In this document: positions 1-64,000 of the stretch, in pieces
Numbering within the stretch: position 1 is the first letter of the stretch
Layout: each line of letters begins with the position of its first letter
NCBI GenBank assembly: GCA_976551045.1
Contig: CDPCPM010000263.1
Coordinates: forward strand, 4,340,001 to 4,404,000
Length of the DNA stretch: 64,000 nucleotides
Source of the DNA: Glaucostegus cemiculus
Taxonomy: Eukaryota
Direction: 5' to 3'
Translations under genes and position numbers: made by a program
Notes under the pieces: model-generated
What the model saw: only the letters and a program-made list of their open reading frames with translations
Database searches by the model: none
Told to the model about the DNA's origin: nothing

Positions 1-588
1 CTTGCAAATTATTTTCCCTCTTCCACTGTAGTCCACTCCACTCCATAGGGACGGAGTCCTAAATAATATTAAATCTACATAAAGTAAAAGTTTATCCTTG
101 CACTCCAGTGTATCCGTTGCCTATCACTTCAAATCTCTGTCCCCAGTCCTTGAAATGGAATTCCAGAAATTGCTGTGCCCATTAAGGATGATTTAAATTG
201 GGCAAGGCTGGAGGCTCCATTTTCAAAAGGGGAATACAGCAATATATACCCTTAAATGAGCAGCTTTTGCAATCCTTTTCACTGTGATTTTAAAAACTTG
301 GCATGGAATTATTTGAATGTTTTAACCAGTTAAATCGATTCTGCACTTTTCTTCTCAGGCCCCCCTCAGACTTCCTCTCTTGCTTTACTGGTCCCCCTCC
401 TCTCTCAAATTTCCTTTATAAAGTATTTATAGACTCAATAATTAATTGCTGCAGTATATTTCACCCTTTGTATAAAGATTATATTTCTCTAATTTAATGT
501 AGGTTTTAACAAAACAGCAATTTAAATTCTGTCAATAACCTGTAAAGATCTGTTATGCTAATTTTATTTTTTTGTACTTTGGTTGCAG

Positions 589-629
589 CTTCATGTTCCC
601 AGTATCAGGGGGATTAGTTCCTCCCCAAG
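589..629 (+). CDS. SYNRG: SYNRG window exon 1 (41 nt): FMFPVSGGLVPPQ
   Basis: ttgcag|CTTCATG...CCCCAAG|gtatgt; resembles the N-terminal FMFPVAGGIRPPQ of mammalian SYNRG (recalled). Phase 2 in, phase 1 out. Confidence 0.9.
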
Positions 630-870
630 GTATGTATGGCAATGCTGCAATTCTACCATGCATATCTTGATGTTTTCCTTTTATGCATATGTAACATTTG
701 TGACCCATTATGTATCCTGTGTTGCTATTATTGCCATCAGTCTTTTAACCACTCATTACAATGCCCTAATTTTGCATGTATTTCTTTTAATGCATTCATG
801 AGTTCTAAATAAATTATTCTTCAGTTGATGGATTTGGTATATAAAGTAGATTAAAATTAGGAAATGCATA

Positions 871-959
871 AGAAGATAAGATTTCTTCATTAGTCACATG
901 TACATTGAAACACAAAGCAAAATGCATCTTTGCGTAGAATGTTCTGGGGGCAGCCCGCA
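871..959 (-). mobile_element. 5'-truncated copy (3' end only) of the SINE at 6643-6933
   Basis: ttagtcacatgtacattgaaacaca...gggcagcccgca is near-identical to 6656-6727. Flanked by gcata at 866-870 and 957-961. Confidence 0.85.
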
Positions 960-2095
960 TATAAATGTTCTGAACAGTGTACTGTGTACCAGATGGCCCT
1001 GCTTCACCATATAGATGTTGTCTTTTGTACAGTAATGGAAATGGTACTGAGGTTAGTTGCTATTGGTGATGCTTTTGGTAATGGGTGAAAGAATTCACTT
1101 ATGATCCCTTTCTTTTCACACACTCTCGCCTCCTAATGCTCATCATGTAAAATGAGCTAAGCAATGAACCTTGTGTTCCTTTTCCTTTCCTCCATTGCTG
1201 TCATTTGGCACCCCACCTTACATGCAAAAAGTCAGAATCTCACTGATGATGAGATATAGTTTGGTATAGCCAAGTTTTCAGCTTTTTCCTAGCAGCTTTC
1301 TCATGTTCACCCATGGACACATTTTCCATATGTGGGTTAAATTTCTCCTAAATTAACATCTGCGTCTGTATTCTCTGCTAGCCATGGGTTAGCATGATAC
1401 AGTCTAATAACTAACTTTGAATCTCAGCAAACCACTTACCAGAAAATACATTCACCCTAGAATGTGTTTTAAAAAAAACTTCTGCATTGAGTATGAAATA
1501 TATGCAAAACTTAACTACAGATAAAATAATATTTTGCATACACTGAAGTGGCAGCCCCAATACTTTCTTTACTACTTATACAGTTACTTGTGTTTTGTAC
1601 ATTAAATTAGAGTGAAAGGAAAGAACATCTTGAATTTGTTTTTTTTAATTACACATGACAACACTCTTCAGTAAGTAAGGTAGGAGCAGATTTTTTTTGT
1701 GATTAAAGTGTTGATGGGATTAAAATTGATATCTCAATGTTAATGATCACTTGCATCTTTCCATATGAGGAGGCAGCTTCTCATAACACAACCAAAAGGG
1801 GAGGCCATTTAGGGTGTCCATGTCTGTGTCTGCTCATTAAATTCTCTAAATCCTCTCTGCCCATATATTCCCTATATCTTAATAAGTTTTCAATTTTCAG
1901 ATATTTATGTGAATCACATTTAGTAGTAGTAATAATCTTATCTCTGTCATTGCTTCTCATAGTGTATTTCATTAAAATAAATAATTTTTAGCATATCTAC
2001 TTAGTCATGTAAAAGTTAAATTTATCTTACGAAGTCCCTTTTAAAGCACCCCGACTTGTCTCTGCTATTATGTAAGGAACTCCCTTTTTTTAAAT

Positions 2096-2177
2096 AAAAG
2101 CAGAAAGTGCTAGAAACACTCAACCAATCAGGCAGCATTTGTGGAAAGTTTCAAGTTGAAGATCCTTTGTCAGAACT
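2096..2177 (-). mobile_element. Penelope-like terminal repeat fragment with decayed hammerhead motif
   Basis: Reverse complement reads AGTT-CTGACAA-AGGATCTTCAACTT-GAAA, followed by the family tail seen in other copies. Confidence 0.6.
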
Positions 2178-2483
2178 TGGATTGTGTTCTTGTGAAGAAC
2201 CTTGTATTTAGTTTTGAGGTATGCAAACCTAAGTTTTACCTCTTGTCGTTTGTATATTATAAAACTTGCAATATTTCAGAAAGTTTTCATTACCAGAAAA
2301 TGTTCTACTTTTAAGCTTGGTGTAATCCTTAGTTACTCTGCTTTTCTAATCCTTTCTAAGTTTTTGTTAGTGCGAAGAGGAAACATGCAAATTCTTTTTA
2401 ACATGTACCATATGTTTCTGTAAAATTTCAGCCAGTATAAATTTATCCACTTTACTATTCTGTAACCCTCTGAAATCATATAC

Positions 2484-2610
2484 ATAAGAACACAGGAACT
2501 AGAAGAAGATTAGGCCATATAGCCCCTTGTTTCTATTCCGCCATTCAATGACTGTAGCTGAAGTTGTACCAGTGATACTTTCCTGCACCAGCCCTCATGT
2601 CCCTTAATAT
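2484..2610 (-). mobile_element. CR1-type LINE 3' tail fragment
   Basis: cataagaacacaggaactagaagaagattaggccat is the reverse complement of the tail type ending at 6069 and 20560. Confidence 0.5.
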
Positions 2611-3269
2611 CAACAGTCATCACACTTCATATTTCTGTGAGATGAACATTTTTCTTTATCATTATTCATTGAAGTCCAGATTGTCTGACTGGCTCCACTC
2701 TTTAGAGCTCCTCAGTTTAAACAAAAATCCATTAACCATTCATCTCTTGGTTCAGCACTTTATCTTTCTCCTATCCATGATTCCATATTTCTTTGTAAGT
2801 GAAAAAAGAAACACTGTTAACTTCAGTCAACATGCCATCACTCTGATGTGCAAAAATTGCCATGAGGTTGAATTCACAAAAGAAAAACTATGTGGCATTC
2901 CTCGAAAATGGATAACTGACTGAATGTGGACCTAACACGAGCAATAATTGTATTTCAGTCAGATTTACTATACTGAAGAGGTTGTCCAAAACTGACTGCA
3001 TGTGGTCATTCAGAACACGTGCTGCCCTTTGTTTCTCTTACCATGGAACAGATTTCCTATATTCATCCGAGAGGCATACAACCAGATGCCATTTTCAATG
3101 GGAATTTATTTTCAATTACAGACATTTTTCTCAACACCATTTCTGCCAGTCATTCATCTGTAATAATGGCTCAGATTTTCCCTCTCCATTTTTTTATAGT
3201 GGGCACTTCCAACAGCTCTGTTATTAGTAATACATAACACAGACAAAGAAACATAATGTGCTTCCAACC

Positions 3270-3522
3270 TCTACATTAACTCGTTTACCTCGTTTGGTTC
3301 ACTCTATCAGAGGTATTCCCTTTGATCTACTCATCCTTCCCTGTCTTCCCTGCAAGTGAAAATTAATCTATTTTCTCTGTTTTCCAGTTCTAACAAAAGG
3401 TCTCAGGCTTGAAATGTGAACTCCTTTTCCCTTTCCACAGATGCTGTCTGACCGGCTGAGTGTATCTTGCATTTTCTGTTTTTATTTGCAGATTTCTGGT
3501 ATCTGTCGTGTTTTTGATTTTC
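3270..3522 (+). mobile_element. Penelope-like terminal repeat with decayed hammerhead motif
   Basis: AGTT(3386)-CTAACAA-AAGGTCTCAGGCTT-GAAA-TGTG-AACT(3422), then ccacagatgctgtctgaccggctgag...attttctgtt. Confidence 0.7.
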
Positions 3523-4540
3523 AAGCCATATTTTTATGTGCAGAGTCTATTTCTGCAAAATGATTATTTCTGAAAACTAGAATAACGTAAACATTTTAAA
3601 TAATTCATTTCTAGATCTGTTATAATCCATGTATTTTGAAAATCTTTAAGCATTTTATGCCAAAATAAATTATAATATTTAGAGTTTATTACTTACTGGT
3701 TTGCTGTCAGAATTCGTTGGTCTTTTATTGGCTGCTTAGCTGGTTAGAATACTTCACTTTTACTAGAGACCAAATTTCCTTACCCCCACCAATATTGTGA
3801 TGTTTGTTTGTCAAAGCAAAAGAGAACAATCCCAACTGAGTGAATACATTATCAGTGTTAAAAAGGTATTCAGTACCCTGTACTGCTCACCACTGTCAGA
3901 GGGCCTCAGGGTACCAACAGGCACTCCATGTTCTTTCACCGTAGAGAAGTTTATACGTTAAGTACAAAGCAATAATTACTGAAGTCTTAGAGGACCAACA
4001 TATTGTGGTTCTTTTTCCCTTTTTCCAGACCAAGACTTGCAAGGATGGCAGGCTGCCAGGGTGACCAATAGTGTGGAGAGGAGACGTATAGAATTGGGTT
4101 TTTTTGCTTTTAATCTCTTTCCAATGAATGTTGCAGTAACTTGATATGGGTTGAGAACAGGATCATACTGAGCTACAATAATGTCAGCAATTAAAAGTAA
4201 TCTGTTGACAAAAGCAGTCAAGGTTCACACTTTGCTGGTATTTTAAGTGATACAGAAGGTTGATGTGCTATCAATCTGGAAAAAGCTTTTTTTAAGGGAA
4301 AAGTAGACAACTTGTTCGTTTAAATTATCAAAGTCCTCAGTAATTATTGCCTCATGCTTATTCTTGATTCTCAATGCTTTTTATTGCTGTCTGTAAACTC
4401 GATCATTAGTTAAGCAAGTTAAATTGAGGATTCTCTTCAGTATAGCTTAAATTATCTTTTCCTTAGTCCCAGGATAAGTCAGGTTTTTAAAAAAATCATT
4501 ATTTTAACATTCTCTGAACTGACATTTGGTGGTACTAAAA

Positions 4541-4885
4541 GGCAGCAGGTGCATGGGAACACCACCAGTTTACAAGTTTCACTGTAATTGTATAAACACA
4601 TGATGCACAGAGCATTCATTTGTTGCAAGCTGAGCCACATTGTTCAACACGTCATTTTTTGTGCTAATTGCCCTCAAAGGCATACTTTATCTCAGCTTTG
4701 ATTGTATACTGCTATTCCTTCTTCATCATTGGGTCTAAATCCTGGCACTCACTACCCAACACCACCATGGGAATGCAATCGTCAGTAGAACTCCAGTGGT
4801 TCAGGAAGAGAGCTCACCACCACTTTCAATAAATGCTGACCTTACCTGCAATGTCCAAATCCCATTAAAAATGAATAAATAAACA
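4541..4885 (+). mobile_element. Old CR1/L2-group LINE 3' end
   Basis: gtggttcaggaagagagctcaccaccac...aataaatgctgacctt tail, similar to 22505-22585 and 48805-48860. Confidence 0.5.
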
Positions 4886-5064
4886 AAGGTTGCTATGGGC
4901 ACAGAGACCTCAAGTTATATGTTATAATGAGCACATGATTTGTAGAATGCCATAATCCATTTCAGCCTTGAAAGCTCAGCATCATATTTCCAAGTAACAT
5001 TTAGCTTAATGTTATGTATTTAGAAAGGTATCTTCATTATTATATAATATTTGCTTAACAGGAA

Positions 5065-6069
5065 GAAGAATTGGCATACATGAGTCATTTTCAGATGGCC
5101 AATCAGTGGGTCACCACAGGGGTCTGTGCTGGAACCTCAACTATTTACAATCCATGTTAATGACTTGGATGAAGGCATGGAACATACTGTAGCCAAATGT
5201 CCTGATGTAAAGATAGTTGGATAGGCAAGCTCTGAGGAGGATACAAAGAGTCTGCAAAGGGATATAGTAGGTTAAGTGAGTGGACAAGAAGTTAGCAGAT
5301 GGGGTACAACATTGGAAAATGTAGGGTTATCCTCTTCATAAGGAAAATTAAAAAAGAAAATTATTATTTAAATTGAATGAGATGACAAAATGTTGCAGTG
5401 CAATTGGATTTGGGGTTTTATGCAGATAAAATACAAAAAGTTAACATGTAGGTATAGCAGGTGATTAAGAAGACTAATGACACATAGTTTTATTTTGTAA
5501 GGTATGTGGAGTATAAAAGTAAGGAAATTTTGAGGCAACTTTACAGGTTAGACTGCATACAGTTTTCCCTCCATATTTAAGGAGGGAAGTACTTGCATTG
5601 AATGTAGTGCAGAGTAGGTTCACTGGGTTCATTCCCGAGATGAAAGGGTTGATGAACAGGGAAAATAATTGGGCCTACTCTCAATGAAGAATAGGATGAG
5701 AGGTGAACTTATTAAAATGCATAAGATTCCAAGGGGGTGTTGAAAGCATGGATCCTTTAGTGGGGATATCTTGAACTATGGGACATTGGCTCAGAATAAG
5801 AGGCTGCTAGTTTAAAGCTGAGATGAGGAATTTCTTTTCTCGGTCATAGATCTCTGGAATTCTCTACCCCAGTGAGTTTTAGGGGCAAAGTTATTGCATA
5901 TATTGAAGGTAGAGCTTGACAGACACTTGAATTACAAGTGGGTGGTATGGGAAAAGAGCAGGAAGGTGGTGTTAAGGCCAACACTGGGTCAACTATGATG
6001 TCATTGCACCGTAGAGCATACTCAAGGTGCCAATTAGCCTACTCCTGTTCTTTTGTGTTCTTATGTTCT
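5065..6069 (+). mobile_element. CR1 LINE 3' part (degenerate RT C-terminus and 3' tail)
   Basis: Sequence from 5105 translates SGSPQGSVLEPQLFTIHVNDLDEG (RT PQGSVLGP...INDL motif). Ends in cctactcctgttc...cttatgttct tail. Confidence 0.85.
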
Positions 6070-6178
6070 ATATTCTTATTTCCAATGGAATTGTTCAAAG
6101 TACTGTGTTATTCTTCATATTTTAAGAAACTGCACAAAGTTGAAATGAAGCTTTCCACTTCTCAATTTTTCTGTGTAG

Positions 6179-6306
6179 GAATGACACCAATGCAGCAGCA
6201 GCAGCAGCAGGGATACCCCATGGTACCTTTGATGCAGCCGAACATGCAAGGCATGATGGGAATGAATTTTGGTTCGCAGATGCCTCCTGGATCAATGCCG
6301 ATGCAG
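6179..6306 (+). CDS. SYNRG: SYNRG window exon 2 (128 nt): GMTPMQQQQQQGYPMVPLMQPNMQGMMGMNFGSQMPPGSMPMQ
   Basis: tgtgtag|GA...ATGCAG|gtagtt; in ORF 5938-6321. Confidence 0.95.
6193..6210 (+). repeat. (CAG)6 coding microsatellite
   Basis: Six uninterrupted CAG codons. Confidence 0.95.
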
Positions 6307-6642
6307 GTAGTTCAGGAATGAAAATTGGACCTGTATTATTCTTTGTTCTATTCTAAACATCTTCTTCGTATGATATTTAGAATAGAACAATTTGGCTATA
6401 TTAATAGCTTCTGAATGGTTGGGTATGGTACCATTTCCTTCATAGATTTGAGTTCCTAGTCTCCTCTACAAGACGTGGAAGGTGTTAACAACTATGAGAA
6501 ATATGAGCGGGAGTATACTGTGCCTAGATCATGTTTTCATTTTTGCCTGAAAGAGGGTAAAATAAGAAAGTCTAAATGAGTCTCAAACAGTAATTGTACA
6601 ACCCAAAGGGCTATCTAGAAATAATATTTTTTTTTTAATATA

Positions 6643-6933
6643 CAAGATATCTTTATTAGTCACATGTACATTGAAACACACAGTGAAAATCATCTTTTGC
6701 ATAGAGCGTTCTGAGGGCAGCCCGCAAGTGTCACCACGCTTCCGGCACCAACATAGCTTGTCCACAACTTCGTAACCCATACGTCTTTGGAATGTGGGAG
6801 GAAACCGGAGCACCCGGAGGAAACCCACGCAGTCACTGGGAGAATGTACAAAATCCTTACAGACAGTGGCTGGAATTGAACCCGGGTCGCTGGTGCTGTA
6901 ATAGCGCTACACTAACCGCTACACTCCCTTGCC
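6643..6933 (-). mobile_element. Full-length tRNA-derived V-SINE
   Basis: Minus strand has an A-box-like TAGCGGTTAG, B-box GGTTCAATTCC (6872-6882), V-domain GGGTTTCCTCCGGGTGCTCCGGTTTCCTCCCA and a tail ending catgtgactaataaaga. Confidence 0.9.
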
Positions 6934-7520
6934 TTGCACACCAAGCTGTCAATTTTGCAGGGAAAGGAGAAGTTGTGCAGTCAAATGCTTTTTGCCCCAA
7001 CGGAATTTTTTCCAAGAACCCTATTTCCCTCCCCAACCCCTTTCACAAATCCGATCACAGTGACAATATATAACCTTGGGCTTGTTGACGTCACAATTCC
7101 ACCCCATGCTGTGTGAAATACTGTTTAAACCTAATCTTGAGACAGAATAATTTATTGTTGCATATTACTCAAAAGCTTTATCAAAATGAACACTGTACTT
7201 GATGGGCACTGTGTCAATGGAATGTTTGTTTAAAGGGTACACTTGGCTATCAATTGCTTTCCCATATGTTGTACAATGTTTGCTTAATTATTAACAACTC
7301 ACTCAAGTGTGCATTGAGCTACCATGGTGATGTTTCCATCAGACGATTATTATTATACAGCTGTACTAAACAAGGCTCAGAGGGTCCAAAGGAGATGAGC
7401 AAGTTCTGGAGATGAAACTAGCCAGAAAGGCAACTAAGTTGGACTGAATAACTTCATTCATTTCTGTTGCATTCAATTGGAGGTACTGTTTTAATTACTT
7501 ATAATCTTTACATCAATCAG

Positions 7521-7651
7521 GGTAGAATGGCAATGGGCCCAATGCCACCAGCTGGAATGCCATATATGCCACAGCATCATTACATGGCAATGCGTCCTTC
7601 TCCGCCACAGTACACACCGGATATGCAAAAGCAGTTTGCTGAAGAGCAACA
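7521..7651 (+). CDS. SYNRG: SYNRG window exon 3 (131 nt): GRMAMGPMPPAGMPY...QYTPDMQKQFAEEQQ
   Basis: aatcag|GGT...CAACA|gtaaga; conserved QYTPDMQKQFAEEQQ. Confidence 0.95.
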
Positions 7652-8306
7652 GTAAGATTGTTTTCTATTCAGAATGATTTGTATCTATTGTACAGCTTAT
7701 AGTATTTCCTTAAAAATAATAAGCAAAAGAAAGCTATTGTTTTGGTCATTAAGTAGTGGAAATGACTTTGGAGGGCTGCAAATACTGAACAAATGATTAG
7801 CAGGTCACAAGCTAGCAAATGTCTTTTTTTGAGTGTTCCTGACTTTATTTGAACCCAACAAGTATGACTTGTAAAAGTAAATTAAGTTTTTTTTTTCTTG
7901 ACTTCATTGATTACTTGTGTCTCCTTCCACACTATAATCCCCTTATACAGTATTCCTTTCCCAGTGGACTGTTAAATATTACTTGTATTGACAATATTAG
8001 GAGCATTTCATTTCTTGTTATATTGAAACCATTCAGACCCTCCAAATGTAGACTCCATGCAGAGTGGTTAAATTCTTGACTATTTCCTGAAACATTTGCA
8101 TTAAAAATAAATGGCTCTATGATAAAATATTCAACTGCAAAGCAGGCTAATTAATGTAATTTATCAAGTTAACTTTTGATAGTTTTGTCTTTTAGGGAGG
8201 AATGGGAAATGGGTTAATCGGTTACTGTATTGGTACAAGAATGGAATGTGAATTTAACAGTAACTATTCATTGTTGTTTAGCCTTTGATCACTTCTGCTT
8301 TTCTAG

Positions 8307-8412
8307 AAAACGGTTTGAACAGCAACAAAAGATGATGGAGGAGGAACGGAAGCGGCGACAATTTGAAGAACAAAAGCAGAAGCTTCGTCTTCTGAGCAGT
8401 GTAAAGCCTAAG
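8307..8412 (+). CDS. SYNRG: SYNRG window exon 4 (106 nt), coiled coil: KRFEQQQKMMEEERKRRQFEEQKQKLRLLSSVKPK
   Basis: ttctag|A...CCTAAG|gtatca. Confidence 0.97.
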
Positions 8413-10972
8413 GTATCACTCAGCAACTTCATAAATGTACTTTCGTTCTATTTGGTTCATTGTATGTATTGGCAAAGAAAGTCTTCAAGTTTCAGAACAG
8501 ATACTTTCTTTGGTGAAAATCAAAACTGTTTGCTATTGTCAGAGCTGCTTGTGTAATCTATTGGAGCGACTATAATCTGCATTTAATGGACTGAATTATG
8601 CTGCTACAGTTCATGGCCACGTTCTGGGCTTACGGACATGCATTATGAAACAGAAGTCTGAGATTTAATTACGGGCTTGGGAATCCCCATGGAAAACGCC
8701 AATTGATTTCAATAGGGGTTTTGGCAGGCAGTGGAGAAGGTAAATTATTTTGCTTTAATTTAATGTTTTTAATAAATCCTCTGATTTGCATTTTTAGTTA
8801 ACTTGAGTTTTAAAACCATTTTATAACTTTAATTTTTTAAAATTATTTACTTCAATTTTAATAGTTGTTTACAAAGTGCTTCTGAATGTCTTTATTAAAA
8901 AATAAAGACCCCGCCTGATTTTTGCCTTCTGTCAAAGGTTGTTAGAGGTATTTAGGGAGCTGGGAACTCTGCCACCTGTGCCCTGTTGCTTTGTGGACCA
9001 CGCTGTTAGGCTCTATAAGGTGAGAGGACCAGAGAGGTATGCCCTCCAGATCCAGCCCAGGTATGCTCGGGTACATTGAGCTGGGATTCTGTGGAATGAG
9101 TGTCCATCATGACTGAGCCCATTGTTCTAAGTGGGTCTGACCTATCAGTGATGCGGCACCCTTCCTTCAAAGACTTGGAGAAGGGGTAACTGAACAAAGA
9201 AACTCAACTAATTGAGGTCTTCAGAAACCAAAGAGGTTGACTTAACAGAAGGTAACTTGATCAGGCAGTTTGGCTCAAGAAGGTGTTGGTTTTTGTGCAT
9301 GGTCACTTTTGATTTAACTGATTTATATAGGTAATGGTACATTGAAAGTTTAGAAAAAAATTCAGCAAGGTTCCCAATCATGAAAATTTGTTGATACTAA
9401 CCAATTTCAAAAAGTCTCTCCCCTCCTTGTCAAAGGTTGCTCATCAATTCATCATGGATGAAAGGTCCCAGTAAGGCATGCAGAACCTCAAGGGGAAAAG
9501 TGTGAGAAATTGGGGAAAAATTACTGAACTTCATAAACAATGGCCAGAATTTTGCAGTTAATGATGTACATTTAGCACAAGCAGTTCATTACACAAACAA
9601 TTCCTGATAGACTTTCTGCATCTCAACTGGGTATTATCAGAAAGTTAACTCTCTGTGATGCCCTCAAAGGGAGTATTGGAACTTGCGTGAAAAGAGTAAC
9701 TGTTATTTCCTTAACAAATCAGCTTGAAAAACCCTTAATGACAGTAATTAAATCAATTAAGTCAAAATAATCTTTTGATTAAGAGATAAAAGGGGTAAGA
9801 ACATTATCATCTTTAACAATTAAAAATCTGAAGCAATGAGACCTGACATTATTAAAAGTTAATTTTCATTGGCAGACAATATTATCTTGTGGTTAAAAAT
9901 ATATGTGTGCCCGAATGGGCAAGCTCTTTGTTTTGCTGCCAGGTGGGTGTGTATTTGGATACTCTTTAAGAGTTATCTATCTGTATTGTTCCTGGAGAGC
10001 AGCTTGGACAGTAACTTCATGATTCCTGTATTTGTATGTGCAGTTGGAGGAATTGAAGTCTTCTTTACTTTTCAGTAACAGTAGCTGCTGATGGCCTCTG
10101 AATAGCAGATCTCCGGCAAAAACAATTAATGCTGCCCCCTTTAATTCTTTTAAATAAAATCTTAGGTTGCTAATAATATTGTCTAAGGTTATGAGGACAC
10201 ATTATTCATTCTGGGAAAACAGTGGAAGGAATTGTGTGTTTAAGGAACCATAGATTAGGATAGAGTACAATCCGTCACATTGAATAATGTATCATGCATG
10301 GATGGATTAATTGAGTGTTTTCTTTATATAATGAGTTTTGTGAATAGTAGGGGAAATATTGGAGCTGCATACAATTTAATTCAGCAGCTGAGTGAATTCA
10401 TTATGAGAAATTGTAGACATTTTGCAGGGTTGATTTTTATTTTTGATCTGTTTTTATGTGCTTTAATGATGCTGTATTATGCTGGTCTTCCTTTGTGGGC
10501 AAACTGTTTCTGGCCTTGGTTTATGGCCTATAGAATCCAGCTGCAGGGAGTTGTATAAGAGCAGCTCCCACTGTATTCTTGTTTCCTTGGGATTCCTGTT
10601 TACTGCCTGTCCACAGTACCATGGGTTGAAGTACCTTTATAATTTTATAAATATAGAAAAATATGAGTGGTTTTGGTTCTCTACACTGTGCATCTTTAAG
10701 TTGCTCTACAGTTTCTATAGTGGTGTAGGTGTTGCCCCAGTCATGCACTTTTTTCCCTGATTCTACACTGTCTTTCTGTGGACCTTCATGCCATCTGTTC
10801 ATTTTTATTGGATCTGTCGTCATATAAAAGAGTCAGGCACATTTTATATAAACTGCTTTGTTTTTTTTTACGCAGTGTAAGTGTAATACTTCATGTTATT
10901 TTATCAATGCTTTTTCCCCCAATTTTATCTAATTTAATAATAATTCACTTGTCTCTCTCATTCTGGTTTCAG

Positions 10973-11084
10973 ATGGGGGAAAAAAACAGAGATGATGCCT
11001 TGGAAGCTATTAAAGGAAACCTTGCTGGGTTCACAAGGGATGCAAAGATGCACCCAGGCCCCACTTCACATTCCAGTAAATCAG
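10973..11084 (+). CDS. SYNRG: SYNRG window exon 5 (112 nt): MGEKNRDDALEAIKGNLAGFTRDAKMHPGPTSHSSKS
   Basis: tttcag|ATG...TCAG|gtcagt. Confidence 0.96.
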
Positions 11085-11854
11085 GTCAGTATTACTTTAA
11101 ACAAATGAAGCTCATTATAAAAGTAAAGGGCTACCAACTTAGATGCTTAAAATTTGACAAGAAGATACTCTTGTCCATGATTTATGATTGTGATAAAATG
11201 AATCGCGAGGAGAACTAAAGTTATTTGAAACATTGCAGGCTTCCACCCATGCTATCTCACATCCCAATATTTTTCAGTACTGAGTGAAAGTAACTTTCTG
11301 CTGCACAGCAGTCCACAAGAATAAATGGTGCTAATGTATTTCTTTTTGTTTTGCTCTCCACCCCTATACAAAATCTGGTTGTTCAGGTTTGGGTAGGGTG
11401 GGAATCTGCTCCCACCAGATGCAGAACATGGAGTTTTCAACAGGGAATAGGCACTGGCCAAATTTTAGATACTGAATCGGGGGTAGTAATTAATCTGTTT
11501 TGAAAAGGCAAAGGGAAAAGCACTGCAAATTTTCTAAATATTAGCGTTCTTTAAGCAGTGAGGAAAATATCAATCCGTTGAACAGAAAATTAAAATTTTC
11601 TGTGCGGTATTGGCAACCAAACTTCAATTTGATTTCATTACTGCAGGTTGGAAAATGTTGGCAATAAGCTTTAGACACAAACCATTTTTTTGTGTCTTAT
11701 ACATTCTAGTGCTGTTGCCCATATCCAAAGATCCTTTTCAATGGATTTTGCAACCTATTACTGGCAGTGAATAACTCTGAATCGACCTATGTTGACAGAG
11801 CTGTGCCTCCTGTCAAAGAGCAACTGTTTTGCTGGCTCAATTAATGAATATAGA

Positions 11855-12000
11855 AGTGCACCAGGGGGATTAGAAAGGTCCTAGGCTTGATCCTTGGTTT
11901 AGTCAAGGCTGATTTCAGCAGTAGTGAGGACACCAAGTTTGGGTTTCTCTCCATGAGAAAGGGAAAGAAAAACAACCCGTGATTTTGCTCTTGAATGTGT
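11855..12000 (+). mobile_element. Ancient SINE remnant, LF-SINE-like
   Basis: aaggtcctaggcttgatccttgg...gctgatttcagc...agggaaagaaaaac resembles a recalled LF-SINE-type consensus; similar to 27930-28060. Confidence 0.35.
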
Positions 12001-12929
12001 CTGGGAGATGAAGTTGGATCAGAATCGGTGACTGAGGTAACTCCTAACCACTGCCACTGATTGCCAGCTCAGGTTTAGCCACTTGAACAGTAACCCATAA
12101 ATGAATATTTTAAATCATTTATTAACATTTTTTAAAAATTAAATTTTCTAGTCAGTTTTATAATACTGAAGAAAAACCAGCCTCTCATGCAAATTTGAAA
12201 TACTATACATATATATAAAAACTGCTTTGATCCAAGTAGTATAACTTCTTGCGTTAAGGCAATAGTCCCATTTGTTTTAATTTTCTAGACCCAAGATGTC
12301 TGTCTTTGATGCCAATGTTTTGTTATTTACTGTTTGAGATGTTGAATTAATATACAGTGTTACTACATTGGATTAATTCCTAAATTTAATTGGATTGTGT
12401 TTTTTGTTTGATGTGTTACATGGTGCTTAACAAATGTGGAAACCTAACATGCTACTTTATCATGCTGTGGCTGCATCTAATCTATTCTATCAGTAAGACT
12501 GCATCTAACAGCATCCCTCTGAGTTCCTTAAAAAGGCACAGGGGGATATTATTTGTGCTTTTTTTCATGTGTTAAGAATACTAACCAATTTACACAGTAT
12601 CTTTGGCTTGCCTGCAATCTTGGTTGTTCCATTTGACTCTAGGGAGGGAAGGAATCTTAATAACAATTATAACCTGCTTTCTTCTTTCGAGGTTATTCCT
12701 GGTCTGGTGTAGGTATGGTTGGCTGTTGTAATGCTTTCAAAAAATAAGAAGTGCATCATTTGGAAATAAGCAGTGATAAACTGCTTTTTTTATATTTAAC
12801 ATGCTTTGGGGAAAAGAAACGGTAGACAATTGGGGAACAAAAAGTATTCTCATATTTGGATTTGTCATTTTTTTGCATGATTTTCTTATTCAAAAACAGA
12901 TTTAGGTGTTGCTTGGTCAGATCAGCATT

Positions 12930-13235
12930 TAATGGCCTTCAGCAGAGGACAGCTTAGAGTGAGCCACATTTCTGGGGTTACATGTAGGACCATGCTGGGT
13001 AAGATTAGCAGGTTAACTCTTCTGATATTGGTGAACCACTTAGGTTTTGCAATGATCCGGCAGGTTCATGATCATCATTACTGACACTAGTTTTTTCTTA
13101 AACTCTTAGCATTTATTTAATTATTTGAATTTAAATGCTCCAGTTGCTCTCATGGGATACAAACTCGCTTCTAGATTTTTATTCACGGTCTCTAATTTGC
13201 AAATGCAATAACTTAACCACGCTTCTGTACTGCCA
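12930..13235 (-). mobile_element. Old SINE, same family as 48512-48870
   Basis: Reverse complement aligns by eye with 48512-48800 (e.g. aaattcaaataattaaataaatg vs aagttcaagtaattgaataaatc). Confidence 0.5.
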
Positions 13236-14367
13236 TGTTACTATGCAAAGATTGTTTTGCACTTTCATTTCAGTAATCTACATTCAGGTCATTTCCAGAA
13301 GACACGTGATACTGTATTTATAATCTGCAGATTTTTACCATGAATTACTTTGAATGACATGGTGGTCACTTGGCTAATTAGCACCATTCTGTCTTCTGCT
13401 GCACATAATAATGTACCACATATGTACTGAATTAATCAATTCTCAAATGTTGACTGACAACAGAGAAGTTAGTGATTTTTTATTTGCAATAAAAATAGAT
13501 AAATTGAAATCAAACCAAATAATTAATAACTTCTTGACTCATTCCAAAGAAAATTATGTCCAGGCAACAATTGATGCCATAATGTCTAATCAGCTTTTCC
13601 TCACCATGCTTTTTGCTGCTGCTTTTAGTGCAATGGAAAGCAGTCACTGTTTGCAAACTCTAACTCTTTGGCACTTAACCAATTTACAGGGTTTACACTG
13701 TGCTAATTCAGTTACTACCAGCCTTTCCTAACACTGTGTAATAAAACATTTTCGATGACTGTTTTAGTCAGCATAAACCCAGTAAATGAAAAGCAATGTT
13801 TTAATACAGTATGAAATGTCTATGAATTGAATCATAGAATTGCTCATATATCAGGAATCACTTATTAAGCCCTGAAATGCTGGCTCTTGAAAGTGTGGAT
13901 TTGGGAATGGAAGAGATCTGCAGGATTACATTGCCACCACTCCCAAGTTAATTATTCTCTTCTTCAGCCCCAGGGAGTGTCTTTAAAGTGTTGAGCTTAG
14001 CTGTTGGTGCAACTTTGTTTTCTGACTCTGGAAGTGTAGAGTCTAGCATTTTCTCACTAAATGGTTGTGTGCACCAGCAATGTTTATGCTGGTTTCCATG
14101 CTTTCTTTTTACTAATCTTTCTGCTGGTTTCACAGACTTACCAATTTTCCTACATACAGAACACAAAACAAATGAAGGTTAATTATTGGAGGAGAGATGC
14201 TTGTTCTGAAAAGGCTGTCGAGATTTTGAGCTTCTCTGTATTTTCTTAGAAATAGGCAAACTGATATTTGTTCAGAGAGTTAATATTTATCTGCCTACGT
14301 GTACTTGTATTTTTTTGATTCTTTAGTTTAATTTGTGTTGCCTTATTTTGATTTATCCATTTTACAG

Positions 14368-14640
14368 ATACTCCCCAGTCATCCCTATCAACTGCCCCTC
14401 CTTCCCAAACCCCTGCTTTTTCTGACGATGAAGAATTCAGTGACTTTGTTCAAGGGCCTGATTCTGCCGCACCTGCGGCTCCCACCAGTTTCCAGCATTT
14501 CCAACCCTTCCACCCCACGTTAGAGTGTGGGCTGCAGTCTGAGCTGGCTGCAGCTCCAGCCCAGCCTGTTACTTCGGTCTATCCCACAGCTTCATCTGCA
14601 TTGTATGCCACAGCAGGGCATTCAGCAAAAAACAGCCAAG
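14368..14640 (+). CDS. SYNRG: SYNRG window exon 6 (273 nt, symmetric phase 1, probable cassette): DTPQSSLSTAPPSQTPAFSDDEEFSDFVQGP...KNSQ
   Basis: tttacag|AT...CCAAG|gtaaca; open for 91 codons in the required phase; contains DDEEFSDF. Confidence 0.88.
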
Positions 14641-15000
14641 GTAACAAGTACTAAACTTATTTTAAATTGTTGATTTAAAAAAAATACTCAAAAATTTATG
14701 AAAAGGAAATTATTCTATTGAAATTGTGTGATTGCAAACTATTTAAAATTTATTAAATTAATTTATTATCTTTTTTCAACACAAAAATATAACCATAATG
14801 AATTATTTTAGATTTTTGATCCTTTGTGTCAAAAGAGAGTGTTTGATTTTTTTTAAATTTTAAATGTGGATACATTCTTAATTGCTACAGCATCTTTAGG
14901 AATTGAGGCTTTAATCTTTAAGTCTAAAAGTTCATTGTAACTAACTTTAAATTCACCAAACTAAGCTGGGAAACGCTTGTTCCACCTCCTGTTTGTTTAG

Positions 15001-15240
15001 GCCTTTCATTGGAAGAGAAAATGTTTGCTTCCTGTGATTTCAGCGCACCTAAAAAGGCGCACAATAAATTTAACAAGTCTGAGCCAATGGCCCGTATAGG
15101 GTCTAAAGCCTCAGTCTCGACTCAGTTTCAGCCCAGTGCCAAGGCCTGTAACTGGGGCATCCAGTCTGAAAGCCTCAGTGGTGTCTTCACAGCAGACATG
15201 CCAAAGGATCCAGAGCCAGAGTCACCTGCCAAAGAGAGTG
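15001..15240 (+). CDS. SYNRG: SYNRG window exon 7 (240 nt, symmetric phase 1): GLSLEEKMFASCDF...PAKES
   Basis: tgtttag|GC...GAGTG|gtgagc; resembles mammalian SLEEKFLVSCD...ESG. Confidence 0.92.
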
Positions 15241-17106
15241 GTGAGCAAACTTATTTATTTCCAAATCACTAATAACCAGGCTTCTGCAAAATCAGAGCAA
15301 TTATATCGCTTTTTAATTTCAGTTTTATAGTTTGTTAACCTCTTAATAATTAACTCTCATCATATAATGTCACTGTGATCTGTCATAATTCACATGCTTG
15401 AATGACAGGTGTTTGCACCTCAAATCTAATCCAACATGTATTGAACATTATTCAAGGCAGCTGCATACTGCTCTATGTGAAAACGAGTTTCACTGTTACA
15501 ACATTGTAAGAATTTTGTGCAGATTATACATTGTACTTCAAATTTAGGTTTTGCGAGTAATTAAGCCAGTCAGATAGAAGAAAGTAAAATTTCTTGCAGT
15601 AGTGCCTTTCAAGACTGTAATACAATTACGAAGATAATATTAGTTAAGCTTCCACTTTTAGGATTCATATGCAGTCTTCTTGACTCGATTTGGTGAGCAT
15701 TAAACTATTGATATTGAAATACTAGACACCAGGGAAGAATGCCACCAACACTTCTGTATTATTAACATTTCTTGAGATTAAAATGTATTATGTCAAAGAC
15801 TATTATTTTATTTTTGTGGTTATATTAATGTTCTTTGGCTCAAATCTCTTGAAATTCTCAGAAAAATATTAAATAATTCTGCAAGAGCTTTAAGATAGTT
15901 GCATGCTTTATAGAAGCTTGAATACCCATAGCAACTTAAAAATAAATTGCCGCATTCACGTTTCTTGTAATTAAGTAAATGATGCAAGTTAAATTATAGA
16001 TAATTATCATCATTATAATCTTGTTTTTGCCATCTCATCAAAATTTAGTATTCGTCCGCCCAAGATTATTCTCTTTGGTATGCAGTTATACACGTGTAAA
16101 GTAATACGATTAAACTGGTGCTCATCTTGTATAGTAAACTTCTTACTCATGAGCTTTCACTTCTCTTTCAACCAGGTATTATTTAGTGGAAACTTTATTA
16201 AATCATGTCCTACCTTTAGCAAACCACGTCACATTTTGTTGATTTAGAATTTCTTTACAAGGAATACCACATTATGAACTAAAATAAATCTGGTATTTCA
16301 CCAACAAAGTAATTGAGAAGACGTGTGGGCAAATTGTAAACCAGCAATGCAGTCTTGCTTATTATGCATTCAAGTGGAAGCAATATCCTTTCAGTGGACA
16401 TCATTAATGACTTTAAAAGTTGCAAGTTATTTCTTTGTCACTCTGGATTGCAATGCCACAGTATGAAGGCATGTGATTATTGCCCATGGATTTTTTTTGC
16501 TCTTCCTCAGCAGTACTTTAGAGGAGGACTGAGGAAGTGAGATGTTTTCCCCAAAAGGAAAGGTAATTTTGCAGCCTCTTATGCCTCCTAGTGGCCATTT
16601 CAGAAGGAGGTTTTAAAACAGCCTGGTTAGTGCATGGTTCATGAAGATCATAAAATTCATGTGAGAAGTGTGGAGAGGGAAATGTGGGATTGGTATGCTT
16701 TACGAAACACACAAAGGCCACTTGCAAAATGTGATATAATTTCTTTGGAAAGTGGAGACTCCTCTTGAACTATTTCCTGAAGTGTTCTGCATTTAAGTCC
16801 TGACAGTTTCAATTTATCAGTCAATGGGAAAAGTACCTGATAAATCAAAAATGTTGTATTCTTCCTAGGATTGAATAACAATAAGGAACTGAGTTAATTA
16901 TCTAATTATCTAATGTTTTACTAACATTTCACTAATCACTTTGGAAGTTTTTCAGAAGTTGTAAACTGGAATTCAGCATGTTGAGAAGAGATGTCACAAT
17001 GCAGCTTACATAAAATAGTTCTGGCTATTTTCATAAAATAGCCTTGTACACTATGCTATGCCATTTTGTTTCATTTTGTAATTGTTCATTTACTTTATCT
17101 CTTTAG

Positions 17107-17184
17107 GTGTAGGAGTGTACCCTTCACAGGATACACTTCAGCCTATGCTGCCTCCTTGGCTTTTCAATGACAGTCTTGTCCCAG
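17107..17184 (+). CDS. SYNRG: SYNRG window exon 8 (78 nt): GVGVYPSQDTLQPMLPPWLFNDSLVP
   Basis: ctttag|GT...CCAG|gtacag; start of the EH region. Confidence 0.95.
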
Positions 17185-17724
17185 GTACAGTGGAATTTGT
17201 GTTTGTTCAAACCTCCAGCTGAAAGTAGTTAATGTGCTTGTTTTCACAGTTTCATTGCACTCCTGTCTATCTTTCATTCACTTTTTGAGAAATGATCCTC
17301 ATTGCAAGGCCATCTTTTTTTTTTGCCCTTCTTTAATTGTCCATTGGATAGTGGTGATGAGGCATTATTTTGAAATACTATAGTCCGAGTTGGCAGGGAG
17401 TTTAAGAATTTAGACCCTATATATTTTTATTATATATTTAAACAATTTGACTGTTAATGTATTTTAGGAAATAGTTTTACTCAAGCTAATTATACAGTAA
17501 TTTAACTCAGATTTTTTTAAACATTGTTGTATTTTCGTTTTGTAATTTCCTCCTGAATCTCTTTCTTTAATGTACCTCAGTAATAGTAATATAACTGGGT
17601 ATGGTTGTTGAGTGGTGGGTATAGGATGGAACTCTTGATGAAAAGTAGAGCAACAAGTCTTGGAAAAGAAATTCAGAATTGTTCAAATACACTCTGGTAA
17701 ATGTACAAAATAATGTTCCAACAG

Positions 17725-17921
17725 AACTCTACAAGAAAGTTCTTGAAGTCACTCTCACCCCTGTGGGCATTGATACAGCAAAACTTTATCCTATTCTTCT
17801 CTCGTCGGGATTACCCAGAGAGATGCTGGGACAGATATGGGCTTTTGCTAATCGAGCAACACCCGGCAAACTTACGAAAGAGGAACTGTATACTGTATTG
17901 GCTATGATAGCCATGTCACAG
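17725..17921 (+). CDS. SYNRG: SYNRG window exon 9 (197 nt), EH domain core: ELYKKVLE...LGQIWAFAN...LAMIAMSQ
   Basis: ccaacag|AA...TCACAG|gtattg; SGLPREMLGQIW is the EH signature. Confidence 0.97.
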
Positions 17922-18588
17922 GTATTGCAACATTGTTAATTTTCCATTATTAATTATTTACCTTCCGTGATCTGGATTATTTTATAATTTTCAGATTATC
18001 ACTTTGTTACAGAATGCATAAGTATAAATTGTAGTAGGTGCTGGCTGAATGCATTCCAGTCTGCAAATCTTCCGAGGAGATAATGGATTATTTGGAAGGG
18101 ATAGAGCCAGTTATGTGATTGAGGAGTTCAAAAGAATCTTAAATATCTCAGAACTGACTACCAGCACCTTATGAATATATTATTGAGATTGTTTAAAGAC
18201 TTTGTTGAACGCATGTATAATGAAGCTTGTGGATTTTCTCCCACCTCCATTGGGATTTATAATCCCAATTTCTGATGGTGTTTAAACTTTATTAATAACA
18301 CATGCAAAATAAAACCCCAGAAAATAACTGGTTTTCCTTTTAAAAATATAACATTGTAATAGGGAAAATCGCTGGCAGAAGCCTCAATTGACAGAAGGTA
18401 TTTACAAACATTGGGTTGTCAAATTAATTGTACCCTTAGGTGTGTAAAATATCGTGTTCAATAAGCAAGTGAATATAATCAGAAACTTCATATTTCTTGG
18501 TTGATTATAGGGTAGCTAACACATAAATTGGTTAACATCTGTATGTGCTTTTGATTCTACATTGTAATAGTCAGTGTTTTTTTTCCAG

Positions 18589-18843
18589 AGGGGCATTCCT
18601 GCATTGAATCTTGAAAATCTCAACCAGTTTTCATCTGCTCCTATTCCTACATTAAGTGCGTTGCCGATGACTTTACCTACTTCAGTTCCACAGCAGCCCA
18701 TGATTTCGGTGCCATCCGGTCCAAGTGCAAGTCTGTCTGTTCAAGCAGGCCAGTCTGTGGTAGGAATGGATCTTCCTGCACCAGTGGGTGGCAGCACCGT
18801 CCCAGTTTCCAGCAGCTTTGTGGCATCTTTTCCTGCCAGCCAG
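18589..18843 (+). CDS. SYNRG: SYNRG window exon 10 (255 nt): RGIPALNLENLNQFSSAPIPTL...FPASQ
   Basis: ttccag|AGG...AGCCAG|gtaaca. Confidence 0.95.
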
Positions 18844-20169
18844 GTAACAGTATTATTAAAACAGTAAGTTCATAATGTAGAACAAAATATTAACCAAAGC
18901 TCACGGTACTTCAGTGATTGAGAGTTAGATATGGAAGTACAATAAATTATTAACTTAATCAAAAAATAGTACTATCAGCTGCCACCTTCTGTTATCACAG
19001 CATTAACAGCACCGAAATATACACCATGTCTGCATGGTCCTTTCTCATTCACAAAACAATTACCTTTCTATTGCAATACACCAGAGGTATCTAATAAAAG
19101 AGAAGGGGTTTTAATAGTCAGCTAGCTGATACGAAAATAAATTTGCAAGGCACTCTGCAAAAATTGCAGAAGGATGAACCTGCATTCTTATAATCATCAA
19201 TGACAAAGATGTAATGAGAAGCACTATCCAGCCATTGCCTGAGTGAATAATGAGGACCTTCCCCCCATGGTGCTAACTGATTATATACCAACTCCTACAT
19301 TATTTTCAAATTGTAATGTTGTGCAAAATAGAGTATTGATGGAGCTCCATGAGCTGGTTGGTAACTTCATGTTAGCATTCAGCAATCCAACTCCCAGTCA
19401 GTGATTTTTCGTAACATTTTAGAAGTTCTCTCTTCTCATTTTTGATCTTGTGTTGGATATAGTTATTAAGGTACCATCGACCATCCAGAACCTAGCCTAA
19501 GTCCACATTTTACTGTGTGAACAGGAGGTAGTAAGTTTGATCCTCATGCAGGGACATCCCCATCCTGATGGTAATATGTCAGTATCCTATTCATGTTCAC
19601 ATTTACCTCCACTTACCTTTCTCTTATTGGATAGTGAACAGGGTTTGAGGATCCTCATTGATCTTGCTCTTTTTTTCTCTACCACCATGTTTTATAATCC
19701 ACTTTTACTTTATTGAACTTATTTTTATATTTTGAGTTGCAAAACTGTTTTTTCAATGATTGGTGATGCTCTTACAGAATAATAATTCCAAGTTAGACTC
19801 AGTGTTGTATGTAGTCTGTAAGCAAATCAAAATTCTTATGCTAATGTTTTTGTTTAAACCCTTTTAATTCATGCATTTTCAAATAGAAATTAGAAATAGT
19901 TACTAGACCTGTTATCAGATCAGATAAAAACTATTGATTGTAAGTACTAGTAGGAATTGTTAGACTTTCCCATTAAAATAGAGACCCATCAGTTGTAAGA
20001 ATTGTATGGATTAGTGGCTTGTACTTAGTTATTAAGGTTCAAAGACAGAATTTTGTAGGTGCTGGAAATCTAAAATAGAAACTGATTTCTATGCAGGTGC
20101 TGTAGTTTTGTTCAATATAAGGATTATCTTCCTGGATGTCAGTGCTGCAGTCTCTAGTCTCTGCATTCT

Positions 20170-20790
20170 GGGTGATGATGCAGCAGTTAATGCAGCTGCC
20201 TCGCATCTCCAGGGACCCACATTCAATTTTGACCTTGGCTGTTGTCTGTATAGAGTCTGTAAGATCTGAAGGCACAGCCTCAGAGTAAAGGAACATCCCT
20301 TTAAAACTGAGATGAAGAATTTCTTCAGCCAGAGGGTGGTGAATCAGTAAAATTCATTGCCACATAGGGCTGTGGAGGCCAAGTCATTGGGTGTAATTAG
20401 GGCAGAGATTGATGGGTTCTTAATTGGTAAGGGGGTTAAGGGTTACAGGGAGAAGGTGGGAGAATGGGGTTGGGGATAAAAAATCAGCCATGATTAAATG
20501 GCAGAGCAGACTCGATGGGCTGAATGACCTAATTCTGTTCCTATATTTTATGGTCTTATGCCATATTCTCCCATGACTCTGCAGATTTTTTCTAGGTCTG
20601 TCAATTTCCTCCCACATCTCAAAGATGTGCTGATAGATTAATTGGCTAAAGGAATCAAAAGGCCTGTGAGAGGCACTGAGTTGCAGGTCTACAAGATGTG
20701 GAGGATTGTGATTGATGGGATTTCTCTGTTGGCAACCGGTATAAACTTGATGGGTTGCATGGTCTTTTCCTGTGTCATAATAAGTATGTT
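20170..20790 (+). mobile_element. V-SINE interrupted by a CR1 3'-end insertion
   Basis: tRNA-like head at about 20178-20260; V-domain remnant (aatttcctcccacatctcaaagatgtg) resumes after 20561; compare intact relative 54261-54595. Confidence 0.7.
20262..20560 (+). mobile_element. CR1 LINE 3' end nested in the SINE
   Basis: gagatgaagaatttcttcagccagagggtggtgaatc...gatgggctgaatgacctaattctgttcctatattttatggtcttatg; same family as 54625-55070. Confidence 0.85.
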
Positions 20791-21086
20791 CAAGTCTGTA
20801 ATGAAAGCCGGAAATCTTGTGAAGACTAAATTACTGATTCATGATGATGCTTCAAAGCAACATTTTAAATGTTGTTTGTAGTTAGTTGTTTGTAGTTATT
20901 TGTTTATCTGAAGGACATATGAGGCATAACGTTGCAGTGTGATAATTTTGGCAGTGTAGATCAAGTAAATAATGTTCAAGTTGTGCCTTTCTTAAAAAAA
21001 AATGTGCAATATGATATATTAGCAGAGGCAAAACATTATTGCTAAGATTAAACATATCACAAGATTAAAACCTTTCCTTTATCTAG

Positions 21087-21226
21087 GCTGCAAAATCTGA
21101 TGATGATGACTTCCAGGATTTTCAGGAGGCTCCTAAGCCTAATGCAACTGATGATTCATTCAAGGGATTCAAGGGTGAAGCATCTGGAACTTCATCAAAA
21201 GCATCAAACTCACAAACTGCAGTCAG
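21087..21226 (+). CDS. SYNRG: SYNRG window exon 11 (140 nt): AAKSDDDDFQDFQEAPKPNATDDSFKGFKGEASG...AVS
   Basis: atctag|GCT...GTCAG|gtttga; DDFQDF motif. Confidence 0.93.
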
Positions 21227-21639
21227 GTTTGAACTATTGTCACGCATATCCTACGCTCATTTCTTCTCTACTTTGACTTTTTCAAAAATTATACCAGCAG
21301 TCTTGTTGAAATCCTGTTTTCAGAAACCTAAACCTGTTGATAAATTGAGAGCCATAGAGAGCAGTGTTTGCTAATAATAATAATTCTCAAAATGAATGTT
21401 CTGCACTTGCCAAAACTTAATAAAGTTGTCTTTGCAGAATCAGAATTAAATCATGATGATCAACGAGGTGAAGGTATTTAAAGATGTATTAAAATGCAAT
21501 GTAAAAACAGTCAATTTTATGTGAAGAAGAACTAAGTGATGGCCTTCAAGCAATCCATTGTAATTGGGTGGGGTGGCAAAAAGAGCCCTTAACACACAGG
21601 CTACATTTGACTAATGCTAGAACCAAGGAATCCCTTGAA

Positions 21640-22590
21640 ACATTGAAGTCACTGAGAATCAAGAAAGAAATGTTTTCATTTCCTGGAGTCTTTCTTAACA
21701 TAAACACAACTTGTGTGGTTGTGGAAGACCAATCGTTTCATGCCCATGACTTTGATGTAGGAGTTTCTCAGGGTACTGTCCTCGGTCAAATAATCTCCAA
21801 CTTCTTCAATAACCTTATCCTAAACAAAAATAGGGTTATTTGTTGCTGACTGTGCAGACTTCCGTTCTATTACAACCCTGCAGATAACAAAACAGGTCAT
21901 TGCTCTGTTCTGTACAAGTGCTTGGCAATGAACATTTCCAAAATCAGTGAGAATCTAACTACCTCGTTAGGCACTCAGTCACTTAAGTCCATCGTAAAAG
22001 TGCTGAGGAAAACTGTTGACCAGAAAGTTAACTTGAACACTCATATTAATACACTGGCTACATCAAATTAGAGAGTTTGGTTGCTCTGTGGTAATTCCCC
22101 AAAGTATTAACGCCACCTGCAGTGTATGTCTGGAGTATGATAGAATGCTGTCCATTTGCCTTGATAAGTGCAGCTCCAACAACACGAGAAACTCTACACC
22201 ATTCAAGACAAAGCGACTGTCAAACTTGTACCCATTCCCTCATCCTGAACGCCTCTTCCATCCACCATTTGCACTGTGACTCAATGCACACAGCAACCTG
22301 AAAGTCTCTTTCAGAACATTCAAAAGCTGAAAACTCTACCATGTAGAAGAACAGTGTGTATAGGAAAGCTACTCCTGGATATTCCCCTTTAAGTTATGTG
22401 TCATCTTGAAGTTAAAATATTTTTCTATTCATCCTCCTTTCCTGGGGCAAAGTACTGAATTCACTATGAAGCTACACTGTGAGAAGGCAACCTCCACAAG
22501 TGTGTCAGTGGTTCAAATAGGCAACTTACAATAGCTTCTTGAGGGCAATGGAGGATGGACATTAATACTGGCCATGCCAACCTTACACCC
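21640..22590 (+). mobile_element. Old CR1/L2-group LINE 3' part (degenerate RT)
   Basis: ORF 21568-21849 contains VGVSQGTVLGQIISNFFNNL (RT GVPQGSVLGP-like); tail resembles 4795-4860. Confidence 0.65.
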
Positions 22591-23281
22591 TGCAGAGGAA
22601 TTAGCCGCATTTCTGTTCATTGAAACTAATGGTGTCAAATTTGATATGAAATCTCAATTATTGAACCAAATTCCAAAATAATTGTTGTTGTGAATAATGA
22701 CTATTGAATTGGGTCAGGATAGGGGATCTTCCTTTTTTCCCTTTAAGATAGGATTTGTCATCTTCTTGTCAGATGTGTATAGTCACTTGTGGAATCTGTG
22801 CTAGCAATGAACGAACAATCATAAATAATAGTTAATGGTCATTACCTGTGAGAAAATAGCTTTACAATGTATCATCTAAGTAATAACACCCAATGATATG
22901 TAGACCATATTGTGTAAATTATACACAAACATATGATATTTTAAGGCAGTGTCTTCTCTAGTATGAGCAAATGTTGCTGTTTTTCTTATTGCCATTATTC
23001 AGAATTTATATATTTGCTTATCCCTTGACTCTCAAAGGATGGTAAGATGATGTTGCTTTCTGGACTGCAGTCTTTATGTAAGCGAAAGGGGGCATCTTTT
23101 AAAATGTTATGGATTTAAAATGACACTTGGGTACTTCTAGATGAAATGACATGCCTTAAATGGAGAGGCTTATTGGTTTTGTTTGTAACACTGCAGAAAA
23201 ATAAAACAATTGTGGCAGTTCTTCCAGCATAAGTTTGTGAACAGTGATGTTTGAAATAGATTTTTGAATTCTTTCTTTCAG

Positions 23282-23397
23282 TGCACATACTTTACTGACG
23301 CCAATTTCAGGAACCTCTGCATCGTCTTCAGTGGATAAATATGCAGTCTTTAAAGACTTGACAGAAGACAAACCTGCAGAAAGTTCCTCATTTGCAG
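23282..23397 (+). CDS. SYNRG: SYNRG window exon 12 (116 nt): AHTLLTPISGTSASSSVDKYAVFKDLTEDKPAESSSFA
   Basis: ctttcag|T...TTGCAG|gtataa; conserved DKYAVFK. Confidence 0.93.
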
Positions 23398-24129
23398 GTA
23401 TAAAAGACTACCTTAAGAGATATCTGCATTTTTATTCTGAGCATTGGAAAAAGTATAATTGGAATTCTATTCACAAATTACTGCGAATACAGATATGTGT
23501 AAAGTAACACGCAATTATCCATTTATTTGCATTTTCAGCTATATAAATTAAGTTGCAATGCACATCAAAGATCTTTTTAAATCAAAAGGAGGTGTGCTGT
23601 TATGTATGTGAATACATTTGGTAAATATTTCTAGTCTCAAATTTCAATTTGACTTGTCAGGAAATGCCAGTTAAAGACTACTCAGCTTTTGTTATTCCAT
23701 ATGATATAATTGCTGGAGGAACTCAGTGGGTCCTGAAGGTAACGATCAATGTTTCAGATCAAGACCCTGCATCAGGAGTTCTTCCAGCAGTTTTTTGCTC
23801 CATTTTTCAGCATCTGAAGTCTCTTGTATCTCCTTGTTATTTAGTAGATTCCATTCTTTCATTTCCTTTCGGAATGGGCAATGCCTTGTTTTCCCTACTC
23901 AGTGTTCCAGGTCATTCTGCCACCTAACCAATTCGTTTGCCAAAAGGCATTCGAAATGTGTCTGGTAAATGTGATATCTAACAAGGAGATAGGGAAAGAA
24001 ATTGAACTTGTATAGTACCTATCATAACCTGATTGCTGTTCTACTTTTTTGTTAAATTTGGCCATTCATATAAAGTAATGCATCGTGAACTAACTGCTCA
24101 TGAACATCTAGAAACCAAATTAGGAAGCA

Positions 24130-26100
24130 GAGTCTCCAACCTAATCTCTACTTTTACTTGAGCCACATGCAAATAGGCATAGGGCAAATAAGGTTAAGGA
24201 AAAGAACATGTGGCTCAAGAGCCTGATCTGTTCAAAGTTGGTTCAGATTCTTAGGGTGCTGACATCTGTAATGGAAAAAGTGGGAGCTGAACCATTAAGC
24301 TGGTCTACACTTGAACCATGATGGGACATGTGACCCACATAACTATGGGTATAGAGATGATTTTGTAATTGAAATAGAGGAGGCAAGGGGTCAAAGTTGG
24401 AAAATAACAGAAAACCAAAGAGTAGAGACGAGCTGACAGAGAATCAGGATCAGAATCAGTTTTATTGTCACTTCCATATACACGTTCAGCATGCATGGGA
24501 GCAAAATACCGTACTCCACAGATCAAGGTACTGGTCACATTAAAAAAAAAATGAGAGAGACAAAGACAGAACGACATTAACGACATTGGAACCACAAAAA
24601 TTAAATAGAGACTGGAATAAACATTCTTAGAATGAGTGTACTGAGGTAGCAGTCATCGGACAGAAGGGGTGAGAAATATATTAATATAGGAAATGTTAAG
24701 CAGACTGTGACAGGAAGGGATCGAGAGTACAATCCTAAGAGTAAACCAGCATATAGAAGGCTAATGTTTGCAATAATAAAGACAAAATGTATTTGAGTGC
24801 ATGTGGCATTTGAAACAAACCAGATGAGCCAAGAGCATAAAAGGAAATAAATATGATCTAGGAATCATAACCAAGATGGGGCGATACAGATAGGGACCTG
24901 AATATTAAAAGCTACGTGATATTTAGGAAGGTGAAGAAGCAAGGGAGAGCTGGAAGAGTGACTCTGTTAATAAATGATGGTCTTAATGCAAAAGAGCAGG
25001 ATGAGCCAAGTTCAGGAAAAGAGTTTGATGGAGATGAGAAATAATTAAAAGGCAGGAAGACGCTTGTGTACAGACCCACATCAGGGCAGAAAATAAAAGT
25101 AGAAATAACGGGAGCTTGTCAGTGAGGTATGGAGATAATCAGGAGGGATTTTAATCTATATATGGATTGGAGATAGTATTGAACTTAAAGTTAAAAATAG
25201 TATTATCCTTAAAGAAGTGCATAATTGTGCAAAGATGGGTGGCAGATCAGAAGATTGGATCAAATCTTAAAAACAGCAAGAATGACTAAAAGATTAATAA
25301 GGAAGGAAAATTTGGAGTACAAGGCATAGTTAGCTAGAAGTATAGACTCAGATCATTGGAATTTCTATGGAAGTAACTATAAGTCAAATATTGGAAGGGA
25401 GAGAGGAACTCGGGGAAAATTACTACCATGAGGGAAGTGACACCTCGGGCTGACAAGTCTCCAAGTCCTAATGGACTTCATCCTAGGGTCTTAAAAGAAA
25501 TAGTTAATGAGTGATTTGATGTATTGGTTTTTGCGAACTTTGCTGGATTTGGAAAATGTTCTATTGGATTGGAAAAGAGTGCAGTAACCCCTTTATTCAG
25601 AAAGGTAGGAAGACAAAGTAGAAAACTACAGGCCTGTTTGCTCAACATCTGTCAAAGGTATTATTTAGCACTTAGAAAAATTCAAGGCAAGGTCACTGTT
25701 TATTTTTTAATATAATAACTTGTTTTACTAATTTATTAAAGTTTCTTAAAGAAGTAATGTGCTGTGGATTATCTATACTTAGATTTCCAGAAGGCATTTG
25801 ATAAGGTGCTGCATCAGAAGTTATTGTGGAAGATAAAAAGTTATGTAGGAGATAACATATTGGTGTGTGTAAACAATTAGCTGCCTAACAGGAAACGGAG
25901 TAGGCATATCTGGTATAGTTGCTAAATTTGGAGATGATAAAAGAAGTTAGAAAAGCAAGCTGTGAAAGAACAAAGGGATAGAGAGGTTAAGTGAGTAGAC
26001 AGAGATCTGGCAAATTAAATATATTGGGAAATGTGAAATTATTCATTTTGTCAAGAAAAATAAATTGAAGCCTATCATGTAACTGTTGAGAGATTACAAA
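24130..26100 (+). mobile_element. Internally deleted CR1 LINE (ORF1 end, endonuclease and RT remnants)
   Basis: Ordered remnants: GLHLN (about 24302), gggattttaat GDFN-like (25146), KSPSPNGLHPRVLKE (25456), VTPLFRK...NYRPV (25584), LDFQKAFDKV (25779), AKFGDD (25921). Confidence 0.75.
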
Positions 26101-26107
26101 GGGACAA

Positions 26108-26234
26108 CAAGTAAAACCGCAGAAGCTGGAATCTAAAGCAAAAACAGAAATGCTAGAAGAACTCAACCAGTCAAGTAGCATCTGCAGAAAGAGAAACCAG
26201 TCAAAGGTTTGGGATCAGTGAACCTTCTTCAGAA
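26108..26234 (-). mobile_element. Penelope-like terminal repeat with decayed hammerhead motif
   Basis: Reverse complement: CTGAAGA-AGGTTCACTGATCC-CAAA-CCTT-TGACTG plus family tail. Confidence 0.65.
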
Positions 26235-26316
26235 GAGTGAAAGTTTTACACTTTTCAGAGTAGAACTATTGTTCTATAGCTGAGGGGAAAAAATGACTAT
26301 GTTTGAACTTTTTTAG

Positions 26317-26379
26317 ATTTTGGTGATAAATACAGTGTATTTCGGGAGCTTGGTCAGAGCACAGAGTGCAAATCCTCAG
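26317..26379 (+). CDS. SYNRG: SYNRG window exon 13 (63 nt): DFGDKYSVFRELGQSTECKSS
   Basis: ttttag|AT...CTCAG|gtgagt; resembles GDKYSAFRELEQ. Confidence 0.94.
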
Positions 26380-26954
26380 GTGAGTAAACATTGAGCACTA
26401 CGTATAACCACCCTTGCATGTAATAACTAAAGCTATTCCTTTTACCCCAAGAGTAAGCTGAATGTAAATTGTGAATTATGTACTTTAGGTATGTAGACTT
26501 GCTTGTCACTCTACAATTCCTTTCTGAAGTACTTCTTCTCCAAGTTCGTGCCTCATCAAGTTTGTTTACAGGATTGTCCAGATTGTGACCAACATTGAGA
26601 TCAATCTGGAAGCCTCTGTGTTCATTGCAGTGACCAGGTTGCAAAGAGATACTCACCTGGTCACAAGGAACCAAATTGGTTTAAAATGATGCAGAGTCAC
26701 AACCAAGTGAAAATATATTGAATGAACTAATAAAATGCAGATGTTGCATAGATGCTAGTTGATTAGGCAGTTCTCTTTATATTTGAATTTTTTTTATTTT
26801 GTGCATTTATTTCTCGTTGCAGTTAAATTTGCTATAAGATTTCTGCCTGCCAGCTTTGTTTTGAAAGGAAATTGAGGGAAATGGAGTATGTTATTGATAT
26901 TCCAAAGCACCATGCCAGATAATAGTCAGAAAAAAACATAATGAACAACCTGGC

Positions 26955-27247
26955 CCTTCCATTTATCACCTCCCAGCTTCTTGCATCATTCCCACTCTCC
27001 CTCTCCCCCAGTTGTCTACCTCCCCCCTCATCTGGATTCACCTTTCACCTGCCAGCTCGTGCTCCACCCCCTCCTCCTGCCCTCTGATACTGACTTCTCC
27101 CCTCTTCCTTGCCCTAATGAAGGGTCTCAACCTGAAACATCAACTGTTTATTTCCCTCCATAGATGCTGCGTGACCCACTAAGTTCCTCCAGCATTTTGT
27201 GTGATGCTCCATATTTCCAACATCTGCAGTCTTTCTTGCATCTCCAT
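26955..27247 (+). mobile_element. Penelope-like terminal repeat with hammerhead motif (G5>A)
   Basis: C-rich body, then CTAATGA(27114)-AGGGTCTCAACCT-GAAA-CATC-AACTG, then catagatgctgcgtgacccactaagttcctccagcattttgtg. Confidence 0.8.
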
Positions 27248-27929
27248 AATAAAGAACATGTTCCTTATCATGTTGTTCCCTTACCGCTTTCTCTGCATTG
27301 ACCGTGAAATCAGGGAGGGAGGAGAAAAGATGCAGAACTGAAACGCTCCTGTCCGGAAAGAAAAGAACAACCTTGGACTGAATTTTACAAAGTTCTATTA
27401 TGTTTCTCTATATCTGGCTTCCAACTTTCTATCAAAGACCAGGGAAAAGGTTGCCTTATTTATCTTTTTCAATTGTGGATTAATGTGAGGATGACGCTTT
27501 CAAACACAAGTAAATAACTGATTACTTCTTTATGATCACATTAACCACATACCATTTGAGGAAAGAAAACCTGAAATAGATGGACATTTTTTGGAAGGGA
27601 GAGTTGGGCAATTAATTAATCTGAACTGAAATAGCCCCAGGTTATGACTTGTTTCCAACCTGACTATTGCAACATTGTGATATAGCAACTTTTTAAAAAT
27701 TAACATAAACTAGTTGGTATGGTATGGGCCCAAAGAATTACTAACAGGAATAATAAGTGCACTCTGAATTTAGCAAAGACGGAAGTTCAAAGATCTGGTA
27801 CTTTTAAAGTAGTTCCTATTTTTACCCTCAACGGAGTTTTTAGTGGACATGGGGTAATTGCCCATTGACAATGTGTGACAGCAGCCACCTCGATACTTTA
27901 GCAGTATTCTAGTGAATCACTGAACTAGT

Positions 27930-28060
27930 GTTGAGAAGGGTCACAGGTTCACTTAGCGAATCTCAGCCAAGGTGGCACCAGGGGACTGCAGTTGGTTGGT
28001 GTCCTTCATTGAGGGGAGGACAAAATCAGTTTCACTATACAGCGACCCATGCTGAATATA
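27930..28060 (+). mobile_element. Ancient SINE remnant, LF-SINE-like
   Basis: ttagcgaatctcagccaaggtggc...gaggggaggacaaaatcag resembles a recalled LF-SINE-type consensus. Confidence 0.4.
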
Positions 28061-29261
28061 TCTGTTTGAATGAAGGGGGAAATCTAGGTTTTGATATTTT
28101 TCATTAGTATAATCATTTCATTGAAATCAGGAACCAAACAACTGTGGTTTTTAGAAAGAGAACTGATGAAAAGCTGTAGCAGAACTTGTATTTTTATTTC
28201 ACTACTTAATAGTCTCTAATATAAATGGTTTTTAAAGAAGAATTATCACCTTGCATGAAAGGTGTATTTTGAACTGAAAGCCTAAGTGTTAATCTACATA
28301 AGCAAGGTGATCCTGAGTTCTTCTGTCCATATCCTTACTCCTTTTCAGCCATCACAGCTGTATTTTCGAATCAACAGTCATCAACCCGTGGTCATTCAAT
28401 GCCTCACTTTTAAAGTTCTCATTCTTTGTGTAATAAACCCATGATAGCTATGGCCCTCACTTCCTCTAACATATCCACACTCTGTTTCTCGCTTCCTCTA
28501 CTGCAATTGCTCTACCATTGCCTTTAGCTGCCAGGACCCTAAACTCTGGAGTTCACTTCCTAAATCTCTCAATTTGACTATTCTTCCTTTTATGATTCAA
28601 TGGCAAACTCTATTTAATGCAAAACTCCTTGGAAAGTTACAGCTGAAAGCTACTACATAAACACATTATTGTTGCCATGGTGAGAAAAGTAGGAGAGAAA
28701 GTGATTCAGTTGACTGGGCCTAGGGAGTTGATGCTTGTTCTGAAATACAGTTGTGTGAATTGGAATCCCCTCCAAAAGGCTGTTAAAAAAGGTCCTTATA
28801 ACATTTCCAGGTAATAAAATGAAAAAAATAAACAAATTTAAATGAGTCTTTTTCTTGAAAAGACCAACTTTTGCCAATCAGACCATGTGCCTTCATTTTG
28901 TGCGTGGACTGAACAGAAGGTAGCAAAATACCATACATGCCATGGGAATATCCGGGCTCTTGCCCATCATAGCAGGGTTAAAACTCTCACTTTCTTTTTT
29001 CCAGATTTACAAAATGGCCCTAATTTGGGTCATTTGGGTATTTAAATTTGGTTCGGTGATCATCCCTCTTCCCTACAATGAGAAATTAAATGGTGGTATG
29101 TTCTCAGTAGGATTTTACTTGGCACTGCATGCTTGGTATGGGTTGGTGCTTTGGTCTTAGTTAACTTGGAAATGCTTGTGCTTGTGTGCTGTGAAAAGTG
29201 AAACATAGAATTCCATTCTTAACTGCTGGTATTTTGTCACTGAAAAGATTTATGTTTGCAG

Positions 29262-30227
29262 GGGAGGGCTTTGCAGAATTCAAGTCACCGGGAAATGATG
29301 ATGGATTCACAGACTTCAAAACTGCAGACAGCATTTCACCGGTAGACTCTTCAGAGCAAGCAAAGACATTCACAACAGCTTTTCCTCCTGTGCCATTTCT
29401 TCCACAACTACAACCTGTAACGCAACCTAAAGACACTTTCAGTCTCACAGACCTTTTTAACTCTGTCAGTTCTTCTGGAGAGAACAAATCTGTATCATTT
29501 CCATCAGTTTCTGTGACATCATCCATTACATCATCTGTGTGTGTTGCACCATCATTGCCATCATCACTCTCATCTGGTACTTTTTCCTCATCTGGTAGCA
29601 GGACTGTTGGCGGAATTGATGACTTTGGAGACTTCAGTCTTTTTGGCATTGCATCCAGTACTACTACAGGTGGGGAATGGGGTCAGGATGAATTTGCAGA
29701 TTTTATTGCTTTTGGCACTACTGGATCCTCTGAACAAAAGTCAAATGATAAGTACAGTGTATTCAGGCAGGAGAAGAATGATGGCTTCACAACATCTTTT
29801 GATGCCTCACTTGGCATAGCAGAACAGCCTCCAGCCTCCACTGTAGACAAGTATGATGTCTTTAAACAGTTACCTGAGGAAGGGTCTGTGATGGGCTTTG
29901 AGGAGCAAAAAGACAGCACCTCTCTTTCACAAGGGAAGAATGACGATGACTTTCCAGTTACCAAGTTACCCCTTACATTTGGCACCTCCGATAAGGCTTT
30001 CATGGATAAACTTTCTGCTTTTAAGCAAGCAAAAGAGGACTCTGCTTCTGTGAAATCTTTGGACCTTCCTTCTATTGGTGGGAGCAGTATTGGTAAAGAG
30101 GACTCAGAAGATGCCTTATCTGCTCAGTTTGACATGAAGTCAGCTGAGGGTGGTGATCTGAAGCATGTTTTGTCAGACAGCTCGCTGGATTTGCCACCTG
30201 TCATTGGTCAGCCACCTCCTGTTACAG
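29262..30227 (+). CDS. SYNRG: SYNRG window exon 14 (966 nt, symmetric phase 1), AP-1 gamma-ear binding region
   Basis: tttgcag|GG...TTACAG|gtgagg; GEGFAEF, DDGFTDF, DDFGDF, DEFADF, KEDSASVKSLDLPSIGGSS; in ORF 29198-30256. Confidence 0.97.
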
Positions 30228-33177
30228 GTGAGGAAATGGTTCGATTGATCTGGTAAATACATCCAAATCAATTGCATACTGCAGTTACCTTTCTATACTA
30301 CTGCACCAGTGAATTACCATTTACATATGTAGCTGTCCATTCCGTATAATCATCACTGTTGGGAATTGTACTGAGTGCCACTGTTTGCAGTGGTGTTAAA
30401 CACAGTGGAAAAATCCAACTGATGCCCTTGATTTAGAGATATCACGAGTAATTGTTTTGATGTACCTATTTTTACGCTATTACCATCAATGTATTGTGCC
30501 AACGTTGTTACTGCATTATATTTTTCCATCAGGAGTGTAACAGTATTCAATCAGTATTTGGAATGGCACAACTGTTGCTCAACATCTACATTTTCAGGTC
30601 ATTCATTATAATCCCAGAGAGTGTGACAATTAGTCAAGTTGGATGGCAATTGTTAGTTATTTTATTGCCACCTTTTAGACTGCCATTTCAAATTTATGTT
30701 TCTATTTCATTTTTAGCACCATATTCAATAGCAATTGCTTGTACAAAAAAGAACATGGTGCCTTAACATGGTGCCTAGTTTTAGCTGCAGTTTTCTTACA
30801 AGGTTACAAATGATTCCTTTAATTATTGTGAAGGGGCACCATTATTGAAGATAAACAATGTTTTTATTTATGGAAAACCATTTAAATATGGTTTCAAAAT
30901 TTGACTTGGTAAAGCGCTTTAGACTTCCTTTAGGATGTTAATGTTTGTGCACAACCTGAGTTTGCCATGCTGATTAGAAGACAGCATTAAAATAATTATC
31001 TATATAGTTTCTTCAACTGATAGCAAGACAAAGGGGATGAATGCACCAGTAACATATAAATAATTCTATGAACAAAAATGAGTCCTCAAAAAAAATAATA
31101 AAAGTAGTAATTGGTAGTAGTAATTTAGAGAGGATTTCCAGGGCAATTGACTGACCTAATGAAAGTCCAGAAGAGAAGTCATTTTAAAAACAGAATACCA
31201 TATTTTTCTCCTTCATAGTCCAAATAATTGCTCTTCATTTACTCATGGGTGGCATAAATAATGTACCAAAAATTAAATATTGTCCATTTAACAATCTATC
31301 CATACAACACTGACATACCAGACTAAGTTTAATGGAGTACCAATAATGGCAGTAGATATTAAGAGGTGGTGTGCATCTGTACCAATTGTATGTGACATTT
31401 AAAGAATCAGACAGAGCCAGAAATTAGGCTGAACAGAGACTAGTAATTTTTTTCAAATAATTGGTTGTGGTTAAGAGACTGATCTGGGAGCAATGCCTGT
31501 AAAGTGCCCTCTAATGCCCATTGAAATCGCAAATGTTTTCTTTCAGAGTGCAAAGTGAAAATATTTTATCGTGGGACTGTTGGCAAAATACTAAATTAGC
31601 AAGTGCAGTGTATTGAAGAGTTCTTCAGCTTTTTTTCAATTTACAATTTATGTCGAAGATGCACTGCGGCTAAGTTATACTTCTATGTGGACCTTTCACA
31701 ATTATTGAAATTGTTAATGTTTACTTTAGAGTATTATTTACTTTAAAATATTTTGGAGAGATCTGAAATGCAGCTTTAGCTGTAATCAAGTAGATTTTCA
31801 GGCCCTGGGTTGTTGTCACTGCACTTGGTAAAACTGAATACAGTGTATGTATTCATTGCATTGTAATGTTTAACCTATGGTGTTGCCACAAAAAAACTGT
31901 TTGGATACTAACAATTGGGCATTTATTCAGTTGGTGTTGTGGGACCATGGTACATATAAGTCAACTACAAAACTAAATTTTTCTACACTTCATAATTAAT
32001 TGGCTTTGGAACGACCTGAGGGCATGAAGATGTTGATTGTTCAATGCATGTTCTTCATTTAAATGGAATCATTTTTTAAAAAGAAAATCCTTTCTTAAAA
32101 TACACTGATGGGGAGATGGACTGAAGCTGACATTCCAGCACTCCAGAGTTATTGTTAGACTAATGCTTGGATTTGTGCAAATGCAGCTCAGTGTTGCAGT
32201 TTCTGCCTCTTGCATTGGACAGCTGATCTCCAGTTGAACAGTGGCACTAAGGACTAGTTTTTAAAAGATGGAGCCGCATCATTCTTAGATTTGTATTCGA
32301 ATACTGAAATAAAAGCCAGCTATGGTGGGACGATTTATCTTCTACACCTTGCTGGTGACTCCAAAAGTGCCTCAATATCATAATTTATCTGTATTGTAGT
32401 CACAGGTAAAGTGTTAACCCGTCATAATAATTCAATTGTGGCAGCTTGACAATGTTTCTGCTTGATTTTCTTTTAACACTATTTTGCTAAGATTCAGCAG
32501 TTTTTAATTTTAAAGGGCCCGTTTAAGTGTTTGTTGCATGGATGGGTTTTTATGTTATCCTGAAGCAATATTTGGTTTTATTTAATGAACCTTAATTATT
32601 ATTTAGAAGCTAAAAGCAAATATTTAATGTAGTGACCAAAGAAGTTTGGAGCCAAGATAGCCGGAGGTACTGTTAAGATGGAGAGCCTCAATACTTTACA
32701 ATGAATAGAGTTACTTTTAATCGGTTATTTTTTTTAAAGGCTTTTAAAATAGAAATGGAAGGCATTTCTTTTGAAAGTCAATCAAGTAGCTTTTAAAAAT
32801 AGTAATTCTGATGAGAGTATGAAAATCAGTTCAGTTGTTTCTTGCAATATGTTAGACACAATGGGAAAGTATCTATACTGTTCTGTATGGTACAGTTTAA
32901 AGTTGAGCTTAAAGTCATACCCTTTTGTTGGATGTAATGCATCTGTATAAGCTTTTTGGATATTTTTTGTACTTTGTAATAGCTCCAGTGTTATGCTTGT
33001 ATAATACTGTGCACTTGGCCATTTGGAAAAAAAATGTGCAAATTTCTGTGTTGAAGAATGATGAATGAGGTTTGTTCATCAACGTTTTTCTCATTCACTT
33101 TGTTTAGTCCAGCTAGCGCTAGACTTTGCTTTAAAAACAAAAAATGATGCAAATACACATGGGTCGTGCATTATCTG

Positions 33178-34830
33178 TGAGTTAACCTCAGGTTAATGAC
33201 CTTTCATCAGAATTGGGAAAATTTCATTATTGAATGTATTTTGTTATAAAGAGGAAGGGTGGGAAAGAACAAAAGGAATGATAGGACACAGAGAGACTGA
33301 ATGACACAACGAGCTGATGCTGGCAGAGAGAGGATAGTGAATCACATTTGATCTGTCTGGAAGAAACATGTATAGAAGAACATTAGTGAGAGGATAATAA
33401 AAGAATCCTGTAACTGTGAAACATTGCAATTGCAGGAAGTCTAAAATAAAAGAGAATCTTGGAATTACCCAGCAGGGCAGGTAGCATCTGTGGAGAGGGA
33501 AAATCTAAGTTAATGTTACAGATTGGCGATCTTTGATCAGAATTGCCTAGTTCAGATACAGACTGAAAAAGCTAGTTATCTTGAGTTGTTAAATTCAGCG
33601 TTGAGTCATTGAGTGCCATTACATGCCCCTCAGAAGATGAGATGGTTTTCCTCAGGTTTAGGTTGAGCCAATACAACTGTGTAAGAGGCCAAAAACACAA
33701 GTGTCAGAGCGGGAGTGAGATGCAAAGTTAAAGTGACAAGCAACTGGAAGTTCTGCTTCAACTTTGCAAACTGACCAGAGGTGCTGTGCCAAGTAGTCAC
33801 CCAATAAGTATATAGTTTACTCATTATAGCGGAGACCACCTTCTGAGCACTGAGTGCACTATACTAAATTACCACCTTCTTCACATGGAAAGTGTATTTG
33901 GGTCACAGGATAGTGGCTAGTCTTGCATCTCTTTTGGTTACATGGAAAAGTGCCATGAGAACCACCTGTGTAATTTCCACCACCTTCAATAAGATGCTAC
34001 ACCAGACACATCTTCCTCTCCCCTTCCTTTTCAGCATTATTAAGGAACCATTCTCTTAATGATTCCTTGGTTCACCTTTCCATCTTCATCAACAACCATT
34101 CAACCAGAGGATTTACATGTTCTTCTAATTTAGTACATTGCATTCGATGATCACAATTTGAGATTGTCTGCACTGGAGAAACCAAATTCAGATTGGCTGA
34201 ATGTTTTGCAGAACACCTCTGTTCAATCTGCAAGCTTCTGGTTCTAAGCTTCTGGTTGCCTTTTACTTTAATTCCCCACTCTATCCCCTTTTGAACGATT
34301 AACGCTGTTGCAATAAAATTTAACGAACGCCTGAGAAACAGCATTTCATCTTCAGTCCAGGCACATTGCAGGTCTCAGAACTCAACATTGAACTCAACAT
34401 TTTCAGGTAACCAGCCAGTTTGTATCAGAATTGGCAGTTCTGAGGAAAGGTCATCAACCTGTAATGATAACTCACTTTTTCTCACAGATGCTGCTTAATC
34501 TACTTGTATTCCAAATTTACAGCAATTGTAGTACTTGGAGGGGTATCTCAATTCCAGGATTGTGTTTTCCTTCTTTCCTCTGTCCTCAGTCATCTATTTA
34601 CATCGTTCCCAGACAGATAGCTGTGACTAACAAGCCTTTACCACCTCATCATAGATGTTTGCTTTGTACTCTCCACCTCTCTAAAATTTAAAACATCTTT
34701 GATTTCTAGTTTTTCCTGCTTCAGATGAAAGGTCATCAACCTGAAATAATTAACTCTGTTTGTCTCAGTGCAGATGCTGCCTGACCTGCCAAGAATTTTC
34801 AGATTTCTATTATTTATAGTCTTTGCTTTT
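33178..34830. mobile_element. Head-to-head Penelope-like element remnant, each arm with a GIY-YIG 3' end and two terminal repeats
   Basis: Plus arm: FTCSSNLVHCIR*SQFEIVCTGETKFRLAECFAEHL and EKQHFIFSPGTLQVSELNIELNIFR*. Minus arm: HGTFPCNQKRCKT, NLV*CTQCSEGGLRYNE*TIYLLGDYLAQH, EENHLIF. Hammerhead-like motifs at 33180-33214(-), 33507-33544(-), 34436-34472(+), 34718-34755(+). Confidence 0.88.
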
Positions 34831-34896
34831 GGCTACAGGTTGCTTACTCATTTGTTTATAATTGCTATGTCATGCATTTCATTTGCAGGAAACTTT

Positions 34897-34992
34897 AAGC
34901 ATTTGTTAACCATGGACCTTTTCCACCCAAGCATTTGTTAACCATGGACCTTTTCCACCCAAGCATTTGTTAACCATGGACCTTTTCCACCC
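34897..34992 (+). repeat. Perfect tandem repeat, 3 x 32 bp (aagcatttgttaaccatggaccttttccaccc)
   Basis: Units 34897-34928, 34929-34960, 34961-34992 are identical and adjacent. Confidence 0.97.
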
Positions 34993-35209
34993 ACAGTAAC
35001 ATAAGGTGTTGGAGCAGGAATAGAGTATCCTCTGTCATTCCATATGTTATGGCTAACCTTGTGCCTTGTCCATTTTCCCCACATCCCCTGATTCAATTTG
35101 TGTTCATTGATCTATCTGTTTTAGTTTTCAATATACTCAGATAATATCCACAGACTTCTGAAGTAGAAAACTACAAAAAAATTACAGCTGTTTGCATGAA
35201 GCAATTTTT

Positions 35210-35240
35210 CCCCCACTCCCCACTCCCCACTCCCCACTCC
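35210..35240 (-). repeat. (CCCCACT)4 heptamer repeat; G-quadruplex-forming motif on minus strand
   Basis: Minus strand GGGG-AGT-GGGG-AGT-GGGG-AGT-GGGGG. Confidence 0.85.
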
Positions 35241-37522
35241 GTACATGTGTATCTCCCATTGCCTGACATATATGAATCTAGAAGCTGCATGTGTAGTCTC
35301 CCCAATCAATGGTTGTCAACAACAGACCTGCAGCTGTACAGTTTATTATAATTTGAGAAACTTGGGTTATGGAGCAGCACTTGTTGAAGGTCATCTCTGT
35401 TAGGAAAGAGCAGGTGAGCGGAATAAATAATTGGAGAGGTGGTTAGAAAATGCCAGCATTTGAAAATCAAAGAGAAACCAGCATGAATCCCTGCAGATTT
35501 TTGTCCTTATAACCAACTCAAATATGCCTCAAGAAGATTTGTGTAACAAAATTAGACATCAGATGATATTGTACACTTCTGGTTGAAACTGCATTTTTCT
35601 GTTATGTACCTTCTGCATTTCAACTCCTACAGTATAAATGCTGTTATCATTTTCTGCATTTTATTGGAATAAAAAGCAAAGCTCATAGTTTGGGATGTTT
35701 GCTCCAGGAAGTTTGCAGACAGGGTCCACATTTAGAAAGTAGGGTGGCAGCTTAATTGGCCGATCATTTGGGAAAATTAGGGGAGAACCATAGGTCAAAC
35801 ATCTTTCTCTTCAGTTAAAAAATGACATGCAATCAACAAGAAGTCAGTCAGAGAAGAGAAGAACTTCAGACTTGTTTAATGCCAGTTAATTCCACAGGTT
35901 TACTAGTCAGAATCATGAATTCAGGCAGTTAAAAGGAATTATGAGCTATTGTAATTTTTTTGAGAGTCATTGTCAATTAATTATTTATTATAAATATTAA
36001 TCTTCATCTCCATTTGTTGTATCAAACATGATAAACAAGAAAAGACCAACTGGACTTTTTAATCTATTGCATATAATTGTGATACTGAGTTTATCGATGC
36101 ATGGACTGTCAGGAGCCATGTACCAAGCAAAAGGAGCGAAACAGATTAAATACGATCCTTTCAAAGAGATGTTCATTTCCTCCAGACAGAAGCAGGTTTT
36201 TTTATATTAAATTGTTTTGTGGATGCAATCTAGAACCCTGGTTGCATTGGCTTGAACACCACCATATGTGGCATGAACCTTTCAAGAACAGGGAAATAAA
36301 GCAATCTGATCTTTGTCTTATCCAGCCACCTCAGTTTCTGTTGTTTGTTCATTTGTATGTTGTGGATATCGCCCTTAGGGACAGAATTTCTTAACCCATC
36401 TCTATTTTCCCCCAAGAAAGCAAGATACAATTAGGTAGCTTCCAAGGTCACTTTAAAAGGTAACAAAGGGTTGGCCATTGGAATTGGAGTCACAAGCAGA
36501 CTAGGCGAGCTGAGATCAACAAGGCTTCCTTTTCTAAAGGCTATAAAAGACATTTGTTTTTATCTAGAGCAGATTTGAAATTCATAAGATTGAACTGCCA
36601 AATTACTTGTTTAGATTACTTACTTCTTATTGTGGTTAATTTAGGATCTACCTGAAAATTAGTTTTTTTGGTCTTAGTGATATCCCTTTCACACCTCATC
36701 AAGATTTCTGAACAAAAAACTAAACTTCTTTGCAGCTGTAAAGCTCTTGACAAGTGTAGTTTTTTTATTTCCAATTGCAAAAGTTCTGTACTGCCAATTG
36801 AAGCAAATCCATTAATTTACAGTTGATCATTGAGGATATGGCCTCTAAGTGCTTCATGTTATTATTCTTCACATCCCCTCTGCTAGTTTCATTCTTTGGA
36901 TGTAGCACATATCCATTTATTTTCTATGATAAGATCTTGTCTCTTTTGCACAATTTTTCACATTCAAGGGATTTGGTCATTGCTGCCAAGGTTGTACTAG
37001 TGGGCCACCTTAAAAGCCCTCATTCAGGCAGTGGGAGTTCTACTGTCTTGAAGTGCTATTGTCTGTGTAGTGAAGTTCATGAAATAAGATTCAATGTTCT
37101 GCTCCAACAATAAAAGAATGTATTACTAGAGCAGTCTGACTTACAGATTGTGGTACTCCTATCTGCCCAGTACTTTCAGTTCTTTCAGGTGGTAGAGTTG
37201 GTGAGTTTAGACTGTGCTGTGGAAGAACCCTTTACAAGTAATTGCATTCAATCACAGTACAATTTTCTTGGAAGGAGTAAATATTTAAGTCAATTTAACT
37301 ACATTCGCTTCTTCCTGAAAAAGTCAAATTTTATTTTAAAAAATGTTAAAGTTGTTCTATTTTTGTTGGCCATTTCCATAGTTTGAGCCAAAGCACAAAC
37401 CTGTTAAGTTATTTTTTTTTTCCCTTCCTTTTAGGATTTATACCCTTAGATAGTAGCGGATTTTTCTATTTGGATGAATTTATAGTTGCCAGAATTTTTT
37501 TTTACTTTTTCATCAGTATTCT

Positions 37523-37650
37523 GAGTCATAGAGTGATACAGCATGGAAACAGGCCCTTCAGCCACTGAGACTACACCAAACATCAAGAACACATTTACAC
37601 TAATCCTATGCTAATGCCATTTTATACTCCCCACATTCCCATTAACTCAT
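37523..37650 (-). mobile_element. SINE/CR1-type 3' tail fragment
   Basis: gagtcatagagtgatacagcatggaaacaggcccttcagcc is a typical reverse-complemented CR1-type tail. Confidence 0.65.
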
Positions 37651-37654
37651 CTAA

Positions 37655-37900
37655 AGCAGCACAATGATGCAGTAATAACATTGCTGGTTCACAGTTCAAT
37701 TCTGACCACCAGTGCCGTCTGCCTAGAGTTTGCACATTCTACCTGTGACTGCATAGTTTTCCTCTGAGTGCTCCAGTTTCCTCCCACATTTTAAAAACGT
37801 GCAGGTTGGTAGATTATGTGACCATTGTGAATTTCCCCCTATTGTGCAGGTGAATGGTAGAATGTGGGGTGGTGGAGAGTTGAGGTGAATGTTTGATGTT
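37655..37900 (+). mobile_element. V-SINE
   Basis: gttcaattctgacc B-box-like, then V-domain gttttcctctgagtgctccagtttcctcccacatt. Confidence 0.8.
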
Positions 37901-39127
37901 AAAAGGGTGTCTGTCCTAAGAGCAGGGATTGAGTAAAATGGGCCTATTCTCATAGGGTTTAAAAAGCATTAAGGGTGATCTCTTGGAAATACAAGACTTT
38001 GAGTGATTGAGAGGTTAGATACTGACAGGATGTTTTTTCTGACTGAAATTTCAAGGTCTAAGAAGCAGGATTTCAGGATATAGCTACTTGAAGGTAAATC
38101 AGTATCTCACAGCAATGTGATTTGGGAAGATAGGTCACCACCACCTTGAGGCTGATTAGAAATGGGTTATGCATGCAAATCATGTAAATAATTTAAATAT
38201 CTTGCATTAGGAAACAGCAGAATGGAAAACTATGATGAAAACTGGAAGGGGTAAGGGTATAAAAGGCAGTTGTTGCTCATTGATAGATGGTGGTGATGTA
38301 GCTGTTGTGGTAAGGGAGAGTTAATTATGGAAGATGTGAAGGATACAAGGATATGCAATAGGCAAAGGCAATGCTGTTCGCCATATGTGCCATTAAAATA
38401 TTAACAGGTGTCCATGTGTTCAGAAGATCCAAGTTTGAAGTATCCATGTAAGCAAGGCATTGAGATACTGAGTCAGAGTATTGTTACACAGGATTCATTT
38501 CACTTTAAACCACTTTGTATTAGAAGGATGTAATTTAATCTGAACTTGTTCTCCTAGTTTGTTAATGTTTGAACCTCCTGGATTTAGATGCATCACAGCT
38601 AACATATTGAATCCAATCCAGTAGAGTTGAAGCAGAAGCAGCGAGGCAATGTCTTGATTTGACATCATAGAATGGCATGTACAAATACCAGAGTATTAGA
38701 ATAGTGAATTTTATGCAAGTTGATAGGCAACAAGGTTGATAACAAAAAGATACTTCAGTATTTGGGAAATAATAAAGCTTCTGTAATTGATAGCAAGACA
38801 GCAGAAGTGGATATTTATGTAGCTCGCAGTGCTGCATTATTTTTAACAGTATTATATTTTGCTCTTTGTGCTCTGTCTTTAATTGCTTTTGTTAGTCAGT
38901 GGAACAGAACCAACAACTTGCTGTGGCAGTGTTTTTGCTGAAAAACTTGGTCATTATTCACTGTACAAAATAATTGGGAGAAACTATATATACGAATGAC
39001 CCTATTTTGTATATCTCTTTCCTTCCCTGACTGGGAATGAGGATTAGTGGTCTTAATTTTACACTGATTTCAGTCTAAATTGTTGAATAATTGGTGAGGA
39101 GAATGCAATGTCAGCAAAGGAGTATTG

Positions 39128-39510
39128 GTTTATTATTGTCACATGTACTGAAATACAGTGAAAAGCTTCTGTTTTGCATGCCATCCAGACAGATCATACA
39201 TAATTACATTAAGGTAGTAAAAAGAAAATGGAAAGCAGCATTTAGTGTTGCAGTTACAGAGGAAGTGCTGTGCAGCTAGACAAATGAAGTGCAAGGGCCA
39301 TGAAGAAGTAGATCGGGAGATCAAGAGTTCATCTTTTAGCGTATGTGAGGTCCATTTCAAGAGTCTGATAACTGCAGGATAGAAGCCATCCTTGAGTTTG
39401 GTGGTTTGTGTTCTCAGGCTTTTGTACCTTCTACTGGACGGGAGAAGTGAGAATGACCAGGGTGGGGGGGGGGGGGGGTCCTTGATCAAGTTAGCTGTTT
39501 TTCCAAGGCA
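39128..39510 (-). mobile_element. Rex1/Babar-like non-LTR retrotransposon 3' end
   Basis: ORF 39139-39723(-) contains FSLLPSSRRYKSLRTQTTKLKDGFYPAVIRLL; minus-strand tail gtacatgtgacaataataaacc. Confidence 0.75.
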
Positions 39511-40222
39511 GCAGGTTAAGTGAGTGAGCAAAAAGAGATAAATGGAGTATAATTTGGGGAAATGTGAAGTTTGCCCCTTTGGTAGAAAGAAGAGAAAAGC
39601 AGAGAAATCTAGGTATACTTGTACAAGAAACACAAAATTAGCATGTAGGTACAGAAGTAACTGGGCATATGGAATGTTCACACATATTGCAAGGGGAATG
39701 GAAGCAAGGATGTCTTCCTTCAATTGTACAGCGCTTTGGTGAAGCTACATCTCTATTGCATGACGTTTTGGTCTTATTTAAAAGATATACTGCCTCTGAG
39801 GAAGTATTGAGTTGATTAAACTGTATTTCTTAGAGACTGGAAAAATGAGAGGTGGTCTTATTCGAAGTATGATACTGAGGGGCTTGACAAGGTTGTATGT
39901 TTTGAGGATGTTTTCCCCAGTCTAAGAATCCAGAACAAGAGGGCATAATCTGTGGATCAAGGATTTTCCATTTAAGATTAAAATGAATCAGCATTTCTTT
40001 GAGATTTGTGAATCTTTGACGTTCTTTACCCTAGAGAGCTTTGAATGCTGAGGTATTATGTATATTCAAGGCTGAGATAGATCTGTTGTACTACAGAGCA
40101 ATTGAGAGCAATGAGGGTCAAGCAGGAGAGTGGAATTGAGGCCAACAATCAGATCAGCCATGATCTCATTGACCCGACAAGCAGGTTCAAAGGGCCTCCT
40201 GCAACCGCTTATTATATTTCAT
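39511..40222 (+). mobile_element. CR1 LINE 3' part
   Basis: MEYNLGKCEVCPFGRK (ORF 39542) and the CR1-type 3' region agatcagccatgatctcattga. Confidence 0.75.
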
Positions 40223-43200
40223 GGTAACTCACAGTTAGTAGACAGTTAATCTTGCCCCTGATTTCCTCTTCCAATTGAAGAATGTCTCTCTGATCCATAG
40301 ATCGCATTCTCCCTATTATTGGTCTTTACCAATGTAATTATATTATTTTAAGTCTTCTTTCCCTGTTGATGAAGGATCAGCATGTTGTGTAAACTGTCCC
40401 ATTTATATTCTTGACACTTTTCACAAAGCCAAATAACTGGATTTATATTAATATGTGCCCTTTTGATATTGTTTCCAGTCATCATGCCTCCACTGATGAT
40501 AAATGAGTTTCCATATGGGCCATTGGACTACCTTCGGTAGCTTTTGAATCTTAACATAGATCATTAAGGACACAAATGTCACAAACTACTGGTTAGCCCA
40601 GAGGTAGCAAAATATCACTGTGTTTTCAGTAGTATTTTTTAAAGTGCAGTGGATGGAGGGTATTCATATTCAGATCTAATTATATATTTAATTATATATT
40701 TAATTATATCTAATTAAATATGGAGGGTAGGGCCAGGGAAATAATGGTGTAAACTTTGATCTAAACTTTGTTGTTAATGCTGTTTATTAATGAAGTTTAT
40801 TAATTAACTCTAATCTTGGTATCTTCGCTGATGAAGGATAAGGTGTTCAGAGGAAATTAAGGAGAAAACTGTAAATTAAATGTAGTCATATTTTGAGAGC
40901 AGAAGATTAAAAGTTATTTGAAGAACTGTAGATTAAAAACAGTATTATTTGTAGGCTTAAAACAGCATTATTTGGAGAACTGCAGATTAAAAGTGGTGTT
41001 GTTTAGCCTGAACCAAATTTAACTGATGTCCCTCCATGTGACTTGCATATTTTCAGGCCTTCAGTGGTATCTTGTGTGGCAGGATGACAGGCTTGTATAA
41101 TTCTGCTCAGATTTAGACCTTGAATGTAACTGCAAGTGTTTATTATGGAATACCTTGTAAATATAATTAAAGACCAGCTCAACACTATACAAATAGTATT
41201 ATTGTTATAGATTGATATTATGACAGTACAATTTATTTAAATTATCTGGTAAGTACATCTGCTAAATCAAAATTCTAAAGTGGTATTATTTATATCGCTT
41301 ATTTCAAATTACTGAATAATTCAAAGATAGCTGAATTATCAGGAGCTGACCATGTTGCATTTTTCTTGATGCAATAGTTGTTTGTTTCTTAAAATTCTTG
41401 CCATGTTGTTTTTGATACAGAACAAAAACACTTACAAATCTGCATTGTGAATTCCTTGTGAATAAGGAAACTCATACTCAGCATTGCAAAGATCTAATCT
41501 TTATTTTTCAAAATGAAGTCAGTAGCATACAATCAATCTATCAAAGATGAGACTAAATTTTTATTAACCATTCAGACAAGATCAATCCAGTAATCTAATA
41601 GTTTAGTTTTTAAATGGGTTGCACTTGCAGGTGTAGTCAGAAAGTGAATCAAATGACTTTTAGCTTGTTTCAGAATAAAGATGCTTTGAACTTTGTGGAT
41701 GCATCCACACATGCAGGGCATCAAACTGTCACACAAGTAAAATTCTACACCACACTTCAAACAAAGTATAAGCAAAAGGAGGCACAATAGAACATATCTT
41801 CATCAAATTGACACAATGTTAAGTTTTTGTATAACAAAAATTACAAAAAAAGCTAGACTAATGATTAATTGATCCATTATTTTTTTTCTCTTATGGACAC
41901 AGAGGTGCAGGACAAACCCTTCTTGTCATTAAGTTACGCACAGCCCCAACTTCAGCTGCAAAAGAAAGTTGTGCATTGCCTGCTATGATAGTTCTACCCT
42001 CATGAACAGATCTATGAGAAATCATCTATCATATATTATAAAATAAAATATTCATGGTAATTTCTTGATTCCGATAACATTTTTAAAACCCAGCTAAAAG
42101 AATGACTGGTTAATAGAAAGAGGCCAACTGAATTAAGGAAACAATGGCAGTTGGTCATTGCCATTCTGAGCACTGGTAGAATAATTATTTTTCTCATACT
42201 ATTATATTACAAATGGAAAAGAAGTGGGAAACAATATAGAATTAGATCTGAATATGATTGTATTTCTACTCTTATCCTCCTCTGACACTTGAGAATTGTG
42301 AATCTGCCAGACTATACTAAGGGCTTTTTCACTTGAGCTTGAAATTGAAGAAATGAATTATTTATAAGCATTGTGTCATTAGATCCAAGCATAGCAGTTT
42401 TGTGAAAATACTGCGGTTTTTTTAAAAAGAAACGAGAGTGGTCCCAGTGCCAAAATGATCTAATAACCGTGGTATAGCAACCTGACCAGTGTTGCTTTAT
42501 GTGTTCCTGAATAATTTAGAGTGTTTATTGACTTTATACAAAGCAATTATGAGCCTTAATAATCAAAACATTCCTGTAAAGAAAGTGACCATTTAGAGTC
42601 CAATCTTTGTATGCCTAAGGATAAGAAAAAGACACATGTAGTACCTGATATGTTAGAAAAGCATCTTTACTTCAACCTGTTATGAAAATTTTGTGTTAGT
42701 ATATCCCATTTGTACTGAGCAACCACCCCCTCCCCCAATCCCTGCATCGCACAGTGTGTAAACTTTAGATTAAATACACCTTGACATTACTGTGAAGTTA
42801 AATTGCACTTTGTCTTTTCGAACATGTATGACTTTTGGTGAACAAGCAAGCTTACAGAACCAAAATGATTGAATTAAAAGAGCAGTACTTGATTTTGGTT
42901 TGGCTTTGCTGCTGAGCTTAAGTTACACCTCATATTGACTAAATGTAAATAATGTGTAAACTTTAAAAAGGTCTACCACATTTATCAAATTCATTTCCTG
43001 ATGGGTCAATTTGAGGCCAGAATTTCAAAATATTTTAAAACAAGCAACAAGTGCAGGTGAAAGAGAATTGGCAATGGGCAGAGAGTTAGGTATTTACAAT
43101 TTTAAAAATGATACCTTTTGTGTAAAGGTTCTCAGAATAGATAAGAAATTGTCAAACAGTTGTTACTGTGTGGAAGCAGACTTTACTTGGTTTTGAATGC

Positions 43201-46200
43201 ATGAAGGATTAACACTAAAGGCTAACCCTTGAAATTAAAAATAAATGTGATCTGAGAAGAGCAAGAAACTTGCATTCATTGATGATTTCCTTTGTTATTT
43301 TATAATTGATTCTTACTTGAGGTATCTGTGATTTTAAGAGGCAATAAATGTTATTGATTTCCAGTGTATTGTCTTGTGATCTCACTCAAATATCTAGAAA
43401 ATGTTTTAAGGGACTGAGTTTTAGTTTGAATATAAGCCTACTCTCCTACATTCTTGTGCAATTGAGCCTGAATACATTTTTGGTGAGATAAACAATTACT
43501 TGTAGGAAGTTTTAGCAGTCTTGAACTATGTTTTCCATACTTATCACAAGAATACACTGTTTAGCAGCTTTATCTTTTACATTAGCAATTATTTAAAGCC
43601 AACTCAAATAGCAAAGATTTTAGGTATGTTAATATCAAAATAGTATCCTGAGACAATCAAATGTTGAATTCTGAATAGTAACCCGGTTTTATTCCAATTA
43701 AAAATCTGTCTTATCAATGGAACTTCTGCTAAAATAAACTTCCGTTACTCACTAATGAGGATGCAAAATATTCTGAATCATTCTATCCTTAATGCGTGAA
43801 TAATTATCATATCTGTGCTGAAAATAGACTTGGATTCATTTTAATCATTTTCTTTCTAACTTTTCTGTATCTAGCCAAAAAAAATCTGTATATCTTTGTT
43901 TCACATCAGCTCCATTGACATCTTAATCCTGTACAGTTGAGTCCAAATAAAGGCATACCTGCTGAATCCTAATTTACTCTGTCCATGGAATTTCTGATCT
44001 AAATAGCCCAGGGACATATGCCAATATCCTTGATCAGCAGTGTTGGTCATGTCTTTATCAGGATTCAATTGCATTCCAATAAATTTATCGTACTGCTTTT
44101 TGTAATGAAGTGCAATCTCTTGTATAAAAATGCTTAATGCTTTAAAAGACTTTCTACCTGAATCTGCTTTCTTTAAGCTTTTCTTTCTGTAATTTGCTCT
44201 GTTTGCAAAAGTATTGCATGTGAAGTCTAATCTGTATTTTAAATAGCTGTTATACTCTGTAATGTATGACTACTGCATATAGTATTTTCTGACTTTTTTC
44301 TGAAGTGGCATCTTGCTAATAAACATTAATCTTTGAATATTTGGTGGTGTAATGTCATGTTGACTTGCCCTAACTAAAATTGCCCAGATTAAGTGGTAGG
44401 TGTCCTTTTTGCCCAACTAATGCAAGTGTACAAAAAGATATAACCAACAAAAAAGACATGCAGTGCACTGACTGTAACATATCAAAAGCCATTTTAAAAA
44501 TAATCATAAATCTCAAAGCATTTTTGACCAATAAAGACACTATGATTTAAATGATATAACTTAGTTCAAATATTGTGCATTCTTCTATGTCTATAGTAGA
44601 AAGTGACCTCCAATTATAACCCACCTCTTTTTTTTACCCCCTGTGGCTATTCAGTTGGGCAGGATAATATTCATTTGATTTAAACTTGTTGATGTCCCAT
44701 AGTGATGCTCACTGACAAAATCCTGAGGAAGGATCCTCTATCATTGCAGTTGTGTTCCATTCTCTCAATTTTTTTTGTGCTTTTTACTTTTCTCTGTTGT
44801 TTACATTCACTATCATTATCATATTTCTTCCCTGTGTGTCTTTAAATCTTGTTCTTTGTGTCTCTGTGATCCTTCATTAAAGAGCCTCCTCTCCTCTGTC
44901 TCATGTCTTTACCTCTCATCCTCTATATGTCTTAGCACATGAACCTTTACTAATTTACTCAATCTGTAGCTTTCTCTTCTCGACATCTCCTCAATACCTA
45001 CCTTTTGTTATTTCTCCTAACTATTCTACAATAGTTTATATTGACCCATGTGAAATGCCAATAACATTTAAAGTTTTGTAATAAAGTTGGAGGCATGTGG
45101 AAGGAAGATAAAGTGGGTACTGAGGCAGGGGCCAAAAGCCCTGAAGGTGATGCATTGTATGAGTGTGAGAGCACCTGGGGGCTTGTTCTGGGAGTAGGAG
45201 ACTGGAGGCAATACGATAGAGGGAGGAGGAGAGGAGTCTGGAAACGTTCCATTGCTACAGTAGATCTGACTAATCCTAAACATCATGGGAGAACCTGAAG
45301 GGATACCACAAAGGCTCAGCTGGAAGTATGTGTTACGTTCTTATAGGGCAAAATTGGAATTGTTGGGTTTGGAAGTTAGCATGAGACAGCACAAAGCTAA
45401 GTTCTGAGGCCACAAATCAAGCTTGAGAGCCAGGGAAAGTGGTAAAATTTGGGCTTTGAGTTTGGACAGAATGGAGCAGAGCTCATGTGTGGAGAATATT
45501 GTGGGATTAGAATGTGGATCTGGAAATTACAGTGGGGTCAGGCTCTGGAACTATGTAGAGCAGTAAAACCATATAATTACTGCATGAGGGTCTGCAGAAT
45601 TAACGTATGCAAGTGGGCCACTGTAAGAAGGAAGTAAGCCAGGGCTGGTGTCCTTGAGGTATGCTTGTAAGTGATCTGAGCACCAGCAGTATGTAAAGAG
45701 CCTGGGATTTCATGAAAAATTGAACTTTTTGACAGCTTAAAAACTTCTGAAGATAGATTTCCAATCACCTGCTTGCCCCACAGTGTCACATGATTGTACT
45801 TAATGCATTAACAAGTTCACAAGAGCATTGCCATTACACATTTCAACCAAAATTGTTTGTCGTACGTCCCAGGTTGGGTGGCACCCATTGGAAAGAGAAC
45901 CACAATTAATATTTCAGATCAAACAGATATTCTGTGATAACTATCAATGGAAGTATGGTAGGAAAAATGTTTTATAGGAAACATGTATGACATTCACATG
46001 TGTTTTAGCACGCTCATTTATAAATCCACCAAATTAAAAATAATTTTGTTAGATGACTAAACATTACTTCTGGAGGGACAGTGACTCCTGGTTAGATGTT
46101 GGTGTGATTAGATTTTTAACTTTCTCATTAAATAAACGTACACAGAAAATAGAAATTAAAATAAGAAATCATGTTCATGGCCTATGAGCTATTGGGGTGA

Positions 46201-46391
46201 ACTGGAACTGCCTTTACTCCAAAATATTTTCTTCATTCTATTGTGGGAAACACACAAAGATATTAACAAATTCAGTCACATTTTTCATCTGTGGGTAGCA
46301 TTTGGGCACATTATTTCCACTGTGTTTTGACCCATTAGTTAAGTCCTATAACTGTGTAAAAGAAATCTGCGTGAATAATTCCATAATAAAA

Positions 46392-46566
46392 AAATAGAAA
46401 ATATTGCAAGTAGTCAACAGGTCGGGCAACATCTGTGGAGAAAAATATAGTTAACTTTCCAAATAAATGACCTTTCATCAGACCTTCATTTGATCTTAAC
46501 TGTTAACTCTGTTTCTCCCTCATTAGATGCTACCCGACCTGTTAAATATTTCATCAGTGTTTTCTG
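46392..46566. mobile_element. Fold-back element formed by two inverted Penelope-like terminal repeats
   Basis: aacaggtcgggcaacatct (46416-46434) pairs with agatgctacccgacctgtt (46525-46543) at 17/19; minus-strand CTGATGA-AAGGTCA near the centre. Confidence 0.8.
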
Positions 46567-47809
46567 TCAATTCATATTTCAAGCATACAACATGTTTTTC
46601 CACAGTCCCATAAATTATTCATTTGTACCAGTCTAGACTTGTATCCTGCAATACACAGTCATAAACTTTGCAACATTTTTTGCAATGAAATTAAAACTGA
46701 ACGTAAGAATTTGGCTGCAATTGTTACTTGCATATTTTTTGCAGGATTATAAATTATCTTGTGTTGAAAGTTTTCTTCCCCACCCATCTATTTGACAGTC
46801 ATTTTGGAAAATTTGTATTTATCTACATGGTGTTATTCAATTTATAATAAAACTATAACAACATTGATATTACCAATATTCACAGCAGCTTTCCATTGTG
46901 AACTCGTAATTTTAAAAATGGCCTTCTACCTTTGGTTGCTTTGCTATTGGCCTATGATCTTGACTCTACATTTAAAAGAAGATACTACTAAAAGTTAACT
47001 GCCTGCTGAAAACTGGAAAATCTGAAGGAGAATTGTTTTTAAGTGACTTTGGACATGTTTCAGTATCCGGTTATCAGCAGTAATGCTAAAAGACAGCAAA
47101 TTGATTGCTGCCTTTATTTTGATAGAAAGAACATAGCCCAAGGGAGATTAGAATGTTCCCCTGAGTTATTATAAATGTTTAAATAAATGTCAAATAGATG
47201 ATGAAGGTACTTTTAATTATTGTCACTGATATCATTAAGTGGATTGTGGTTTTTTTCGTCTTAACTGTGAGGGAAAGAATACCTTATGTTATACTAAAAG
47301 ACATACTTTATCTTTCAGCGTCGGGTTAGCCAGCTGAATTACATTCAAGCAGGCACCTTGTAAGATGGTGGGGAGGGAAATTCTATCTATCCTAATCTTC
47401 CTATTTTTACAGGAGTTTCTCTCAGTAACAGTGGCATTCAAAGAATTGCAATAGGTGCTAAATAACTAGCAAAATCTTTCTCATCTGACATGAATCCTTG
47501 ACATTCATGACTTGAATTCATGACTTGCAGATGACATGATTTCTCATTGTAGATAACCCTGACCAAGAAAGTTAATTTGAGCTTTTTAGCATCATTTTTA
47601 GGACACCATTATTTATATTAGTTGTATGTTGTCTGTCACCCTGAATGGTGAGCAGTTTGCATTATTCCTGACCATCCACTGTGCTATTCTTTGAAATCTA
47701 GGAGGGTGAACCATGCTTCCAACATACATCTCTTTATTTCCCTTTTTCCTCCTCTCTCACCGATACACATCTTACCTATCTTCAGTAAACGGTTTCCTGC
47801 TATGAATTG

Positions 47810-48250
47810 ATCAAAGTCAAGTTTATTGTCATATGCGCAAGTACACATATGCACGGGTTTAATGAAAAACATACTTGCAGCAGCATCACGGCCACATAGC
47901 ATCATATAAGTAGCATTTACAAGGAAAACATAAATTATATACAATGTTTACAATTAGAACAGAAACAAAACAAAGTCGATTTCAATGCAAAATGATCAAA
48001 GTGGTCATAGTGTTGGTAAACTGTAGTGATTAGCGTTGTGCCAGTTGATTCAAGAACCAAATGGTTGCAGAGAAGTAACTATTCTTGAACCTGGTGGTGT
48101 GGGACTTCAGGCTTCTGTAGCTCCTGACCAATGGTAGCTGCAAGAAAATGGCATGGCCTGGATGGTGGAGATCTTTGATGATGGATGTTGCCTTCTGGAG
48201 GCAGCACCTCCTGTAGATACTACCAATGGTGGGGAGGGATGTGACCATGA
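47810..48250 (-). mobile_element. Rex1/Babar-like non-LTR retrotransposon 3' end
   Basis: ORF 48030-48299(-): KATSIIKDLHHPGHAIFLQLPLVRSYRSLKSHTTRFKNSYF; minus-strand tail atatgacaataaacttgactttga. Confidence 0.8.
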
Positions 48251-48511
48251 TGATATGTTCAAAATGGTTCTCATCTGACCAGCTAGGATTTGGCAACAAT
48301 TGGAAACTTGACTTGAAATTCCAACGCTCTTTGATATTCCATCTGCTGGTGCTGTCTTATGATTTTAGTTCTGTGCTACCTGTTTCAATGATTTCAATGC
48401 AATACACTGATTATATTCAGAATTTTTGTATGTTGTTGGTAGCTGATAGCCAGTGGTATTAGGTTGGTAAGAGTCAGTTACTATACAAGATATGATCTTT
48501 CATGGAGAAAC

Positions 48512-48870
48512 TGGAGCAGTAGTATCGTGGTAAGTGGTTAGTCTCCGGAGACCCTAATGTTGTTGTGGACATAACAATTCAAACCTCATTGTGGCATTGA
48601 GGGAGTTTAAGTTCAAGTAATTGAATAAATCTAGAATAAATAAACTGGATGATGACTGGATTAGTAATAGTGACAGCAAAACTACCATATTGATGTAAAA
48701 ACCTGTTCGGTTTACTAATACTTGGGGAAGGAAACCATCTGCCCTTACCCAGTGCAGTCTAAATGTAGTTAACCCTTGCTCTCTGCAATGGCCCAACATG
48801 GAAAGTTAGGGATGGACAACAAATGCTAGTCTTCAGAGCAATATTCACATCCCAAGAACACATAAATTAA
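48512..48870 (+). mobile_element. Old tRNA-derived SINE with CR1/L2-group tail
   Basis: Head gtggtaagtggttag...aattcaaacctc; tail ttagggatggacaacaaatgctagtct...cacatccc shared with LINE ends at 4830 and 22550. Confidence 0.55.
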
Positions 48871-50566
48871 AAGAACTGTATCTGTTTTAATATCTAACAA
48901 GCTGCATTTTTGTTTGGGTAGCCTATTCAAAAATAGTTGTAACATACTCTATACACAGACAGGAAAACAAATTAAGTAATGTTAAATCTGGGTAATGATT
49001 TAACTGATCAGAGAACAGATTTATGCAAGAAAGCATTGCCAAATCCATCATTGATGAATGTTGGTGTTTCAGATACTTATAGACTAATGATGCTTGAATA
49101 GATATTCCTAATGACAAGTGAAGCTGTAAAAAAAAAATAATGCTTCTTACGATGAGTTCTGCTTGTATAGTTAACGATGAGCTTTGTGGTTGAGATTTAA
49201 AGAAATTGTAAACAACTGTAGTTGCAGTATTTCAAAGCAATTGAATTTTTATCTTGTTAATGATGCTGCCTGCAAGTTCTTGTTTCGGTGCAACAATTAC
49301 TAATTTATTCTGACCATCACTGTTGGCAATCGTCTGCATTTGCTGCAGATTTCATTCCAGATCTCATCAACTAGCTGTTCTTTGATTGTTTGCAGGCTAA
49401 TGCCAGCAGCATCAAAGACAACGGAAATCCATTTTTGACAGTGTAGGAAATTAAACATTGGAATCTTTTTTTTGAAAAAGATGACTAATGATTTTGTTTG
49501 GTCTGTGAGTTGTGTTGATTATTACTTAGTAAATTGCAGTTACGTCATGAATTTTATTTTTGTTCACAACTTCCTATGCTGTAAAAACACTCTGTGCAAT
49601 GAATTTGGTTGAATAACTTGTTTGTGGAGTTGTCCTATTGATACCGTAACTGACTGATGGGGGTGGAGAGGAGTGGCAGAGCCTAAGGTGACTTATTTTT
49701 GTCCTCTGCTTGGTCAAGATCAGGAACTTACTGTGTGGGATATCATGGGCACACACCATTCCATGACTTAGAACACTGGAGCTCTGCTGTATAATGATAT
49801 CCAGCAATTATGCTGTTTAAATTCTGCTTGTGTACCTGTCTAGCCTGAACCATTCTAAAAATAGTCAGGAGGTTAGTCAGCTGAAGATGCTGGATTCCTT
49901 TTCAAATCGCCAAACTTAAGTATGTTGTCATATCTCTTGGTTATCTTTCACAATCCATAGCATGTGCAAAATGCCTAAGAATTAACAGACCATGTTTGAT
50001 TTGTGAGTGCAACGGTTAAGGAAATAATGATAACACATGCTGGTTACAACCAGTGACATGCTTCAGCTTTACATAACTGAAGCTGACTGTCAAATCTACT
50101 TCACTGTTAATTTGGAGAACCACGATCTTTAACACAAGTGACTCCGGGTCCATGCTTGAAGCCGAAAGAGAAAAGATATTTGTCAACATAAGACAAATCA
50201 CTCTAAGTCTTTAAGGTTTTTCTTGCCATGTCAGCTGGAAAATAAATGTTGGAGTTGTGCCTCGGCAAGAGCAAAAAATCTTAATCACTTTTGACACATT
50301 CTTTTAATTTCCTAAAGCAGATGTCAGTTGGGCTTCTGAAAATCATGAAAGACGCTGACAATGGCTCTGAGGTCTAATTCAAATAAACCAGTCAGCTGAA
50401 GTACAAATAAATAGTAAGGGTGAGCATCCACTGATCATTTCAGGTCTTGTAATATTTTTAAGTACAGGAAGTATTTATTAGTTAAAATGTGTCTTTCTAC
50501 CAAATTATAATCATTTAAGGAATTCAACGTTTAAGGTCTGTGATCAGAATTCACTGTTTCTTTCAG

Positions 50567-51196
50567 ATCTGGATGACTTTAAGTTTGACCCGTTTGGTAA
50601 CTTCAGCAGTGGCTCTGCAGTGAGCAGTTTAACCAGTTATGATTGGTCTGAGAAAGAAGACTCTGGCTCCCAGATTAAGAAGCAGCCACCATTCTTCTTT
50701 AATTCAGAGGGCAGATCCTTATCCTCCACCTCAGTGCTTCAGAAGAAAGAAACTTCTTTCGGCAGCTCCGAGAACATCACTATGACGACTGTCTCCACGG
50801 TAACAACATTCTCAGCTGAGGATGCAAGCTCCCAACACAAGTTTGATGCCTTTGGAGACTTCAAAGAGACTGCAGAGCAGACTGCAGAGAAAAAGGAAAG
50901 TAGTAATGACTTTGGGGACTTTACAATTACTTCATATAGGGAGGGAGAGATTACAGAGCCTAATGTGGCAGAATCAACCCTGGGTGATGCAGAGCAAAGC
51001 ACTGAGGTCCCTGTCACAAATGGGGTTTCCTCCGAAGAAACAAAAACTGAAGCCTTTGATGAATTTGGGGAATTTCAAAGTGAAAAGCCCAAAATTAGTA
51101 AATTTGATTTTCTAATGGCTAGTTCCCAGGGCAAGGTGAAATCCAGTGAAGAGATGATCAAGAGTGAAATGGAAACATTTGACCTTTCTGTACAAG
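50567..51196 (+). CDS. SYNRG: SYNRG window exon 15 (630 nt, symmetric phase 1): DLDDFKFDPFGNF...LQKKETSFGSSENITM...DEFGEFQSEKPKISKFDFL...TFDLSVQ
   Basis: ctttcag|AT...ACAAG|gtatgt; in frame with ORF 50620-51204. Confidence 0.97.
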
Positions 51197-51461
51197 GTAT
51201 GTAATGACAGGCTGTATCCAGTCCTAAGTTGATTTTGGTAATAGTACTACTTAAGCTCAAAATTGACTTCTGCAGAAGCATGTACTTGGTGAAAAGAAAA
51301 TTTAGATTACTGGAAAAATGGTTGTTCAAACTTAAAAATAACAATTAGTAATTTTGTTCTGAATTTACAAGGAACAAATTTATAGACTAACTTACTAACA
51401 TACTTCAAGATGTGGTTGAATATGTCCCATATTAAGTTTCCTTCTCAACAACACCGTTAAC

Positions 51462-51665
51462 AGCAGCTTATATTTATGTACCTTTTAATGTGGGATATGT
51501 CCCAAGGTACTTCATGGATGCCAGATTGAAGGAGGTACAGTTGGGAGGGGTGATCGTTAGCTTGGTCCAAGGCTGAGTTTTAAGGAGGCTCTTTAAGAAT
51601 GATGAGAGAGAATGTTTAAGGGAGATTTTCAGAGAGTAGATCCAAGGTAGCTGAAAGCATGCTCA
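51462..51665 (-). mobile_element. Old L2-type LINE 3' end
   Basis: cagcttatatttatgtaccttttaatgtg...gtcccaaggtacttca resembles a reverse-complemented L2-type tail (recalled). Confidence 0.4.
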
Positions 51666-52518
51666 CTAGTTGAAATTTTCTCCTTTCTGGAGCCAAATCC
51701 TTGTCCTTCCCATTTTCCCAAACCATTACCCACCTGTGGAAGTCAACATTTTTCAAGATTGCCTGTGACAAATTTTACATTTGCAGTAAAATCCATTCCT
51801 TAGAGAATGTGATTTTGTCTTCTGAAACGTTTCCATGTTAAAAAAAAGTTGCTTGCTACCCTGACAAAAAGATCAGTCTGTACATAATATTGACAGAAGA
51901 AAAATGTTCCATCGGAGGTTGAGATCTCAGAATGATTCTTGATCTATAGTGAAATCTAGACTCATACATCAAATTAACTGGCACGTTTTTAAACTTCATG
52001 GTGTCTAATTGTTAAAACAGATTCTCAGTTAAGTACTGCTGGCTGTTCTAAGCAGAGGGGATTTTCTTATGTTATTGACAAAAGAATGCAAACTCTTCTG
52101 TGGTCACAGATTTTAATACGTAGTAAAACTCCAATAATACAGCATCTGATTGCTCAGAAATCCTGATGGTCCAAGATGTAAGTTGGGCTTCCAGAGTTGG
52201 AGGTCCACAGTATGGTTGGGGGCTGGGATCCAGGCTGTCAGCTGAGTGTGTGGCTGGAGCCAACACCGAAACATTAGGGGTCAGGAACGTGGCTACATTT
52301 GGAGCTGGGATCCTAATGCTTGTTTATTTCCCATTCCCTTGAAACTCTGGTTCACTTGGGGAATTTTTTATACTATTGTATAACACATTTCAAAGAAAAG
52401 TGATATCGAAGTGTGTTGTGGTATTAATAGGAAAAACATCCTGATGAACCTGCAGGTCTGGCACCACCATGCCAGATTATTGGAGTTTTACTATATTGAC
52501 CAGGCACAGTTTTTGTTA

Positions 52519-52665
52519 ACAACATGCAAAAAAGCTGGAGGATCTCAGCAAGTCAGGCAGCATCTATGGACAGTCGATGTTTTGGGTCCAGACCCTTCAT
52601 CTGCACCCGCTGAGTTCCCCCAGCTTTTTGTGTTGCTCCAGATTCCAGCATCTGCAGGCTTGTGT
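52519..52665. mobile_element. Fold-back element from inverted Penelope-like terminal repeats
   Basis: caaaaaagctggaggatctcagc pairs with gctgagttcccccagctttttg; minus-strand centre CAGATGA-AGGGTCTGGACCC-AAAA-CATC-GACTG. Confidence 0.8.
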
Positions 52666-52735
52666 CACAATTTTTATTAAGGTGATTTCCCATCATAAAC
52701 TTGTTTAACACAAAATTTCAACCCGGAAACTGCAG

Positions 52736-52899
52736 GATCTCATAAAAGGAGCCTGAGCTTGGGGGATAAAGAAGTAACCCGTGCTCCACCACCTTCAGAG
52801 CAGGCTTTCAGGGACCGTTCAAATACACTAAATGAAAAACCAGCAGCACCACTGCCTGTCATCAGAGACAAATACAAGGACCTAACTGGAGAAGTGGAG
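52736..52899 (+). CDS. SYNRG: SYNRG window exon 16 (164 nt): GSHKRSLSLGDKEVTRAPPPSEQAFRDRSNTLNEKPAAPLPVIRDKYKDLTGEVE
   Basis: actgcag|GA...GTGGAG|gtaaag. Confidence 0.96.
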
Positions 52900-53084
52900 G
52901 TAAAGATCCTATATTTAAGAAACGATGGTTAAAAACTGAGTTGGATGATGTTTGGAAATTCCATTTTGCACTGAGAAAGTAAATATGATTGTTCTTAGGT
53001 TTCAGCCTTCAGAATTTCTGGTTTTCCTCTGTAGGGCAACAGAGGTACTTTGGTATTCCATTGTCAGCTGCAGTTCTTTCAGTA

Positions 53085-53458
53085 ATGTTTTCTTTTCTGA
53101 ATCAAAGGTTTTGGGTTTAAATCCCATTCTAGAGACTTAAGCAAAGAAAGGAAACAAGTCTGATGATCCAGTATGGTAACTAAGTGAGTGCTGCATTGTC
53201 AGAGGCAGTCTTTTGTTAAGCCAAGGCCAATTCTGCACTCTCATTCACACATAGCAGATACCGTGGCACTGTTCTTTTGAGCAAGTGAATTATCCCAGTG
53301 TTCTATCCAATATTTTTCTCTCAATTAGCATCACAACAAAACAGATTGTCTCATCATTGATGTTTGTTGAAGTTTGCTTTGTGCAAATTGGTTGCCACTT
53401 CTCCTACATTACAATGATATTGGCTGTGAAGTACTTTAAGACATCTCAAGACTGAAGT
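53085..53458 (+). mobile_element. Deu-domain SINE (SacSINE1/AmnSINE-related)
   Basis: Head ctgaatcaaaggttttgggtttaaatcccattctagagactt; core gagtgctgcattgtcagagg...gataccgtggcactg...ccaatattt; tail ttggctgtgaagtacttt. Confidence 0.7.
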
Positions 53459-53559
53459 CAAAAAAGGAATGCCATTTAAAAAAAATCATTTTAGCAAATT
53501 TTACTAGTTTGCTTTCAGAAACATTTCAAAATAAATGAAGAAGATGTATTTATTTTTGC

Positions 53560-53812
53560 AAAAAAAAACAAACTGCTGGAAGAACTCAGCGAATCAAGCA
53601 GATTCTGTGGAGCCAAAGGGATGCTGGACATTTTGGGTCGAGACCCTGCAACGAGACTGAGAATGTAGACAGAAGATTGTCAGTATATAGAAGTGACAGG
53701 GAGGGTTGAGACAAAGGCTGATGGGCAGATGGAGTTGGGTGGGGTAGGGGGAAGGGTAGAGACAGAGTCTGGAAGGTGTAAGGAGTACAGAAGGAGAGGG
53801 TTACCTGAAATT
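53560..53812 (-). mobile_element. Penelope-like terminal repeat with decayed hammerhead motif
   Basis: Reverse complement CAGTC-TCGTTGCA-GGGTCTCGACCC-AAAA-TGTC; purine-rich body is the complement of the C-rich body at 26955-27110. Confidence 0.7.
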
Positions 53813-54260
53813 ACCTTTTTTTTTACTATGTATTTGGCAAGCTCCACAGTTGGTTAGAGGAATGTTATCCTACCATCTAAGCCTTGAAAGGAGATAAAAT
53901 TGCCCAAAAACATGTTAGAAGCTAGATTTCCCTGCAGTTCAGCAATAAATTGCAGTCTATGTAATTGTTGAATTATACTCACTTGTAATGCTTGTTTACA
54001 GGGCAGCCCTAAAATGAAGCTGGTGATATAAAACTGAATTTTGGGGTCCTGCCCATTGTGGTTATTTATGAACTTCTTTTACTGCCTTGTAACTTGTTCT
54101 GTTGCCATGATCACTGCATTTATGATGGTTTCATCTTTTCCTTACTTAGGCATCGATTAAATGCATTCATAATGCAGTATATTTTTAGATAATTCTTAAT
54201 TCTACTTACTATTTTGGCTTGATTGCTGGCAGCAATAAATTTAAATTTTAGTATACAAAG

Positions 54261-54595
54261 GATGGCCCAGCAGTTAATGCAGCTGCCTCAGTTCCAGGGA
54301 TCTGGGTTTGATCCTGACCTTGGGTGCTATCTATATGGATTTAGCATATCTTTTCCTTGACTGCATCAGTTTTCTCCAGGTGTTCTGCTTTCCTCTCTCA
54401 TTTCACAGATGTGTTGGTAGGTTAATTGGCTGTTTAAATTATCTCTTTGTGTAGGTTAATGGCAAAAATAATCAAAGTGGAGTGTGTAAATTACAGAAGT
54501 ACAGGAAAATTAGGAGTGAGGGAACATTACTAATGGGATTGCAACCCTGGGAGTTGGCATGGACGCAAAGGGCCAAGTGGCCTCCACGTGTGTCA
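54261..54595 (+). mobile_element. V-SINE
   Basis: cagcagttaatgcagctgcctc head (as at 20181), gggtttgatcctgacc B-box-like, V-domain tttctccaggtgttctgctttcctc. Confidence 0.75.
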
Positions 54596-54624
54596 TTGTA
54601 GGTATAAGATACTGCATGTGGAAT

Positions 54625-55070
54625 ACAGAAGAATGAGAGGAGACCTCATAGAAACATTTAAAATGTAGAAAGGACTGGACAGAGTAGATGTGGCCAGGCT
54701 GTTCCCCTTGGTGGGTGAGTCCAGTACCAGAGGGCACAACCTTAGAATTAAAGGATACAGGTTTAAAACAGAGATGAGGAGAAATTTCTTTAGCCAGAGG
54801 GTATTGAATTTATGGAATTCCTTGCAGTGAAGCAGTGGAGGCCAGATCATTGGAAGTGTTTAAGGAGGAGATAGATATCTAAGTAGTCAAGGTATCAAGG
54901 GATATGGGGATAAAGCTGGAAATTGGGGTTAGAATAGTGGTTTTTTTCCTGCTCTCTTGGAGCAGACTCTTTCCCACCCCCAACCCCCATTTCTTTTCCC
55001 CTTCTCTTTGGAGTAGACTTGATGGGCCGAATGGTCTACTTCTGCTTCCCCAGTCTTGTGATCTTGTGAT
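54625..55070 (+). mobile_element. CR1 LINE 3' end
   Basis: agaatgagaggagacctcatagaaac...gagatgaggagaaatttctttagccagaggg...gatgggccgaatggtctacttctgc. Confidence 0.85.
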
Positions 55071-55119
55071 GTGTGCAGGAATTAGTTTCAAATAAAATCA
55101 TCTGTTGTATCTGTTGCAG

Positions 55120-55173
55120 GAAAATGAACGCTATGCCTATGAATGGCAAAGATGCTTAGAAAGTGCTTTGCAG
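55120..55173 (+). CDS. SYNRG: SYNRG window exon 17 (54 nt): ENERYAYEWQRCLESALQ
   Basis: gttgcag|GAA...TTGCAG|gtaaag. Confidence 0.96.
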
Positions 55174-56010
55174 GTAAAGCCTTCAATGTTTTATTTAGCA
55201 ATTCATTGTAGTGTTATGCCAAAGCAAAATCACACAGGTGCATATTCACTGTATGGAGTAGAGTCACGGAGTAATACCACATGTAAACAGCCTAAATGCT
55301 GGAATTCCCTTTCCAGGATTTTCTGATTCTCTGCTGTCCTCTCTTTTAAAGTGCTCCTTAAAATCTCACTTACCAAACTTTTAGTTATCCACCCTGTGGG
55401 CTGGATCTTGCTGGCCTGGTTACCTGAGCTGTAACAGAAGGCCAATCTTGTCAGCCCTTCATAACCCTGATTCAGCCAACGAGATCTGAATAATGAACTA
55501 GGCCCAGGCAGTGTAGTGCAGAGGTCCCACTGCCCAAATGCTCATCAGAACTATCCTAGATGTTGCAGTTTTTAAATGGCTGTGACTAGCACACGATCTG
55601 AGAGGCATTTTTCCCACATTAACTTGCTGAAACTTCTCAAATCACATACAATCCCATGCCTTCCTTCAGCTAGAATGGCAGAACATGTGAAGTACCCTTT
55701 AGAGCAACCAGCCACAATCATGGAGTACCTTGGAACATGGTAGACATTTAAGACACTACATAAATACATATTTTTTGAAGAATTCATCAAATCAACTTCA
55801 AGTAAACTCTCTACATTTGATAGATTTTCAAATAGTTGACTAACAGTTTGTAAAAATATTGATTACATTTGAGGTATTGCTGTTCAGTATAAACTGTTTA
55901 ATTGTCCATTAATGCTTATAAGAATTTGTTAATTGTTTTGTTTCCATATACCAGCCTTTTATATTTTGCTGTATATATCTTACAGGATCCTATAACCATT
56001 TTTGTTCTAG

Positions 56011-56107
56011 GTGATCAACAAGGCCAGTGAGACTTTGAATGGAATCAGCAGCTCAACTGTGTGTAGTGAAGTCATTCAGTCGACCCAGGGCATGGAATAT
56101 CTCTTGG
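56011..56107 (+). CDS. SYNRG: SYNRG window exon 18 (97 nt): VINKASETLNGISSSTVCSEVIQSTQGMEYLL
   Basis: ttctag|GTG...TTGG|gtatgg. Confidence 0.96.
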
Positions 56108-59100
56108 GTATGGAATAAATGACAACAATTATTAATTGATATTATCAATTTTTAGGGGTTACTAGTTGTTTAGCAAGCACCCATGAGTATTTTAGCCTCC
56201 AGGATAGAGAACAGCAATATTTCAGTACCAAAATAGAAAATAATTTTATTAAAAAATGTCAGCCTCCTACTTTTTATAAATTTTATTAAGTCTCCACATA
56301 TACATTTTGAAAATCGTACTGCAAATACTCTGTAGTTTGTGGTTGAGGTTGAGTAGATGACTGGCCTCAGGATTTTACAAGTGTTACGTTAAGCCAGCAT
56401 TTGATTAAAGTTGACTATTCACTCCTACCTTCACTGCTACTCTCCACCCACCCCCTTGCAGCAAACAGCCTGACTCCTCTTCAAACCTCTTCTAGCTGCT
56501 TGTGAGCTGGAGCCTGCAGCGTGTCAAATTTCAGGCAGGATCCAGCAATTTGAATTTCATCAAATATTAAATGCTTTTACATTATACATATTCTCCAATT
56601 CAACTTTTGACATTCTTCATTAGAAACTTCACAGAAAATAATTGAGCAGATGTTATGTGAAGCAAAATATTTGTGTATTTTGAAAATCGCAAGGGGCCTT
56701 GACTTCGATCAGTGAATGTAGCTAATATTTTAATGTATGTAATTTTAACACTTCAGTATTCAGATCAGGCTGGTGTGGAGCATTTCTCAAACCACACACA
56801 GCCTGTGGTGTTAATTTCCTTAGCTATTGCATTTTTCACTTATCTCCCCTCTTCCCTAAAGATATTGAATGTTTGTGGAAAATGGTTACATAGCCACTGG
56901 AAGCCTTTCTTTACCTTGGTTAAATCGCAATTTCTCATGCAGTAGTCTTTGTATTGATCGCCTGTAGGCTATTTCACTGCATAGTGCTTCACTGAAATAC
57001 CTCAGGACAATATTGTCTTTACCCATGTTAGTCTGCATGCGATTTCTACATCTATATTGTTAGGGCAAGGCAAAGTCACAAATGGATCAGTAAATTAAAA
57101 TTGTATGTTGAGGTTTCACAGTCATTTGATGCTGTCCAGTCTGACTCAATTGATTGCTCCAGGCACTCCAGCAAATGTAAGTTCGGGTTGGAGTTGGCAG
57201 GGTGGTTCATTGATCGCCGCTTGCAGTGAGTCGGTGATACCCCATGGGTTCAATAAATAGGCACGCTACCTGTGTCCCATACAAACGTAGTTCAGCATGG
57301 CCAGTAGTTAAAGTTTCAGCCAGAAGACAGAATTCATGGCACGGAATCAGAATCCAGACTTATTGTTGAAAGTTGGTGCACGTGCAACCAAAAAGATTTC
57401 CTTGGTGGATGGATGATATCTCAAACAACAGAAGTTCAGGCTCAGTCATGATCTTTTCACACTCTGAGTAACTTAAGTCATTGAATAACAATAACTAGAA
57501 GCATTTCCTCCCTCGGGTTTCCATGCCATCAAATATGGGACCTTGTGGTCCATGTGATTTGTATGTACAGTTGGTATATAAGAGATTCATGTTAGAAATC
57601 TTGTAGAAATCCAAAAAGCAATAAATTAAGTAAATACTCCCATTTGATAGCATTGTGTGCATGTATTGTGATGTGAATGTTGGTTGCATAGATGTCACAG
57701 TATTTAGTATCCATAACAATTATACTTGTTTTCTAACTTCATTTAAATGAAATTATTGTACCATGTGTAAAAGAAATGATTCTAGAATCTGCTTAGTTTA
57801 GAGTGGTTGAAAAAATATCAAGAACGGTGTGCTATTAAAAACATATTATTCAAAGCAGTAATTAGTTTACTTTCGAATCATCTATTAATGATAAACAGCA
57901 CAGGATTGTTTACTAGACGTTTATAATGGGCCGAAGTCTAGAGTGATTTGTTTATACATTTTAATATTTGGTGTATTGATTTTTTTTGCATTTTACACTG
58001 CTACTTTTGGGGAATAACTAAACCACATAAGGCTTCTTGGTATTTAAAGATGCAGATAATGGGATGAACCAATACATGATGAATGTACTTGTTCATGCAT
58101 TGTAACTATAACATACAGGCTTTGCACAGGTGTAGAATTAGAAATGATCTCTGGACCCATAAACCAACATTTTCTAACACTTGGTCACCCACTCTTTCTG
58201 ATGCTTTTATTGTTTTCTAAAGCAAACACAGATACAGACTACTTGTGTGATGACTCAATTATTTATTTCTTTATTCCCACTATAATTTTTTTTGCCTCTT
58301 TCTTTAAGGTGCACTTGTTTATATCTGCTACTCTTATTTCATGCATTTGTAGAAGTTTTAACATTTTTATATTTAATTTACCTGGAGAACTGAAAGAAGT
58401 GGAACAAAATTAATCAGCTCCTTCTCAAAACTGCTGGTTAAATAAAATCTCTCTCTGCACGGTGGGTGATCTGTGGAAATAAGCTCCAAGCAATTAACTT
58501 TAAGGAAAATGGATAAGTGCTTTAAAAACAGATCACAAAGTGAGGGTAGATATAGACAGCTGCATGTTGTAGTGATCTTCTGTGCTGGTGAAACAAGGAA
58601 ATGTGATCTGTGAAATGCATCTGGTGACAACAGATTGAATGATTTAAGTTGCTCTGTGGACATTTATTCTTATATAAACAAGATATAGATAGATAGATAT
58701 TTGTACAGAAAAGGAATTGAAGAATATGGGTTTAAATGGAAAAGTGAGTTGAGGCTGTGATTTTGGAGAAGGCTCAATGGCCAAAAGAGCCTGGTCCTTC
58801 TATTTTTTATGTTCTTAATTTCAAATCTGTTGTATTTTTAAAGACAAATAGTTTTCCCCTTTAGCTTAGTTTTATTGTTTAAAAAAATAATTAATTAAAA
58901 TGAATTAATTTCTGGAATAAATATTGACATTCTGCTAACATTATTATGAAGATAGTTACACATAATGTTGCACAAATAGAATTAATTTTTAATCCAGTGC
59001 CCTTGATTTGCATATGTGTCCTAAACTTGGTTGATAGCACCAACAATTATTAACAATGGCCATTAATTTATTCTATACATGCTTCCAGTTTCATAGTCTA

Positions 59101-60999
59101 TTACCTTAAATTTTTCTGTTGAGATTCATCTGTTGTTCTTTAGCCTATCCACTTTATTTGCTATGTTCCTTTGAATGCACCAAAATCCCATGCAGCTTTG
59201 TCAAGTAAACAAATTTTTATTGTTAAAAACTGAGTACTTTACATTATTCATTCAAATTATGGAGTAAACAACCATGACCCTCAAATAGACCTTACAAAAT
59301 TCTAGTCGTTGACAAAAAATGATTTTTTAAGTTCCATTTATCCTTTATATTGTTTTCTCCTGTTCCGGCCAATTATGAAATTAACTAATTTTGCTGTTTT
59401 CTGATGCTATCTTAACTTACAGCCTTTATATCAGAACTGTTCAATGCCATTATAAGCTTTTACATGCAGATTAGTGAGGCATGTCAGGGGCAAGTGATTT
59501 GTCACAGTATGTCTTACTACTTTGAGTCCTCTGATTCTTACTTCATAGCACAACTTTCCTCATCAGTGTTTCCTGTCGCAGGCACTTCCAGTTTAATTAG
59601 TAGGATTATTCAATATGTTCCTCCTCTCTGTCTCCCTAAGAATAAGAGTTTTCTTCTGGTTACTGTAATAGGTGTCAGAAACTGCTTGTCCTATAGGCAC
59701 CAAGGTTGCATTAATATCAGTGAGCTGAGTGCAAAATTAATAGTTACAGTAGCCAGCTTATAATGTGGAAATTTTCTCCAGCAATCGTTTGAGCATTCAA
59801 ACGCTCCTCTAAGCTGCAAAGAAATTCCTGAAGTTTTTCAACATCTAAGCTGCCACACAGTATAAATGCAAAAACATAATTCAGCTGCAGAGAGCAAGAG
59901 AGACCACATTTGTCTGTTAGTTATTAGTGGCCTTGTACATGTAACCCCTAAATGATGCTATCCAAAGAAGCTCTGCCCACAGATACTTTTTTCAGATTTT
60001 AACCTTGTAGAGTGCTTTCAATTCCAAGACTAATTGTTGCAGTGATTAAGTCAGCATTTGATGTCTGATGGCTAAGAGGTACAGATTGCTGTTTCTTTAA
60101 ATCAGACTACTGATTGATAATAAACAGCTGGTGAATGTACAAATTAAAAAAGCTAACTCTCATTTATAATAAACTGCTCCAGGTGATTTTCTGCAGTTTT
60201 GGCAATTAGAAAATGGCATCTCATATTTCTAAGCCCATATTAACCAATTATACTGGTACCTTGTTTACCACTCCGAATGTGTTCCCAGGAATGTAAGCGA
60301 TAATTCAATCAGCACTAGAAGTCATTAGAGTGTTATATAAATGGGTTACTAGTAACGCATGCTGTACTGGGGACATGGTACCAACCGATGACCTCCCACA
60401 TGCTATGGTGTGAGCCCCTGCTCTGTGCTGACACTCCCACAGCAGTGAAATGCTGATCTCAGCAGCCTGACGCCTGGTATGGAATGAGCCACCAAGACAA
60501 TGTGCAGAGGCTGCCTTTGAGGACAGGCATTGGGCAGGCTAGGGCAAGTGATGTGGAGCTCAGGGCTGCACCCTGCCTTGCACGATGAGTGCAAGCATTG
60601 CTGAGGGCTGGCAGCAGCTGTTGCTTGTGTTGACAGACCACCTGAATCCTCCAGTCTCTCTGATCACCTCCTGTTGGATATGGTGTAAGCCATCGTCTCT
60701 CTTTGTTTAGCTGTATAGCTATCCCCAGCTTTGGGAATTCTGTGTGGTAACAAGTTCAATGGCCAGCAGTGAGCAGCAGATGGAAGGGCAGGAGTTTGTG
60801 TCAGGTTTAATGGCATAACAGTGGATATCTTCAGTGGGCTGCCTGACTGTAGGACCAAAGGCCTGATAGCAAATCAGCACTTAACTATGTACCAGTATAT
60901 AATATCCATCAGATAACTATCAACAGCATGGACTGGACTCTACAACAGTACGTAGACTTTACAACATCAGCTACATTTTACCAAGATATAACAGTCTCT

Positions 61000-61214
61000 T
61001 AATGGCTTCATTATTTAACCCAATCACAGAAATTGCCTTTGTTCCATCCACTGCGCTCCTCCACCTTCACTGCTATGTAAACTAATGTTTTCTCTTCCCC
61101 CCTTGCCGTCAGTTGCTGAAGGATCTTTGGCCTGAAATGTTAACTGTTTCAATTTCCACAGATGCTTCCTGATTTGTTTACTTTTTCCAGCAACTTCTGT
61201 TATTATTTCAGATC
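61000..61214 (+). mobile_element. Penelope-like terminal repeat with decayed hammerhead motif
   Basis: CAGTT(61110)-GCTGA-AGGATCTTTGGCCT-GAAA-TGTT-AACTG(61146), then ccacagatgcttcctga...ccagcaacttctgt. Confidence 0.7.
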
Positions 61215-62221
61215 ACCATTGTTTTCCCACCATCGAGAATACTCTATTTTACCTTTGTTTTCCAAGTTATGTTCTATGTAATTTGATGAATTTTTCATTT
61301 AATTAGGAATTTTGTGGTGAATTTTTAGTAGATTTTGAGAGTCATGAACAAAGGGGATTTAGCTGCAGAGTAAGGGGCTGTTCATTCAACACTGATGTAT
61401 GTAGAAATTTCTTCACTGAAGGTAGTGAATCTCTGGAATTCTCTGCCCCCAAGGATGATGGAGGCATCCTAGATGTTGGAGGCAGAGATATAAAAAAAAC
61501 TTGAAAGTTTCTTCTCATCTCCACTTTATTTAATGCACAACGTCTTTGACATACATAGCAGTAAAGGTAATTGATACTTGTTTAACGTGGTTGTTCAACT
61601 TTACTATTTTGAACATTCCTCAAACCTTTCCTTCCCTCTGTCATCATTGAATGATTGTAAAAAAAATGCCTAATTACTCCCAACTTGTGGAGAAAGATAA
61701 CAGCTGTTTGATGTCAGACAGGTTTCTGGGTTGCTAGGAATTGCTGAATCTGGAAAAAGCACATAGTAAATGTGTTGGCTAGTTACTGCAATATCCCTCC
61801 TTGACATTCAGCAAGTGGTCTGCTGATTGATGTCCTTATAAAGCAGTCCCTAAGTCCCTGGTTTCCTTCTGATGAGCCAATTTTTCCAGGGCTATTATGC
61901 CCACATATAGAGAGGAATCTGAAAATACAATATTTCCCAAAGTAGCATTTGTTATAAATATTAATTGGAGCCTTGCTGTTTCCTTGCTCTTGTTAAATAA
62001 AGATCATAATTTCATGGTGATCCCATTGTCTTGGTTCCCAATGATTTTTTTTTAAACACAAACTAGATCAGAAGAAAGGAAATTAACTACTTCAACCATA
62101 ATAAAAATTAGCACTATCTTCACAAAAATTAATTGTTAACACTACTTAATTTCTAATTATCAATCCATCTAGCTGTTCTAGATTTTGTACATTAAGTGAA
62201 CACTGCAATCTCTTTTCACAG

Positions 62222-62370
62222 GGGTAATAGAGGTGTATAGAGTAACCAAACGTGTTGAGCTTGGAATCAAAGCTACAGCAGTGTGCAATGAGAAACTTCA
62301 GTTACTGATGAAGGAAATAGAGAAGATTTGGAGTAGTCTTACAATATTCATGTCTCTCACTCCCCTCACG
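62222..62370 (+). CDS. SYNRG: SYNRG window exon 19 (149 nt): GVIEVYRVTKRVELGIKATAVCNEKLQLLMKEIEKIWSSLTIFMSLTPLT
   Basis: ttcacag|GG...CTCACG|gtaaga. Confidence 0.96.
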
Positions 62371-64000
62371 GTAAGACTGCCACTGCACTTGAATTGAATT
62401 TTCCTTCCAGTCAACAAATTATTTTTGAAATGCCATTATATGCTGAGATAGAGTTTTAATATTCCAATTGAAAGTGTCTCTGGCAATAAGTGGGCATTAT
62501 TTTATACGTTCTACAGAATGGTTTTCAAGGCACAATGCTCTGTCCCAGTGGAGAGTTATGGATAAGCTATCATGCCTTTTCCAACCTGAGAGACACGCCT
62601 TTGGCCTTTGTAGATTTATTACCGTTGGCTGTATTTTAAATGGCTAATTATATATGTAAATTGTATGCATAATCTACCTAGAATGAGATGTTGCTTTTGA
62701 AGAGTGGACCTTCTAGCAAACGTCTTGTTTGACTCAGTGATGTCTTTCAAGTTATTCCTCAAGAATTTGTGTATAAGACTTTACAGTTTTCAGTATCATA
62801 ATGCAAGTTAGCTCGAGGTGAAATGAAGAGCAGTGGAACAAGGGAATACACCTTAAACCCATGAGTGTGTTAGCTGCACCTTAAACAGGAATTAGTCCCT
62901 TGGTGTTCAGCTGAGTTAATTGTTGAATTAAGCAAGTCAGCAGTATGTAGATGATTTTTGCTGATTTCAACTGGGGAGATCATTTACCAACCCTACATGG
63001 TCTTGAGATGTACATTGTAATAAAATTCTTATACAATCTAGATTTTCATTATTTGACATTCATATTCTCCATATACGTAGAATAGGCTACAGCTTTCTAT
63101 TTTTTATTTCAGTATTTTAAGCTTAGATTCAGCTTAATTGTTGAGGTCAGAAGCTGATATAATTTCTTCCCCATGAAATGAAGTCAACAGCTTTGAGCAA
63201 TCTTGAGTGATTTTAAAACAGTATTTGTTGAATGTGCATTGAAGCAGAAAATTAAAATATATTAAATTCATTGAGTTTTCTTTCTGTGCCTACATTCCTT
63301 TGGACTAATGCAGAAGGTAAGGAATGTATTTCATTTTGTTCACAAAATACAATTTAGTGTCAGGATTAAATTGGTAACAATGTGTTATTTTAATTTAAGA
63401 AAAATGATTCCTAGTGATAGTGGCATTTTTGCAACCACCTCTTTAAGGAACTTGTTTAGTGAAATGTTATTATCTGAATACAACAAAAGAGGGTAGACAA
63501 ATGCAAATCTTACAAAATTTCAGTAATGTTCTATAAATACTTTGCACATCTCCATCAGATATCCTGAGAATTTTTTTACAATGATTGATACAAGCCAGTT
63601 CTTTATATAAGACTTTTTTTTTCTTCTGTTGTTTCCATCACACAAATAAAAAAATCTAGCATTATTGTTCACACATTGTGTGCAATTCCAAACATATAAA
63701 ATTTGTGGAACAAGTTTGATTTGGTACTTAAAACAGTACACTGCAGATATTGAAAATCTGAAATAGATGCTGGAGAACTTTGCAGCATGTATTTTTAAAA
63801 ATTTTTATTGCTGTATACTGCACATGTGCATCATAAATATACATGTGCATGATGAAGTTTAAAAAAAAGCTGCACTAGCAAAAGAAATTACATTTTCTTT
63901 GAACTATAATGCATTTTCAGGTCCTATTGTCTTCCAGTGCACACTGATTTTTGATTTTATAACCTGAATCCTTTTCTTGGATGACTTTAAAGGTCATTGG

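What the first reader, a model, noticed from the sequence alone, without database searches (positions are those of the whole stretch)
2096..61214. About 12 intronic repeats share a minimal hammerhead ribozyme architecture with covarying stems
Seen: copies near 2146(-), 3386(+), 26198(-), 27109(+), 33180(-), 33507(-), 34436(+), 34718(+), 46449(-), 52571(-), 53621(-) and 61110(+) align to stem I-CTGATGA-A-stem II-GAAA-CG-T(T/C)-stem I'. The stems change while keeping pairing: stem I AGTT/AACT or CAGTT/AACTG (CAGTC/GACTG when two partial copies are combined); stem II AGGT/ACCT, AGAT/ATCT, GGGTC/GACCC. Established: Penelope-like pseudo-LTRs carry minimal type-I hammerheads whose helix III is reduced to a palindrome (ACGU) and which are thought to cleave as dimers. 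Inference: at least two subfamilies of hammerhead-bearing terminal repeats have spread, mostly without their ORF, at about one per 5 kb here. This may be an under-described ribozyme-bearing, retrozyme-like non-autonomous family in this lineage.
Basis: partly seen in the sequence, partly recalled or inferred. Interest (0 to 1): 0.72.

Follow-up and report, generated by a model that had tools for sequence, protein, structure and literature searches.

The report
Penelope fossil ends; one double-hammerhead family
The repeats are real but are worn-out end pieces of Penelope-type jumping genes, a known carrier of a tiny self-cutting RNA that is broken in every copy here; the one unusual point is an old family whose end carries two such RNAs in a row, the first with a shared change that likely disabled it.

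Summary
All 12 copies are real, and five more pieces exist. They lie in introns of a synergin-gamma gene. None keeps a complete hammerhead; the clean motif appears only in other genomic copies (1,683 near-intact pattern matches). The repeat is the 3' end of autonomous Neptune-type Penelope-like elements. It follows a GIY-YIG endonuclease in 25 of 29 loci, full pLTR-ORF-pLTR copies exist, and ORF remnants lie in the window at 33631-34282. ORF-less copies are 5'-truncated stumps, not a retrozyme. Density is about the genome average (34 per 200 kb). Covariation amounts to two changes between families; within families it is at chance level. New here: an old family carries two hammerheads about 280-400 nt apart. 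The first sits 35-36 nt after the stop codon and reads GUAA for GAAA (23 of 34 loci; second copy A in 27 of 34). Four of the 12 named copies are the two arms of one such insertion. The first hammerhead is most likely a vestigial duplicate; an asymmetric built-in dimer is not excluded. This scan has noted the general family before, here and in other shark or ray DNA.

The parts
2088..2181 (-). Stump of old-family end (hammerhead remnant plus tail); CTGACAA for CTGATGA, 3' side of stem I deleted
3197..3513 (+). Old double-hammerhead family: part of the spacer, second hammerhead (box 1 decayed) and tail
23708..23826 (.).
26110..26243 (-). Old-family stump; box 1 intact, GAAA lost
26953..27254 (+). 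Younger family A: 3' UTR piece, hammerhead (G5A, CpG decay) and tail
33109..33221 (-). Left arm of inverted insertion: second hammerhead (GAAA damaged)
33418..33558 (-). Left arm: first hammerhead, 36 nt after the ORF stop, GTAA in place of GAAA, G8 also lost
33631..33970 (-). Left arm: broken linker and GIY-YIG endonuclease remnant of a Penelope-like ORF
   Evidence: E 5e-20; tblastn E 2e-10 to P0003
33967..34410 (+). Right arm: broken linker and endonuclease remnant up to the stop codon near 34410
34430..34504 (+). Right arm: first hammerhead, 30 nt after the stop, GTAA in place of GAAA
34505..34705 (+). Right arm: first tail and spacer, homologous across the double-hammerhead family
34706..34806 (+). 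Right arm: second hammerhead (GAAA kept, U4A change) and tail; 282 nt after the first
45870..45922 (-). Weak extra fragment
   Evidence: E 5e-4
46389..46586 (.). Inverted pair of old-family stumps joined near box 1; the - copy has both boxes by pattern but stem II and the palindrome are broken
52502..52669 (.). Family A stump (-) joined to an inverted tail piece (+); both boxes decayed
53542..53694 (-). Stump of the CTGATGC subfamily; both boxes decayed
61015..61234 (+). Old-family stump with upstream 3' UTR piece; box 1 decayed
17715..17936 (+). Host gene: exon with the EH domain of synergin gamma (context only)

Best explanation
These are decayed 3' ends of Neptune-type Penelope-like retrotransposons, each with a broken minimal type I hammerhead and likely inert, and four of them are one inverted insertion of an old family whose end carries two hammerheads, the first of which is likely a vestigial duplicate. 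Shown: the repeat ends RT-linker-GIY-YIG elements of about 3.4 kb; direct 5' pLTR copies and inverted 5'-truncated copies occur; the double arrangement and the GUAA change are shared by many loci, so they were in the source element. Inferred from known PLE biology: reverse transcription starts in the tail just behind the hammerhead and usually stops early, so most insertions are ORF-less stumps; in the active element two hammerheads of a tandem transcript paired through ACGU to cut, probably with help from the element's protein. Inferred: a short terminal copy inserted just behind the stop codon of one source element, then lost A13 under relaxed selection.
For: A same-strand hammerhead follows the endonuclease in 25 of 29 non-self loci fetched with an endonuclease query. 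RT motifs (DKG, YID) and a CX4CxxC linker lie upstream; 17 longer relatives at E<=1e-20, 16 with RVT_1, one named from a bamboo shark. An inverted 5'-truncated copy adjoins 7 of 20 long copies. A direct upstream hammerhead repeat occurs in 6 of 19 non-self loci that reach the 5' region, and two copies have both ends (L151, L153). 5' starts decline smoothly. In family A the core is no more conserved than the flank (8.5% versus 7.6% non-CpG change). Double family: second hammerhead 277-403 nt downstream in 17 of 29 non-self loci against 1.4% by chance; first hammerhead 35-36 nt after the stop in 33 of the 121 ORF-end rows, the other rows mostly other families; position 13 is T in 23 and A in 6 of 34 first copies, A in 27 of 34 second copies; with a spacer-only query T 7, C 3, A 3, other 2 of 15. 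The two hammerhead-tail units differ at only a handful of majority positions in about 120 nt, so one hit in the core is what drift could give. No pile-up of 5' ends at either cut site.
Against: In the old cluster the core is somewhat more conserved than the flank (12.9% versus 18.0%), although that cluster mixes subfamilies. The first hammerhead keeps box 1, both stems, the palindrome and the GUU site, all that a substrate half of a dimer needs. Seven of 29 loci end 67-172 nt behind the first hammerhead with no further homology in the flank held, so its tail may have worked as a 3' end. Clade assignment rests on the linker motif, not on a tree. No cleavage was tested. 16 of the 23 T counts come from a query that itself held GTAA.
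Confidence: 0.85

Rival explanations
1. The double-hammerhead family had a built-in asymmetric dimer: the second hammerhead's intact core would cut the GUU site of the first, while the GUAA change would stop the first from cutting the second and so spare the terminal tail. One 5'-truncated copy could then self-cleave without a tandem neighbour.
For: Fixed position, shared spacer and shared GUAA across loci. The first copy keeps stem I, ACGU (CpG-decay pattern TG/CA) and GUU. Minimal hammerheads need a partner (PMC4209133).
Against: Folding the majority sequence of the region gives 0.12 expected pairs between the two hammerheads (weak, because CpG decay blurs the majority). No excess of copies begins at the first cut site. 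A cut there would separate the ORF from both tails. Box 1 of the first copy is kept though this model does not need it. Few differences separate the two units.
Confidence: 0.13
2. GUAA is a tolerated natural core variant and both hammerheads were active, giving a symmetric dimer that releases a spacer RNA of about 350-370 nt, possibly as a circle (the birth of a retrozyme inside a PLE).
For: Spacing equals the typical non-LTR retrozyme unit (mean 363 bp in the one chondrichthyan sampled, bioRxiv 2026.07.22.740005). Natural core variants exist (PMC3088659).
Against: A13 is part of the strict core used in PMC3088659, whose section on core variants lists a U13a insertion but no A13U. No tandem arrays of the spacer unit were seen in 59 loci or in the window. 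Spacer-bearing copies do not start at the cut site.
Confidence: 0.05
3. One reading: a separate non-autonomous, retrozyme-like family of hammerhead-bearing terminal repeats spread without an ORF.
For: 39 of 50 unbiased copies have no ORF remnant within 800 nt upstream. Copy number is very high.
Against: Continuous 5' truncation; 11 of 50 copies retain ORF DNA; the same ends sit on coding elements of the younger family and of the double-hammerhead family; no tandem units.
Confidence: 0.05
4. Some intronic copies act on the synergin-gamma pre-mRNA as domesticated ribozymes.
For: Five of the 12 named copies lie in sense; the pair at 34440/34722 is 282 nt apart.
Against: Every sense copy has a damaged core. 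Density matches the genome average.
Confidence: 0.02

Closest known systems
Minimal type I hammerheads (min-HHR) in pLTRs of metazoan Penelope-like elements (Cervera and De la Pena 2014, PMC4209133)
   Same: CUGANGA, unpaired nucleotide after A9, GAAA, palindromic ACGU without helix III, 4-5 bp helix I, several consensus families per genome, most copies single and truncated.
   Different: Helix II is 4-5 bp, not 7-8 as in Schistosoma. That paper (main text read) names no cartilaginous fish, and its close pairs at 100-700 bp are on opposite strands; here one family has a same-strand pair in its source element, with GUAA in the first.
Neptune-clade endonuclease-positive PLEs (architecture as described in Craig et al. 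2021, PMC8557442)
   Same: RT, CX2-5CxxC linker, C-terminal GIY-YIG; 5' truncation, partial tandems, inverted 5' copy, tail.
   Different: Clade not tested by a tree. The ORF starts about 190 nt behind the hammerhead, not inside it as in the anole element.
PAc, Poseidon element of Anolis (Frangieh et al. 2024, PMC11167929)
   Same: Insertions end in a tail just behind the hammerhead. That ribozyme cut only with protein and was not needed for insertion in vitro, which fits the lack of a cut-site footprint here.
   Different: Different clade; one hammerhead per unit.
Non-LTR retrozymes (bioRxiv 10.64898/2026.07.22.740005)
   Same: PLE-derived type I hammerheads in vertebrates, including one chondrichthyan; unit length of about 360 bp is like the spacer here.
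   Different: Defined as non-coding tandem repeats with two or more complete hammerheads. Here copies are single or doubled ends of coding elements, and none in the window is complete.
Conserved intronic hammerheads of amniotes (RECK, C10orf118; passages in PMC3088659 and PMC6155905)
   Same: Intronic position.
   Different: Those are intact, single and conserved; these are decayed repeats.

Membership tests
min-HHR of metazoan PLEs | Core CUGANGA, GAAA, UH | tested here: met
   Met at family level: majority of each family, 1,683 pattern matches versus 0 control, 27 descriptor-complete copies in fetched DNA
min-HHR of metazoan PLEs | Complete core in the window's own copies | tested here: not met
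   0 of 14 window copies that cover the core; 1 of 21 in the arbitrary sample has all three boxes; none passes the descriptor
min-HHR of metazoan PLEs | Unpaired nucleotide between 9 and 10.1; palindromic 15.2-16.2; no helix III | tested here: met
   A at the bulge in 143 of 150 family A copies; CG with CpG decay at 15.2-16.2 in A and in both hammerheads of the old family
min-HHR of metazoan PLEs | Stem covariation | tested here: inconclusive
   Two changes between families; chance level within families and on the window alignment
min-HHR of metazoan PLEs | Located in the pLTR of a PLE | tested here: met
min-HHR of metazoan PLEs | Self-cleavage as a dimer | not testable with these tools
   Folding only: stems I and II form in the monomer; for 12 natural copies the hammerhead dimer is about 8-19 kcal/mol less stable than a plain duplex
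Endonuclease-positive PLE, Neptune/Nematis type | Single ORF with RT and C-terminal GIY-YIG | tested here: met
   (weak Pfam hits on broken copies, below cut-off)
Endonuclease-positive PLE, Neptune/Nematis type | CX2-5CxxC linker between RT and endonuclease | tested here: met
   CX4CxxC in L061, L062 and relatives; remnants in the old family
Endonuclease-positive PLE, Neptune/Nematis type | 5' truncation, partial tandems, inverted 5' copy, tail | tested here: met
Endonuclease-positive PLE, Neptune/Nematis type | Placement in an RT phylogeny | not tested
   No named reference PLE proteins were obtained
Non-LTR retrozyme | Tandem array with two or more complete hammerheads | tested here: not met
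   no arrays in 59 old-family loci
Non-LTR retrozyme | Non-coding unit with its own boundaries | tested here: not met
   ORF attached in 11 of 50 copies; smooth 5' truncation
Non-LTR retrozyme | Circular RNA in vivo | not testable with these tools
   Only contigs were available

The most novel reading that the evidence does not exclude
An old shark or ray Penelope family evolved a built-in, asymmetric double hammerhead in its 3' UTR: the GUAA copy behind the stop codon serves as substrate, the GAAA copy as catalyst, so a single element cuts itself once without a tandem neighbour and spares its terminal tail.
Probability: 0.13. Interest if true: 0.62.

Novelty: new variant of a known kind. Interest (0 to 1): 0.3.

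Why it matters
The main finding is ordinary: Penelope ends with minimal hammerheads are known, and these copies are dead. Two points carry some value. First, scale: about 0.5 million ends by extrapolation from 34 hits in 200 kb (rough; 20 stretches from large contigs), with 1,683 near-intact motifs. Second, the double-hammerhead family. What PLE hammerheads do is open: they cut poorly, need a partner or protein, and were dispensable for insertion in vitro (PMC4209133, PMC11167929). A family that spread widely with a second hammerhead fixed about 360 nt from the first, one of them changed in the core, is a natural test. Either a permanent intramolecular dimer was harmful and one core was lost, or it was harmless, or it became a one-way cutter. 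A four-construct cleavage assay can tell these apart.

Tried and rejected
Rfam: no hammerhead hit in the window or in 10 loci chosen mostly for near-intact copies; its models do not see this minimal form. Pfam: nothing on the 110-aa endonuclease piece; only sub-threshold RVT_1 and GIY-YIG hits on 2 of 7 broken ORFs. Covariation across window copies: not above shuffles. Footprint of cleavage in the genome: 5' starts and 35 inverted junctions show no peak at the cut site; none of 30 spacer-bearing loci starts there. Local enrichment: rejected (17 per 64 kb versus 34 per 200 kb and 3 per 30 kb of flank). Tandem retrozyme arrays: none. Expression: no RNA holder listed; the four runs laid were contigs and cannot show ends. 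Folding the old-family majority sequence did not bring the two hammerheads together; weak evidence because of CpG decay. Lunse, Weinberg and Breaker (RNA Biol 14:1499, PLE hammerhead variants cleaving as dimers) is not held; I saw only its title in a reference list, and it may list GUAA or doubled variants. Repeat libraries (Repbase, Dfam), the bioRxiv supplements and the supplements of PMC4209133 and PMC8557442 were not seen and may already describe this family.
Full report
Observation. All 12 named positions match one repeat. A profile from 230 copies gives 17 hits in the window and none on reversed sequence. The window is G000:C263:4340001-4404000 in a 2.85-Gb genome. It lies in a synergin-gamma gene on the + strand, and no copy overlaps a candidate exon. 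The host is likely a shark or ray: the most identical of 17 protein relatives (53%), and one of only two with a name, is from a bamboo shark. The window's copies are decayed. The plain core pattern occurs at chance level (2 versus 1.78). None of the 14 copies that cover the core has all three boxes, and none passes a full descriptor. Elsewhere the motif is clean, for example CAGTC CTGATGA A GGGTC TC GGCCT GAAA CG TC GACTG in L202. A tight pattern matches 1,683 times against 0 for the reversed control.

Covariation. Clustering 286 copies on columns outside the ribozyme gives a younger family A (about 88% to its majority), an older cluster (about 80%) and smaller intermediate groups. Two pairs differ between A and the old cluster in a compensatory way: the first pair of stem I (C-G to U-A) and the first of stem II (G-C to A-U or G-U). 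These are two events, not many. Within clusters, double changes are near expectation (family A: 11 seen, about 10 expected over ten pairs; old cluster 34 versus 21, with the excess spread thinly and partly in poorly aligned outer pairs). Much of the visible variation is CpG decay. On the window alignment the covariation score is reached by 144 of 500 shuffles. In family A the core changes as fast as the flank, so copies decay neutrally after insertion.

What the repeat belongs to. Loci fetched with one window copy showed GIY-YIG fragments upstream. The reverse search found 33,515 first-look candidates. In 25 of 29 non-self loci a same-strand hammerhead follows within about 270-530 nt. Longer copies add RT and a CX4CxxC linker, the mark of Neptune and Nematis in PMC8557442 (passages read). 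Seven of 20 long copies have an inverted 5'-truncated copy attached. Six of 19 loci that reach the 5' region have a direct hammerhead repeat upstream of the ORF start. L151 and L153 have both ends; the unit is about 3.4 kb in L153. In 294 kb of unbiased DNA, 11 of 50 copies keep ORF DNA upstream, and 5' ends thin out smoothly. The ORF-less majority is therefore the usual product of 5' truncation. Density is 34 hits in 200 kb of arbitrary sequence, which extrapolates to roughly half a million ends; this is rough because the 20 stretches came from large contigs and hits cluster.

The double-hammerhead family. The stretch 33109-34806 is one inverted insertion. Each arm reads endonuclease remnant, stop codon, hammerhead 1, spacer, hammerhead 2. 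Both first hammerheads read GTAA where GAAA is expected. A search with the ORF end plus first hammerhead gave 29 other loci; 17 have a second hammerhead 277-403 nt downstream, against 1.4% by chance, across a homologous spacer (one of the 17, L227, has an unrelated spacer). A search with the spacer alone gave the same layout wherever copies reach far enough. The first hammerhead sits 35-36 nt behind the stop in 33 of 121 ORF-end rows; family A and single-hammerhead relatives of the old family have theirs mostly 260-390 nt behind it (output partly cut). Over 34 double loci, position 13 is T in 23 and A in 6 first copies, and A in 27 second copies. The spacer-only set, free of query bias, gives T 7, C 3, A 3, G 1, gap 1. 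The two hammerhead-tail units are otherwise nearly identical over about 120 nt. Contigs of two other organisms span the spacer into the second hammerhead of L241 at about 95% identity, which suggests an insertion older than their split.

How it most likely worked. Shown: the anatomy above. From the literature: minimal hammerheads lack helix III and cut weakly as dimers (PMC4209133, parts 1-2 of 4 read). In the anole Poseidon element reverse transcription starts inside the RNA just behind the hammerhead, which makes the tail; the ribozyme cut only with protein and was not needed for insertion (PMC11167929, parts 1-2 of 4). PLEs tend to insert into or next to their own copies (PMC6765202, passages). 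Inferred: insertion starts at the tail and mostly stops within a few hundred bases, leaving hammerhead stumps, often with an inverted twin. In one source element a terminal stump landed just behind the stop codon and was then copied with it. A13 belongs to the strict core (PMC3088659, passages and section 8), so the first hammerhead likely lost catalysis. With only a handful of differences between the two units, one in the core is compatible with drift. Selection against a permanent internal dimer is an untested alternative. Seven of 29 loci stop 67-172 nt behind the first hammerhead, which hints that its tail still served as a start for reverse transcription; deletions or long insertions could mimic this. 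Against any role for cleavage in making these copies, no 5' ends pile up at either cut site. Folding of 12 natural intact copies gives stems I and II in the monomer and a hammerhead dimer well above a plain duplex in energy, in line with low unaided activity.

Comparison with what is known. The motif meets the min-HHR definition at family level, and the element meets the structural features of endonuclease-positive PLEs. It fails the retrozyme definition of bioRxiv 10.64898/2026.07.22.740005 (parts 1-3 of 5 read): non-coding tandem units with complete hammerheads. That preprint sampled one chondrichthyan. Paper searches for hammerhead, Penelope and shark, two or tandem hammerheads in PLEs, Neptune in cartilaginous fish and A13U or GUAA listed no title describing a doubled same-strand hammerhead in a PLE 3' UTR; of the papers listed I read only those named here, plus passages of PMC6155905. 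The most relevant paper on PLE hammerhead variants could not be opened, and repeat libraries were not available, so the variant may be on record. Earlier notes of this scan file the same family as decayed Penelope ends in this and other genomes; one mentions a shared core change without saying which, and none was found for the double family.

Verdict. Real repeat, correct family guess, wrong element class. The copies here are inert fossils. The double-hammerhead family with a fixed GUAA is a real, modest variant with a cheap decisive test. Interest 0.3.

Noticed in passing
window 23778(-), 53676(-); L168, L178: A smaller subfamily reads CTGATGC-A instead of CTGATGA-A (TGCA in 11 of 25 members): either A9C or a C inserted before A9. 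A second shared core variant.
   Followed up: partly
L176:1315(-), L127, L050, L066: Another subfamily has CTGAAGA (N7 = A in 12 of 18) and loses the fourth pair of stem I (A-C in 12 of 18).
   Followed up: partly
L179:3283(+), L036:716(+), L023:1732(-): Relatives of the old family with a similar sequence behind the stop codon but no hammerhead there (in L179 and L036 a single one lies 310-326 nt downstream); likely the state before the duplication.
   Followed up: partly
L088 (G000:C180:4607261-4610362): Two double-hammerhead ends in tandem on one strand, four hammerhead remnants within 1.3 kb.
   Followed up: no
L089, L101, L097; window 46486/46492: Several inverted junctions fall at or just before the start of CTGATGA, making a short palindrome; probably microhomology.
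   Followed up: partly
window 34897-34993: Three perfect copies of a 32-nt unit just behind the right arm of the inverted insertion.
   Followed up: no
window 859-959, 6640-6939, 37523-37869, 54268-54462: Another common dispersed repeat, SINE-like, in both orientations.
   Followed up: no
window 39122-39485 and 47811-48356 (-): Fragments of a LINE-type element's 3' part.
   Followed up: no
G000:C172:650235-1187837: Seven endonuclease copies with very similar scores within 540 kb, suggesting a segmental array.
   Followed up: no
L111-L123, 5' part of the ORF: The family A ORF has a Pro/Ser/Ala-rich repeat region before the RT; many long copies are truncated in it.
   Followed up: no
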